Assembly (NCBI GenBank): GCA_030390025.1 | Contig: JASTWF010000340.1 | Coordinates: 310,001 to 374,000 of the forward strand | From: Squalus acanthias | Lineage: Eukaryota | Reading direction: 5' to 3' | Length of the DNA stretch: 64,000 bases | Shown here: positions 1 to 64,000 of the stretch, piece by piece | Numbering within the stretch: the stretch's first letter is position 1 | Layout: each line of letters starts with the position of its first letter | Position numbers and translations under genes: made by a program | Notes under the pieces: model-generated | Database searches by the model: none | What the model was told of the DNA's origin: nothing | Seen by the model: the letters and a program-made list of their open reading frames with translations, nothing else

Positions 1-440
1 TTCCAATGCTTCCACGTCCTTCATATAGTGAGTTGACCAGAACTGCACACAATATTCCAAATGTGGTCTCACCAAGGTCCTGTACAGTTGCAGCATAACC
101 TCACGGTTCTTAAACTCAACACCTCTGTTAATAAACGCCAACACACCATAGGCCTTCTTTACTGCTCTATCCACTTGAGTGGCAACGTTCAGAGATCTGT
201 GGATATGAACCCCCAGATCCCTCTGCTCCTCCACGTTCCTCAGAACCCTGCCGTTGACCCTGTAATCCTTATTCAAATTTGCCCTACCAAAATGAATCAC
301 CTCGCACTTATCAGGGTTAAATTCCATCTGCCATTTTTCGGCCCAGCTCTGCATCCTATCAATGTCTCTTTGCAGCCTACAACAGCCCTCCACCTCATCC
401 ACTGCTCCACCAATCTTGGTGTCATCCAAGTCATTGATAA
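1..440 (-). mobile_element. CR1 LINE ORF2 (RT C-terminal) fragment
   Basis: Reverse complement encodes a degenerate RPHLEYCVQFWS / KCEVIHFG-type CR1 RT tail like other copies in the window. Confidence 0.8.
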
Positions 441-461
441 AAATCACAAACAGCAGCGCTA

Positions 462-660
462 AAGAGCCCAGCAGGACTTCATCTGAAGTCGCTGCCAATC
501 AAAGTAGCTGCTGCTGGCCCTCTGACAGTGCAGCGCTCCCTCAGCACTCCACTGCAGTGTCAGCCTGGATTTCAGTGCGCAACTCTCTGGAATGGGACAA
601 TGAACAAACAACCGTCTGACTCAGAGGTGAGGGTGCTACCAACAGAGCCACAGCTGACAA
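462..660 (-). mobile_element. tRNA-headed Deu-domain SINE (SacSINE1-like), 5' part
   Basis: Shares GCAGCGCTCCCTCAGCACT...CTGACTCAGAGGTGAG...GAGCCAC with copies at 53786-54141 and 54935-55135. Confidence 0.7.
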
Positions 661-679
661 TGTAGGAACATCGATTGAA

Positions 680-1580
680 AAATAGACATATGTAGTGAGA
701 GATGATAAATGGATAGATAGAGAGAAATGAAAGACACATAGATAGATGGAGAGGGAAATACAAAGAGATACTTAGAGCGATGGAAAAACAGGAAATACAA
801 AGAAGCAGGTGAGATGGAATCAGATCGAGCAACAGATAGAGAGATAGAGAAAAAAGGGCAATTTACACAGAGAGAGATGGAAACAGAAACAGAGAGGGAA
901 ACTCAGGGAAAGAGAGCAAAATTAATAGAGGGTGATAGAAACAAAAAGGGAGGGCCAGATAAAATGAGAGAGAGATAGAGAGAAGAAGAGAGAGACATAA
1001 AAAGCGTGAAACAGAGAGAAAAACAAACAGATTGAAAAACAAATATAAATAGAGATACACCGCGACAGATAAACAGCGAAAACAGAGAGTTCGATTGGAA
1101 CAAAACAAAGAGAAATATAGACAGAGAGAGAGAGAGGGGAAAATTATTTATGTGTAACTCACAGTGTAGAACTTCTGCCGGTATCACTCACTGCAGCTGC
1201 TCCTGGGAAGTGAAAATGAGAATGAGAATCGAGATAGAGTGAGGCAATGAAAGAAAGATACAAACAGAGAGAGAAAGACACACAGCAAGATGCAGACAGA
1301 AAGTGGTAAAGATGGAGCACGTGACAGAAATCAGAGCGAGACAAAACAAGTCAGGAAAAGATAAGCGAATGGAAATATAGGAAGTCAGGGAGAGAGAAAC
1401 ACAGAAAATGGGAGACAGTAGCTGAATACCGAAAAGTTGCAGAGAGGAAAGTTATAAATAAGAAGGTAAAGAGGCACAAAAGCGTGACAACCGAATAGAA
1501 ACACAAAGAAGCAGAGATTGAACCATGTAGAGGGAGAAACAGACAGAGAGAGTCATGAAGATAAAATGGATAGAAAAGAA
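680..1580. repeat. GA-rich low-complexity tract
   Basis: Purine-rich (GA)n-like sequence; produces the spurious Leu/Ser/Phe-rich minus-strand ORFs. Confidence 0.85.
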
Positions 1581-1582
1581 GG

Positions 1583-2304
1583 ATTACTACCCTAGAGGTT
1601 CTGTTTTTTAATTTGGCCCCTAGCTGCTCATACTCCCTCAGCAGAACCTCATTCCTTGTCCTATCGATGTCATTGGTACCAACATGGACCACGACAACTG
1701 GATCTTCCCCCTCCCACTCCAAGTTTCTCTCCAGCCCAGAGGAGATGTCCTTAACCCTGGCACCGGGCAGGCAACATAGCCTTCGGGACTCTCGCTCTCG
1801 GCTGCAAAGAACCCTATCTATCCCCTTAATGATACTATCCCCTACCACTACAACATTTCTTTTTACTCCCCCCACTTGAATGGCTCCCCGTACCACAGTG
1901 CTGTGGCCAGGTTGCTCATCCTCCCTGCAGTCCCTGCTCCCGTCCTCACAGGGAGTAAGAGCCTCGAACCTGTTGGACAAGAGCAAGGGCTGCGGCTCCT
2001 CCAACACTACCTCCTGGATCCCCGTACCTGCCTCACTCGTAGTCACACCCCCCTGTCCCTGATCATGGGCTACATCTGAATTAGTTAATCTAATTGGTGT
2101 GACTACCTCCTGGAACACAGAGTCCAGGTAACTCTCCCCCTCCCTGATGTGTCGCAGTGTTTGAAGCTCGGACTCCAGCTCATCAACACGGAGCCGGAGT
2201 TCCTCGAGCAGCCAACACTTACTGCAAATGTGATCACCGTGAACATCAATGGTGTCCTCCAGCTCCCACATATTGCAGCAGTAACACATCACCTGCTCTC
2301 CCAT
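1583..2304 (-). mobile_element. CR1 ORF1 fragment (Zn-finger/coiled coil + SGNH esterase), 3'-truncated
   Basis: CYCC..CSKC, heptad LRVDELESELQTL, VVVVGDSII, CLPGARVKD, VVHVGTNDI; homology stops after SRVVI. Confidence 0.9.
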
Positions 2305-2369
2305 TCTATGTAATTAATTAAATGTATTGTTATTTACCCTTTAATTAATTTAAATTAAGACAATACACT

Positions 2370-3040
2370 TCTGTGACAGTTTGATCTGAAACTCTTCACT
2401 CTCCGTCCTGTGGCAGTTTGATCTGAGTCTCCTCACTCCGTCCTGACAGTTTGATCTGAGTCTCCTCACTCTCCGTCCTGTGGCAGTTTGTTCTTTGTCT
2501 CCTCACTCTGTCCTGTGGCAGTTTGTTCTGAGTCTCCTCACTCTCCGTCCTGTGGCAGTTTGTTCTGAGTCTCCTCACTCTCCGTCCTGTGGCAGTTTGT
2601 TCTGAGTCTCCTCACTCTCCGTCCTGTGGCAGTTTGTTCTGAGTCTCCTCACTCTCCGTCCTGTGGCAGTTTGTTCTGAGTCTCCTCACTCTGTCCTGTG
2701 GCAGTTTGTTCTGAGTCTCCTCACTCTCCGTCCTGTTGCAGTTTGTTCTGAGTCTCCTCACTCTCCGTCCTGTGGCAGTTTGTTCTTTGTCTCCTCACTC
2801 TCCGTCATGTGGCAGTTTGTTCTGAGTCTCCTCACTCTGTCCTGTGGCAGTTTGTTCTGAGTCTCCTCACTCTCCGTCCTTTCGCAGTTTGTGCTGAGTC
2901 TCCTCACTCTCCGTCCTGTGGCAGTTTGTTCTTTGTCTCCTCACTCTCCGTCCTGTGGCAGTTTGTTCTGAGTCTCCTCACTCCGTCCTGTGGCAGTTTG
3001 TTCTGAGTCTCCTCACTCTGTCCTGTGGCAGTTTGTTCAG
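2370..3040. repeat. 37-bp minisatellite, ~18 copies
   Basis: Unit CTCCGTCCTGTGGCAGTTTGTTCTGAGTCTCCTCACT with 35-bp variants, head-to-tail without spacers. Confidence 0.95.
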
Positions 3041-4345
3041 TCCATATTTGTGAACTTCTGTGTACTGTCTGTAGAACTAAACGCTACTGTGGAGTAATTC
3101 AGGCAGCGTTCAGATCAAGGAACTTATATTAACTTCACTTCCTCATTCAGTAAACTAAATTTTGCAAACATCAGAGATACCCGTCTTCAAAGTGGGCGGA
3201 GACTAATGACTTTCAACAAACACAATGCTGCAACTTCCCTTTGTGCTGAGAATTTATCTCTTAATCTCCAGCGTTTTGAATCTCAATTTCCACCGTTAGT
3301 GCCTCCAGCTATTCCATAATGAAGCTCGGCCGTTTGTATTGCCATTCTGTTTCGGGGTATGGCAGCATGTGGAGATCTGTAAAGATGCTCAGTGTTTGCA
3401 CACACACTCCAACCAGCTGTTGTCCTCTGTCTTTCAATTATGGTTTTACTCAGTCACAAAATGGAACTTTTCTGTTCTTTGAACAACTTTTTACGCGATT
3501 TTAAAGCCTTAGCCCCAAAAGCTTATTTTGATTCCTGCCGTTGATAATTGTCAATCTTTACAAACGGATATCTGGATAGAACTGATTTAACGGAATAATA
3601 GAGTCCTCCAGGAGGCCATTTTCCCCGTAGTGCCTGTACAGGCTCTTTGAATGAGCTGCTCAATTTGGTCCCACACCTGAGTATTTTAGTCATCGGCCTG
3701 AAATGTATTGCTCTTCAAATACCTGTCCAGTTGCCTTTTGAAACCGACTGTGGAATTTGATTCCAACACACAGTCAGTTGTGCGTTCCAGATCTTAAGTA
3801 CCCGCTATGTAAAATAAATCTCCTCATTTCCCTTCTAGTTATTTTGCCAATTATTTTAAATCTTTGACGTCTGGTTCCCGACGCACTTGCCTTTGGAAAG
3901 TTTTTCCCTTCCAGAGGAACAAAATAAAATAAGTACTAGAAGCAGGCGTAAGCAAAAATGTTTCAAGTCTCTCACCATTGAAAAAGTCTCCTGCTCTTTT
4001 GTTTTACCGAACTCAGTGAATAACTTCACACTTCCCCACATTGTAATGCATTCGCCATTTTCTTGCCCACTCAGTCAAACAGTCAATATCTCCCTGCAAC
4101 TTCTTTGCGTCCCCCTAACAGCTTACTTTCCCACTTAACTTTGTATCATCAGCAAACTTGGATACTTTACACTCAGTCCATTCATCTAAGTCAAGAAAGT
4201 GGTTGAAGAAAATACCTCAGCTATCTTCAAAATGAAATTGGACGATTACATGAGAGAAATGGGAATAGAAAGATAGGCTGAAAAGCTGAGATTAGGTAGA
4301 TGGAATGGGAAGAGATTCTTACACCGTTTAAAAAAACAGCACGAA

Positions 4346-5150
4346 TAAGAACATATGAAATAGGAGCAGGAGTAGGCCATTCGGTCCCTCCAGCCTGTTC
4401 CAACGTTCAATAAGATCATGGCTGATTTTCTACCTCAAAATAACTTTCCTGCACTATCTCCATATCGCATGATTCCCTTAATATCCCAAAATCATTTGAT
4501 CCCTGCCTTGACGACTGACCCTCCACAGCCCTCTGGGGTAGAGAATTTCGAAGATTCACCACCCTCTGAGTGATGAAATTTCTCCTCAAACCAGTCTTAA
4601 ATGGCCGACCCCTTATTCTGAGACTGTGACCCCTGGTTCAAGACTCCCCAGCCAGGGGAATCATCCTCCCTGCATTTACCCTGTCATACCTGTAAGAATT
4701 TTGGATGTTTCAATGAAATCACCTCTCATTCTTCTAAACTTTAGAGAAAATAGGCCTAGTCTACTCAATATCTCCTCATAGGACACTCTCCCATCACAGG
4801 AACCTGGCTGGTGAACATTTTTTGCAGTCCCACTATGGCAAATATATCCTTTCCTAGGTAAGATGACCAAAACTGTACACAATTTTCCAGGTGTGATCTC
4901 AGCAAGAGCCTATATAAGTGCAGTTAGACTTCTTTACCCTTGTACTCAAATCCTTTTTTAATAAAGGCGAAAGTAACATTTGCTTTCCTTATTGCTCGCT
5001 ATACCAGCATGTTAACTGTCAGTGATTCTTGTACAAGGATACGCAGGTCCTTCTGAAGAGCAACATTTCCCAATCTCTTACCAATTATAAAATACTCTGC
5101 TTTTCATATTACAGATGATAAGTTCACATTTCTCCACATTATATACCTGT
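4346..5150 (-). mobile_element. CR1 LINE 3' fragment with tail
   Basis: AAGAACAT..GAAATAGGAGCAGGAGTAGGCCATTC 3' end; ORF GLFSLKFRRMRGDFIE. Confidence 0.85.
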
Positions 5151-8100
5151 TGGACCGAAGGGCCTATTTCTGTGTATTCTATTTAATTATCTTCTTTTAT
5201 TCGTCGTTGGCAAAGCTAGCATTTGTGGTCCCTCCACTAATTGCCATTGAGATCAGATCAGGTGAGGACAGCAGATTTTCTACCCACGTAAGCCAGATGG
5301 GGTTTTATGACAATTCGATAGTTTCATGTTCACAATTAGTCCAGATTTATTTAATTAACTGAATTTAAATTCCCCAGCTGTTTTGTGGTTGGATTTGAAC
5401 TCACGTCTCATCAGTCTTGTTTGACATGGATTAATTGGAATACTAGTTCAGTAATATTACCACGATGCTACCGTTCCCTTGCTGTGTTAAAACCCATCCT
5501 GATTTAGAATATCTCGATTATGTATCCCCTTAACCTTCCCTGCTCTAATGAAAACAATCCCAGCTTCTCCAGTCTCTCCCCATAACCGAAGCCCCTCATG
5601 CCTTGTACCATCCTGGTAAACCTCGCCCGTACCCTCTCCAAGGCCTTGACATCCTTCCTAAAGTACAGTGCCAGAATTGGACACTATACTCCAGCCCAGG
5701 GATATTCACATATTTAGCATGACTTCCTTGTTTATTGCATTCAATGGCCCCGTTTACACAGCCAAGTATCTCTCCCCTTTCTGAACCGCCTTATATGTTT
5801 GGAGAATGCAGAACGAGGGAGACAAATCTAATATGAAGCCCAACTGAGAGATTAGGAGATATTAGGTGGAATATTAAATATCTTTCTGCATTTGAAGTAA
5901 ATAAAATTTAATGCATTCATAGAAACAGAATGCAGCTGTATCTGATATGCTTTTTTTAATTATTTAGAAATCGTATCAAAAAGATTGCCAAAATATATTT
6001 CCATTCAATTTGTTTGATCACATTTTTGGCTCCCATGCACTGTTGTTACTATCAGGGGGTAGGTTCCTCTGTGTCCGAGGTGAAGCACTGCTTAGCTGAA
6101 ACCATAGGTTTCCATTGTAAGCAGTTGCTCTCACTGTTAACATCAGCCTGAAATGTTTTATATCCTTTACTTATCGGTTATTAATTATCTTCCTTATTCC
6201 ATGCAGATGACACCTGCATCGTGATATTTGTGACAGTAATAACATGATTGTAACAGCAACGGTGTCCATTGAATACAAATACCATTCGTTTCAAATAATG
6301 TAGATTCCATTTCCTCCTTCAGTTTGCTCGAGCTGTCGATGTCACTGACATATAGATCTGCACAGTGGTTGGAGAATAATGTTCTTCAATAAAGATAGTG
6401 CTGCAGATGTTCGTTGTGCTCAGCATTTACACCTAAATCTGTAATTACCAATTGCACAGAATTTTGTATGTGAACCGCCAGGATTCTGTTCCTGCATCTC
6501 TAAGCATTTTGATAATTAAGCTCATATTGCCTGTCCTCCTTATTTATCCAAAATCCATCACTTCACACTTGTCTGCATTAAATATCATACTTTTGGCCAT
6601 CCCCTTCATTACCGTTATCTGTATGTCCACAAATATCTCATCACTTTCATTTTAATAGTTGTTCTCTATTTCCCTTTATGTCATGGATTCTCTGAAGGAA
6701 AGCCAGGTCCTAATACATCTCTGCATTACACACTCTCACAATCTCTGCCTTTGTTCTGTTGGTTAGCATTTCAGTCCTCCAGTTACCGCCTCACCAACCA
6801 GTAGAAACAATAATCAGCGATTTACCAGAACAAAACCCATCATAATATATGTCTCCTACATCAGATCTGCTCCAAACAATCTGTCCGGAAATAAAAATTA
6901 ATTTTCCTCTCCATATATTTTAAGCGACTTGAATTCAATTTTATTAATAACTAAATGCCTGAGAATCAGTCTGCTACTGCATCTCTAATAGTGACTTCCA
7001 AAAGGGAACTGGACAAATAGTTCAAAAACAAAAAATACAGGGCGATGGAGAAAGAGCTGATGGGAGCGACTATTTGGAAAACACCTTCAAAGATTCGGCA
7101 CAGGCATGCTGTGCCAAACAGCCTCCTAACGTACTGACAGAATCTATAATTTTATGATTCTAATTGAGGGGGTATTTGAAAATTTAATTTAATTAATTAT
7201 GCGTTTTCAATGTGTCAGAAAGACTGCAACAATGTATTTTCATTCAATATGTTTGAAGATATTCTTGGTTCCGACGCACTTTTCTTACTGTCAGGGGTTA
7301 ACTTACTGTTTATCCGAGGTGAAGCGTTGTTGAGCTGAAACCACTGGTTTCCTTTATAAACAGTTTCAGTCACTGTCAACGAGAACAACAAAAACAACTT
7401 ATATTTATATAGCGCCTTTAACGTAAAAAATGTCCCAAGACGCGTCACAGGAGTGTTATAATAAAAACAAAATCTACATCGAGCAATATAAGGAATTAGG
7501 GCAGATGACCAAAGCTTCGACAGAGAGTCAGGTTTTAAGGAGCGTCTTAAAGGAGGAAAGAGATGTAGAGCTGCCTGCAATATTTCAAAATTCTTTAATT
7601 ATTGGTATTCAATTTTCTTCATCATTCCATGCCGAAGTCTCCAACATTGTGGAATTTGTGACAGTGAGTAAACAGACTGTAAGAAGGTTCGAATTAAAAT
7701 GAATTGTAACAACTTTGGTTTGTAAATATTAGACTTCACTTCCTCCTTCAGTATGCTAGAATTCACCATATCACTGAAATATAGACCTGCAGTGTGGGTG
7801 AAGATAATGTCCTTCAATAAACACAGTTCTGTGTCGGTCCCTCGTGCTCTGCATTTATTCTTTAATCTCCCTCCTTGTCCTATTGCCAATAATCTTAAAT
7901 CTGTACCAGCTGGTTACTGGTCCTCCGGCAACTAAAAATAGTTTTTCCCCATCTACTCGAGCAAAACCCTTCCTAATTTTTGAAGGCCTCTATTAAATCT
8001 CTGCTTAATCGTCTGTTCTCTAAGGAGCACAATCCCAGTTTCTCTAATCTCTCCACTTGACCGAAGTCACTAAGATTTATGCCATCCGTTCATATACCCC

Positions 8101-8551
8101 TGTTGCCTCCCACAATTCCCTTGGACAACAACCCAAGCGTCACCTGAGGATCTCCTACCTCCTAGCCCTGATCCTGAGTCTGTTCCAGTTTCTCTCCTAG
8201 GTCCACACATGCAATTTCCGTGAATATGTTGACCATGAAACCCACCTCCAGCTCACTTGACTTTATTCCCATTGAACAAAAGATCACCCAACTTCCTTTG
8301 CAGGAGCCAAAACAGTTGTAGTTGGGATTGATCAGTCTCCTCAGGTTTTTTCCTCCTCTTGCAGAACTACCATAATGCAGTTTGAAGCCTCCTATTTCTC
8401 CCAGTTCTTTTGCACTCTGTACCTAAATACGTCCCCTTATTTATAGGAGATGTTATGAGGAATTTTAAATATTTATATTATTTTAAGTGAGTGAATTGAT
8501 TTATATTAATAAATAAATGCAAGAGACTGTGTCTGTTACCTCACCTCTAAA

Positions 8552-8930
8552 AACAACAACAAAAATATATTGTATTTATGTAGCGCCTTTAACGTTGTAA
8601 AACGTCCCAAGGTGCTTCACAGGAGAATTATAAGGCAAAAAATTGTCACCGAGCCTCATAAGAAAAAATAAGGGAAGGTGACCAAAAGCTTGGCCAAAGA
8701 GGTAGGTTTTAAGGAGCATCTTGAAGGAGGAGAGAGAGGTGGAGAGGTTTAGGGAGGGAATTCCAGAGCTTAGGGCCCAGGTAACAGAAGGCACTGCCAC
8801 CAATGGTTGAGCGATTATGATCAGAATGTTCAAGAGGGCTGAATTAGAGAAGCACAGATATCTCGGGGGTTTGTGGGGCTGAAGGAGATTACAGAGAGAG
8901 GGAGGGAGAAGGCCATGGAGGGATTTCAAA
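8552..8930 (-). mobile_element. L2/CR1-group LINE 3' end (shorter copy at ~7383-7575)
   Basis: ORF KSLHGLLPPSLCNLLQP..SFKMLLKTYLF; tail GTGAAGCACCTTGGGACGTTTTAC..GTTGTTG. Confidence 0.7.
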
Positions 8931-9669
8931 ACCATATAGTTTGCAAAGTATTAATTATTCAGTATAAATGTATTATAAACTTTGTCACAATGTATTTCCA
9001 TTCAGTATATTTAAACACATTCTTTGGTTTCAGGCACTTTTTTTACTGTATGGGGTAAACTTCCTGTTTGTCCGAGGTGAAGAGTTTCTGAACTGAAACC
9101 ATAGATTTCCGTTCTAAGCATTTGCTCTCATTGTTAGCCTTAGCTTGAAATATTTTCATTTTTTTTAATTCTCGTTCTTAAATATTTCTTCCTTCTTATG
9201 TGCTGATTACACCCGCATTGTGATATTTGTGACAGGGAGTATACTGACTATAAAAGTATCGGTTTCCAGTGAATTCTAATGTTTTAGGCACAAGGGCACA
9301 TTTTGTTAATTGCCTTGGATTATTGGAATGATATGCAAATGAACATCTCGATAGAATTTATTCAGTTATGTTGAGTGAATCCATAACAAGGGGGCAGGAT
9401 ATTAAAACTACTGCCAGATAACTTGGAGTAAAAGCAGGAAGTACTTTCTCACACAAATTGTAGTGTAAATCTGGAACTCTCTGTATTTAGTGTCTGCCTA
9501 CATTATGATGTCATGTTCTGGAGTGGGAGCTGAACTAATAGCAGCCAGAATGTCACCAACTCAGTCACACTGAGAAATGTCCATAAAAAAATGCACGGCA
9601 GTCAGTCTGTATATTGATCCTCGAAAGATATTGCTGTTCAAATAACTGATTCATATTTTCTCTTTTTAG

Positions 9670-9702
9670 TGGTTTTTGGAGCTCGGAGAATCGTTTCTCA
9701 AG
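9670..9702 (+). CDS. Ig-receptor gene 1, signal-peptide mini-exon S2 ((V)VFGARRIVSQ)
   Basis: ttttctctttttag|TG GTT TTT GGA GCT CGG AGA ATC GTT TCT CAA G|gttagt; 33 nt, phase 1-1; completes a signal peptide with an S1-type exon like 59115-59145. Confidence 0.65.
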
Positions 9703-12700
9703 GTTAGTGTCGACGCTTTTCTCCAACATAATGAAATCGTGCAACTAATTTTCAAACTGCTAAAAAAATGAATTTGTTATTATGTAAATTAAATTCAATG
9801 CTGTAATACATCGTGCTATGACGTTTCTAGCAGTAATGCATGTCTGCATCTCAGTAGCTTTCACTCCACTGCATATGAGAGAAGTCTTTGTTTTCTGACA
9901 TTTTGCCCAGAGATACAAGGAAAGCTACAGTAAATCTTGGAGGAAATGTCAAGGTCAATATAAGTAAATAGATGTTGATGGAGAAGATAATGAGATCAAA
10001 GATAGCCAGTTTGTCAGGACCCGATTGTTTCCCCCCGTGGGGCGGGTGGCGGCCGGTGTGGGAGGGGCGGGGTTCAAATACTTAGGTGAGGAAATTGCTG
10101 ATGCGTTAGTCATGATCTTCCAAACTCTCTCGATTGAAGTATTGGCCAATTCGATTGCATTACTTACAGGCACTGTTTTATTTAAGAGGGGAGGAGAGAT
10201 CAACTTTGAAATTGTAGGCCCTTAAGTCTACTTGAGTTGTGGCGAATGCACTATAATCCATTATTAGGGACAGAGTGACTGAGCATTTGGACAGATATGA
10301 ACTGTTCAGAGAGATCCAGCATGAATTTGTAAAGGGTAAATCACGTCTATCGAACCTAGTTGATATTTTGAGGAGGTACCTAATTGGTGTTAAAGGACTG
10401 TCTATGAACGTTATTTATATGGGCTTCCAGAAGGCATTCGACTAGCTGTGCATGCACTAGAAGGCAACGTATTGAATTGGATATGAAATGGTTATTTTGT
10501 TGGAGACAGATAGTAGGGATAATGTCTCTAAACTCACATTGGCAGGATGTGACTAATGCTGACACCCGGGGATCTGTACTGGGGCCTCAGCTTTTCACTA
10601 TAATAATAAATGACTGAATTGAAGCAATAGAGAGCCGGATATCTAAGTTTGCTGACGAAACTAAGTTAGGTGGCGCAGTAAATAATACACACGTGAGCAG
10701 AAAGTTGTAAAGGGAGATTGATAGATTGGGTGAGGAAAGACTGCAGCAGACGGAATTTAAAGAGAGAAAATGTGACTTCTTCCACTTTGGACAGAATTTT
10801 CTACTTGCTAAAAAGCTCGGGAACGTGGACGAACGGAGTGATTTAAGGGCGAATGTACAGGAATAACTAAAATCTAGTGGACAGGTACAGATATTTAAAA
10901 AGGTTAGCGGAATGTTAGCCTTTATCTGAACAGAGCTGGAATAGGAAGCGGTGGAAGTTATGTTGCCGCTGTACAGAGCTCTGGATAGACCCCATCTGGA
11001 TTAACTGCATTCAGCTCTGGGCACCGGACCTCAGGAAGAATATAATGGCCCAAGAATTGCGGTCGGTCGCGTAGCTACAGACGATGGAGCTACAGAAGCG
11101 GAGATTTACTCCTCGGCGCTGCAGAGTTGTGTGCCACGTATGACATCACTAAAGCCAGCAGCGCAGCGTACAGCCTCTGCGTAACGGAAGACACGCCCAC
11201 AAAACCTATCAAAAACTAAGCCACGCCCAGATAAGCCTCTTTCAGTCTCTTCCATTGAAATTATATTTTAAAAACTTTTCAAAACTTCTAAAATCTTCTA
11301 AAAACCTTTAATTAATATGGTGCTTGATCTTATTTCATATATCAGCCGTTTGTTTCATTTTTTGATCCAAACCCACAATCTATTAGTCTCTATGCATTCA
11401 GCTTCCTTTTTTGATACTCAGTAAAGTTCTAACATAATGTTTTTGAACTTCAGAAAGCGATTCTAAACCATATATTCAATGTTAATTTTCAGGATTAAAC
11501 TATGTTATTCAGATCTCATTTAGACTGGTAATAGACACATTCAGTCTCCATGTTATGGAGGCGTTATATTGTTTATTATATTTTTCATTTTTGATTTTAA
11601 ATGATTTTTTCACTGAAATCTCATAGTATTTCATTTTATTTAACTTTATTTTTCAACTTCCCAAATAATTAAAATGAAACTCGACCAACAAAATATTATC
11701 CTGCATGAAAACGTTCACAATGTACACACAAAGATCTTCTTTTAACATAGAAACATAGAAACATAGAAAATAGGTGCAGGAGTAGACCATTCGATCCTTC
11801 GAGCCTGCACCGCCATTCAATGCGTTCATGGCTGAACATGCTACCTCAGTACCCCATTCCTGCTTTCTCGCCATACCCCTTGATCCCCCTAGTTGTGAGT
11901 ATTATATCTAACTCCCTTTTGAATATATTTAGCGAACTGGCCTCAACAACCTTGTGTGGTAGAGAATTCCATAGATTCACCACTCTCTGGGTGAAGAGGT
12001 TCCTCCTCATCTCAGTCTTAAATGGCTTCCCCTTTATCCTCAGACTGTGACCCCTGGTTATAGTTTTCCCTAACATTGGAAACATTCTGCCCGCATCTAA
12101 TTAGTCTAAACCAGTCAGGATTTTAAACGTCTCTATAAGATCCCCCCTCATTCTTCTGAACTCCAGAGGATAGAAGTTCAGTTGATCCAGTCTTTCTTGA
12201 TATGTCAGTCTGGCCATCCCATGAATCAATCTAGTGAACCTTCGTTGCACTCCCTCAATAGCAAGAATGTCCTTCCTCAAGTTAGGAGACCAAAACTGCA
12301 CACAATACTCCAGGTGTGGCCTCACCAAGGCCCTGTACAACTGTAGCATCACCTCCCTACTCCTGTACTCAAATCCCCTTGCTATGAAGGCCATCATGCC
12401 ATTTGCTTTCTTGACTGCCTGCTGCACTTGCCTTCCCACCTTCAGTGACTGATGTACCATGACGCCCAGGTCTCGTTGCACCTCCCCTTTCCATAATCTG
12501 CCACCATTCAGGTAATAGTCTGCCTCCCTATTTTTACCACCAAAGTGGATAACCTCACATTTATCCACATTGCACTTCATCTGCCATACATTTGCCCATT
12601 CACCCAACCGGTCCAAGTCACTCTGTAGCCTCCTAGCATCCTCCTCATTGTTCACACTGCCTCCCAATTTAGTGTCATCGCAAATTTGGAGATATTACAA

Positions 12701-15338
12701 TTAATCCCTTCGTCCAAATAATAATATATAATGTAAACAGCTGGGGCCCCAGCACCGAAACCTGCGGTACCCCGCTGGTCACTGCCTGCCATTCTGAAAA
12801 GTACCCATTTACTCCTACTCTTTGTTTCCTGTGTGCCAGCAAGTTCTCAATCCACGTCAACACATTACCCCCAATCTCATGTGCTTTAACTTTGCACACC
12901 AATCTCTTTTGTTGGACCTTGTCGAAGGCCTTCTGAAAGTCCAAATACACCACATCTACTTGTTCCCCCCCGTCCACCCTATTGGAAATATCCTCAAAAA
13001 ATTCCAGAAGATTTGTCAAGCATGATTTCCCTTTCACAAATCCATGCTGACTTGGACCTATCATGTCGCCACTTTCCAAATGGTCTGTTATGACATCTTT
13101 AATAATTGATTCCATCATTTTACCCACCACCAAATGTCAGGCTGACAGGTCTATAATTCCCTGCTTTCTCCCTCTCTCCTTTTTTAAAAAGAGGGGTTAC
13201 ATTAGCCACCCTCCACTCCTGCGGAACTGATCCAGAGTCTAAGGAATGTTGGAAAATGATCGTCAATGCATCCACTATTTCCAAGGCCACCTCCTTAAGT
13301 ATTCTAGGATGCAGACCATCAGGCACTGGGGATTTATCAGCCTTCAGTCCCAACAATTTCCCCAACACCTTTTCCCGACTGATAAGCATTTCCCTCAGCT
13401 CCTCCCTCTTACCAGATCCTTTGATCTCTTTTATTTCCGGAAGGTTGTTTGTGTCCTCCACAGTAAACACCGAACCAAAGTACTTGTTCAATTGATCTGC
13501 CATTTCTTTGTTCCCCATTATGACTTCCCCTGTTTCTGACTGCAGGGGACCTACATTTGTTTTTACTAACCTCTTTCTTTTTACATATTTATAGAAGCTT
13601 TTGCAGTCCGTTTTAATGTTCTCCGCAAGCTTCCTTTCATATTTTATTTTCCCTGCCCTAATCAAACCCTTCGTCCTCCTCTGCTGAGTTTTAAAGTTTT
13701 CCCAGTCCCTGGGTTTGCTGCTACTTCTGGCCAATTTGTATGCCACTTCCTTGCTTTTAATACTATCCCTGATTTCCCTTGTTAGCCATGGTTGAGCCAT
13801 CTTCCCTTTTTTATTTTTACGCCAGACAGAGATGTACAATTGCTGTAGTTCATCCATGCGATCTCTAAATGTCTGCCATTGTCCTTCCACTGATAACCCC
13901 TTAAATATCGCTTGCCAATCTAACCTCGCCAATTCACGCCTCATACCCTCAAAGTTGCCCTTATTTAAGTTCTGGACCATGGTCTCTGAATTAACTGTTT
14001 CCTTCTCCATCCTAATGTAGAACTCCACCATACTATGGTCACTCTTCCCCAAGGGGCCTCGCACCACAAGATTGCTGATTAGTCCTTCCTCATTACACAA
14101 CACCCAGTCCAGGATGGCCTCCCCTCTAGTTGGTTCCTCAACATATTGGTTTAGGAAACCATCCCTTAAACACTCTAGGAAATCCTCCTCCACCGTATTG
14201 CTTCCAGTTTGAGTAGCCCAATCTATATGCATATTAAAGTCACCCATGATAACTGCTGCGCCTTTTTTGCATGCACCTCTGATTTTCTGTTTCATATCCT
14301 CCCCCACCCCACTACTACTGTTTGGAGGTCTGTACACAACCCCCACTAACGTTTTCTGCCCTTTGGTGTTCTGCAGCTCAACCCATATTGATTCCAAATC
14401 CTCCAAGCTAATGTCCTTCCTAGCTATTGCATTAATCTCCTTTTTAACAAGCAATGCTACCCCACCCCCTTTTCCTTTTATTTTATCCTTCCTGAATGTT
14501 GAATATCCCTGGATATTCAGTTCCCATCCTTGATTGTGCTGGAGCCACGTCTCTGTAATCCCAATCACATAATGGCCCAAAAATTCATCCTGGTGCGCGA
14601 GAGTACGCACTGCGTACACTCGCGTATTCCCTCTTCAATTGCCGGTTTTCTGCATGCACTACGCATGCGCTGAAAACCGGCACTTCATGTCTGGTCAGTT
14701 TCATGGATATGCGAGTAATCGCGTGGGCTGGTGATTCTGCGCGTGCGTCGGAAAATTCATGTATTTTGTGAATGAGAGTAGTGTGTGTAAGCTCCGAGCA
14801 GTTACACATTTTAAAACCAGGAGCAGCAGCCATTTATACATTTGCCGAGATAAGTAGGAGGAAGAAATCCTTTTGGAGTGTGGCTACTGAGGTGAGTTTT
14901 TTAAATTTGAAAGACACAAAAGTTTTAAATGAAGTCTTATATAAGTTAAGAGTTTAAAAAAAAAAATTTAAAAACGGGTTTTGACCATTTGGAGTAGTAT
15001 AGCAACTGTGGGTGTGTACAAGGCATATTTAGGTATCTATCTGTGAAAATGAAAGTTTAAAAATGAACTGTTTACGTTTCAAAAAGTTTTAAAGATGAAA
15101 ATGAGTAAGTAAGTAAGTATGTATGTATGTATGTATGAATTTATGAAAATGTTACAGGTTTGGAAAATCAGCTAGGGCCGTGTGGCGGGTAGATGTGTTC
15201 CCAAGCTGATAGCGCACGTGTCCCACCATAGCCTGACCTGATTTTATAGCCACTCACTTAACTAAAGTTACTTTAACAACTATTTCCATTTTTTCATTAC
15301 AACTTTCAGTTTGAGGAGGAAGCCTGTGTGAGAGAAAG

Positions 15339-16490
15339 ATGCCCTTTTGCAATCGATTGTTCTTCCTCCTCTGTGTGATTACGTATCTGAGAATTTTCGA
15401 ATACAGACAACGAATCAGACGGAGGAACCAAGCCCGTCTCCTCCAGAGAAGGAGAAACTACTACCCACCAAATAGAGTGTACAGGCAGAGGCTGTCATTT
15501 GAGATGCTGTCGGAGGAGCTGTGTGTGAGGAGGCTGCGCTTCAGTAAAGAGTCAATTGGCCGAATCTGTGAGATGTTACAGGAGGACCTTCAAACACGCA
15601 CGAAGAACCGCAATGCATTGTCACTGAGCATGAAGGTAACCACAGCACTGAACTTCTTTGCAAGTGGGACTTTTCAGGCAAGCACCGGTGACATTTGCAA
15701 CATATCCAAGAATGCTGCGAGGGCCTGCATTCACCAGGTCACAGAAGCCATTTACCGTAGGACTTCTGAGTTCATTAAGTATGACTTGTCTGCTCGCCAT
15801 CAAAAGGAGATGGCGCTTGCATTTCATAACATTGCTGGATTCCCCAAAGTGATTGGGGCTGTCGATGGAACCCATGTAGCATTGAAGGCACCAGGGGTTG
15901 CACCTGTGACATTTATCAACAGGAAGGGGTTTCATTCACTGAATGTCCAGATTGTCTGTGATGCGCATCTCAGGATCTTAAATGTGAATGCAGGTAACCG
16001 TGGAAGTAATCATGACTCCTTCGTCCTCCGTAACTCTGACTTATATGGCGTCCTCAACGCATTGCCTCCAGGATCCGCATGGATATTGGGCGACAAGGGC
16101 TACCCGCTAAGACCATGGCTGATGACTCCCTACCGCAAGACCAATAATGAGGCTCAGGAGAGATACAACCAGGCACACGTGTCCACACGGCAAGTGGTGG
16201 AGAGGACAATTGGAGTTCTGAAATCACGCTTCCGGTGCCTGGACAGGTCAGGGGGGACCTTGCAGTATTCTCCTCAGAAAGTGGCAAAGATTGTGGTGGC
16301 CTGTTGTGCTTTGCATAACTTTGCCCTGCAGGAAGGACTGACCCTTAACGCTGCAGATGAACTACCTGCAGAAATGGAGGACGTGGACAATGCCAATGTG
16401 CCTGTGGGAAGGCATGATGTGGAAGAGCCAACTGCTGCTCAAAGTAAGGCTGCAAGGGAGCAGCTGGTAGCCAACACCTTCACGAGGTAG
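15339..16490 (+). CDS. Harbinger DDE transposase (HARBI1-like family), 383 aa, uninterrupted
   Basis: ALNFFASG HTH region; catalytic motifs VIGAVDGTHV, NRKGFHSLNVQIVCD, GSNHDS, ILGDKGY, RQVVERTIGVLKSRF, ACCALHN; probable 5'UTR intron 14892-15309. Confidence 0.95.
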   Translation: MPFCNRLFFLLCVITYLRIFEYRQRIRRRNQARLLQRRRNYYPPNRVYRQRLSFEMLSEELCVRRLRFSKESIGRICEMLQEDLQTRTKNRNALSLSMKVTTALNFFASGTFQASTGDICNISKNAARACIHQVTEAIYRRTSEFIKYDLSARHQKEMALAFHNIAGFPKVIGAVDGTHVALKAPGVAPVTFINRKGFHSLNVQIVCDAHLRILNVNAGNRGSNHDSFVLRNSDLYGVLNALPPGSAWILGDKGYPLRPWLMTPYRKTNNEAQERYNQAHVSTRQVVERTIGVLKSRFRCLDRSGGTLQYSPQKVAKIVVACCALHNFALQEGLTLNAADELPAEMEDVDNANVPVGRHDVEEPTAAQSKAAREQLVANTFTR

Positions 16491-16500
16491 TGTCGCCTTG

Positions 16501-16620
16501 TACCTCCCGCTCCCCCTCCCCTCTCCCCCTCCCCCTCCCCTCTCCCCCTCCCCCTCCCCTCTCCCCCTCCCCCTCCCTCTCCCCATCCCTCTCCCTCTCC
16601 CCCTCCCCCTCCCTCTCCAC
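16501..16620. repeat. (CCCCT)n polypyrimidine tract in the transposase 3'UTR
   Basis: Direct reading; G-runs on the minus strand. Confidence 0.9.
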
Positions 16621-17123
16621 CAGCAAGGCAAATAAAGGTACAGACACAATTTAAAGTGAAACAGTGCTCTTTTATTGCAGCATTACAGACTTCTGAGGTT
16701 CATTGTTGCTTTACATAGTTTATAACTTTTCAATGTTAACTAGCTACTTTTCAACTTTGTAAACAATCGTAAACAGAAATAGGTTTTTCAAAAATTTGTT
16801 AACAGTTCTCAGTAACTTTTTTGCTTCGTTAATGCAGTAAAGACATTCAAGATGGGAAATAACTCTTTCCTATATGTAAACAAGTTTAAATGTTCAATTT
16901 TTTTGTGAAAATAAACAATTTGAATTTTTATAAAGTGACTAAAGGCTGTACTTTTTCAATGAAAAGCTAACTTTCAGTTTCAGTGTCAAATATATATATA
17001 AATAAAGAAAAATGTAAACATGTAAGTTTTAAATAAAACTAAAAAGTAAACACTTGAGAAATTTAACCACAAATAAACTATTCCTGAGGGTCAATGGATG
17101 TGCATTGTGGAACATGCAACACC

Positions 17124-18674
17124 CTAACGTCTCTTGCGCTTTCTTGATTGCATCATCGTTGGTGGCTCTTGGACCTGCACTGATTCTGCGCTGGGAGCAG
17201 GTAAGGTTGGTTCTGATGGAGTCACAGTAATTGCAGCAGAAATTATTCGCATGAGTCCTTCAAGAGACTCATTTATTTTACTAAGCTGCACTCCCACCAG
17301 TCCTTCAAGAGACTCATTTAATTTACTAAGCTGCACTCCCACATCGGGTTTCTGCAACATTCCTTCAAGAAAATCATTTATTTTACTAAGCTGCACTCCC
17401 ACATCGGGTTTCTGCAACATTCCTTCAAGAGACTCATTTATTTTACTAAGCTGCACTCCCACATCGGGTTTCTGCAACATTCCTTCAAGAGACTCATTTA
17501 TATTCTTAAGCTCCATTCCCAGATTTCCCAATCCCTGCTTGACCAAGGTAAGACAATCAACTTCTTTCTCTGAAATAGAAGAGATCGATTGAGTCAAGCC
17601 TACAAGTTGGTGGATGTCACCATGCATCTCCTGTTCTGCTGCATATATATCTGTGTCTCCCACAGGCACTGTAGTATCAAGCTGCTGTCTGTTTGGCACA
17701 GAGCCAGAGGGGCCAGGAGTTGGAGAGGAAGATTGAGAGGACCTCTCCTGCAACCCAGATTCCAGAACCTCCATGATTAATTCAGCAAAAACTTCCTCCT
17801 GCTGCTCCTCCACCAACACCTCACTCGCATCTCCCACTGGCTCAACATGCCCTTCACCAATGACCTCTTCGGCTGCAGACTCAACGCACTGCTCATCCCG
17901 TGACTGAGAAGTATGCTCTAAACCTATGTAAAGGAAACAGTAAAGATTAGCAAAGGTAAAGCATGATGTGCCACATCACAGAAGCTATTCAGCACACATC
18001 ACCTTTGTCGAATCGTTCATTTCCAAAGGGACATCCGCTAAGATATCCAAAGATATGCTCGAGCCTTTCCTCATGTTCGGTTAAAGCCCTTAACATGACA
18101 ACACCACCGCCTGTCAGTGAACGTTCTCTGGCGTTGTGAGCAGTTTTACTCTAAAATTGAAAATGAAAATCTGAAATGTAAGGGTTTTTACACCAAAACT
18201 GCATTGGCACTCACACAGTTAACTCAGTAAGCAACTCAAAGCATTTCAATCAAGATGACATTAGCATTTTATGAGACTTGCCTGGCTACAAAAGCCACAA
18301 AAATTTATGGTAGCATCTTGTGACTTCAGTTAACTCAGCTTAGCAAACAAACACTTTTTCAAGGCTTTTCATTTTAAATGTAAAGACATTTTAACATTGA
18401 CTTTTGTTATAACTATACAAACCTTCAGCGTTCGATATAAATCGCTGAATTTTTTGCGACATTGCTCAGCTGTACGTGGAATGGTCGAGGTTGCGCTCAC
18501 ACTTTGAGCAACCTCTTTCCACGCTGCCATTTGGCCTTTTCGCGGCGGCTTGGACTTCTGAGTTCCAATTATCCGTGAACGTTTCGATTCTACCTCGTCA
18601 AGAAGTGTACGGAGATCATCATCACTGAAATTCTGTGTTCTTTTGATAAATTGGATAGTGCTGATAGCAGCCAT
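17124..18674 (-). CDS. Harbinger Myb/SANT (MSANTD/trihelix-like) DNA-binding protein, 3 exons (18674-18423, 18150-18003, 17923-17124), 399 aa
   Basis: NFSDDDLRTLL..AWKEVA..RTAEQCRKKFSDL; exon 2 SKTAHNARERSLTGGG; GT-AG introns of 272 and 79 bp; 252+148+800=1200 nt open; C-terminal RKRKRR. Confidence 0.88.
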
Positions 18675-21334
18675 TTTCGTTTGCTGATTATAAACAGTTA
18701 AATCTCTGAAAAAAATGATTTCTGTACTTTTAAAAGTACTTAAATTACTTTAAATCTCTTTGCAAATGTTTAACATTACTCAAATTATACTAAAAATCTT
18801 TAAAAGTTTACAAAACCATGCATTTAAAACCTACTTACTGCAAATTCCACCTGAAACAGTGAGAAAACTGTGTCTCCAGCAGCTTTACAATGGCTTCAGT
18901 GGAGAAAAAAATCGGGGGCGTGGCCTATGGAAAAGAGACCTTAATGGGCGTGTCTTCACTCCACATCGCACGCGATGCAACGCGCACGCTGCGCTGCAGG
19001 GCAGTGTGACGTCATACGCTTCCCTGCACTCAATCAGCCAGAAGATGAATTTTCAACGTGGAAAAGAGGAAACGGCAGACGCGGTATGTATTACCGCGCC
19101 TGCTCCTTACACCCGCGGGAACGGAGCCAGATGAATTTCTGGCCCAATATCCGTTAACATCAATTTGCACAGTCAATTCATCCACCTTATTACGGATAAT
19201 CCTTGCATTAAGACACAGAGCCTTTAGGCTTGTTTTATTAACACACTTTGTCCTTTTAGACTTATGATTTAATATGGCCGTTTGTGTTTCTTGCCTTTAT
19301 TTACTCGGATTTCCCTTATTGTTTCTCACCCTTCTCACATTTGTTTCTGACTGCATATTACTTCCCCCTGTTTCGCTACATAGGTTCCCATTCCCCTGCC
19401 ATATTAGTCTAAATCCTCCCGAACTGCCTTAGCAAATATTACCCCGAGGACATCGGTTCCAGTCCTGCCCAAGTGCAGACCGTCCCTTTTGTACAGGTCC
19501 CACTTCCCCCAGAACTGGTTCCAATGCCTCAGGTATTTGAATCCCTCCCTCCTGCGCCACTGCTCAAGCCACGTATTTAATCTCGCTATCCTGTTCATGC
19601 TACTCTGATTAGCATGTGGCACTGGTAGCAACCCAGAGATTACTACCTTTGAGGTCCTACTTTTCAATTTAGCTCCTAGCTCCCTAAATTCTGCTTGTAG
19701 GACCTCTTCCCGCTTTTTACCTATATCGTTGGTACCTACATGCACCACGACAGCTGGCTCTTCACCCTCCCTTTCAAGAATGTTCTGCAGCCGCTCCGAG
19801 ACATCCTTGACCCTTGCAGCAGGGAGGCAACATACCATCCTGGAATCTCGGTTGCGGCCACAGAAACTCCTGTCTATTCCCCTTACAATTGAGTCCCCTA
19901 TCACTATAGCTCTACCACTCTTTTTCCCGCCCTGCTGTGCAGCAGAGCCAGCCATGGTGCCATGAACCTGACTGCTGGTGCCTTCCCCTGGTAGGTCATT
20001 TCCCACAACAGTATCCAAAACGGTATATCTGTTTTGGAGGGAGACGACCGCAGGGGACTCCTGCACTACTTTCCTGATATTGCCCTGCCTCTTGGTCACC
20101 CATTTACTCTCTGACCTAGTCTTTACCTGCGGTGTGACACAGGCTCCTGCGCCTGCTTTCAGTAACCGTAACATTTTCGGACATAATTGCTGGGCAGTTG
20201 GTGGGCAATTAGCCCAAATCTATAAAATATTTAGTATTTCGCCGTCGGTGCGGATCATCTGTCAAGGCGAACCTTGACAGATCGCTGGTTCGGGATTTAG
20301 CGCATACACAAGCACATGCGAAAATCACGAACTTGCGGTAAATTTCAAAGGTGGTATGACGGATGCTCTCTGAGTAGGTCGTCATGCCCACTGCAAAATC
20401 TGCCCCATTAGCTTTAGAGGGTGTGCAGCGCAGATTCACCATAATGATACCGAGGATACAAGGGTTAAACTATGTTGAGAGGTTCTATACTCCTGGCTTG
20501 CATTTCCTCGAGTACAGAAGGTTAAGGGGTGATCTAATTCAGGTGTTTAAGATGATTACAGCATTTAATCTGGTAGAAAGAGAGAAACTATTCCGTCTGG
20601 TGGTAGAGTACAGAACAAGGGCCCATAACATTAAAATTAGTGCTAGGCCCTTTAAGGGTGATGTCAGGAAACTCTTCTGTACACAAAGAGTAGTGGAAAC
20701 CTCGAACGTCACCCAACAGTCGGTTGGGAATAGGGCAATTGAGTATTTCCAAACAGAGATTGATAGATTTTTATTAAGCAAGGGTATTAAGAGTTACAAA
20801 ATCAAGGCATATCGATGGAGTTCGGATATCGATCAGCAATGATCGAATTGAATGGCGAAACAGGCTCATGGAGCTGAATGGCCGAGTTCTGTTCCTATGT
20901 TCCTGTATCCTTAATCTTAGACGTTCCTTAGATGTCCAAAAGGTGCATTTGCGCCATCTTTCGGTGAGCAATGGCCTCTCTAAAGCAGATGACTAACATT
21001 AATTCCTTTTCTATTTTGGTAGAGCATAAATTCATAGCCTGATACAATCTCGCAAAACTGTAATAGGCCATTCCACCCGTCCTGACTGTGAAGGCTCTTT
21101 GAAAGTGTTGTACAATTGAATCCCACAGCCCAGCTTTTACTGTAAAGCTGAAAATTAGCATCCTTCAAGTACATGCCCAATTGTTTGTTCTTATTGAATA
21201 TTTTTTCACTATCTTTTCAGATAGTGCTTTTCCAATTCTAAAAATCATCTGTGTGAAAAAAATTCTACTCCGGTCCCGGTCCCTTTTACTTCTTGTCCCA
21301 ATTATTTTAAATCACTGACCTCTGGTTAAGGCAC

Positions 21335-24300
21335 CTCGAGCCTGTTCCGCCATTTAATGAGATCATGGCTGTTCATCCAAATTCAGTACCCTGTCCCTGC
21401 TTTCTCCCCATATCCCTTGGTCTCTTTAGCCTTAAGAAATGTATCTATCTCCTTCTTGAATATATTTAATGAATTGGCCTCAACTGCCTTCTGTGGTAGT
21501 GAATTCCACAGGTTCACCACTCTCTGGGTGAAGAAATGCATCCTCATCTCAGTCCTAAATGGCTTACCCATTATCCGTAGATTGTGACCCCTTGTTCTGG
21601 ACTCCCCCGCCATCGGGAACATCCTTCCTTCATCTAGACTTTCTAGTCCTGTTAGAATTTTATAAGTTTCAATGAGATACCCTCTCATTCTTCTAAAGTC
21701 CAGCGAATATAAGCCCAATCGACCCAATCTCTCTTCATACGTGATTCCTGCCATCCCAGGTATCAGTCTGGTAAATGTTCGCTGCACTCCCTCCATGGCA
21801 ATAACCTCCTTCCTCAGATAAGGCGAACAAAACTGCACACAATACTCAAGGTGTGGTCTCACCAAGGCCTTATACAACTGCAGCAAGACATCCTTGCTCC
21901 TTTACTCGTACCCTCTCGCTATGAAGACCAACATAACATTTGACTTCTTAACCGGCTGCTGCACATGCATGCTTACCTTCAGCGACTGGTGTACAAGGAC
22001 TCCCAGGTCTCGTTGCACTTCCCCTTTTTCCAATCTATTCCCGTTCAGATAATAATCTGCCTTCCTGTTATTGCCACCTAAGTGGATAACCTCGCATTTA
22101 TCCACATTATACTGCATCTGCCATGCATCTGCCCAATCACCTAACCTGTCCAAATCATACTGGAGTTTCTCTGCATCATCCTCACAGCACACACGCCCAC
22201 CAAGCTTTGTGTCGTCTGCAAACTTAGAGATATAACATCTATTACCCTCGTCTAGATCATTACTATATATTGTGAATAGCTGAGGTCCTAGCACCGATCC
22301 CTGTGGTACCCCACTAATAACTACCTGCCACTCGGAAAAATACCCGTTTATTCCAACGTTTTGCTTCCTGTCTGCCAACCAGTTCTCTATCCAAATCAGT
22401 ACCTCACCCCCAATCCCATGTGCATTAACTTTGCACGCTAATCTCTTATGCGGGACCTTATCGAAAGCCTTCTGAAAGTCCAAATACACCACATCCACTC
22501 TTTCTTCCTTATCTATTCTACCAGTTACATCCTTAAAAAATTCCAGTAGATTAGTCAAGCATGATGTCCCCTTTGTAAATCCATGTTGACTTTGTCACTG
22601 TTTTCCAAGTGCTCTGCTATTACATATTTTGAGAAGTCGCACAACACCAGGTTCTCGTCCAACAGTTTTATTTGAAACCACAAGCTTTCGGAGCTGCTGA
22701 AGTGTTCCCCGACTGGGAGGTTACCTTCAGCAGTCAAGGACATTCAGCCTCGGATCTGCGGGTAAGCGTTCTCCAAGGCGTCCTTCGAGACATACGACAA
22801 CGCAAAATCATCGAGCAGAAACTGATAGCCAAGCTCCGCACCCATGAGGACGGCCTCAACCGTGATCTTCGGTTCATGTCACGCTACATGACGTAGAGCC
22901 ATCCAGACTCGAGTAGTCGTTGGCTTGTTCGCAGATGTGATTTCCAGTAAAAAAAAGTAAAGCGTTTAAAGTTTATGGTTTTCCATACAGACTGCAGCAT
23001 TTGACACATTAGACCCCCTGTGACCCCACCTCATTGTCTTAGTTGTATTCTCCTATGTCTTTGATATAATGCCTTCCTGACTGACTTGATTGTCTCTCTG
23101 CCGAGGTGTGATAAAAGGCAGTCAGAAAGATTAACTGTAGTCGTGTGACATTGTACGCTGCACAGGCATTGTTCTCTGTCTATATATGCTTTGCCGATTC
23201 GTATTCATTCACTTCACCTGACGAAGGAGCTGCAGTTCTGAAAGCTTGTGATTTCAAATAAAACTGTTGGACTATAACCTGGTGTTGTGCGACTTCCCAC
23301 TTTTGTCCACCACAGTCCAACACCGTTATCTCCGCATCATTACATCTTTTATAATGGACTCTAGCATTTTGCCCACTATCGATGTCAGGCTTACCGATAT
23401 ATATATCCCCGTTTTTTCTCTACCACCTTTATGACATAGTGGAGTTACATTAGCTACCCACCAATCCATGGAACTTTTCCAGGGTCTATAGAATTTTGAA
23501 GGATGATCAGCAATGCATCTACTATTTCGGGGGCCACTTCCTTAAGTACCCTTGGATGTAGATTATCAGGCCCTGGAGATTTATCGGCCTTCAATCCCAT
23601 CAATTTCCCGTACACCATTTCCCTACAAATAGTGATTTAATTCAATTCCTCCCTCTCATTAGACCCTATGTTCCCCGACATATCTGGGAGTTTAATTGTG
23701 TCCTCCTTTGTGAAGACAGAACCAAAGTATGTATTTAATTCGTCAGCCATTTCTTTGTTCCCCATTATAAATTCCCATGATTCTGACTGCAAGGGACCTA
23801 CACTTGACTTCACCAATCTTGTTCTCTTCACATATCTAAGAAGCTTTTACTCTCAGTTTTTATGTTCCCTGCAAGCTTACTCTCATACTCTATTTTCCCC
23901 CTCTTAATTAACCCCTTTGTCCTCATTTGCTGAATCCTAAACTGATCCCAATCCTCAGGTTTGCTGCTTTTTCTGGCCAATTTTTATGTCCTCTGGTTCG
24001 ATCTTATGCTATCCCTAATTTCCTTTGTTAGCCACGTCTGAGTCACCTTTTTTGTTTTATTTTTATGTCAAAAAGGGATGAACAAATTCTGTAGTTCATC
24101 CATGCGATCTTTAAATGTTTGCCATTGCCTATCCACCGTCAACCCTTTAAGTAACGCTCCCCAATCCACCCTAGCCAACTCGCGCCTCATACCATCGTAG
24201 TTTCCATTATCTAAATTCAGGACCCTAGTCTCTGAGTCAACTACTTCACTCTCCATCTTAATGAAGAATTCTATCATATTATAACCGCTAATCCCCAAGG

Positions 24301-26480
24301 GGCCTCGCACAAAAAGATTGCTAATTAATCCTTTCTCATTACATAATACCCAGTCTACGATGACCTGATCTCTAGTTGGTTCCTCTACATATTTTTCCAG
24401 GAAACCATCCCGTATACACTCTAGGAAATACCTCCTCCACAGTATTGTTACTAATTTGGTTAGCCCAATCTATATGTAGATTAAAGTCACCCATGATAAC
24501 TGCTGTGCCCTTATTGCACGTGTCTCTAATTTCCCGTTTAATGCCTTCCCCAACCTCAGCATTACTGTTGGGGTGTCTGTATACAACTCCCACTAACGTT
24601 TTCTGCCCCTTGTTATTTCTCAGCTCTACCCATACAGATTCCACATCATCAGAGCTAATATCCTTCTTACTATTGTGCTGATCTCCTCTTTAACCAGCAA
24701 TGCTACCCCACCTCCTTTTCCTTTTTTTCTGTCCTTCCTGAATATTGAATACCCCTGGATGTTGAATTCCCATCCTTGGTCACCCTGGAGCCATGTCTCC
24801 GTACTCCCAATTATATAATATCCGTTTACATCTATTTGTGCAAGGGATATGGGGAGAAATCAGGGACATGGTAGTGAATTTTGATGATCAGCCATGATCA
24901 CATTAAATGGCGTAGCAGGCTCGAGGGGCCGAATGGCCTACTCCTGCTCCTATCTTCTATGTTTCTATTTAATTCATCCACCTTATTACGAATGCTCCTC
25001 GCATTAAGACACAAAGCCTTCAAGCTTGTTTTTTTACCACTCTTAGTCCTTTTAGAATTATTATTTACTGTAGCCCTGTGTGATTTACACGCTTGATTTC
25101 TCTGCCTTCCACTTTTGCTTTCCTCCTTCCTGTCTTTTGCCTTATCCTTGCTTCCCTTTCCTCTGTTTCACGACACAGGTTCCCAACCCCTGCCATTTTT
25201 GTTTAAATCCTCACCAACAGCCCTAGCAAACACTCCCCCTAGTGGATCGGTCCCGGTCCTGCTCTGGTGCAAACCGTCCAATTTGTACTGGTCCCACCTC
25301 CCCCAGAACCGGTTCCAATGTCCCAGGAATTTGTATGCCTCCCCCTTGCACCATTCCTCCAGCCACGTATTCAGCTGAAATATCATTCTATTTCTACTCT
25401 GACTAGCACGTGGCACCGGTAGCAATCCTGAGATTACTACCTTTGAGGTCCTATTTTTTAATTTACCTCCAAGCTCCCTATATTCAGCTTTTAGTACCTC
25501 ATCCCGTGTTTTACCTATATCGTTGGTACCTATATGCACCACGACAACTGGCTGTTCACCCTCCCCCTCCAGAATGCCCTGCTGCCGCTCCGAGACATCT
25601 TTGACCCTTGCACCAGGGAGGCAACATACCATCCTGGAGTCTCGTTTTCGGCTGCAGAAACGCCTATCTATTCCCCTTACAATAGAATCCCCTATCACTA
25701 TAGCTCTCCCGCACGCTTTCCTCCCTCTTGTGCAGCAGAACCAAACATGGTGCCAACAAGTTGGTTGCTGCTGCCTTCCCCCGATAAGCCATCTCCCACA
25801 ACAATATCCAAAGTGGTATATCTGTTTGAGAGTGGGATGTCCACAGGGGACCGCTGCACTACCTGCCTGCGCCTACTACTCTGCCTGGTGGTCCCCCATT
25901 CCTTTCTTGCCTGTGCAGCCTTTACCTGCGTGGTGACCAACTCCCTAAACGTGCTATCCACGATGTCCTCAGCATCGCGAATGCTCCAGTATGCATCCAT
26001 TCGCAGCTCTAGCACCGCAATGCGGTCTGCCAGGAACTGCAGCTGGATACATTTCTCGCACACATGGTCAACAGGGACACAGAAAGTGTCCCTATTTCCA
26101 ACATAGCGCAGGAGGAGCATGCCACGGGGCTGAGCTGTGCTGCCATGACTTTTCTTTTAATTAATTTAAATTAACTCAAATCAATACCACAAATTACATT
26201 GCAATTAAATGATATACCCAAGAGCCCTTGTATACTAGCACTCCCTGCTACACAACAGAGACCTTAGAAATTATAACCACACACATTAGGACCTACTAAA
26301 CTTTATAAACTATTAACCTTAACTGTCAAACTGCGGAGTAGTATAAATACTCACCTGGCCGTACTCACCCAATCAGCTGCTTCCTCTTGTCCGCGTCACT
26401 TTTTGAATTGTGACGCGGCTCTGGAACGCCGCCGGCGGTCTGTGAGATTGGTTAGCCTCTGAAAAAAGGCCCGCGAAAGT
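21335..26480 (-). mobile_element. Near full-length degraded CR1 LINE (ORF1 ATG ~26146; ORF2 APE+RT fragmented)
   Basis: ORF1 esterase 25168-25698, Zn-finger CSSC/CEKC; ORF2 YLDFQKAFD, GVPQGSVLGP, FADDTK; contains a Penelope insert and a + strand CR1 tail at ~24842-24968. Confidence 0.93.
22631..23338 (+). mobile_element. Penelope-like element 3' fragment with inverted partial pLTR
   Basis: GIY-YIG C-terminus (EQKLIAKLRTHEDGLNRDL); 22632-22698 is an inverted copy of ~23225-23297; TSD ATTACATATTTT/ATTACATCTTTT at 22619-22630 and 23339-23350. Confidence 0.85.
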
Positions 26481-28319
26481 GAGTTTAACTACTCACTGTG
26501 CTGCTGCTCTCTCCGCTCCCGACACTGATCTCTGCAAAAAAGCCCGCGAAAGTGAGTTGCTATGACGAGAAAGATTCCTCTGCTCGTAAACCCCTCTCAA
26601 AATATTACCAGTTAGATTATACTGTCTCTCAATGCCATTCCACACAAATTGCATTACTTCACATTTATCCGCCAAAAATTGCATCTGCCTTGTGTCTGCA
26701 CATTTCACCAGTCTGTTTACGTCTCCTGATTACTGCTATTATCCTGCTCAGTATTTACGGCATTAACAAGTTTTGTATCATCCATAAAATTCGCAATTGT
26801 ACTCCGTGTACCAAAGTCCATCTGGTGTATTTGTAAACAAATAAGCAATTGTCCGAATACCCTCCGCTGGCGGTGTCTACTGCATACTTCTCTCCAGTTT
26901 GAAATATATCCTTTCATCATTGCAATTTTGTATTGCGGTGCGAATCGCATTCCCTCGACAAAGTGAAGTGATAACGAATCGTGAAATAATTAGTTCGGAA
27001 ATGAAATCATTGCATCGACCGGTCTGCTTCTTCACAGTAAATCAAAGATAATATTATAATACCCATTCCTTAGATTTAGTTCAGAAATATTTAAATCCCA
27101 GACAAGCAGACGCTGTCTGGAATGTTGCTCAGGGAAAATTAGCTGGAGTACCAGTCATCTCAGAAAAGTGTATTCTCACAGAGCACATTACTTTCAGACA
27201 ATACGAGTTCGCACAACACTTTCAGCAGACAATGATTATTAGTGAGTTGCTATGTTGTGGACTGCACTTGCTGAAAGGGTGGTGAAAGCAGATTCAATAG
27301 TAAATTTCATAAGTAATTTGAATAAATACTTGAAGGCGGAAGATTTGCAGATTTATGGTGTACTACCAGCGGTTAGAGGGATTGATATGACGGCTATTTC
27401 AAAGAGCCGGCACGGGCAAGCTTGGTCGAATGGCCTCCTTCTGATCTCTATGATTCTATGAACAGATATTCACAGCTGTAATGTTTCAATGGTTTTATTT
27501 TGAAACGCTCAGAGGGGTGCTAATTATATAGAATTACATTGAATTTATTACAAAGAAAGTGACAATTTGGCCCTGCTGGTCCACATCGGTGTTCATGCTA
27601 CACATTGTACTTCCCTCCTACCGCCCTGCCCCGATGCGCCTCAATTATTTGCTCCCTCGTGTATACATTTAGCCTCGGCTTAGAGGCAACTATGTCACCT
27701 GCTTCAATCACTACACGGGGCAGCGAGTTCCACATTCTCAGCAATCCCTGTGTGAAGAAATTCCTCGCAAATTTCAGCTAAACCGACAACCTGCTTGCAG
27801 CAGCTCCCGAACCTACATGGGTGATGTTTCTCGTGCTAGGTAGATTGGTAGCTCAGAGAGCCAATCATCATCACAGAGAGCTGAGTGACGGGGTTCAAAG
27901 GTCCATCTTCTGTCTCTTTCTCTCTCTCTCTCAGTCCCCCTTTACATTTATCTTTAATTCCAGTCGCCTGTCCCATTTATCTGCACTGTCTCTCTCTCTC
28001 TTTCTCTCATTGCCCATTACCTCTAGTTTCCATACGATAACTTTCAACCCTATGTCTCAATACAATTTCACTCCCTTCCGCCCTCGCTCTCTTTTTAACT
28101 CCCTTATCCGGTCTCAACTGATTCCCCCTCGTTCCATTTCTCCATGATGCTCTCGCATTCCTTCTCTCTCTCTTTTTCTCTCCCACACCTACTTTTCATT
28201 CTTCTCTGGAGATCTGTCTTTCTCTCAAACCCTCTCTCGGACGTCTTTTGCTGCTCCCTTTAACACGGTAATTTTCTTCCTCTGTCTGTCTGCCTGTCTG
28301 TGATGAATTACACATCTGG

Positions 28320-28740
28320 ATGTGAGCAGCTCCAACTCAGGAATCTTGACACCATTCAGGACAAAGCAGCCCGCTTGATTGGCACCTCATCCACCACCTC
28401 AAACATTCACTCGCTCCACCAGCTGCAGTGTGTACCATCTAAAAGAGGCACTGCAGCAACTCACCAAGGCTTCTGCGGCAGCAGCACCCAAACCCGCGAC
28501 CTCTACCACCTAGAAGGAAAAGGGCAGCAGGCGCATGGGAACACCATCCAAGTCACACATCATCCTCACTTGGAACTATATCGCTGTTCCTTCCTCATCG
28601 CTTATCCAAATTATAGAACTCACTACATTGTTGTGCACTTTGACTCGCTGCGGTTCAATTAGAAGGCCACCGATCACCTTCTGAATGGGAAACTAGGGAT
28701 GGACAGTAGTTGCCGGCCATCTCAGCGACTACCACAACGG
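28320..28740 (+). mobile_element. Non-LTR retrotransposon 3' fragment (copies at ~30370-30960 and ~35690-35970)
   Basis: LDTIQDKAARLIG..IHSLH RT C-terminal-like motif repeated once in each tandem unit. Confidence 0.65.
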
Positions 28741-29337
28741 TAATGATATCAATATTTGGGCTCCCACAAAAACAGCTCGATTATGTGAAATTTGTGACCG
28801 TCGCAGCCTCGCTGAGATTGGTTTCTAACTGCCTTCCTTTGGCAGAGGTGTAATACTTGCACTGGTACCGGTCGCGGTGCGGGTATAGTGGAGACTTTCA
28901 CCCTTTCTGATTGCATCTTCACCTGGGATAATTAGCAGCACTGGGCTTTTCAAAGCAATCATTTCCTTGTTCCGCTCGTATCCCAAAGTAAAATCTTCGG
29001 CCTAAAACCGGACTTTGTATAGAGAACTCGAGCTGATTAAATTTCTTTGGCTCCGCCATTTGATTTGCTGCATTACATCAGCGACTACACTTCAAAAGTA
29101 CGACATAGGCTGTGAAGCGCTTAAGGACATTCTGTGGTGGTGAAAGGCACTATAGAAATCCAAGACTTTATTTTTTTCTTTTCAATGAAATCACGAACTT
29201 CCCTTTTGTAGAATATCGGTATCCGATGTGAAACTGCGCTTTAACAAAGCACAATCAGCATTGAGTTCCCAACTTGCACTGCACATGAAAATCCGCAGGT
29301 CCATTTCTAAATGTTATTTCTATGTATTTTACCACAG

Positions 29338-29628
29338 ATCCGCTAACGCCAGTGATTTTTCTTAATCAACCGACTGGGGTGTATGTAGTAGGAGAGACGG
29401 TCACCATTTCCTGCACTTTGACCGGAGATTATCGCGATAAAAAGTTCTACTTTTACAAAGATAATCAATATCTGAAAACCGATCAAATTGTCCCAAAGAA
29501 CAGCATTGGAACATTACGGGTTACCAGTACAGACCGAGGAGGGCGGTACCAGTGCGCGTATAGAACCTCCGTTAATGGGTGGTGGTTAGTGTCTCATCAC
29601 AGCGATTCTGTGACGGTCACTGTAGCAG
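29338..29628 (+). CDS. Ig-receptor gene 1, C2-type Ig domain exon D1 (intact)
   Basis: ccacag|ATCCG...GCAG|gtaagt, 291 nt, phase 1-1; GETVTISC..FYFYKD..GGRYQC..SHHSDSVTVTV. Confidence 0.92.
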
Positions 29629-31567
29629 GTAAGTGACAGGGAGCAGAGATTTTTCATCTGTTTCTTTCATCGCTCATGATATTTTTTAGAAAATCAGGCT
29701 TTAATCACTTTAACAAAATGAATGGTTTAATATTAGGAGAGAGGAATATAACCGAATGGGTTTTGATCTTATTGCTCAACTCGAGACAGGATCCCTGTAA
29801 AACTGGCCCCTACATTCTCCTGTTGTGAATGTATTACCAGCAAACGTCGTTACTGGATAAGGGAGTAAAATATGCAGGGGGCAATAGATATTCGTCCGCC
29901 CGTTTTATGCCCCGCCTGATTTTCTTTTCCATTTAATTATGTGTTTCAAATCGAATCGTGACCACCTGTTTCTTGGAACCACCTAAGAAAAAAATGCTGC
30001 AGTATATGTTTCAACTATCAAAGTTTAGTGCCACAATGACAGCACGGCGCCAGGGATATTAACTCCACTGTCTGTAGCGTCACCTCAAGAATCTCTCCCG
30101 ACTGACTGGCCTTGACACATTACAGGTTTCTCTGTCAGACAACAGAATCTGCGTTCCGATACTTTCAAAAGGACCTTGTTATGCGCGATATATTAATCTA
30201 ATTACGTTGTGGTGTTCCATATCTCTCTCTGCATTGCATTTCGGCAGCACTTCACTTAAACGGGACCTTCACCACCCAGAAGGACAAGGGCAGCAGCCGC
30301 ATGGGAACAACATCACCTCTCAATTCTACTCTAACACCATCAACTAGAAGTTCCACTCCACATAATCACTGTGGCTACTAGAGGAGGTCGCTGGCGAGGA
30401 ATTCTGAGGCGAATGACTCACCTCCTGACTCTGCAAAGACTTTCTAACATCTACTTGCACAAGTCAGGTGTTTGATGGAATACTCTCCACATGCCTGGGT
30501 GAGAGCAGGTCCAACTCAGCAAGCTGGACCCTATCCAGGACAAAGCAGCCCGCTTGATTGGCAGGTCATGCACCACATTAAACATTCAGGCCGTCCACCA
30601 CCGGAGCACAGTGGCTGCATTGTATACCATCTACAAAATGCACTTCAGCAACTCACCAAGGCTTATTCGGCAGCACCTCCCAAACCCGCGAACTCAACCA
30701 TCTAGAAAGGAAAGCGCAGCAGGCGCATGGGAACAGCAGCACCTCCCCGTTGACCTCCAAGTAACACACCATCCTGACTTGGAAATATATCGCTGTTGCT
30801 TCATCGTCGGTCGGTCAAAATCTTAGAACTCACTGCATTGTTGTGCACTTTGACCGCACCGGACTCGCTGTGGATCAAATCGAAGGCCAGTCATCAGCTT
30901 CTGAAGAGGAAACTGGGGACGGTCTGTTGTTGCCAACCATGCCAGCGACAACCACAACAGTAATGATAACAACAATTGATGGCTCACAATAACGGCTCAA
31001 TTTTTTGAAATGTCTGACGGTCACAGCCCCGCTGAGATTGGTTTCTAACTGCCTTCCCTTGGCGGAGGTTTCATACTTGCACTTGTACAGGTCACCAATC
31101 GCGATGCGGGTATAATGGAGACTTTGACTCTTTTTGATCGCATCTACACCTGGGATAAATTAGCAGTACTGAGGATGTCCCAAGCAGCCATTTCCTTGTT
31201 GCGCTCGTATCCCAGAGTAAAATCTCTGGCCTTAAACCGGACTTTGTATAGAGAACTCGAGCAGATTTAGGTTCTTTGGCTCCGCAATTTGATTTCCTAC
31301 TTTACAACAGCGACTACACTTCAAAAGTAGTAAATTGGTGGTAAAGCGCATTGAGACGTCCAGGGGTCATGAAAGGTGCTAGAGGAATGGACGTCTTTCT
31401 TTATTTCTTTGTAATCAAATCCCGAAGTCCCCTTTTGTGGAATCTTTGCATCCGATGTGAAACTGCGCTTTAACACCGCACAATCATCATTGAGTTCCCA
31501 AATTTGCACTCTACATGAAAATCCGCAGATCCATTTCTAAATGTTATTTCTATTTATTTTACCACAG

Positions 31568-31861
31568 GTCCGCTAACACCGCCCGTGATATCTCTTGATC
31601 AACCGACTGGGGTGTATGTAGTAGGAGAGACGGTCACCATGACCTGCACCGTGACCGGAGATTATCGCGTTAAAACCTTCTACTTTTACAAAGATAATTA
31701 ATATCTGCAAACCGATCAAATTGTCACAAAGGACAAAATTGGAAAATTCCCGGTTACCACTAAAGGCCAAGGAGGGCGGTACCAGTGCCGATATAGAACC
31801 TCCGTCATGGGGAGATGGTTAGAATCTCAACGCAGCGAGTCTGTGATGGTCACTGAAGCAG
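31568..31861 (+). pseudogene. Duplicated Ig exon D1' with in-frame TAA at 31699-31701
   Basis: Close paralogue of 29338-29628 with intact splice sites (ccacag|GT...GCAG|gtgagt, 294 nt); CAA in D1 corresponds to TAA here. Confidence 0.88.
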
Positions 31862-31994
31862 GTGAGTGAAAGAGAGCAGAGATTTCTCATTTTTTTCATC
31901 ACTCTTCGTATGTTTATAAAATCAGGATTTAACCACTGCAACTGAATTAATGGTTTAATATTAGGAGAGAGGAAAACAACAGGATTGGTTTTAA

Positions 31995-34804
31995 GAACAT
32001 AAGAATATAAGAAACAGCAGCAGGATTAGGCCATTTGGTACTTCAAGCCTGCTCCGCCATTCAGTACGATCATTCGCAATCACCGAGAGCATCTCCTCTT
32101 TCCTGCACTATGCACATATCCCTTGATTCCCTTAATATTCAAAAAATCTATCGCCCTCTGTCTTGAATATAATCAAGGACTGAGCCTTCACAGCCCCATG
32201 GGATACTGAGTGCCAAAGATTCACCATCCTCTCAGTGGAGAAATTTCTCCTCATCTCATTTCTAAATGATGTGGAGATGCCGGTTTTGGACTGGGGTGTG
32301 CAAATGTGAAAAGTCGCACAACACCAGGTTATAGTCCAACAGCTTTATTTAAAATCACAAGCTTTCGGAGCGCTGCTCCTTCGTCAGTTGAAGTGAAGAG
32401 ATGCATATAGGCACAGCATATCTAGTCAGAGAACACTGCCAGATGATTACAGTTAATCTTTCTAACTGCCCTTTATCACACCTCGGCAGAGAGATAATCA
32501 CGGCAATCAAAGGTGTGGATGGTGTCCAAACAGGTCAGTGAGGAAAACATTACATCAAAGACAATGAGGTGGGCTCACAAGGGCTCAAATCTGTCAGATG
32601 CTGGGGTCTGTATGGAAAACAAAAACTTTTTTTGCTGGAAATCACAGCAGGTCCGGCCGCATCTGTGTCGAGAGAACAAGCCAACGACGACTCGAGTCTG
32701 GATGACTCTACGTCAGGTGGGGTTACATGTAGCGTGACATGAACCCAAGATCCCGGTTGAGGCCGTCCTCATGGGTGCAAAGCTTGGCTATCAATTTCTG
32801 CTCGACGATTATGTGTTGTCGTGTATCTCGAAGACGCCTTGGAGAACGCTTACCCGAAGATCGGAGGCTGAATGTCCTTGATTGCTGAACTGTTCCCCGA
32901 CTGGGAGGCAACACTCCTGCCTGGTCATTGTTGTGCGGTGTCCGTTCATACGTTGTCGCAGTATCTGCATGGTCTCGCTGATGTACCATGCTCCGGGGCA
33001 TCCTTTCCTGCAACGTATGAGGTAGACAACTTTGACCGAGACACATGACTATGTACCATGTACCTGGTGGGTGGTGTCCTCACGTGTGATGATGATATCT
33101 GTGTTGATGCTCTGGCATGTCTTGCAGAGGTTGCTGTCGCAGGGTTGTGTGGTGTCGTGGACGCTGTACTCCTGAAAGCTGGGTAATTTGCTGCGAACGA
33201 TAGTCTGTTTGAGGTTAGGGGGCTGTTTGAAGGCGAGGAGTGGAGGCGTGGGGATGGCCTTAGCGAGGTGTTCGGCGTCATCGATGACATGTTAAAGGTT
33301 CCGAAGAACATGGCGTAGTTTATCCGCTCCGGGGAAGTACAGGACGTTGTAGGGTACTCTGTTGGTTGTGTCCCCTGTTTGTCTTCTGAGGAGGTCTATG
33401 CGATTTCTCGCTGTGGCCCGTCGGAACTGTCGATCCACAAGTCGAGCGTCATATCCTGTTCTTACGAGGGCGTCTTTCAGCGTTTGTAGGTGTCCATCGC
33501 GTTCCTCCACGTCTGAGCAGATCCTGTGTATTCGCAGGGCTTGTCCATAGGGGATGGCTTCTTTAACGTGGTTAGGGTGGAAGCTGGAGAAGTGAAGCAT
33601 CGTGAGGTTGTCCGTGGGCTTGCGGTAGAGTGAAATGCTGAGGTATCCGCCTTTGATGGAGATTCGTGTGTCAAAGAATTAAACTGATTCTGTGGAGTGG
33701 TCTATGGTGAGTTTGATGGTGGGCTGGAACTTGTTGATGTTATCGGTTAGTCTTTTCAGTGATTCTTCGCCTTTGGTCCATAGGAAGAAAATGTCGTCGA
33801 TGTATCTGGTGTATAGCGTTAGTTGGAGGACCTGTGCAGAGAAGACGTTTTGTTCGAACTTGTGCATGAAGATGTGGGGGTATTGGGGTGCGAATTTGGT
33901 CCCCATAGCTGTTCCGTGTGTTTGGGTAAAAACTGGTTGTCGAAGGTGACGACATTATGGTCAAGGATGAAGCAGATGAGTTGTAGGATGGCATCTGGAT
34001 ATTGGCTGTTGTTGGTGTTGAGTACTGAGGCTGTCGAAGCGATGCCGTCATTTTGGGGGATACTGGTGTAGAGTCCCGAGACCTCCATCGTGGCGAGGAG
34101 TGTTCCTAAATTTCTAAATGGCCGACCCCTTAAACTGAGACTTTGGACCCTGGTTCTAGATGCACATTTCTCCACATTTTATTACATTTGCCGTGATCTT
34201 GCCCACTCACTTTGCCTGTCAATGTCACCTTGAAGCCTTCTTACATACTCCTCACAACATATGTTGCACCAGCTTTGTATCAACTGCAAACTTGGATATA
34301 TTACAATTGATCCCTTCATCCAAATCATTAATGTAGATTGTGAATAACTGAGGCCCAAGCACTGAACCTTACGTTACCCCACTAGTTAGAGCCTGCCAAC
34401 CCGAAAATGACCCTATTATTCTTCCTCTCTGTGTTCTGTCCGTTAACCAATCCTCAATTCATGAAAATATATTATCCCCAATCCCATGTGCCCTAATGTT
34501 GTTTATTAACCTCCTGTGTGGCAAATTATCGAATGCCTTCCGAAAATCCAAATGCACCACATCCACTGATTCTCCCTTAGCTATTCTGCTAGTTAAAACC
34601 TCCAAAAACTCTAACAGATTTGTCAAACACGATTTCAGTTTCATAAATCCGTGTTAACTTTGCCCAATTCTATTATTATTTTCTAAGTGCCCATTACCAT
34701 TTCCTCAATAACAGATTCGAACATTTTCCCTGTTACTGATGTCAGGCTAATTGGTCTGTGTTTCCCCGTTTTCTCTCTCCCTCCTTTCTTAAATAGTGGG
34801 GTTA
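31995..34804 (-). mobile_element. 5'-truncated CR1 with 8-bp TSD GGTTTTAA, interrupted by Penelope
   Basis: GGTTTTAA at 31987-31994 and 34805-34812; flanks rejoin to match the uninterrupted paralogous unit at ~29755-29800. Confidence 0.85.
32269..34109 (-). mobile_element. Penelope-like retroelement (RT + GIY-YIG), 5'-truncated and degraded
   Basis: LYTSIP, MGTKFAPQY, YTRYIDDIFFLW, HPNHVKEAIPYGQALRIHRICS, EQKLIAKL..GLNRDLG; 11-bp direct repeat ATTTCTAAATG at 32258-32268 and 34110-34120. Confidence 0.92.
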
Positions 34805-36224
34805 GGTTTTAATCTTATTGCTCAACTCTTGACAGAATTCATGAAACATTGGGCCGTGCAATCACTCGCTGTGCACCTGTTAGCGGCAAACAGCGTTACT
34901 GGAGATAAGGGTGTGAAATTCGTCACGGGAGGGCGTGCAAAACGGGCGAAAGCGAATCGGCCGCCCGATTCACACCCGCCCGGTATCTGATTCCATTGAA
35001 GGCAGTGGGAACGGAAATCAGGCGATGTGTAAAACGTGCTGACGATGTGTTATCGCCTGCTTTAGGCTACTGTAAAAGACGATTTTATACTCCATTGCGT
35101 CTGAATGTTGTGAATTCAACCCCAACGAAAAACATGAGCTCACAGTCCGCGGCAACACTTGGAGGGTAAATCTAACCACATCCTCCAGGCGGGAAAGAGG
35201 CGGATAGGGATCGGCCTTACGTTTTAAGATCCGCCCAATTATACCCTCCATTGACTTGGATGGAGTGTAATATCGTGCTAGTTTGCACTTGCCCCTGTGA
35301 CTGAGTACTGACGGAATGCAGTGTTATGGAGCTGAGAGACCCGATAATTAGCGATGTGCAGATAAGATATTCTGACTGGGGAACTGCAGGCTGTCTGTTA
35401 TAAACACACCAAATATGACCCTGATTTCCAAATTTACTCCCTAAATGTCTGGAACTACCACAGTGGAATGTTTAATGTCAAATGGCTTAATCCTGCCAGA
35501 TTTTTAACTGCACGGAGTGTATATTCACCTCATGAGGCACCGCCAGACTGGCCGGCCTTGTCAGATTACAGAGTCTCCGTCAGGTAACCGAAACTGTGTA
35601 ACGTGATTTAGAAAAACATCCTGATAAGCGAATTTTTTAACTTAAGTACATTTTAGGTTTCCATATCCCTCAATGGATTGCATTTCGTCTACACCTCGAA
35701 AACCCTCGACCTTCATCATCAAAAAGGAGGATGGCAGTAGTTGCATGGGGACAGCATCATCTCCTAGTTCCACCTCCAATTCACACACCATCCTGACTTG
35801 GAGATATATCTGGCGTTCCTTCATCGTCGCTCGCTCAAAATCTTTGAAGTCCATACCGAACAGCATTGTGGGAGCACAAATGGGTTCAAGAAGAAGGCCG
35901 ACCACCATCTTCTCAAGGGCAACTGGGGTCGGGCACTAAATGCTGGACTTGCCAGCGAAGCCCACATTCTAGAGCCCAGCAACCCTGAACTGCTTTATGT
36001 GAAATGCAACTCCACACGGTTTATGGGAGTTGCTCACTCCTTTTAATCCGTATGGCTAGACGAAATTATCAGAAATGTGAATTTCAAACGAACACTTCTT
36101 CTCCTGGTATCAAAGATGGAAATTTCAGCATTCAGCCCAGGTTTTGGAACAAGATCCCCAAATGATTTTTTTCTGTCCAATCTCTGTTTGAAGCCTTCAA
36201 TTCCCCTTTTGTCGAATCTCAATC

Positions 36225-36352
36225 GCCGATGCGAACATTTCAATTTAACACGACACAATCGTTATTGAGTTACCAGCCTTTCATGGCACAAGAAAATGCA
36301 GAAATCCATTTCCGATCTTCTTTCCATTTATTTTACCACAGATGCGGTAACA
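36225..36352 (+). pseudogene. Remnant of a third D1-type Ig exon (acceptor + ~11 nt), cut off by CR1 sequence
   Basis: Intron end homologous to 29225-29337; ttttaccacag|ATGCGGTAACA vs ATCCGCTAACG, then CR1 RT (IYFGRKNEERQ). Confidence 0.75.
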
Positions 36353-37390
36353 ATACCAAATATATTAACGTAGAAGAATGCGACTTGATATATTTTGGTA
36401 GGAAGAACGAGGAGAGGCAATAAAAACTAAAGGGTAAAATCCTAAAGGATGTTTGTAAACAGAGAGACCTGGAGGTATATGTGCACACATCGTTGAAGGT
36501 GGCAGGGCAGTTTGAGATACCGGTTATAAAAGCATACGGGATCCTGAACTTCTTAAATAGTGGCATAAAGTAAAACAGCAAGGAAGTTATAATAAACTTT
36601 TATAAAACACCTTACCGGCCTCAACTGGAGTATTGTGTCTAATTCTGGGCAACGCACATTAGGAATGGTGTGAAGGCCTCAGAGAGGGGCACAGAAGATT
36701 TACATTGACGATTCCAGGGATTACGGACTTCAGTTACGTGGACATATTAGATAAACTGGGTTTGTTCTCCTTAGAGCAGAAAAGGTTGAGAGGAAATTTG
36801 ATTTGTACAATCAGACCTGCGACCCCTGGTTACCTACCTTTCTGTCACTGGAAAAAGTTCATACTTATTTACTCTATCAAAACCCTTCACGATTTTGATC
36901 ACCTCTATTAAATCTCTACTCAACCTTCTCTGCTCTGAGGATATCAATCACAGTTTCACCAGCCTCTCAATATTACTGAAATCCCTCATCGCTGGAAGCA
37001 TTCTGGTAAATCTCCTCTACACCGTCTCTAAGGCATTGACATCCTTCCTAAAGTGTAATGACCTAATTTGGGACACGGTATTCCTACATGGCATCTAACC
37101 AATGATTTCTACAGCTTTAGCATATCTTCTTTGACTTTGTAGTCTCAACCTCAGTTTGATAAAGCTTTTCTTTAAATGTTTCCTCAGCCTATCCCGCCAC
37201 CTTCAAAGACTTGTATATGTGCACCCCAGGTCCCGTTGTTCCTGCACCACGTTTAAAATTGTACCATTTCGTATTACTGTCCCTCCTCATTCTTTCTTAC
37301 CAAAATGTGTCACTTCACACTTCTCTGTGTTAAATTTCATCTGCCCCCATGTTTCTCTCAATTTCACCAGTCTGTCTATGTACTCCTGAA
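36353..37390. mobile_element. Tail-to-tail pair of CR1 RT fragments (+ 36353-36800, - 36800-37390)
   Basis: Both halves cover the FGRKNEER..GLFSLEQ region in opposite orientation. Confidence 0.75.
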
Positions 37391-37895
37391 TTAAAAACAG
37401 AACATGCTGGAAATACTCAGCAGGCGAGGCAGCATCTGTAGAGAGAGAAACAGATTTAACAGTTCAGATTGATGACCTTTCCTCAGAACTGCCAAAAACT
37501 TCGCGATATAAAAGACTTTAAGCAAAGGCAGAGGCAGGGAAAGGGGGGAAAGGGTGAAAAGATCAAAAGGGAAGGTCTGTGATAGTTTGGAATGCTGGAA
37601 AAATTAAATGATAGATGGTCTGATTGTACAATGCAAAAGGAGATGGTATGGGACCAGTAAAGAAAGAAAAGATGGGTCTAGAAGTTGTGTAAATGGGAAT
37701 AGCAGAATCATGTCCTCTTGATGTGTGTTGCTATCCTCCTCACTGCTCAATATATTTTCGACTGTCGTGTCTTCTCCAAACTTTTCAATTATGCCCTGTT
37801 TACAAAAGTTCAACTTATTCATTTTTTGGTTCAAAAGAATAAGTCTGTATTGCATTTTGAATCGATGGTCACTACTTGTTCCTTTCGAAATACAG

Positions 37896-38192
37896 ATCTA
37901 CCCAAACCAAATATATCAATGGATTCCAATGTTGTTGTGAAGAGTGGAGAAGTCATCTTTAACTGTACAAGCCCCCGGGAGCTTCCTGGCATCACATTTT
38001 ACTTATACCATCAAGGGGAAACGAATTACTCGGATGTCCAGCCTGCTGCTGCAGGGTGTTATTCTGTCACCTTCACCATCAGGAATATTGATCACGCCGA
38101 AGGAGGAAATCACTCCTGTCTGTATGAAGCGGATGTGAGGGGAAGGCGGCTGACATCAGCGCTGAGTGACCCGGTACATATAACTGTCGGAG
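37896..38192 (+). CDS. Ig-receptor gene 1, membrane-proximal C2-type Ig exon
   Basis: tacag|ATCTACCC...GGAG|gtgagt, 297 nt, phase 1-1; LPKPNIS..VIFNC..FYLYHQG..GGNHSC..SALSDPVHITV; 4 N-glycosylation sequons (NIS, NCT, NYS, NHS). Confidence 0.92.
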
Positions 38193-39133
38193 GTGAGTGA
38201 GATTCACACAGTCTCTGTATTCATCGTACCCCAGTACAAGGAGTTTTTGAGTCATTGCTAGTCCGCATCAGATTTTCTGTTTAAGGATTAAAACTGCCGT
38301 GGAAATGACATCCAGGTGTTAAAATTCTTCTTGGACGGTGTCTCATAGGCCGCCCGCCTTAAACCCCGTTCTATTGAACTGAACAGGCGTGCGATGCGAC
38401 AACGCCCGCTTTTGCCCCAGTGCCCGAATACCCTTTGAGGCTTATTCCCTTAAATGTTCGCTACTTACCGCGTGACTGATGGCAGAATTAAAGCGCTAAT
38501 CGTTGAATGGTTATACTTCTCCAACTCCGATTAAAAGTTTGATTCACTCGCTTTCTCTTGTAGTTCCTCAACGATTCTCTAATTGTCCAAGGTTGCCCCC
38601 TAGGGAAGCTGAGAAAAAAATATATCCACGTTACCGACTTTAACAAAAGGTCATTTTAACATAAAAAGCAAAAAAAAACTATCAGCTGTTTGAAATATAC
38701 AACAGTTCAGTCGGCGTCTGTGGAGAGAGCAGGATGTTCTGACCAAGGCCCGCACCTGAAACTTTAGGTCATCTCATTCTCTCCTCGCATGAGCAGTTTT
38801 GACGCAATGACCAGAATGAAAATACCGAATTAAACTGACTAATTTACACACAGTCTGTTATATTTTTGCCGCCAGCTGGGAAGAGTCGCTTGGTCCCAGA
38901 ACACGGTTAATATCCAATGAAAGAGTAAAATAATTAATGAGGCACCTAATCAATCGAACAATGAGAATGATCTTCGTGCTGCGTCATGATCAACCAGTGA
39001 ATTGTGACGTCACCTGCGTGCCTAACCCCCGCCGACTTTATTACTGATTCGCTGATTTTGCAGCACTGATTTAATGCGGGTCTTTTATAAGAAAAACAGA
39101 GAGGAAGAGAGACAGACTTTGAACATCTGAGGC

Positions 39134-40872
39134 ATAAGAACATAAGAACATAAGAAATAGGAGCAGGAGTAGGCCAATCGGCCCCTCGAGCCTGCTCCGC
39201 CATTCAATAAGATCATGGCTGATCTGATCCTAACCGCCAATCTACTATCTATCACAAAACCATCTCCTGCATCTAACAGAATTGCACACACGAAATAGGA
39301 GCAGAATCAGGCTACACAGTCCCTGGGCCCGCTCCACTACCCACAGGGCCATGACCGATCCGAACCTAGACTCATGTCCAAATTCCTGCCCGCTCCCCGT
39401 AACCCTTAATGCCCTTTACTTCTAGGAAACTGTCTATTTCTGTTTTAAATTTAATTAATGTTGTAGCTTCTACAGCTTTTTGTGGCAGCATATTCCATGG
39501 ACCTACCACCCTCTGAGTGAAGTAGTTCCTCCTCATCTCAGTTTTGAAAGAGCAGCCCCTTATTCTAAGACTATGTCCCCTAGTTCTCGTCTCACCCGTC
39601 ATCGGGAACATCCTCCCCGCATCCACCCGATCCAACCCCTTCACAATCTTATATGTTTCAATAAGATCGCCTCTCATTCTTCTGAACTCCAATGAGTAGA
39701 GTCCCAATCTACCCAACCTCTCCTCATATGACCACCCCCTCATCCCCGGGATTAACCGAGTGAACCTTTTTTGCACTGCCTCGAGAGCAAGGATGTCTTT
39801 CCTTAAGTAAGGACACCAAAACTGTATGCAGTATTCCAGGTGCGGTCTCACCAATACCTTGTACAACTGAAGCAATACCTCCCTATTTTTATATTCTATC
39901 CCCCTAGCAATGAAAGCCAACATTCCATTTGCCTTCTTAATCACTTGCTGCACCTGCATACTAACCTTTTGAGTTTCGTGCACCAGGACCCCCAGATCCC
40001 TTTGCACTTCAGTACTCTCCAGTTTCTTGCCATTAAGATAATAAATTGCTCTAGGATTTTTCCTGCCAAAGTGCATCACCTCACACTTTCCAGTGTTGTA
40101 TTCCATCTGCCAAATCTCTGCCCACTTACTTAGCCTGTCTATGTCCCCTTGCAGGTTTTTTATGTCCTCCTCACTCACTACTTTCCCTCCCATCTTTGTA
40201 TCATCTGCAAATTTTGATATGTTACACTTGGTCCCTTCCTCCAAATCGTTAATATAGATTGTGAAGAGTTGGGGACCCAGCACTGACCCCTGTGGAACAC
40301 CACTAGTTACTGATTGCCAGTCTGAGAATGAACCATTTATCCCAACTCTTTGCTTTCTGTTAGATAGCCAATCCTCTATCCATGCCAGAATATTACCCCC
40401 AATCCCGTGATTTTTTACCTTAAGCAATAATCTTTTGTGTGGCACCTTGTCAAATGCCTTTTGGAAGTCTAAATACACTACGTCCACTGGTTCCCCTTTA
40501 TCCACTCTATATGTTACTTTCTCAAAGAACTCCAGCAAATTTGTCAAACATGACTTCCCCTTCGTAAAACCATGCTGACTTTGTCCTATTAAATTATGAT
40601 TATCCAAATGTCCTGTTACTGTTTCCTTAATAATGGACTCCAAAATTTTACCTACCACAGATGTTAGGCTAACCGGTCTATAGTTACCAGCCTTCTGTCT
40701 ACTGCCCTTTTTAAATAAGGGTGTTACATTAGCAGTTTTCCAGTCTGCCGGGACCTTAGCGGAATCCAGGGAGTTTTGAAAAATTATTACCAATGCATCT
40801 ACAATCCCTACCGCCACTTCCTTCAAGACTCTAGGATGTAAGCCATCAGGTCCAGGTGATTTATCTGCCTTT
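39134..40872 (-). mobile_element. Young 5'-truncated CR1 with uninterrupted RT ORF (39372-40826)
   Basis: 484-aa open RT/C-terminus (YRPVSLTS, QHGF, DFQKAFD, GVPQGS, FADDTK); (CATAAGAA)n tail. Confidence 0.95.
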
Positions 40873-41452
40873 ATCGAAACAGTGCAAATCCAAGGAATCG
40901 CTACAATTAAGTATTGCGAGTGTTGGAAATGCTATGTCATTTTATGTGAAGAGACAAGGGAATCTGGGGTCGTTCACCTTAGAGCAGAGAATGTTAACGG
41001 GAGATTTAATGGAACATTTCAACATGATGAGGGTTTACGATACAGTAGATAAGCAGAAACTGATTCTACTGGCAGGAGGGTCGTTAACCAGAGGGCACAG
41101 ATTTAAGATAACTGGCAAAAAACAGAGGTGAGATGAAGATTCCAAAGGGAACCGGATAAATTCTTGAAAATGAGAAAAAATGCAGGGCTGTGAGGAATGA
41201 GCAGAGTTGTGATACTAATTCTATAGCTATTTCAAAGAGCCAGCACAGGCACGATGGGCGAAATGGACTCATATCGTTCAGTGCAATTCTATGATTTTAT
41301 ATCAACCTTTTAATTGCTTATTTATTTTTTCTGTTTTGGAATTCACTCCGGATCCACTGCCTATTGCTGGCTTCCGTTAAGCTGCAGATTATATATTTTG
41401 TGCAGAAACAGTTGATTAACTTGGTTCCGCTGTTTCCCTTTATCTCATTTAG

Positions 41453-41542
41453 ATAAACCCTTTGCGATGGAGGCTGGTGTTGGCTCTGCTGTGGGTCTGA
41501 TTCTCATCCTTGCTCTGTTGAGTTTGTGCTTCTGGAAGAAAG
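41453..41542 (+). CDS. Ig-receptor gene 1, transmembrane exon
   Basis: tttag|ATAAACCC...AAAG|gtgggt, 90 nt, phase 1-1; DKPFAMEAGVGSAVGLILILALLSLCFWKK. Confidence 0.88.
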
Positions 41543-42465
41543 GTGGGTTAAACAATATGGATTATCCGTCATTGCAGACACACAGACTAAGCTTACTGCC
41601 GCCTCTCTACTTACCCAGTACTAACAACCTCCTCCAACCATCTTCCACTGGACCCCTAACCTCGGACTGTAAATATTAGGAAATCGTAGACTGACAGGTG
41701 AAATAGCGAAGGTCGAAGCTGAAAGGGACCTGGGTAGAAATGCGTCTTTGATGGAAGCACATAACGGGAGGACTTTAATCGGCCGCCTGTTATAGGCTCC
41801 GTCCGATATTTAGCACCATTGATTTCAATAGAATGTAGATTTAATCGTACAATGGGCGGCTCAAACCTGCCGCCACTTTTGCGCTACTGCATTACTTGGG
41901 CACAAATGTGTCTTGCTTGATAGTGCAAGATGGAGGATATCACATTGGCCACCTGTGATATGCCCCATCTGAGGAACTGAATGTACTGTCTGGTGTACAA
42001 CAGGCAGAGCGAGCGATACCGCCCATTTTGCTTCACCAGTCAAGAGCAATTCCAACCCACAGTGTCACATTATGAAGAATGAATCGAGAAACTCGGTAAT
42101 CAAGTCTGGAAGGAGACGGATGAGAGGTGATTTTGTGGAGGTGGTGCGGGTAGTACATGAATATGGAAGAGGAAAATCTGGACCACAGGCATGGAATGAA
42201 AATTTCGTGCAGCGGAGCGGGAAATCGGCGTTGTGTACAACGGAAGTCCTGCCTGAATTCGCCCGTTGCCCACCGACGGGTTAGGTTAAAATTACACCCT
42301 TCGTGTTTCTTCATAAAACATTTGGTGGTTGTGTCGGACTGTTATGGTGCTGGGGCAAAAGTTTCTGAGTCCGAAAGACCTTTTCTGCTCTTTGACTTTT
42401 CTCATATTCCTATTTTCTAATCCAGTATTTGGCTCAGATTTCTAACACTTACATTTTCTTCTCAG

Positions 42466-42493
42466 GGAAGTGGAGAAGCAGCAGAGAAATGTG
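42466..42493 (+). CDS. Ig-receptor gene 1, cytoplasmic exon C1 (GKWRSSREM)
   Basis: ttttcttctcag|GG...TG|gtaaga, 28 nt, phase 1-2. Confidence 0.75.
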
Positions 42494-42619
42494 GTAAGAA
42501 CATTAAGTGTTGTATTTTCAATTTCAACCAAACTGGACCAAGATAATGCTCAGAACCAAACGTTCCGGAAATATTGTAACCTGTATACATGGCATCATTT
42601 GCATATTAGAAAAAAGCTC

Positions 42620-43675
42620 CTCACGCACACACTCCAACACACAATTAGACATATATACATACACACACTCACAAATACATATACATATATACACAGACTT
42701 GTATACATAATCACAAACATGCACACACACAACACATATATATGCTCATACGTTCATTCAAAGACACAGACATTCACTCGACCTAAAGCATACACTCACA
42801 CTCAAACACACACTCATATTAAAGCACACATACACACACTAACGCACACCCTCATGTTAAAACACACATACACACACTCAAACACACAAACATATTAAAA
42901 CACACAGACACACACTCAAACACACACTCATATTAAAGCACACATACACACACTAACACACACCCTCATGTTAAAACACACAGACACACATTCAAACACA
43001 CATTCATGTTAAAACACACACACACACACACTCAAACACCCACTCATATTAAAACACACACACACACTCAAACACCCACTCATATTAAAACACACACACA
43101 CAGTCAAACACACACTCATATTAAAACACACACACACTCAAACAACCACTCATATTAAAACACACACACACACGCAAACACGCACTCATATTAAAGCACA
43201 CACACACAGTCAAACAAACACTCATATTAAAACACACACACACACTCAAACACCCACTCATATTAAAGCACACATACACACACTAACACACACCCTCATG
43301 TTAAAACACACAGACACACACAGTCAAACACACACTCATATTAAAACACACACACACAGTCAAACACACACTCATATTAAAACACACACACACTCAACCA
43401 CCCACTCATATTAAAACACACACACACACACGCAAACACACACTCATATTAAAGCACACATACACACACTCAAACACTCACTCATGTTAAAACACACACA
43501 TACTCAAACACACACACATATTAAAGCACACATACACACACTCAAACACACACTCATATTAAAACACACATAAACACACTCAAACACACCCTCATATTAA
43601 AACAGACAGAAACACACTCATATTAAAACACACAAACACACACACAATCACACACATTCAAACACACTCAAACAC
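42620..43675. repeat. CA-rich compound minisatellite
   Basis: Recurrent ACTCATATTAAAA(CA)nCTCAAACAC units of ~30 bp. Confidence 0.9.
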
Positions 43676-43892
43676 TAATCCAGGCAGGTTTCACTTACTT
43701 CAATCATTTTGCTTGCATCTGCTCTAAATCCCTTTAAATGTGTTATTATTCAATATCTCATTAAGCTATAGCCTTTCTCATCTGGGATCCCATACTAACG
43801 ATAGGTCAATGAGAGAAGAAATCCCTCTGTGTGCTCACTGAAACGATATCGCGAAACCGTTTGTGACGATTTCATCAAATTCTTATTTTTAG

Positions 43893-43931
43893 CCCAATGG
43901 AAACTGTGCGCGACAAAAAGATTATCCAACG
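43893..43931 (+). CDS. Ig-receptor gene 1, cytoplasmic exon C2 (CPMETVRDKKIIQ)
   Basis: ttatttttag|C...CG|gtagga, 39 nt, phase 2-2. Confidence 0.65.
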
Positions 43932-44235
43932 GTAGGAAATATTCACAAACTATTTAACGGTGCCGCTCCACATGGTGAGAGCAGGAGATAGGTCCTCATT
44001 CATCGCCCTAGGCGTCAAACAAATCATTAGTTCAAGGGTAACAAAGTAACATTCCAAGGAATAACCTGTCCTGGGAACAGTTGGATAAACACATGTTCCA
44101 GGACGTGGGCAGAGAGACACTTCTACATAGAACACGGGATCCATGTCTGAAATCCAATCAACACCTTTCTCAAGAATTTAATGACCTGTGCCATCGAAAA
44201 TAAAATGATTGATTGACGATGTATGTTGTTTTAAG

Positions 44236-44279
44236 GAACACAGCGCCACCTGGTGACCAAAGCAGTGAGACCATAACAT
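44236..44279 (+). CDS. Ig-receptor gene 1, cytoplasmic exon C3 (RNTAPPGDQSSETIT)
   Basis: gttttaag|G...ACAT|gtaagt, 44 nt, phase 2-1. Confidence 0.75.
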
Positions 44280-45053
44280 GTAAGTTCAGTTTTGTATTCG
44301 TGCAACCAGAATTCCTGTTAGCATTTAGCTTGTTTTGCAGTTAACGAAAAGGTATGAGACAACGTTATTACTTCATTTCTATTAACCGTTTGTAGACTTT
44401 TTATTGTATTTAGCAACACAACTGTGAAACACATATACTGTCAATCATTCTGAAACATTTAGTGCATCTGACCAAGAATCAAAATAAACTCCGAATTTAT
44501 ATTTTCATCATTCAATTAAAGTGATGTTTCAGACAGGGAGTGATGAGCGAGTGTAGTCAACAGATGCAGAGAGGATAGTCGGAAAGAGATCGTTGGACCC
44601 CGGTACATAGATGTAAACCAAACCCCTATTTACTTCCGACCCACTGTGCTTATTTGTTTATAATAGGAAGTCTGATCATGCGTTGTTCAAAATATTTATA
44701 TATTTACTGAAAAGTAGTAAAATAGTTGGCTAATGCTGAAGCAAGTAGAGTCGGTGATAGCATCACAGGTTTTTGCAAACATGCTGAGAAGTTGCACCAC
44801 GCCACCACTGGTGGATAGCTGTAATTACAGCATGGCCAATTTCTATCGGCAGATTTTGATTCTGCAAGTGAATAGAGCAGATAATTTAAAATGGACAACG
44901 TGAAGCAAAAGTGTGACAACTGATTACAATCGGAAGTGCGTTTTTATAAAGAGCACACATAAGATTTTTATTGTACTGCTCATCGAATTCGCAGCGCATT
45001 GGGCACGTGTTGTTCGGACTATGTAAGGATTTCAAGTGCAGAATTGCAGAGTC

Positions 45054-45220
45054 TTCTTCTTCTTCTTAGGCAGTCACTCGGAACCGAGGATGACTTACTT
45101 CCACACTAAAAATGAGTTCTCAGGTGACTCAGGAGTCCAATGCGGGACCTACAATCTCTGTCACAGGTGGGGCAGACGTTGGTTGAAGGGGCGGGTTGGT
45201 GGGGTGCTTGGATTGACGTG
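45054..45220 (-). mobile_element. RTE-clade LINE 3' end
   Basis: (TTC)n tail; inverse homologue of ~51780-51945. Confidence 0.75.
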
Positions 45221-46112
45221 CGCTCATTTCACTTTTTGCTATTCTAGGGTAGTGGATTACTGGACCAGGGTACACAGATATAATCACATTCCAATGCTGG
45301 CAGTCTTTCCATTTTGTACAATACTTCACATTTTATTATTATTTAACATGAAATTGCAAAACCATTGCCAAATTATGAAGCTAACACATCGGGTTGGATG
45401 GAGCATCGATCTTCCTCTACAGTACAGGTTAATGTGCTATAGTGCTGCCAGTGGTGAGACGGTGTAACTACAGTGTGAGAAATTTACACAGAATGTTTCC
45501 AGCATAAATGTTCACATAGGTTATTATAATGAAAAAAGATTGAACAAAAAGGATGACAGAATCTTTACAACAGGAAGTAAGATTGTGTTGACAGGTAGCA
45601 AGATGCCTGCATTATGTTAATATGCAAAAGCCATATAAATATTTTGGAATTTAGTATTTCCTTATTCAAATTGCTAAAATTATTATCATGGATAAAAATA
45701 CATTAATATTGAACAATCGATGCAGTTTAGCACTCATTGAGATCACAGGACATACAATAATAGACAAGCTATCGCTGCATCACTGATTTTCCGAGAAACA
45801 TCAAGTCACAAAGTTCATATCCACTGCCCATGTCGAGAGAAACCTCGGCCAAACCATCCACTCCCTGGAGAAGGAGAGGAAGTGGGAAGGGAAGCTCAGC
45901 ATAGGAGGTCCATTCACTTCCTATTCGGTAGTCAAATACCCATTGGTGGTTGTCAATGACCAGCTGGTTCCCACTATTGAGAGTGGAGATTCTGTCCCAT
46001 CAATATGATGATCAACAAAACCTCCATAGGCATAAAAATGTTTAATAAAAGAGGGAAATGCTTTTAGTATTTAAACATCAATCCAGCCTTTTTTGTGTTT
46101 TGTTTTATTTAG

Positions 46113-46153
46113 ATACTGTTCTTAATCTGCAAACATTGCCGAGAGAAAACGCT
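46113..46153 (+). CDS. Ig-receptor gene 1, cytoplasmic exon C4 (YTVLNLQTLPRENA), completes ITIM1 ITYTVL
   Basis: gttttatttag|AT...GCT|gtaagt, 41 nt, phase 1-0. Confidence 0.8.
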
Positions 46154-47207
46154 GTAAGTTATAAATGCACTGCGACGTTATTGTTTCCATTGATTTTGTA
46201 TTTTATCTCGCTCATTCCTGCTCCTGGAAATATGTTTCCAAATATGTTGTTGCTTTCTCTCACAGAGTTCTTGTTCTTTTGATATGTCACAATTGTCTTG
46301 TCCAGTAATTAATATTCATGAGGCCAAATACGTTTTTGATCACACTTCAACAGGTCTTAAAACGGCGACAGAAAAATGTCCAATAAAGAATAGTGAACGG
46401 ATATCTGTTTGTCTAAGCGGATTGAACAATTTATTTCCAATAGAACACGAATCTTTGCAGGGTGAGGCGTAGATTTGCTCCCGCTATAGGAACTGAAGGG
46501 AAATGTCAGAGTTCAATTACCACGAATGCAGCTGCAAATACACTCCTGTTCAACCGAATCTGGACAGTGTACAGCAGTTACAGTTTAACTCTTGGTTAAT
46601 GTGTGGAATATGCAGAGCATTGTGATGTAAACAAGAATATTTTCAATTTCCCCACTGAACCGGTGTGCGGTTTCCAGGTCTTACACCCACCATCGTTGTA
46701 TCCGCCTGGAATGTTAAGTTGTCCCTTCATTTTCTGATGCAGTCAGAAATAGCCGCTGGAACCTTTGAGTTAGAGTGGGCGAAAACGGTGATCTGGATTC
46801 AGCCGTCCATTGTAAACCCTCCCAATTTCCCTTTGCATCGAAGTCAATGTGACCGGTGGCCGAACCCTTATCGCCCCTTTAGCGCCTCTGATCAAGTAGA
46901 AAGTTCCTACCGCTCTCTGTTTCCAGCATCTCCTGTTTCCCTGCTGCTGCTCGAGAGTCCCTTCTTCCTTTTAAACAAACAGCATTACCTGAGGTGATTA
47001 CTTCATCTGAAAATGTAACTCTCAGCAGACAGTTAATACCCTGTAGAGCAGCGGAATATTCCCCATTAACCACTGCTCAATGGAACAACGCCGCTTTTGA
47101 CATTTTCGGCTTCTGCCGCGAAGCATCTGCTGATAGAATTTCGCTGAACTGTTACCAGGGTGTAGTTGTTCGATTGAATTTCTGACCAATTGCACCGTTT
47201 ATTTCAG

Positions 47208-47273
47208 CGTCAGCGAGACACCGTCATAACCCTCGGTGAGGACTCCGTCATTTACGCAGCGGTGAAGCTGTAG
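47208..47273 (+). CDS. Ig-receptor gene 1, last coding exon (RQRDTVITLGEDSVIYAAVKL*), ITIM2 VIYAAV
   Basis: tttatttcag|CGT...CTG TAG; candidate AATAAA at 48233. Confidence 0.85.
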   Translation, partial: RQRDTVITLGEDSVIYAAVKL

Positions 47274-48899
47274 AACATTTGCAGATCTCCCGGACACCAG
47301 GCTCGCCCATCTCAACAGTGCCGGGCAATGTGATGGTCATCAGCATTTCACCCATTACAATATTATCCAGAGAGACTTTGTGTTTGGAAATAGCCATCTA
47401 TAGAAATGTTATCTGAGAGAAGTGTCCGACCCCACTCCTGGCAATTAGTTTAATTTGCACCTAATTTAAACGACTATTTTGGAACATGGTAACCAGGAGC
47501 AGGACATTCTATGGAATGAGATCCTGGTTGATCTGAACCTCAACTCCATTTACCTGGATTCCGCTCAAACATTTGATACCCTGACCTAAAAAAAGCTGTT
47601 CATTCTCAATCTCGAAATCTCCTATTGTCCCCCAGCACACAGTGCTTTTATGCGGGTAAAGTTCCAAATTTCTACAAATTTTGTGTGAAAGTGTGCTTCC
47701 TGAATTTGCTTCTGCGCGGCCTAACTCTAATTTTAAGATTAGATTGTGAAAAATTTAATTACCAGAAAAAATTGTTCAACTGTATCCAACCTATCAGATA
47801 GTTTAAACATTTTAAGGGCCATGATTAATTTATACAATTATCTCCTGCACTCAAGGGAAAACAATCCAAGTCAATGCAACCTGTCCTCAGAATTTAACCC
47901 TCTAATCCCCGGTATCATTTTGAGGAACTGCTCTGCACCACCCCCAAAGCCAATGTATTTTTCCTGAATTACGAGGCCCTGAACTAACCGCAGTATTCCA
48001 AATTGGGTCTGACCAAGGATTTGTACAACTCAATCTTAAATTCCATCCTTTTTTTCCATGTTCATTGAGATAATTGTGACTGAATCGCTGCTTCTGCGTA
48101 GCCGGCCGCAAAATGCAAGCTTGACCCCAATCCATGAATTTGAATAATCGATTAACCACGAGATTGGGGGTTGCAAAATTTTGCGAATACTTTCGGACAC
48201 ACCATGCAGCAGGAGGGAAGAAGCGGTACTTTAATAAAAATAAACCTTCTTACTAAGCTTGCACATTGCAGAACGGATCTCACTTTGGGGAAATTAGAAT
48301 AGATTAGTAAACATCATGAGCATCTTTGCCATCTCCTTTACTGCTGGAGTTTGCTCCAGGAAGTGACATCTGCTCTAAATAAATTAGTGTAAAATTTGTT
48401 TTTGCTTTTACTGACTGGGCGTTAATTTTCACCTGAGCGGAGCAGCGAAAGGTAAATATGGTGCGGAAAATCGCGCGCAACTTGAGGAAAGGGATTTACT
48501 TTCCTTTCATTGATAGTAAAGGGGTTTTATTCTGTTAAAACTGTGCGATTCCACGCAGCCCCGCCAGATTTTACTCTCTGTGCTCCGCCCGGGTGATGTT
48601 TTGTTGCAGGAAATAATTATTACTATTAACGGCATTGAAGATGATTTAATAACTTTATAAGATCATACGCGTTTGATCGTACAGCAATGGCATGCTTGCA
48701 ATATCTGAATAAATGCATTACAGTTTCACAGAGGTCTATTGACACAGTACTGGTGTTTGTGTATTTACCACAAGGCCCCATGAGATTGGAAAGTTCAACA
48801 ACAACAACTTGCATTAATATCTTTTCCTTAACATAGTAAAACGGTCCAAGGCGGCTCACAGGAAAGTAATCAGAAAAAAATCGAGATCGAGATATATGA

Positions 48900-49330
48900 G
48901 ACGATATATTTTGCTTGATTCCCCTAGAGTCAAAAATCAATGCAGCTCAGCCTTGAATATGCTCAACCATTCAGCATCCACAGCTCTCTGGGGTAGAGAA
49001 TTCCAAAGATTCAAAGCCATCTGAATGAAGATATTTCTCCTCATCTCAATCTTAAATGACCGGCCACTTATCCTGAGATTATGTTTCCTACTTCTGGACT
49101 CTCCAGCCTTGAGTAACAACTTCTTAACATCTGCCCTGTCAATCTCCAACAGAATTGTATTTGTTACAGTGAGATCACCTCCCATTCTTCTAAACACCAG
49201 AGAGTACAGGCCCAATCAACACAATCTCTCCTTAGAGGACAACCTTCTCATCCCAGGAATGAATCTATTAACCCTTTGTTGCGATGCTCCAAAGGCAAGT
49301 ATCTCCTTGCTCAGATAAGAAGACCAAAAT
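48900..49330 (-). mobile_element. CR1 3' fragment
   Basis: GLYSLVFRRMGGDL..LWNSLPQRAV. Confidence 0.8.
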
Positions 49331-49630
49331 TGGATGAGATGTTAAACCGAGGCCCCGCCAACCCTCTCCGGTAGACATAAAGTTTCCCATGGCACTATTA
49401 GATAAATCGCAGCGGAGTACTCCCCGGTGTTCTGGACAATGTTTATCTCTCAACCAACATCATTAAAACAGATCATCTCGACATTATCACATTGCTATTT
49501 CTGGGACCTTGCTGTGCAAAATTCGATGCCGCGTTTCCGACATTGCAACAGTGACTGCACTTCAAAATGTACTTCATTGACTGTAACGTGTGTACTGAGG
49601 TCGTGAAATGGAAGACTTCCTTTTTTCTTT
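49331..49630 (+). mobile_element. Deu-domain SINE, 3' portion
   Basis: GGATGAGATGTTAAACCGAGGCCCC..CCCATGGCACTA..CACATTGCT..ACTTCAAAA; inverse of the 53786-54141 family. Confidence 0.75.
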
Positions 49631-50127
49631 CTACTGAACCAGGGTGGCAATACCTTTCCCCCTAAAGCGCCCTAAAAGGCCATACTTTCCGCCCTCTTTC
49701 CCGTCCAAATGTTTCCTCTAAGGGGCGGCTAAGCCGATATCGCCCATTTTACACTCGCGCCAAAAGGTAAATTACAAACTTTGTGTGGAGCAGCGGTCAG
49801 CGGCCTTGCAAAAGCGAGATCTGAAGACTGGGCTGAAATTTGAACTGTGATTCAGAAAGTGAGAGGACCAATCACAGGGAGCCAATGAGGAACAACAGGG
49901 GCGGCTCGCTCGCCGTGGACACCGTCACATATTCCGGCACTACCCGTTGTTGGTCCAGGTTTCGTGAACTGAGCTGTTTCCAGGAGCCTGAGATCAAGTC
50001 CTGCTGCGGTATAATTAAATCATTGGAGGCGATGAGTCTGCGGGAGAGGCGCTCAAAGAAGCAAACAGCAGCCATCAGAGAGTAGCGCTCCCCTCTCTGT
50101 CCAAAGTTTGCGTGCTAAGCTGTCAGT

Positions 50128-50200
50128 GGGGATGTCGCTCAGTGTTAGAGCGCATGCTTTGAATGTACGAGATCTCGTGTTCTAATCTTAAGCCTCTCCA
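50128..50200 (+). pseudogene. tRNA-Ala-derived pseudogene (anticodon mutated to TGA, T-arm broken)
   Basis: GGGGATGTCGCTCAGTGTTAGAGCGCATGCTTTGAATGTACGAG..CTCCA vs vertebrate tRNA-Ala(TGC). Confidence 0.8.
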
Positions 50201-50615
50201 ACCACTTTGTGATGCCAATTGTGAATGTAATTTCTATTGTCTCTCACCGAAAACCAGCTGCCCAGCGATGCCGAGGGCTCACTGCTTTTAAATCGCTTTC
50301 TGTTCACAAGGTTTCTGCTCCTCTTTGAACATTTCAAAAACAGGTCTGTGGCATAAATGCAATGGCGAACGTTCAGTGTCCAAGCTGAAATCCGATCGCT
50401 GAATCAGAAAGTGCAGATGGAAGAACCACAGGGAGTCAAAAAGGAATAAGAGCAGTGGCTGCTCGCTCAGCATTGTGACGTCACACAATCCGGTCAGTAT
50501 GGGACTCAGCGGGTGAAGACCAGCTCCGGCCAATTGAATGTTTCTGGAGCCACAGATGTTGGAACCTGCGGCCGTCATATAGCAACTTTCAGCAACTGTG
50601 GTTAAAACGAATGCT

Positions 50616-50667
50616 TGGAGGTGCCGGGGATTGAATTTAGGCTCGCATACCACTGAGCTACATGCAC
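50616..50667 (-). pseudogene. tRNA-Ala pseudogene lacking the anticodon arm
   Basis: Reverse complement GCATGTAGCTCAGTGGTA..TTCAATCCCCGGCACCTCCA. Confidence 0.7.
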
Positions 50668-51144
50668 GGGACACAATGCGAATGACATCAAGGATAGAAG
50701 GACTGAGTTCCTTACATTCTTAATGTCTTCTTAATTCTTAAAATTATCTCCATTTGTGCTCCAATTATGGACTGAAGTATGTGCACCTGATACAAGTGTG
50801 GGTGAACAGAAGAAACCAGAGCGCAGCTGTCAGTGAACTAGAAAAGTGCCGTTGAGAAGGAAGACATGGGGGTCTTCTTGGGATCTTCCCTCAGGGAAAG
50901 AGGAGACTAAGAGGTGACCTCATGGAGATCTTTAACATTATGAAGCGATTACAAACATATAATCACAGAATCTTACAGCACAGCAGGAGCCATTCGCCCC
51001 GTCATGACTGTGCTGATGGTACCAGTACTAGGGGACACAGATTTAAGGTATTTGGCAAGAAACACAGGAGGGACGTGTCGAAAAACTTTTTTCACGCAGT
51101 GTGAGTTGAAGACCTGGAATTTGCTGCCGAAGGAAGTGGTGGAA

Positions 51145-51945
51145 CCCGTGGACCATCTTCCATACCTCGGGTACCTACTGTCGACTATGGCAGACGTCGA
51201 TGACAAAGTTCAGCACGCCCTTCAGTGTGCCAGTGCAGCCTTCGGCCGCCTGAGTAAGATTGTTTTTGAAGACCAGTACACAAACCCAGCACCAAGCTCA
51301 TGGTCTTCAGAGCAGTAGTGATACATGCCCTCCTGTTTGCTTAAGAGACATGGACGATGTAAAGCAGTCGCCTCAGAGCACTGGAGAGGTACCAGCAACG
51401 CAGCCTCCGCAAGATCCTGCAAATCCAATAGCAGGATAGGGGCACCAACGTCAGTGATCTCGCTAAGGCCAACTTCCCCTGAATCGAAGATATGACCACG
51501 CTCAATCAGCTCCGATGGACGGGTCACATCGTCGGCATGACCGATACGAGACTCCCAAAACAAGCGCTCTACTCAGAGCTCCGACACGGCAAGAGAGCCC
51601 AAGTTGGGCAGAGGAAACGCTTCAAGGACACCCTCAAAGCCTCCTTGAAAAAGCGCTACACCCCCACCGGCACCTGGGAATCCTTGGCCCAAGATCGCAC
51701 AAAGTTGAGGAGAAGCATCCGGGAAGGCGCCGAACACCACGAGTCTCTTTGCCGGGAGCAAACGGAAGCCATGCGCAAGGAGCGCGCGTCAACCCAAGCA
51801 CCCCACCGAGCCGCCCCTTCAACCACCGCATGCCCCACCTGTGACAGAGACTATAGGTCCCGCATTGAACTCATCAGTCACCTGAGAACTCATTTCTAGT
51901 GGGGATCAAGTCATCCTCGATTCCGAGGAATGCCTAAAAAGAAGA
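51145..51945 (+). mobile_element. RTE-clade LINE 3' fragment inserted in a CR1 fragment (~50880-52130)
   Basis: HLPYLG..ASAAFGRL, QLRWTGHI..RLPKQALYSEL..RKRFKDTLK, C2H2 CPTC..LISHLRTH, AAG tail. Confidence 0.85.
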
Positions 51946-52336
51946 ACGACGGAAGCGGATACACGCAATGTTTTCAAGGGGGGACTGGATCGGCACTTGT
52001 GGGAAATCAATTTGCAACACTACGGGGATAGAGCGGGTGAATGGGACTGACTGGTTGGCTCTACAGAGAGCCGGCACTGTCTCGATGGGCCAAATGGCCT
52101 CCTCTGCCCTTAGACTCTATGACTCTACGATCGGATTGGAGCACAGGGAATGTTCAACCGGGAAGTTTGGAATGGCGAACGGGTAAGCGGCTTAGCGATG
52201 GTGTGTGCGAGAGTGGCAGCAAGCGTGGCGCGGTCATTAGATTTTAAGAAATCGAAGAAAGGTTTCATCGAAGTCTCAGATGTTGAAACTCAAAACACAA
52301 CATTTTGCAGAAAACTATGGTGAAAAATTTACATTT

Positions 52337-52408
52337 TGGGGCTGTTAGAGATTGAACCTGGCACCTCGCACATGCGAAGCATGCACTCTACCACTGAACT
52401 ACACCCCC
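52337..52408 (-). pseudogene. tRNA-Ala(CGC) probable pseudogene
   Basis: GGGGGTGTAGTTCAGTGGTAGAGTGCATGCTTCGCATGTGCGAGGTGCCAGGTTCAATCTCTAACAGCCCCA; G3:U70 lost, T-stem mispaired. Confidence 0.8.
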
Positions 52409-52669
52409 AACCGATGATTTGAGGCATTGAAAGAGAGACGGATTGGGAGCCTTACATTTCCAATCTCCATTTGTGTTCCAGGTCTGTGCTGAAGCAGGAG
52501 CAGCTGATGCAACTGTGGGTGAAGAGAAGAATTCTGGCTTCGTCACTCCGAGAAAGAGAAAGGGGAAATGAGAATGAAGACTTGTAGAATTGTTTGGCCT
52601 CTTCGTTCTTGGATAAAGTAGACTGAGAGGAGAGCTCATGTAGGCCTTGAACATTATGGAGGTGTTAAA

Positions 52670-53440
52670 ATCATTGAATATTACAGCACAACAGGGGCTA
52701 ATTGTAATGTCGTGCCTATGCCGGCTATTCATCCCTCACCCCAGCGTTTTGCCAGAACCCTGCAAATTAGTTCTTTTCCAATAAATGTCCAATTGCTTTT
52801 TGAAGTTGCTGTGGAATCTGACTCTACTATCTTTTTAGGGAACTCGTTCCTGTACTTAACAACCGTCTGTGCAACAATATATATTGCAACTATGATGTCT
52901 GGTTACCATTCCAGTTGTCAGAGGAAATAGTTTCCCTACTTGCTCTATCAAACCCCCTAATGTTTTGAATATCTCTATTAAGTCTCCCGTTAACTGTCTC
53001 TGCGATAAGGAGAACAATCCCAGGATCTCCAATCTCTCCACATAACTTTTATCCCTTAACCCTGCTACCATTCTAGAAATCTCCACTGCACCCTCTCCAA
53101 AGCCTTGCCATTTTGCCCAAAGTTTATGCCCATAATTCAAAACAATACTCCCACTGAATCTAACCAGTGTTTTATGAATATTTAGAATAACTTATTGACT
53201 TTTCTTCTCTATTCCTCTACTGATAAAGCCAAGCATCGCATGTGCTTTTTAACAGCCGTGTCCTGCCACCTTCAAAGATTTGTCCACATACACCTCCAGA
53301 TCTCTCTGTTCATGCACCCCTTTAAAATTGTACTATTTCGTTCATATTGCCTCTCCTCATTCGTCCCTACAAAATATATCACGCCACACTTCTCTGCGTT
53401 AACTTCCATCTGCCATGTGTTTTCCCATCCTTCTTGAAGG
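52670..53440 (-). mobile_element. Old CR1 3' fragment
   Basis: YVERLEILGLFSLSQRQLTGDLIEIFK. Confidence 0.75.
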
Positions 53441-53732
53441 CGATCAGAGAGTCAGCAACCACAACACTGGCCGGCAACGCATTCCAGAGGCTGACTGCTC
53501 TCTGGTAAATGTAACGCCGCCTAAAATTCAGTCTATTCCTCCCTCTGTGTCAGGCTGAGAATATATTCTTGTTAAATTGATCGGATTGGACGGCAAGAGC
53601 AGATGGGAGATGCTGTTCAACCGGCAAACGGGGAAGCGGCGGTGAGATGGTGGGTGTGAGAGTGGTAGCAAGCGTGGCGCGGTCGATAGATTGCAAGCAA
53701 TGGAAGAAACAAAATTGTAAAACTTTTGGATT

Positions 53733-53787
53733 CTCTGAGTAACTGAGACACAGCGCGGTTGGAGACGTGTGTCTCAGTTACTCAGAG
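53733..53787. repeat. Perfect 20-bp inverted repeat with 15-nt loop
   Basis: CTCTGAGTAACTGAGACACA (53733-53752) / TGTGTCTCAGTTACTCAGAG (53768-53787). Confidence 0.95.
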
Positions 53788-54141
53788 CCAATTTCTGCAC
53801 AGCAAGCTCCCGCAAACAGCAATGTTGTTATGACCAGATAATCTTGTTTTGTTGATTGACGGATAGTTTTTTGGCCCAGGACACCAGCGATACCTCCCCC
53901 ACTCCTCTTTGGAATAGTGTCATGGGATCTTTTACTCCCACCTGAGAGAGCAGACGTGGTTTCGGATTAAAATCTCATCCGAATGACGGCACCTCTGATA
54001 ATGCAGCGCTCCCTCAGTACTGCACTCCCTCAGTACTGCACTGGAATGTCAGCCTCGATTTTTGTGCTCAGTCTCTGTGGTGGGACTTTGAACACACTAA
54101 TTTCTGACTCAGAGGTGAGAGTACTACCAACTGAGCCACTG
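53786..54141 (-). mobile_element. Deu-domain tRNA-SINE (SacSINE1-like); another 5' part at 54935-55135
   Basis: Reverse complement begins GTGGCTCAGTTGGTAG (A-box)..GTTCAAAGTCCC (B-box), followed by the Deu-type core. Confidence 0.8.
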
Positions 54142-55889
54142 TAGACCCTCTCCATATAATACAGTATAATGCTACACAGCGCACCGTAATACAATTCATT
54201 AAATTATAATATATTATAATATCAAATAATGCACTGTAATGTAATTAGTGTACTCTAACACAGTTTAATAACATTTGTTACACCATAATACATTTAGAGA
54301 GGTATTAGAAGTATAATACCATATGAAGAATTACAGAACAAGTATATAATTACAATAGAGTCTAGTACCATAAAATAGACCGTAATGTAATTAATGCACG
54401 ACAATACACTATAATACCACAGAATCACAGAATACTACAGCACATAAGGTGGTCATTAGGCCCGTCGTGCCTGCGCCTGCTCTTTGAAAGAACTGTCCAA
54501 GTTAATCGTACACCCCAGCTTCCTCTCCATAACACTGCAAATTAGTCTTCAAGAATATGTACAAGAGCAGTTTGAGATTTCCCAAGGAATCTGCTTCCAC
54601 CACGCTTTCGGGTCGTGCGTTCCAGATTTTAGCCATCCACTGTGTAAAAAAATCCTTATCTCCCCTCTAATTATTTTGACAATTTCTGTAAATCTATGAA
54701 CTCTGATTACCGACCGCTTTGCCAGTGCTCTACATTTATCACCACCTGCTGCATCAAAATCCTTCAGCATTTTGAATGCCTCTATTCGGTTACCTCTGAA
54801 TCTTCCCTGTTCGAAGGAGAACAATCCCAGTTTCCCAACACTCGCCACATAATTAAATTCCCTCATCCCGTGCAACTTCCTGGTAAACCTGCTCTGTAAC
54901 CTCTCCAAAACCTTTACATCCTTCCTCCTTCGCCTGCATCTGAGAGAGCAGAAGGGGCCTCGGTTTAATGTCTCAACCGAAAGATGGCACCTCCCGACAG
55001 TGTAGCGCTCCCTCAGCACTGCGCTGGAGCGTCAGCCTCGAATTTTTGTGCTCAAGTCTCTGGTGTGGGTCGTTGAAGCTACAACCTTCTGACTCAAGAG
55101 CGAGAGCGCAGCCCACTGAGCCACGGCTGACACTGTAATGAACCGCCCAAAATCAGTTAAACTGAAATGTCGGTCGCAGTAGTGGAGCTAAACATTCATT
55201 AGAGGTTTTGTCGGCTGTTGTTAAGCGTTTCAATAAATGGGTGAACAATTCCTCTAAAATGGTGCACAGTGCAGAGTCTAAGGAAACTGTACATCTGCGA
55301 GAATCAACAACAGCGATCTCTGTGCTTTCAATCATTTCTGATCACAAGGTGGGATCTCAGATGAAATCGCTCACTTTCAAGCACAGCAGAAGATGTGAAA
55401 AGGTCTGCCCCATCCTTAAAGGAAGAGACTGATCTCTGAATAAAAAACAACAAATTAAGTAACTGCTTTGAGAAGCCGTTTGCACAATCAATACCGTAGC
55501 AACTTACGTGGAGCGCCAATAGCTGCGAGGACGGGATAGTAAATGGCATACACCGGACCAATGGCTGGTCCGTGCATTTTCTATGAGGAGCGATGTGAAT
55601 CCTACAAGCTGTAGACTTTATCTCTGTGTCACATTCAATGGATTCCTCGGTTAAACCTGTCGGGAGTCTCCAGTGAATCAATTATCCTCATGTAAGTTAC
55701 AGTCCTCTGAACAAACAGATTACGTCACTCGGTTTCGTGCCAGTGTTCCTATCCATGCAATAGAATAGAGATTCCCAAACTGGGGGCTATGGGGGCGACG
55801 AGCTGATTAAGGGGGACCAAGAAGCCACCGGACATTGCGGTCCAGACAGCCTGCTCTCGTTTCGCTGGAGTTACTCCGCCGGAATTACT

Positions 55890-56530
55890 GCAAGAGTACT
55901 GCGTACAATTCTGGTCACCACATTACAGGAAAGATGTGATTTCACTAGAAAGGGTACAGAAGAGATTTACGGGATGTTATCAGGACTGGAGAATTTTAGC
56001 TTTGAGGAAAGAGTTGATAGGGTCATCGACCTGAAACGTTAACTCTGTTTCTCTCACCTAGTTGCGGCCTAGCCTGCTGAGCATTTCCAGCATTTTATCT
56101 TGTTATTTTCGATAGGCTGGGTTGTTTGATTTTGAACAGATAAGGCTGCGGGGAGACTTAATTGAGGTGTACAAAGTAACGAGGCACCTTGATAGAGTGG
56201 ATGGGAAGCACCTATTTCCCTTAGCAGAGAGGTCAATAATCAGGGGGTGTAGATTTAAAGTTATTGGTAGAAGGATTAGAGGGGATTTGAGGAGAACTTG
56301 ATTCACCCAATGGGTAGTAGGGATTTGAAACTCACTGCCTGAAAGGGTGGTAGTGGCAAAAACCCTCATCACGTTTAAAAAGTACTTGGATATGCATTTG
56401 AAGTGCTGTAACCTAGAGGGCTACGAACTGAGAGTTGGAAAGTGGGATTAGGCTGGCTGGCGCTTTCTCGGCAGGCACAAACACGATGGGCCGAATGGCC
56501 TCCTTCTGTGCAGTAAATTTCCAAGATTCT
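55890..56530 (+). mobile_element. CR1 3' fragment with a short repeat inserted at ~56021-56105
   Basis: EYCVQFWSPHYRKDV..RLRGDLIEVYKV..3'UTR ACGATGGGCCGAATGGCCTCCTTC. Confidence 0.8.
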
Positions 56531-57199
56531 ACAAGCGGAATCTCCCGTCCGATAAATTCTAATGATATGACTGGACTTCATCATAAATGTTAAACGTTCA
56601 GAGGAGCAGAACTGAAAGAGCTAAATGGCACAAAATGAATGATGTTAACAACAGTTACCAATAAAATATGTCATGGCATTTATTGCATAACGTGCCCTTG
56701 ATGTCGTTACTACACTTAATAAAAATAACAACACTTATTAACATGATAACGAAGCTAAAAATAGACAGAGGACTCAAACACATATATACATTCTATTCAC
56801 AACCACAAATACATAGAATACACAACAACTTTAATTTAAATATTTTTAGACTATTGTTAAAAGCATTCTTTCTATTCATCTGTCCATACTTATTTTTAAC
56901 CCTATGCCTTTAAAACAAACGTTTTCAATTCTCATCGTGATATAAAAATCCATGGCCCCTTCCCTCCCCATCACAGTTACCTTCTCGAGCCCCACAATTC
57001 TCTTTCTTATGTTCAAATCCCACCATGGCCCCGCCCCTCCCTATCCCTGCAAACTCCTCTAGCCCCACAATTCTCATCCTTATGTTCAAATCCCTCCATG
57101 GCCCCGCACCTCCCTATTTATGTAACCTCCTCCAGCCCTACAACCCTCCGAGACCACAGCAATCATCAAATTCTTGCCTCTTGGATATTCATTACAACA

Positions 57200-58935
57200 G
57201 GTTTCCATGTAACACAATCGCTGTCAGTTTCAGGATGTTCCAGTTTTCTTTTTAATCAACTGCAACGTAAAATGGACAACATATCCGGAGCTAACGGCAT
57301 CTCACTCAAATCGATCGCAGGATGTTTGTTCAGCCAATTAGAGGAACAATGAGCGATACAAAATATAAAATTAAAATGCTGGATCGATACAGTAGGTGGC
57401 GCTCTTCTGAGGTATGGGTTGAGTCACTTTGTTGTATTTTACTGACCTGCGCATTCGTTTCGAGCGGGAAACGGTTAATTCCCAACACTGGAGTACCTGA
57501 CCATGATGGGAGCTAATGTTCTAACACAGCTCAAATGATTGACGGTGTTGTTCTGAGTGCATAGTCCAATCTGGAACCTTCATTCAGTCTAATATTCAAA
57601 TATTATGATGTTATACATTGCAACATTCCAATTCAGTGATATGATGGGTCGAATGGCCTCCTTCCTCTTGAACATCCCTCATTTTCTGCACTCCACCTCT
57701 GACGGCCTTGTCTTCAGTTGCCAAGGACCTAAGGTCCGGAACTTTTTCCCTTAAACTCTGTCGAATTTTGATTTATAATCGCTCCTGTGAAGAGCCTTGG
57801 GACATTTTACGGCGCTCCATAAATGCTTGTTGTTGCTTTTGTTGATGGACAGGTATTCTGGCACACTGAGTATCAGGGATTCACTGCTTCAGGGAATATT
57901 AACAGTTCCTATTACCCGTCAGACGCGGTCCTGGTAGAAGAAATATCAAACTCAGACTCTTTTTACCAAAGCCCCTTGTTATTGTGATTATTAATGAAGT
58001 TTCAGACTCGGTGAACTTATTGAACCAACGGGGGAATGTGTGGTTCTTGATGAAATCGCCCTTGATTTTGAGTGAAGGTGTTTAATGCACTTATTTAATT
58101 ATACTCGTCTAAACTAAACCTCTTCTTTGCGGAAATGTGAGCTCCCAGTCACAGTATGATATGGTTCGGCATGGCTGTGGAGGTGAAAGCGGTTAAGGAA
58201 CAGAGCTGCACAGATTCTGTTCCGCATTTTAATTCAAATGTTTCAAATGAGCATTCTCAGTTTCGAACACATCTCTAAATGTGTCGGTGCATTTCAGCGG
58301 AGGCCATTACAGTTCTCTTCTACTGAGGAGAGATGGAATGTTGCACCATAACATCATTAGTTTTGTTTTCACCATCATTTCCATGATGGAGATAGTATTT
58401 GAGGAAGACGGTAGAAATCAATCAATTATTATCAACAGTAAACCAGCTCAATATGGGATTCATATTAAACATACCCGTGTATTTTCACTATACCCGATCT
58501 CCGTGTAAAAATACTGCTGTCAGTTTCTGGATGTTTCAGTTTTCTTTTTAATCGACTTCAGCGTAAAAGCAGCAACGATTCTGGAGCAAACCGCATCTCA
58601 CTAAAGCAGCCCAAATGATGGAGGTTTAACGAAATTCAGAAACGATGATCTATACAGTAGGGGGCGCTCTTCTGAGATTTGTGTTGATTCACTTTGCCCT
58701 TGTATTTTGCTATAGTGCGCATGACTTTTTAGTGTTTGATGCTGACACTAAGAGGCTGAAGGGGGAAACGGTCTCTTGCAAGCACTAGAGCTCCTGACCA
58801 TGTTGAGAGATGAGGCTCTAACTAAAGACAAATGATTGACGGTGCTGTTCTGGGTTCATTGTCCATTCTAGTCTCCACATCCTGAGATAACTGTATGAAA
58901 TTTAAATGTTCCCATGTTGAACCTTGCAAAGTTCC
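57200..58935 (+). repeat. ~430-bp direct duplication (57200-57635 and 58497-58935) upstream of gene 2
   Basis: Shared GCTGTCAGTTTC.GGATGTT.CAGTTTTCTTTTTAATC, CAAATGATTGACGGTG.TGTTCTG and a CTCF-like motif. Confidence 0.85.
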
Positions 58936-58939
58936 AATC

Positions 58940-59114
58940 CTTATTTAATTGTGGTGCGATTGCTTTAATTGTGGGGCCACCTCACTTCCTCTCAGCCTCT
59001 GTTTCAGCTCTCATTCTCTGAACGCTTCCAGGTATGACCATCCTGGAGGGGGAGCAAGAGACTCAGTCGCCATTCCTTACAGCTCTCTTGTCTGAAAGTA
59101 GCTCACTCTAGAAC
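58940..59114 (+). promoter_or_regulatory. Candidate TATA-less leukocyte promoter of gene 2
   Basis: RUNX-like TGTGGT at 58950-58955 and PU.1/ETS box CACTTCCTCT at 58983-58992, ~130 bp before the ATG. Confidence 0.5.
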
Positions 59115-59145
59115 ATGTACACAGCCGCCTTGTTACTGATGTTTG
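59115..59145 (+). CDS. Ig-receptor gene 2 (tandem paralogue), signal-peptide exon S1 (MYTAALLLMF)
   Basis: AACATG start, 31 coding nt, G|gtgagt phase-1 donor; downstream intron 60200-60900 is homologous to 3044-3750. Confidence 0.7.
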
Positions 59146-60745
59146 GTGAGTCGTGAAACAATGTTTTACCTAAATTACTGCATTCCAGTTCTTTGAAGTA
59201 ACTGAGTGGGCAAATATAAGCGTTAGAGCGGGACTGAGCCCGGCAGTGTCCGATCTCCAGTAGCTCAGTGGATGACAGCAACTCCTAGTTTGGTGTGAAG
59301 CACTTTAGATTGGAAAGCTGTCGGAGCGGATACTTGTTTGTGCAGAATTCTCAGTTGGTAACGTTGAGAGAGTGCTACTGGTTTTAGTTTTCGGGAGAGT
59401 TGGGTGACTTAGGGCGGAGAGCGAACTGAGAGAGTGCCCGCTGCTGATCGTTACCGTGTGGCTCCATTGTGAAATGTTGATAAGCGGATGTCCATTGAGG
59501 AGACTGTCAGGGTCCACGTTTATACCTTCTGTAATCAGACTTTTCACGGACACACAGCGTCTGAGCTCAGAAATGGAAAGTGTCTGCTCTACCCAAGTGT
59601 AAAACAGAAAAGCGCCGCCCTTACAACCGTGTTCCAGGGTGAATCGCCTCCTTTATAAAGAAAGGGAAAGGATTAGACTTATTGAAATAAAACGGTTACA
59701 TTTGTGCCTGTCAATGCACAATACAAGCTGATTAGGTTGGAGGTTTCACAAAGATTTTCACTTGAACTAAATGTTCTGCTGTCGGCTCTGTAAAGCCTGT
59801 TAATTTGCTGAACAGAACAGGAATGCTTCCAGTGGGCAAAAGAAAATCCCTTCCTGCCGGCACAGACACGATGGGGCGAATGATCTGCTACTGTGCCGTA
59901 CGCTTATATGATTCTAGGTTTCAGGTGATTTAGAGAGAGAAAGAGGAGTAAAAATATTTACAGTCAGTGGATATTCCAGTTGACATATTTGTAGTTCTGC
60001 CGTTGGTTCTGCGACACGGTTGTTTCTGTGAGAAGCTTAGTTCCTCTTTCTTTGAACTAAAGCTCCTTCGATTTGAAACCGCTGCCTTCCGGTATGACAC
60101 TTAACTGTCCTTGTTCTCTGCAGTACTGACCATTTTCCCTTTGTTGGTTTATTGTTCATTGTCTTTGCCATCTTGCATCTCAATTTAAGGCGCCTTGTGA
60201 TATTTGTGTGCGTGTGTGTACTGTCTGTAAAACTAAAATTTTCTGGTGAATAATTCAGGCAGCTTTCAGATCTAGGAATTTATTTTAGGGCCACTTCCTC
60301 ATTCAGTGTGCAGGAGCTGAACATTTCACTGAGATATAGATCTGACAGTGAGCGGAGTCTAATGTCCTTCAACAAACACAGTGCTGCAGCTAACTTTTGT
60401 GCACAAAATTTATCTCTTAATCTCCATCATGTTCAAGCTCAATTCCCACCGTTAATGCCTCCAGCCATTCCATAATGGAGCTCCGCCGCTTGCATTGCCA
60501 TCCTGTTCCGTGGTATGGTCGCATGTGGAGATCTGTAGAGATGCTCAGTATTTGCACATGACTCCACCCAGCTGCTCTCCGTTATCTTTCACTGATGGTT
60601 ACACTCAGTCACAAAATGGACCGTTTTTGTGTCTGATCATCATTTAAAGCTGGTTTGTGTCATTAGGCCCAAGGTACATCTTGATCCTTTCCCTGGATTA
60701 TTGGAATTGTTTACAAACGGTCATCTCAATTCACCTAATTTAATT

Positions 60746-62750
60746 AGAATCATGGAATCTTACAGTGCAGAAGGAGCCATTCGGCCTGTCCTCCCTGTGT
60801 CGGTTGTTTGAAAGATCTGACCAAATTAGTCCCAGCCTGGACCATTTTACCCTTAACCATGCAAATTAGTGCTCTTCAAGTAAAAATCCAATGGCCTTAT
60901 GAAAGTTCCTATGGAATCTGATTCCACCTTCCTTAATGGTGGTGTGTTCCAGATCATAACAACCTCCTGTTTCAAATATTTTCGCATCATTTCCCCTCTC
61001 GGCGTTTTTAACATTATTTTTAAATCTGTGACCTTTGTTTGCCGACCCACTTGCAAGGGGACAGAGTTTGTCGCAACTTGCTCTGTCAAAACACCATATC
61101 ATTGCGAGTACCTGTATCTGGTCTCCCACTGGCATGTTCTGTTATAAGGTGAACAATTTCAGCTTCGCCAATTGAGGTCCCTCATCCCTAGTATCATCCT
61201 GGAAACCTTCTCTCTATCCTCCAAAGTACTTGACATCGTTTATAAAGTGTGGTGCTTAGACTTGTTCACAAAACTCCAGTTGAGGCCTAACCAGTGATTT
61301 GTAAGTGTTTGTCATGACTTCCTTGTTGTTGTATTCAATGGGTGTTTTTTGAAAGCCAATCATCCCATCCACGTTCTATACTGCTTTGTCAAATTGCCCA
61401 GCCACCTTCAATGATTTGTGAGTATGTTCACCCAGTTCCCTTCGCTCTTTTACCCATTGAAAATATTGTCATTTACATTAAACTGCCTCGCCATATTGTT
61501 TCTCCAAAAGTGCTTCACTGCACAGTTAGCCGCAGTAAATTCCATCTGGCATATGTCTGTCCATTTCACCACTCAGAATAATCCTCCTGAAGTCTGCTGC
61601 TATCCTGCTCACTATTTACAACTTTGCCAAATTTAGCATCAAACGCAATATTGGAAATTTTATCCGATATACACAAGTCCAGGTCATTTTTATATAACAG
61701 AAAAATCAATGGTTTTAACACCGACCCCTGGGGTACACCACTGCTTACTTCCACATGGTCAAGACAACATCTGTACAACACTACTATCTGCCTCTTATCT
61801 CTTAGACATTAATGAACTCTATTCACCACCGTCCTTTTAATACCACGTGCTTCTACTTTTCCAGTGAGTCTGTTATGTGATACATTATTGAAATTCTAGA
61901 TACACAACATCTACAGCATTCCCTTCATCAACCCGCATTCCTACTTCATCAAATAACTCAATCAGGTCAGTAAAACACGATTATACTTGAACAATTTACT
62001 TTAATACTGGACAGATGGCTCTCCCTTATTAAACCATGCCTCTGTAAATGAGAACTAATGCTGTCAATGACTGTGGTTGTCAGTAGTTTTCCCACTGCCG
62101 AATGTAGACTGATTAGCCTGCAGTTACCAGGTTAATCGCTCCCCCCGTTTTTGAACAGTCAGTGACATTTACAATCCGTCAGTCCTCTGGCAACACTCCC
62201 ATTCCCAAGGGGGGTTGGAAGACTATGATCAGAACCACTGCTATCTCCACCATTGCTTGCCTCAGCAATGCAGGATGGATCCCATATGGACCGGGAGACT
62301 TGTTATCTTTGAGAGATTCCAACACATTTATCACCTCCTTTCTACCTATTTTATTGTATCCAATATATATACTCCCCATCTTCTACTGCAACTGCAACCT
62401 CTTCTTTTGTGAAGACAGATGCAAAATACTCATTCAGTACCTCTATCATATCATCATCCTCCAGAAGAATATTTCCTTTTTGACCCAAATCGGCCCCACT
62501 ATTACCTTAACTATCTATTTAGTTTTTATATGTGAAAGAGTGTTGTATTCCTGTTAATGTTAACCGCTAATCTGTTTTCGTAATCTCATTTGCCCTTCTT
62601 ATTTCGTTTTTCAATTGCCGCCTGCACTCTCCGGATTTTACGGGTTATTCTGCTGCATTCGTGAACTTGACATTTGTCATAAGCCTGCTGTTTCTGTTTA
62701 GTTTAAACCGTATTCGCTTGCTCACCCAGGCACTCTAGCTTCTGAAGCCC
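60746..62750 (-). mobile_element. Old degraded CR1 ORF2 (further fragments at 62780-63370 - and 63720-63880 +)
   Basis: SGVPQGSVLKPLIF, KSPGPYGIHPALL; 3' end sits at the same position as the CR1 tail at ~3600 in the paralogous intron. Confidence 0.8.
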
Positions 62751-64000
62751 CATCTTTGCTCCTTATGCGTACATGTCTGGTTTGTACCAAGGAGACCAAA
62801 CACAGATTCTCCAGTCTCTCCACATAACTGAAGTCCACCATCCTTGGAAGCAGTATGAAAAATCTTCCCTAATACCGCTCTGCCATAAGGAGAATAATGC
62901 CAGATTCTCTAGTCTTTCTAGATAATTGAATACCCTCACCTCTGGTAGATTCTGGTAACTTTCCTCTGCAGCCTTTACAATGTCGTGAAATCCTTCCAAA
63001 AGTGTGGTGCCCAGAATGGGATCAATGCTCCAGCTGCGGCCTAACCAGTGATATAAAAAGTTTTAGCAAACCTCCTTTCTTTTGCACTTTATACCTCTAA
63101 TTTAAAAGCCAAAGATCTTAAAGATGGTTCAACTTATTGACCAACTTATCTTGTGGATGTGCACCCTGAATGTCCTGTAACGTTTTATAATATCCTTTTT
63201 ATTGTCTCTTCTCATTTGCCGACCCAAAATTCATCACTTCACATTTCTGTGTATTAAATGTAATCTGCCACGTGTCTGCCCATTTCACCAGCCTATCTCT
63301 ACCCTCCCGAAGTCTGCTGCTAACCTCCTCACTGCTTACTACATTTTCAAGTTTACTACATTTCCCACCGTGATCCAAGCTGACTTGCTTTTTAGATAAA
63401 ATAAATATGAAACACATGGATTTCATTTTCCTGCAAAGGGGATTTAAATCTTATATTACCGATGCCGTTTACTCATTTTATTTCTTGGGTCTCTGAAACA
63501 AACTACATTTATTTCAAGGCAGAGTTACATTTGTACCACAATACAGGGCTAAGAGGCGGTTTGTATGCTCATTTTCTCACATTGTGTTTGTGTACACGGC
63601 CCCTAATTTATAGTTTCGGAGTATCTATGTGGAATATTATCCCTGAGGTAATTTTATACACTGGAATTCAATTTTATTAATAAATGAATGTCTGATAATC
63701 AATCTGTTACTGAACCTCTAATGTAACTTTCAAAATGGAATTGGGTAAATGCTTGAAATGGAAACACGTGCAGGCCTATGTGGAAACAGTCTATGAAAGG
63801 GCCTAATTGTATTGGTCTTTCAAAGAACCGCACAGGCAGGTTGGACCTAGTGGCCTCCTTCTCTGCTCTAAGGTTCTACAATTTTCTGAATCTACTGTGG
63901 TGTTATTCAAAGAATTAACTAATTGTATGGCTTAAAACATATCGGAGAGATTCACAAAATGCATTATCATTCAATGTGTTTAGCCTGTGTCTTGATTCTG

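Follow-up and report, generated by a model that had tools for sequence, protein, structure and literature searches.

Does the 64,000-nucleotide stretch of Squalus acanthias DNA analysed here (the window) hold a single receptor gene, or does it open onto a tandem cluster? A reading made earlier from the letters alone (the sequence-only reading) had proposed a whole-gene head-to-tail duplication with a period of about 57 kb. Our analysis makes it quite probable that the window contains two head-to-tail neighbours in a birth-and-death cluster of cartilaginous-fish paired C2-Ig leukocyte receptors.

Gene 1 (9670-47273, forward strand) codes for a receptor that combines C2-Ig domains with an uncharged membrane anchor and two ITIMs. 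Its nine exons lie in order and with matching phases; eight were scored against Heptranchias receptors, and the ninth, C4, was located through its match to a Mustelus tail. The series begins with the 33-bp leader mini-exon S2 (9670-9702, phase 1-1, VFGARRIVSQ), which shares 8 of 10 residues with Heptranchias P0185, and continues with two D1-type Ig exons, D1a (29338-29628; C2-type, open, Pfam Ig_2 E 6e-10) and D1b (31568-31861). The membrane-proximal Ig exon D2 (37896-38192) scored above the Pfam Ig_C19orf38/HIDE1 cut-off and is identical to Heptranchias at 68-69 of 96-97 residues, and the transmembrane exon (41453-41542), with an uncharged core, matches the Heptranchias inhibitory type at 21 of 29. 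The cytoplasmic tail is built from C1 (42466-42493, 28 bp), C2 (44236-44279, 44 bp), C3 (46113-46153, 41 bp) and the last coding exon C4 (47208-47273). ITIM 1 (ITYTVL) crosses the C2/C3 junction, and C4 carries ITIM 2 (VIYAAV) and the stop; AATAAA-type signals follow, starting at 48233. Neither the open frame at 46194-46472 nor the ITIM-like word at 59072 was accepted as the last exon, since C4 matches the homologue tail and fits the phase.

The Ig exons of gene 1 and their surroundings bear marks of duplication and decay. One of the three exons, D1b, has intact splice sites and an in-frame TAA at 31699, where D1a has CAA; it can be removed by in-frame skipping. Over 95 codons, the dN/dS between D1a and D1b was 1.13 (8.5 synonymous and 30.5 non-synonymous changes), a value compatible with both neutral decay and diversifying selection. 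An intragenic duplicate of about 2.2 kb was observed (28311-29764 versus 30488-31992). Two inverted, decayed Ig exons were recognized by sequence match on the minus strand, one of the same receptor family at 28793-28953 and the other inside the duplicate at 31016-31135. A third D1-type exon, matched on the forward strand at 36199-36352, retains its acceptor region and first bases and is broken off by repeat DNA. We propose that the duplicated D1 exon, the D1b stop and the inverted relics arose because unequal crossing-over (birth and death) would make such a cluster grow and decay. Among the 16 listed runs, no RNA run matched 28900-38300, and 13 of the 16 contain part of this region. A first leader exon (S1) of gene 1 was not found in 1-9670; given this and the D1b stop, gene 1 may be a pseudogene. 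Its promoter and S1 would lie upstream of the window, or would have been lost at the minisatellite described below.

Gene 2 begins near 59 kb, on the same strand as gene 1. The signal-peptide exon previously noticed about 1 kb before the second copy proved to be a genuine leader exon: S1 of gene 2 (59115-59145, forward strand, 31 bp, MYTAALLLMF) runs from an ATG to a phase-1 GT donor, sits 1,055 bp before 60200 and was the sole leader-like exon when both strands of the window were scanned. Its identity was judged by homology: 6 of 10 residues are shared with the leader of Heptranchias P0185 (score 27, versus a maximum of 17 in 200 shuffles), and it was the top-scoring site of the window against a Mustelus leader. 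The signal peptide that the sequence-only reading had composed from this S1 and the S2 of gene 1 is a chimera, corresponding to no molecule in the window, but both its halves match the natural P0185 leader (6/10 and 8/10). The upstream/5'-untranslated region of gene 2 covers 58273-59114 (forward strand); an older duplicate of its part 58478-58869 lies at 57182-57572. Between S1 and the window end at 64000, no Ig, transmembrane or tail exons of gene 2 were found; its S2 would be expected about 2.4 kb past 63981, outside the window, and the gene would run on from there.

Downstream of this leader exon, gene 2 shares DNA with the first intron of gene 1. The alignment of 3044-3750 with 60200-60900 reported earlier was recovered and is longer still. 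Pairwise alignment within the window gave 72% identity over 865 columns for 3044-3890 versus 60200-61054 (E 9e-128), and the match reaches 3905/61069, with 634 of 852 columns identical (score 744, versus a maximum of 36 in 30 shuffles); identity over the whole shared stretch (3044-3905 and 60200-61069, both forward) is 72-74%. The locus-specific, non-LINE portion (3044-3590) is 78% identical to 60200-60743 (420/538). Two further blocks follow in the same order, giving three that are collinear between the genes: 5478-5792 with 61077-61387, and 6917-7254, where a LINE tail runs into the intron-1 unit, with 63651-63981. Both matches are on the forward strand at 71% identity, which may partly reflect family likeness, these two blocks being mostly repeat-derived. 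The collinearity extends to 20 bases or fewer from the window end. The shared DNA is an old paralogous intron 1, and what stands of the whole-gene duplication is a second, same-strand paralogue at about 59 kb with its S1 and a collinear intron 1.

Copy 2 might nevertheless be an orphan 5' fragment (promoter, S1 and part of intron 1) with no complete second gene after it, produced by an incomplete duplication or by loss of the remainder. Such an outcome would fit the frequent decay seen here, namely the D1b stop, the truncated third D1 exon, the two inverted relics and the missing 5' end of gene 1, and 4 of the 12 Heptranchias loci considered below are without an anchor. We regard it as unlikely, given that the ATG, the open frame, the hydrophobic core and the GT donor of S1 are all preserved although the introns have diverged by about 22%, and that collinearity persists almost to the window end.

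The spacing of the two copies does not follow the clean 57-kb period first proposed. From block to block the offset changes, being first 57,156, then 55,599 and then 56,734. Only 1-6844 can be compared at an offset of about 57 kb inside the window, and there nothing at 57157-60199 corresponds to 1-3043 (25 of 28 bases at best), and no S1 of gene 1 was found around 1960, where the period predicts one. Similarity to copy 2 starts abruptly right after a 37-bp minisatellite of 18.4 copies (2371-3038). This minisatellite could mark a rearrangement or an assembly join that attached unrelated sequence to a gene 1 truncated at its 5' end, and the spacing of the copies would therefore mean little. Besides the abrupt edge and the unmatched 1-3043, two observations favour a join: a minus-strand 40-mer (1163-1202) that looks like an exon and is flanked by good splice sites, though it had no match among the fetched proteins, and the fact that, of the words sampled from 28900-38300, the best DNA runs contain just 58-62%. 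However, it would touch only the 5' end of gene 1, whose exons from S2 to the stop are ordered and in phase; the two introns have diverged too far for a haplotype duplicate, and insertions could equally have displaced S1 upstream. A join of this kind therefore seems improbable to us.

The remainder of the shared stretch is a LINE 3' tail (3590-3905, minus strand), which begins at the identical junction in copy 1 and copy 2, as the sequence-only reading had said of its CR1 tail. The minus-strand translation resembles the C-terminus of the RVT_1 open reading frame at 39375-40931 (E 0.003 in pieces, 2e-8), which we take to be of the CR1 type. This tail family is dispersed, with 10 matches within the window, and the copy-1 tail (3592-3905) is matched no better by the copy-2 tail (69%, 214/312) than by a dispersed, unrelated copy at 54427 (68%). 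Matches to the 546 bp of non-LINE DNA (3044-3590) were confined, in a search of the window, to the two intron-1 regions, with three extra decayed copies of the unit at 5956-6440, 7192-7870 and 8951-9381 (forward strand). In read contigs, aligned over 57200-61400 only (a range outside which the D1b stop lies), the summed depth in run X1 was 530-1,840 over 59033-59737 and 60020-60724 versus 80,642 and 198,770 in dispersed-repeat bins, summed contig depth being distinct from copy number. The non-LINE shared DNA is low-copy and no dispersed genome-wide repeat, and the objection that the segment might be one holds for the LINE tail only. Chance insertion of a dispersed repeat at two sites, with an unrelated exon at 59115, is very improbable and largely refuted, as it suits only the last third of the segment, whereas the rest matches intron-1 regions alone, has low depth compared with true repeats and follows a same-family leader exon in the expected order.

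Further copies are present in the read contigs; at 85-89% identity they are nearer to copy 2 than gene 1 is (78%), which again departs from a simple period. At most listed sites from 59193 to 60154, another letter was present in 7-23 contigs of X1 and 4-15 of X5, and at several sites all contigs differ from the window's copy 2. That contigs lack the letters of the window does not prove those letters absent. A 997-nt contig fits 58965-59145 with 23 differences and diverges exactly at the donor 59145, unlike the DNA contigs, which continue past it; this contig is a paralogue (87%) from a single run that was classed as RNA by guess.

Gene 1 and gene 2, read as neighbours in a paired receptor cluster, have counterparts in other sharks, where the multigene activating/inhibitory family suspected earlier was indeed observed. 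In Heptranchias, 15 proteins from 12 annotated loci were assigned to one 6.06-Mb contig, a placement that rests on equal contig size, with order and strand outside the data; 5 of these loci are inhibitory, 3 have a membrane arginine and 4 have no anchor. The search for paralogues with a charged transmembrane residue yielded an activating-type anchor (Arg, short tail, similar ectodomain) in 9 of 51 relatives' proteins, isoforms included, and none in the 64-kb window. Consecutive Mustelus accessions pair Arg-type with ITIM-type genes, and the Carcharodon model P0006 contains an Arg-type anchor followed by a second leader and an ITIM receptor. In a D2 tree, inhibitory and Arg types cluster by lineage, and the family is present across sharks and a sawfish. 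All counts leave out 559 representative-search matches. When metagenomes were scanned with the family alignment, 128 sequences matched the pattern and 0 proved to be relatives, and for P0021 the protein atlas returned nothing but generic Ig clusters. Gene 1 is of the inhibitory type, as its sequence shows: its leader is split, its Ig exons are of the D1 type and D2, its anchor is uncharged and its tail carries two ITIMs. By analogy with LILRB/KIR-L/FCRL, its signalling would depend on tyrosine phosphorylation and SHP-type phosphatases; that of siblings with an arginine in the membrane and a short tail would run through an FcR-gamma-like adaptor.

The family of gene 1 and gene 2 resembles the human LILR/KIR and Fc-receptor-like clusters; it is LRC/FCRL-like and assignable to neither. 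With the LRC (LILR/PIR, KIR, LAIR, OSCAR, GPVI, NKp46, chicken CHIR, Xenopus XILR) it shares phase-1 C2-Ig exons, a split leader, and ITIM and Arg-anchor forms within one cluster. However, S2 is 36 bp in most LRC genes versus 33 bp in gene 1, and the LRC marker genes TTYH1, LENG8, RPS9, TSEN34 and CNOT3 were not found in the 64-kb window. The best single-domain scores, both weak, were to LILRB (14.9 bits for D2, 17.5 for D1a), and D1a scored nearly as high, 16.6 bits, against the non-LRC LRIG1. Among the 14 PDB matches of D2 at E<=0.005, 13 were LRC members, with single-domain scores of only 15-21 bits. The shark Arg anchors have an acidic C-terminal residue, as described for LRC Arg anchors (PMC6557307). 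The same source defines LRC activating anchors by an NxxR motif, whereas the shark context is S/T/I-P-I-R, with no Asn three residues ahead of the Arg in 9 of 9 Arg-type proteins. The two-exon leader, variable Ig-exon repeats and paired forms recall FcR/FCRL (human FCRL1-6, Xenopus XFL), as described in PMC2413239. There, leader exons of 30/21 bp are given for mammalian FCRL1-6 and a fraction of XFL, unlike the 31 bp of gene 2 S1 and the 33 bp of gene 1 S2. FCRL5 was the top whole-chain match for D1a and for the family profile, a score that sums many domains, its best single domain (11.3-11.7 bits) falling below LILRB; taken together, the PDB scores give a mixed picture. Teleost LITRs, by their description in PMC2413239, likewise form clusters of paired C2-Ig receptors, whose domains are a mixture of FcR-like and KIR-like ones.

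Tandem duplication is itself ordinary for such clusters. Our literature search returned no description of the shark family; an earlier one is possible, for example in a 2021 Immunogenetics paper that reportedly treats LRC- and FcR-like regions in fish and may cover the elephant shark. FcRL and LRC-type genes are given as absent from sharks, and dated to bony fish, in a 2014 survey (PMC4016189), and a 2019 paper describes the time of LRC origin as unclear (PMC6557307). Tentatively, and with more doubt than conviction, the family could be a cartilaginous-fish descendant of the common ancestor of LRC and FcR/FCRL, in which fixed ITIM and Arg-anchor modules were swapped onto lineage-specific ectodomains; it would include shark receptors for MHC class I or immunoglobulin Fc and show KIR-like gene-content variation between individuals. 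If so, the origin of LRC/FCRL-type paired signalling would move from bony fish to the jawed-vertebrate ancestor. This family, clustered and paired in sharks and a sawfish, supplies concrete candidates for the receptors that inhibit or activate shark leukocytes. Whether their ligand is MHC class I or the Fc of IgM/IgW/IgNAR becomes directly testable, as does their synteny.

Genes of the family are already predicted in RefSeq, where auto-annotated shark proteins named 'Fc receptor-like protein 5', 'IGSF1-like', 'LILRA' or 'KIR3DL1' belong with gene 1 (Heptranchias perlo XP_067836598/613/669; Mustelus asterias XP_078060531/532; Carcharodon carcharias XP_041036009-023). They have in common with it a leader, D1-type repeats, D2, anchor and two-ITIM tail, with up to 71% identity in D2; gene 1 differs in having just two D1-type exons, one carrying a stop. 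The names of these relatives are automatic best-hit labels and are misleading.

In the self-comparison of the window, the segment 3044-3890 (copy 1, intron 1 of gene 1) aligned with 60200-61054 (copy 2, intron 1 of a second gene that probably continues beyond 64000) at 72% identity over 865 columns. The sequence-only reading had matched 3044-3750 with 60200-60900; a finer alignment bears this out and reaches 3905/61069, with 634 of 852 columns matching and a score of 744 versus a best of 36 in 30 shuffles. The similarity sets in where a 37-bp minisatellite ends. The first 546 bp, 78% identical, match only both intron-1 regions, with nothing between approximately 9.4 and 59.8 kb of the window. 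The final 315 bp correspond to a minus-strand LINE 3' tail, which we take to be CR1; as had been claimed, it starts at an identical junction in both copies. The window contains 10 matches to this tail, and the tails of the two copies resemble each other (69%) no more than they resemble a further one at 54427 (68%). Two further collinear blocks pair 5478-5792 with 61077-61387 and 6917-7254 with 63651-63981 (71% each); they are mostly repeat-derived, and the latter continues into a locus-specific unit. Intron 1 is made up of a decayed unit that recurs at 3044-3300 (in part), 5956-6440, 7192-7870, 8951-9381, and approximately 59950-60750.

The second gene's start was predicted at a signal-peptide exon, S1, at 59115-59145, and the comparisons agree. 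It is the sole ATG-hydrophobic-donor exon on both strands of the window, tops the six-frame comparison with the Mustelus leader (32 versus 25 for the next), and scores 27 against the Heptranchias leader, where 200 shuffled windows gave at most 17. In P0185, a Heptranchias relative, the natural leader is identical to S1 at 6 of 10 positions and to the S2 exon of gene 1 at 8 of 10, so the chimeric S1-S2 leader proposed earlier fairly depicts the family signal peptide. Upstream of S1, 58950-59000 contains the words CACTTCCTC, presumably Ets/PU.1-like, and TGTGGT, presumably RUNX-like; such words occur in leukocyte promoters. Part of this upstream DNA (58478-58869) has an older duplicate at 57182-57572 (65%).

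Gene 1 comprises nine plus-strand exons with AG acceptors, GT donors (last exon excepted), and compatible phases: the leader exon S2 (9670-9702); the Ig exons D1a (29338-29628, above the Pfam Ig_2 and Ig_3 cut-offs), D1b (31568-31861), and D2 (37896-38192, above the Ig_C19orf38 cut-off); an uncharged anchor (41453-41542); and the tail exons C1 to C4 (42466-42493, 44236-44279, 46113-46153, and 47208-47273), which encode two ITIMs, ITYTVL and VIYAAV. In an ungapped scan, eight of the nine agree with Heptranchias inhibitory receptors in sequence and position (e.g., D2 68/96, anchor 21/29, C3 9/13); C4, which that scan did not place correctly, was located through its similarity to the Mustelus tail. 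D1b originated by a 2.2-kb intragenic duplication and carries an in-frame TAA at 31699 where D1a has CAA, which may be an allele, a pseudo-exon, or an assembly error. Since D1b is phase 1-1, skipping it preserves the frame, whereas retaining it would yield a truncated protein. Of a third D1 exon, an acceptor stub near 36343 persists. Two inverted, decayed Ig exons of the family lie in the introns (28793-28953 and 31016-31135, minus strand), copied along with the 2.2-kb duplication. The introns also harbor long open minus-strand LINE frames (39375-40931, RVT_1; 13123-14634, endonuclease) and, between C1 and C2, an AC-rich 38-bp minisatellite of 22 copies (42792-43620).

A genome-wide repeat does not account for the non-LINE part of the shared segment, which within the window is confined to the intron-1 regions. 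We compared 57200-61400 at 80% likeness with contigs of four of 16 sequencing runs. In run X1, summed contig depth, which does not equal copy number, was 50 to 250 in most bins upstream of 59033, 530 to 1,840 across 59033-59737 and 60020-60724, 2,346 to 3,247 on the LINE bit 59738-60019, and as high as 80,642 and 198,770 in two bins of dispersed repeat; the pattern in X5 was the same. This contrast of at least 40-fold fits a low-copy family rather than a repeat spread across the genome. The longest contigs over promoter, S1, and intron are 85 to 89% identical, and therefore copy 2 has paralogues closer than gene 1. At most listed sites in 59193-60154, 7 to 23 X1 contigs and 4 to 15 X5 contigs carry a differing letter, and at 59376, 59408, 59585, 59707-59739, and 59984 the window's letters are absent from all X1 and all or most X5 contigs, which may reflect sampling of another individual or species or, alternatively, a gene content that varies. 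As every contig departs from the window at several sites, copy 2 itself was not found among these contigs. A 997-nt contig of X16, a run that is RNA only by our guess, matches 58965-59145 with 23 differences and departs exactly at the S1 donor, leaving 797 nt unplaced, whereas DNA contigs run across this donor. This single contig from one study is what splicing of a paralogue's transcript would produce; no counterpart was listed for X14.

A whole-gene head-to-tail duplication with a period of about 57 kb had been proposed. The second same-strand paralogous start and the collinear blocks support it in part; however, a strict 57,156-bp period predicts the S1 of gene 1 near 1960, where the DNA is LINE, no such exon was found in the window, and 1-3043 has no counterpart in 57157-60199 beyond 25 of 28 bases. 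Overall, the observation is confirmed and its interpretation partly supported: within a cluster of shark paired receptors, the two copies form a real tandem arrangement, but it is old and does not amount to a clean whole-gene repeat of 57 kb.

The multigene, possibly paired character of the cluster is likewise sustained in part, by relatives with both types (Heptranchias, Mustelus, and Carcharodon), the window itself holding one gene and a second start. A profile search that scored 8,000 candidates yielded 28 proteins, 26 of them from sharks and a sawfish. Among 51 classified proteins (isoforms included, two short fragments omitted), 24 combine a neutral anchor with ITIMs, nine have the anticipated charged anchor (arginine) with a short tail, and 18 have neither. 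Fifteen Heptranchias proteins lie on contigs of equal size (6,061,764 bp), taken as one; with labelled isoforms merged, these represent 12 loci (five inhibitory, three Arg-type, four without anchor). In Mustelus, an Arg-type and an ITIM-type protein carry consecutive accession numbers and map to a contig of 525,727 bp. Carcharodon XP_041035994.1 reads from an Arg anchor (residue 259) through another leader-like stretch at approximately 350 into a complete ITIM receptor; it appears to be a RefSeq model fusing same-strand activating-type and inhibitory-type neighbours. A tree of D2 sequences (30 rows, 97 columns) groups the Arg and ITIM types by lineage (Heptranchias with Pristiophorus, 100/97; Mustelus with Scyliorhinus, 100/96), and gene 1 is nearest Heptranchias (71%), outside any supported small clade.

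The shark family would work like the paired clusters of the leukocyte receptor complex (LRC) and the Fc-receptor-like (FCRL) genes and is assignable to neither, because of its leader exon sizes (31/33 bp versus 30/21 bp in FCRL), its arginine outside the NxxR motif that holds the LRC arginine, and conflicting scores, single domains weakly favouring LILRB and whole chains FCRL5 and PIR-B. A literature search, with most subscription journals outside its scope, found no published description of this family. Passages of PMC4016189 report FcRL or LRC homologues absent from sharks, parts of PMC11372145 label bamboo shark B-cell genes fcrl3 and fcrl5, an excerpt of PMC13262535 lists KIR/LILR as mammalian, and the sections seen of PMC6795676 contain nothing about this family.

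The sequences directly show inhibitory-receptor anatomy in gene 1, a further paralogous start lying on its strand, and both receptor types among the relatives. By analogy with LILRB, KIR, and FCRL, for which such signalling is established, the ITIMs of gene 1 would act via SHP-type phosphatases. The cluster probably grows and decays through unequal crossing-over. The membrane arginine of Arg-type members may pair with an adaptor, as demonstrated in LRC and Xenopus receptors (PMC6557307 and PMC2413239, in part); the FcR-gamma chain was not found in sharks, according to a portion of PMC4016189. By analogy, candidate ligands would be MHC class I or the Fc of immunoglobulins.

Within GA-rich DNA (660-1570), 40 bp of the minus strand (1163-1202) resemble an exon, flanked by a strong acceptor and a GT donor; they had no match among the proteins compared and may be part of another gene, cut off at the 37-bp minisatellite. 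Two tRNA-like genes lie between the receptors (52336-52409, minus strand, tRNA-Arg(tcg) by ARAGORN; approximately 50128-50200, plus strand); by eye, both resemble decayed tRNA-Ala copies. A Harbinger/PIF-like DNA transposon (15315-18749) carries apparently open frames: a 391-aa plus-strand DDE_Tnp_4 frame (E 1e-42), a Myb/SANT-like frame (18372-18749, minus strand), and a 283-aa frame (17127-17975).

Follow-up and report, generated by a model that had tools for sequence, protein, structure and literature searches.

The question raised by this locus is whether the segment at positions 14574 to 19145 of the window (the whole 64,000-nucleotide stretch of Squalus acanthias DNA analysed here) is an intact Harbinger transposon, and whether it comes from a young, possibly still active family with a target preference of its own, as a sequence-only reading had proposed. 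We consider it quite probable that the segment is such an intact copy, and that it belongs to an autonomous shark Harbinger family, inherited vertically and similar in type to Harbinger3_DR (NuwaI); the chances that this particular copy is biochemically competent appear evenly balanced, and transposition of the family in living animals today seems unlikely.

An element nested in a dead LINE

The segment at 14574–19145 is a full-length PHIS/Harbinger element that interrupts a dead LINE, which we take to be of the CR1 type. The 3′ part of the LINE (11746–14573, minus strand; ORF2 with stops and frameshifts) lies on one side and its 5′ part (19146–20138, minus strand; ORF1 with a GDSL/esterase-like domain) on the other, and the insertion point is at the beginning of the ORF2 endonuclease region. 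The left TIR GGCCCAAAAATTCATC (14574–14589, plus strand) and the reverse complement of the right end GGGCCAGAAATTCATC (19130–19145, minus strand) agree at 14 of 16 positions, the same count as had been reported, with mismatches at positions 3 and 7; the right end starts with GGG and the left end with GGC. A merged TIR pattern has two exact matches in the window, the element's own two ends. The TIR score was rejected as sole proof of the ends, TIR plus TSD pairs of that score being found once in the real window and 1, 1, 0, 1 and 1 times in five shuffles; the ends are fixed because both fall where the host LINE is interrupted. A paralogous LINE with a single AAT represents the empty site, and it aligns without gaps (142 of 169 positions identical) to the junction from which the element and one AAT have been removed, which upholds the proposed AAT duplication (14571–14573 and 19146–19148). 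Given this empty site, it would be less parsimonious to assume longer ends and a duplication of 1 or 2 bp. The element is the innermost layer of the nest, as claimed: it splits the LINE, and nothing inside it matches the window's other repeats when the window is compared with itself. We found no further family members or MITEs within the window, and a 3-bp TSD scan of the inverted arms at 22630–23299 gave no hit.

Two convergent genes and CpG-rich ends

The transposase is encoded by an intronless reading frame of 383 codons (15339–16490, plus strand) whose product matches the DDE_Tnp_4 family typical of PHIS/Harbinger (PF13359, E 1e-42) and has D176, D226, D252 and E288, of which we take D176/D252/E288 to be the catalytic triad. 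Its AlphaFold2 model has a mean pLDDT of 86.9; no relative of solved structure was found by sequence, nor by fold at E 0.001, and the weak fold matches are other DDE transposases. A CCCTCC-type simple repeat (16503–16618) lies between the stop codons of this gene and of the second gene, which is convergent with it on the minus strand. Coding exons at 18674–18423, 18150–18003 and 17923–17124 give the second gene a 399-aa product (one of the three best-scoring among 8691 open models) with the Myb/SANT match expected of a PHIS/Harbinger partner protein (PF13873, E 2e-14). Translation starts at 18674 in the exon at 18423–18705, which also encodes the Myb domain; the first 29 residues of coding exon 2 (18003–18150) are 62–69% identical to shark homologues, and across the exon 1/2 junction the product runs colinear with five out of five shark Myb homologues. 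Coding exon 3 (17124–17923) encodes an acidic stretch, in-frame 60/45-bp repeats (17254–17521) and a C-terminal RKRKRR. Both genes are thus open, as the sequence-only reading had it.

The predicted splicing of the Myb gene is also supported, at the level of the family. In the RNA-like runs X4 and X14, whose RNA status is an automated guess (none of the listed runs containing the stretch is on record as RNA) and whose spliced contigs may derive from other copies, GT-AG joints were found for one intron (18150/18423, X4) and for all three (18150/18423, 17923/18003 and 18705/18839, X14), against none in two DNA runs (depth 0). The third of these is a 133-nt intron in the 5′UTR (18706–18838, minus strand; GTAAGT...TTTCAG), seen in one X14 contig of depth 5.9, and it adds a fourth, non-coding 5′ exon to the three-exon gene first proposed.

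The subterminal regions have indeed kept their CpG: observed/expected values are 1.24 for the left (14574–14803) and 1.09 for the right (18916–19145), against 0.57 for the window, and only 0.7% (left) and 0.2% (right) of 230-nt windows have an equal CpG count. Both regions contain palindromes, short ones at the left, and repeat the TIR core internally (AAATTCAT at 14753 on the left; at about 19043 on the right), and the left region is probably a Myb-binding and promoter region. By analogy with Harbinger3_DR and mPing, for which a two-protein mechanism is described in the extracts of PMC9392472 and PMC2836001, transcription of the two genes would begin at the CpG-rich ends, the product of the spliced Myb/SANT gene would bind to the TIR core, at the termini and in its subterminal copies, and carry the transposase into the nucleus, and the DDE transposase would cut both ends and join them to the target with a 3-nt stagger, duplicating AAT within AT-AAT-AT in the present insertion. 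Co-folding of transposase residues 1–335 with the 84-aa Myb domain scored 0.02, which is evidence neither for nor against this.

Copies, age and descent

The family is multi-copy, as the contigs support. The element's stretch is present, whole or in part, in 20 of the 23 listed runs, under four organism labels (A–D) and in 8 studies, the largest share of its words in any single run being 0.64; organisms E and F have next to none of these words, which is no evidence either way. Depths in DNA run X3 range from 1169 to 13191 in the bins that lie within the element, against 7–17 for the shallowest listed contigs (depth does not equal copy number); two single X3 contigs in the element have depths of 577 and of 377, the latter without a difference over 103 nt.

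Contigs were compared over the Myb-side part of the element. At 4 of 1616 sites (17776, 18095, 18382 and 19021) this copy does not have the base that forms the majority in at least three runs, counted over the listed rows. Two of these departures alter Myb residues, at codon 183 and at codon 103 (ACG to ATG, a CpG-type change); the majority base of codon 103 is absent from most of the depth of X4, and at 18095 the other base makes up just 2.5 of 49.4 of the X4 depth. Listed element pieces differ from this copy at 11 of 1331 (X4) and 23 of 1249 positions (X14), and host LINE pieces, in the same comparison, at 41 of 948 and 27 of 691. More diverged relatives are also among the listed pieces (42 of 1083 differences in X15 and 31 of 410 in X3), and a second haplotype of 9 sites at 17774–17799 occurs among them. 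X3 mostly agrees with this copy at 7 of the 10 listed X4 element differences, so the 0.83% difference from X4 is a copy-to-copy value and not a distance to the consensus.

The shark mutation rate is very low, according to the extract of PMC10587355; at 7e-10 a divergence of 0.2% corresponds to about 2.9 million generations (1.4 million at the upper bound). The idea of a young natural element therefore holds in that divergence is low and the family is younger than its host LINE, but at the shark rate that age is millions of generations; the last spread of the family was probably recent in substitutions and millions of generations ago. Neither polymorphism nor fixation was seen in the listed contigs (the listing omits 405 loose-end rows and 4519 pieces): none of them spans the right junction, and empty alleles and flanks of other insertions are absent from them.

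Descent was examined with a transposase tree of 62 of the 120 listed hits, in which the transposase clade comprises 34 rows (100/99): 31 named sharks, rays and a chimaera, and 2 rows without a name, with no other named taxon. The closest transposases among the listed hits are all chondrichthyan (59–67% for the top six; the others at most 48%), the family looks vertically inherited by these protein comparisons, and the horizontal transfer for which a search had been suggested left no sign in them. The comparison set of the trees consisted of HARBI1-type proteins and fish, amphibian and mollusc relatives, without a named NuwaI, PIF or Pangu reference. A 2022 survey (PMC9179366, in extract) reported no Harbinger in elephant shark and suggested loss in cartilaginous fish, while calling for more species; an intact, transcribed shark family with chondrichthyan-wide relatives argues against a general loss.

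Sharks and rays share a catalytically dead gene, apparently domesticated, to which the lineage of the element is sister; this transposase is 91–97% conserved between the two groups, and a conserved Myb gene would be its partner. The closest annotated relatives of the element, in a sawshark, are damaged. Among metagenome relatives (80 loci, best 34–45% identity), the 47 with a length of 2500 bp or more were scanned for TSDs with a cut-off score of 11 that would miss the present element (score 10), and 7 gave AT-rich candidates only, none of them credible.

Target triplet, mobility and known systems

The AAT duplication had been contrasted with a canonical TAA/TTA and taken to suggest a new family with an AWT preference. 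The AAT is real, but TAA/TTA is not the norm in the Harbinger3_DR (NuwaI) group, whose TSD is CWG (PMC4482050), and the family-wide preference is extrapolated from this single insertion. Its TIRs and its 3-bp TSD, the latter confirmed by the empty paralogous site, place the element in the broad PHIS/Harbinger superfamily; its one AAT departs from the strict TWA of PIF/Harbinger, from the CWG of NuwaI and, as T-AAT-A, from the C-TNA-G target of NuwaII, and agrees with the ANT of Pangu/Harbinger2, for which AWT duplications are published (9 AWT rows; PMC4482050, Table S3). A domesticated gene would be a single fixed locus lacking TIRs and TSD, and here TIRs and a TSD are present and the depth is high. 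AAT could also be an off-consensus landing of a family that normally duplicates CWG or another triplet, a reading that we hold to be somewhat doubtful. There is one site only, its flanks share 7 of 15 positions with the Harbinger3_DR consensus AAACACCWGGTCTTT where chance would give about 4, and CWG families have the same architecture; yet both outer bases of AAT differ from CWG, the W stands at the centre of a 7-bp palindrome (AT-AAT-AT), the LINE family has CAT/CGT there (loose ends, four of four runs) where the element's copy has AAT, and, as a weak hint, one X14 contig stops at the TIR plus A (19146), as if copies shared this first A and branched after it.

As for mobility, the family may be extinct or silenced and the copy a fossil, well preserved through slow shark DNA change and immobilised by its altered TIR base; this we place a little short of even. 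The low mutation rate (PMC10587355, in extract), the presence of the family under all four organism labels, the mismatch at TIR position 3 (in mPing a single change there reduces transposition; PMC9921582, in extract) and the damaged sawshark relatives fit it, but spliced family transcripts occur in RNA-like runs of two organisms, and Pong, by the same extract, is mobile despite unequal TIRs, so TIR mismatches need not block mobility. That the family is transposing now, with this copy a segregating and fully active source, is less likely. Both frames are open, the canonical splice sites are used by the family, the CpG-rich ends are kept, and the copy lies about 0.25% from the majority, a value similar in magnitude to the diversity within one shark species (pi 0.002; PMC10587355, in extract). 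Against this, the copy has at least four departures from the family majority, the generation count given above is large, near-identical sequence under four organism labels suggests spread before their split, and X3 contigs of depth 12–15 lack the majority base at 18095, 18382, 19272 and 19280, weakly hinting at the same filled locus in another individual. Arrival of the element by horizontal transfer, or its membership of the Pangu group as a first case in vertebrates, is very improbable: ANT/AWT is a Pangu hallmark, two Pangu rows have a Myb domain, and near-identical DNA occurs under four labels of unstated kinship, but the closest listed transposases are chondrichthyan, the best match of the second protein is Myb_DNA-bind_5, which NuwaI rows also have, and not Myb_DNA-bind_4, and the host LINE family is likewise found in the A, B and D runs compared. 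An improbable but more specific proposal is a still-mobile shark family of Harbinger3_DR lineage that switched from CWG to AWT, falling between the definitions of NuwaI and of Pangu, and in which the sister lineage of the undescribed domesticated shark/ray pair lives on; such a family would serve to test which protein sets the triplet and whether the domesticated genes restrain the element.

If AWT preference and mobility were both true, the intact vertically inherited family preferred here would offer a vertebrate Harbinger taken from nature without reconstruction, whose target triplet is unlike that of its closest characterised kin, useful for learning what sets target choice; if either is false, it is one more well-preserved Harbinger copy.

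Among named systems it most resembles Harbinger3_DR/NuwaI, in its DDE ORF and Myb/SANT ORF (DDE_Tnp_4 plus Myb_DNA-bind_5, the latter in most annotated NuwaI rows), its length of about 4.5 kb (NuwaI mean 4462 bp; Han et al. 2015, PMC4482050), and its short TIRs beginning GG, 3-bp TSD with central W and partly matching flanks. It differs in its AAT instead of CWG, in a left TIR beginning GGC (the right one has the GGG usual in NuwaI), in its cartilaginous fish host (none in Table S5 of PMC4482050), and in being natural and intact where Harbinger3_DR was reconstructed (Sinzelle et al. 2008, via PMC2836001, PMC3016246 and PMC9392472, in extract). It shares with Pangu/Harbinger2 the ANT/AWT duplication and TIRs that may start GG, and two Pangu rows have a Myb domain (PMC4482050, Table S3), but the Pangu second ORF is mostly motif-less (few Myb_DNA-bind_4, and in no row of the table Myb_DNA-bind_5), vertebrates are absent from the hosts listed, and Pangu is described as a separate transposase clade (PMC4482050; PMC12730594, in extract). 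The rarity of such elements had been overstated: extracts of PMC8437027 describe Harbinger-Snek of sea kraits as likewise a natural vertebrate Harbinger with intact two-gene copies (269 in L. colubrina) and RNA over both genes, its present mobility being proposed and not demonstrated, and Harbinger expression is published for teleosts and newt (PMC9179366, PMC5741667, in extract); the word Harbinger does not occur in PMC4255032. Harbinger-Snek was acquired horizontally and makes up 8–12% of the genome, whereas the shark family looks vertical. Rice Ping/Pong/mPing share the two-protein mechanism and, in Pong, unequal TIRs, but have a TWA target and demonstrated activity (PMC9921582, PMC2836001, in extract). 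Finally, the domesticated HARBI1 and NAIF1/MSANTD genes represent the same two protein families (PMC9392472, in extract); HARBI1-type proteins, 34–36% identical, form their own clade, while the present element has TIRs, a TSD and many copies.

Ends of the element and its host LINE

The Harbinger transposon occupies 14574–19145 (4572 bp) and is bounded by 16-bp terminal inverted repeats (TIRs) which, compared end to end, share 14 matches, as the sequence-only reading had it, with mismatches at positions 3 and 7. A comparable TIR pair with a 3-bp duplication was found once in the real window and 1, 1, 0, 1 and 1 times in five shuffled windows; since such pairs arise by chance, proof of the ends rests on the restored LINE site. 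The host is a CR1-type LINE copy (~11746–20138, minus strand) with endonuclease and GDSL-like domains and a broken ORF2. When the element and one AAT are deleted, it aligns gap-free to a second LINE copy in the window (24670–24838; 142 of 169 positions identical) that has just one AAT at the insertion position, an empty site that bears out the claimed AAT duplication. The element was also said to be the innermost layer of the nest, and it does interrupt the LINE, while comparison of repeats within the window found no match of the other repeats inside it.

The CpG-rich ends are indeed retained (observed/expected ratios of 1.24 and 1.09, the top 0.7% and 0.2% of windows, respectively). Further copies of the TIR core lie inside both ends, along with palindromes, and we infer that the ends could serve as promoters and Myb sites.

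The second LINE copy contains an inverted LINE 3'-end fragment (24841–24968), inserted ~20 bp from the position that the Harbinger occupies in its own host. The window also holds two copies of a 0.7-kb element (22630–23341 and 32265–32889; 76% identical, opposite strands, 68-bp inverted arms), the former interrupting another LINE copy, and minisatellites at 2371–3038 (37 bp, 18 copies) and 42792–43620 (38 bp, 22 copies).

The transposase and Myb/SANT genes

The open 383-aa transposase gene with D-D-E motifs is confirmed: the frame at 15339–16490 (plus strand) matches PF13359 (E 1e-42), acidic residues D176, D226, D252 and E288 are in place, and the predicted fold has a mean pLDDT of 86.9. Donor-like sites lie 5' of its start at 14892, 15105 and 15113 (region 14892–15338), which suggests a spliced 5'UTR, as in the Myb gene.

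The minus-strand Myb gene (coding exons 18674–18423, 18150–18003 and 17923–17124) encodes a Myb/SANT domain (PF13873, E 2e-14). Its 399-aa model is one of three best-scoring among 8691 open models, and because it is tied with others, outside evidence was required. Exon 1 continues into exon 2 in 5/5 shark homologues (all matches of the search), where the first 29 exon-2 residues are 62–69% identical, and a translation that runs on through intron 1 finds no real match. Contigs of the RNA-like runs X4 and X14 contain the joint 18150/18423, and those of X14 also contain the joint 17923/18003 and an additional 5'UTR intron (18706–18838); each of the three joints has GT-AG borders when read on the minus strand, with depth 0 in the DNA runs X3 and X15. 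The three-exon gene, and the use of its predicted splicing with both coding introns removed, are thus upheld at the level of the family in organisms A and B, with the RNA status of the runs presumed and unspliced contigs also present in X4. The C-terminal RKRKRR is a likely nuclear signal. Exon 3 contains an in-frame tandem repeat (17254–17521; 60 bp × 3.7 plus 45 bp × 2) encoding a repeated 20-residue unit; in the shark homologues this position is taken by a different and shorter repeat.

Family copies and age

The stretch or part of it is present in 20 of the 23 runs listed, from 8 studies and four organism labels, with shares of sequence words of 0.59–0.64 (A), 0.22–0.58 (B), 0.43 (C) and 0.37 (D). 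Four of these runs were compared over 17530–20400, that is, the Myb exons, right end and flank, with the transposase and left TIR outside. X3 depth in element bins is 1169–13191, and 377 and 577 for single contigs, versus 7–17 for the shallowest contigs listed; from this depth, which is no copy number, we infer at least tens of family copies.

Among the rows listed, at least 4/1616 sites (17776, 18095, 18382 and 19021) have a base in the window other than the majority base of three or four runs; two of these differences alter Myb residues. Listed element pieces differ from the window by 0.83% (X4), 1.84% (X14) and 3.88% (X15), and by 7.56% in X3 from four short pieces, some at joints; host LINE differences are 4.3%, 3.9% and 5.9% in X4, X14 and X15. 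A second haplotype of 9 sites at 17774–17799, in X3, X15 and partly X14, shows an older or parallel subfamily. One X3 contig has an internal-deletion joint of 365 bp (18539–18905), possibly a non-autonomous derivative.

Low divergence from the family majority supports the description of the element as young, but at the epaulette-shark mutation rate of 7e-10 per generation 0.2% still corresponds to ~2.9 million generations; the diversity of 0.002 given alongside that rate means that the insertion could still segregate (PMC10587355, part of the text). Among the contigs listed for the four runs over 17530–20400 there was no empty allele, contig bridging the insertion or other insertion flank. At four sites, two in the element and two in the flank, X3 contigs of depth 12–15 do not carry the majority base, which hints weakly that the X3 source may have this filled locus too.

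Relatives, target choice and precedents

The best transposase matches are shark proteins (59–67%). In a tree of the window and 62 of the 120 listed matches, the window falls in a 34-row clade (support 100/99), adjoining damaged sawshark copies (99/93); 31 rows of the clade are named chondrichthyans (sharks, rays and a chimaera) and 2 are unnamed. The host is therefore probably a shark, and descent looks vertical. HARBI1-type proteins are 34–36% identical to the window transposase and separate in a tree of 42 chosen rows. The sister of the window's subclade is a 'HARBI1-like' protein of 383–388 aa, present once in each of 12 named shark and ray species, Pristis among them (database proteins P0007, P0008, P0127–P0137); it is 91–97% identical among six compared and only 32–38% identical to HARBI1-type proteins, has Gly replacing the first catalytic Asp, and is probably an undescribed domesticated gene. 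The closest Myb relatives, one conserved Myb/SANT gene in 6 sharks (67–98% identical; P0121–P0126), are its probable domesticated partner. The part of PMC9392472 available names only HARBI1, NAIF1 and MSANTD1-4 as domesticated, and the literature searched yielded no publication on a shark-specific gene of this kind. Further small chondrichthyan transposase-like clades without catalytic residues, each spanning more than one order (P0012/P0014, P0017/P0020, P0018/P0025/P0026/P0031, P0016/P0021/P0159 and P0039), and likewise P0174, P0178 and P0182 from turtles and a bird, are possibly several more domestications.

The insertion site is TCACAT-AAT-ATCCGT, with a 7-bp palindrome. Most of the LINE family reads CAT or CGT at this position (loose ends, 4/4 runs), the host copy and its paralogue have AAT, and one X14 contig terminates at the TIR plus A; the host AAT and this contig end fit an A-W-T preference, from a single insertion. 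Flanks match the Harbinger3_DR consensus AAACACCWGGTCTTT (PMC3016246, in part) at 7/15 positions. Group duplications are TWA for PIF/Harbinger, CWG for NuwaI, TNA for NuwaII and ANT for Pangu, and all 9 AWT rows in the portion of supplement 1 available are Pangu, 0 from vertebrates (Han et al. 2015, PMC4482050). AWT is also entered under PIF/Harbinger in a MITE paper (PMC9033116, Table 1), so it is not new to the superfamily; the AWT preference proposed for the family would be drawn from the AAT at one site. What would be new, if true, is AWT on a NuwaI-type (Harbinger3_DR-like) element (DDE_Tnp_4 with Myb_DNA-bind_5), of which there was no case in the literature searched, a search lying outside Repbase, Dfam and most subscription papers.

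The finding of an intact element is real, and splicing and family spread are better supported than at first reading. By analogy with Harbinger3_DR and mPing (PMC2836001, PMC9392472, PMC9921582, each in part), the Myb protein would bind the element ends and import the transposase, which would then excise the element and reinsert it with a 3-nt stagger. Pong is mobile despite unequal TIRs, and the element likewise has TIR mismatches; in mPing single changes at positions 1–3 lower transposition, and the element's mismatches include position 3 (PMC9921582, in part). The mismatches are not decisive. Vertebrate activity had been described as known mainly from a reconstructed zebrafish element, a rarity that is overstated, as intact, transcribed natural vertebrate Harbingers are already in the literature: according to the portions available, a sea krait has 269 intact copies, with RNA over both genes in its sister species (PMC8437027), Pleurodeles had a recent burst (PMC5741667), teleosts express Harbingers (PMC9179366), and for animals more widely a nematode is reported to have an active element (bioRxiv 10.64898/2026.05.26.728016).
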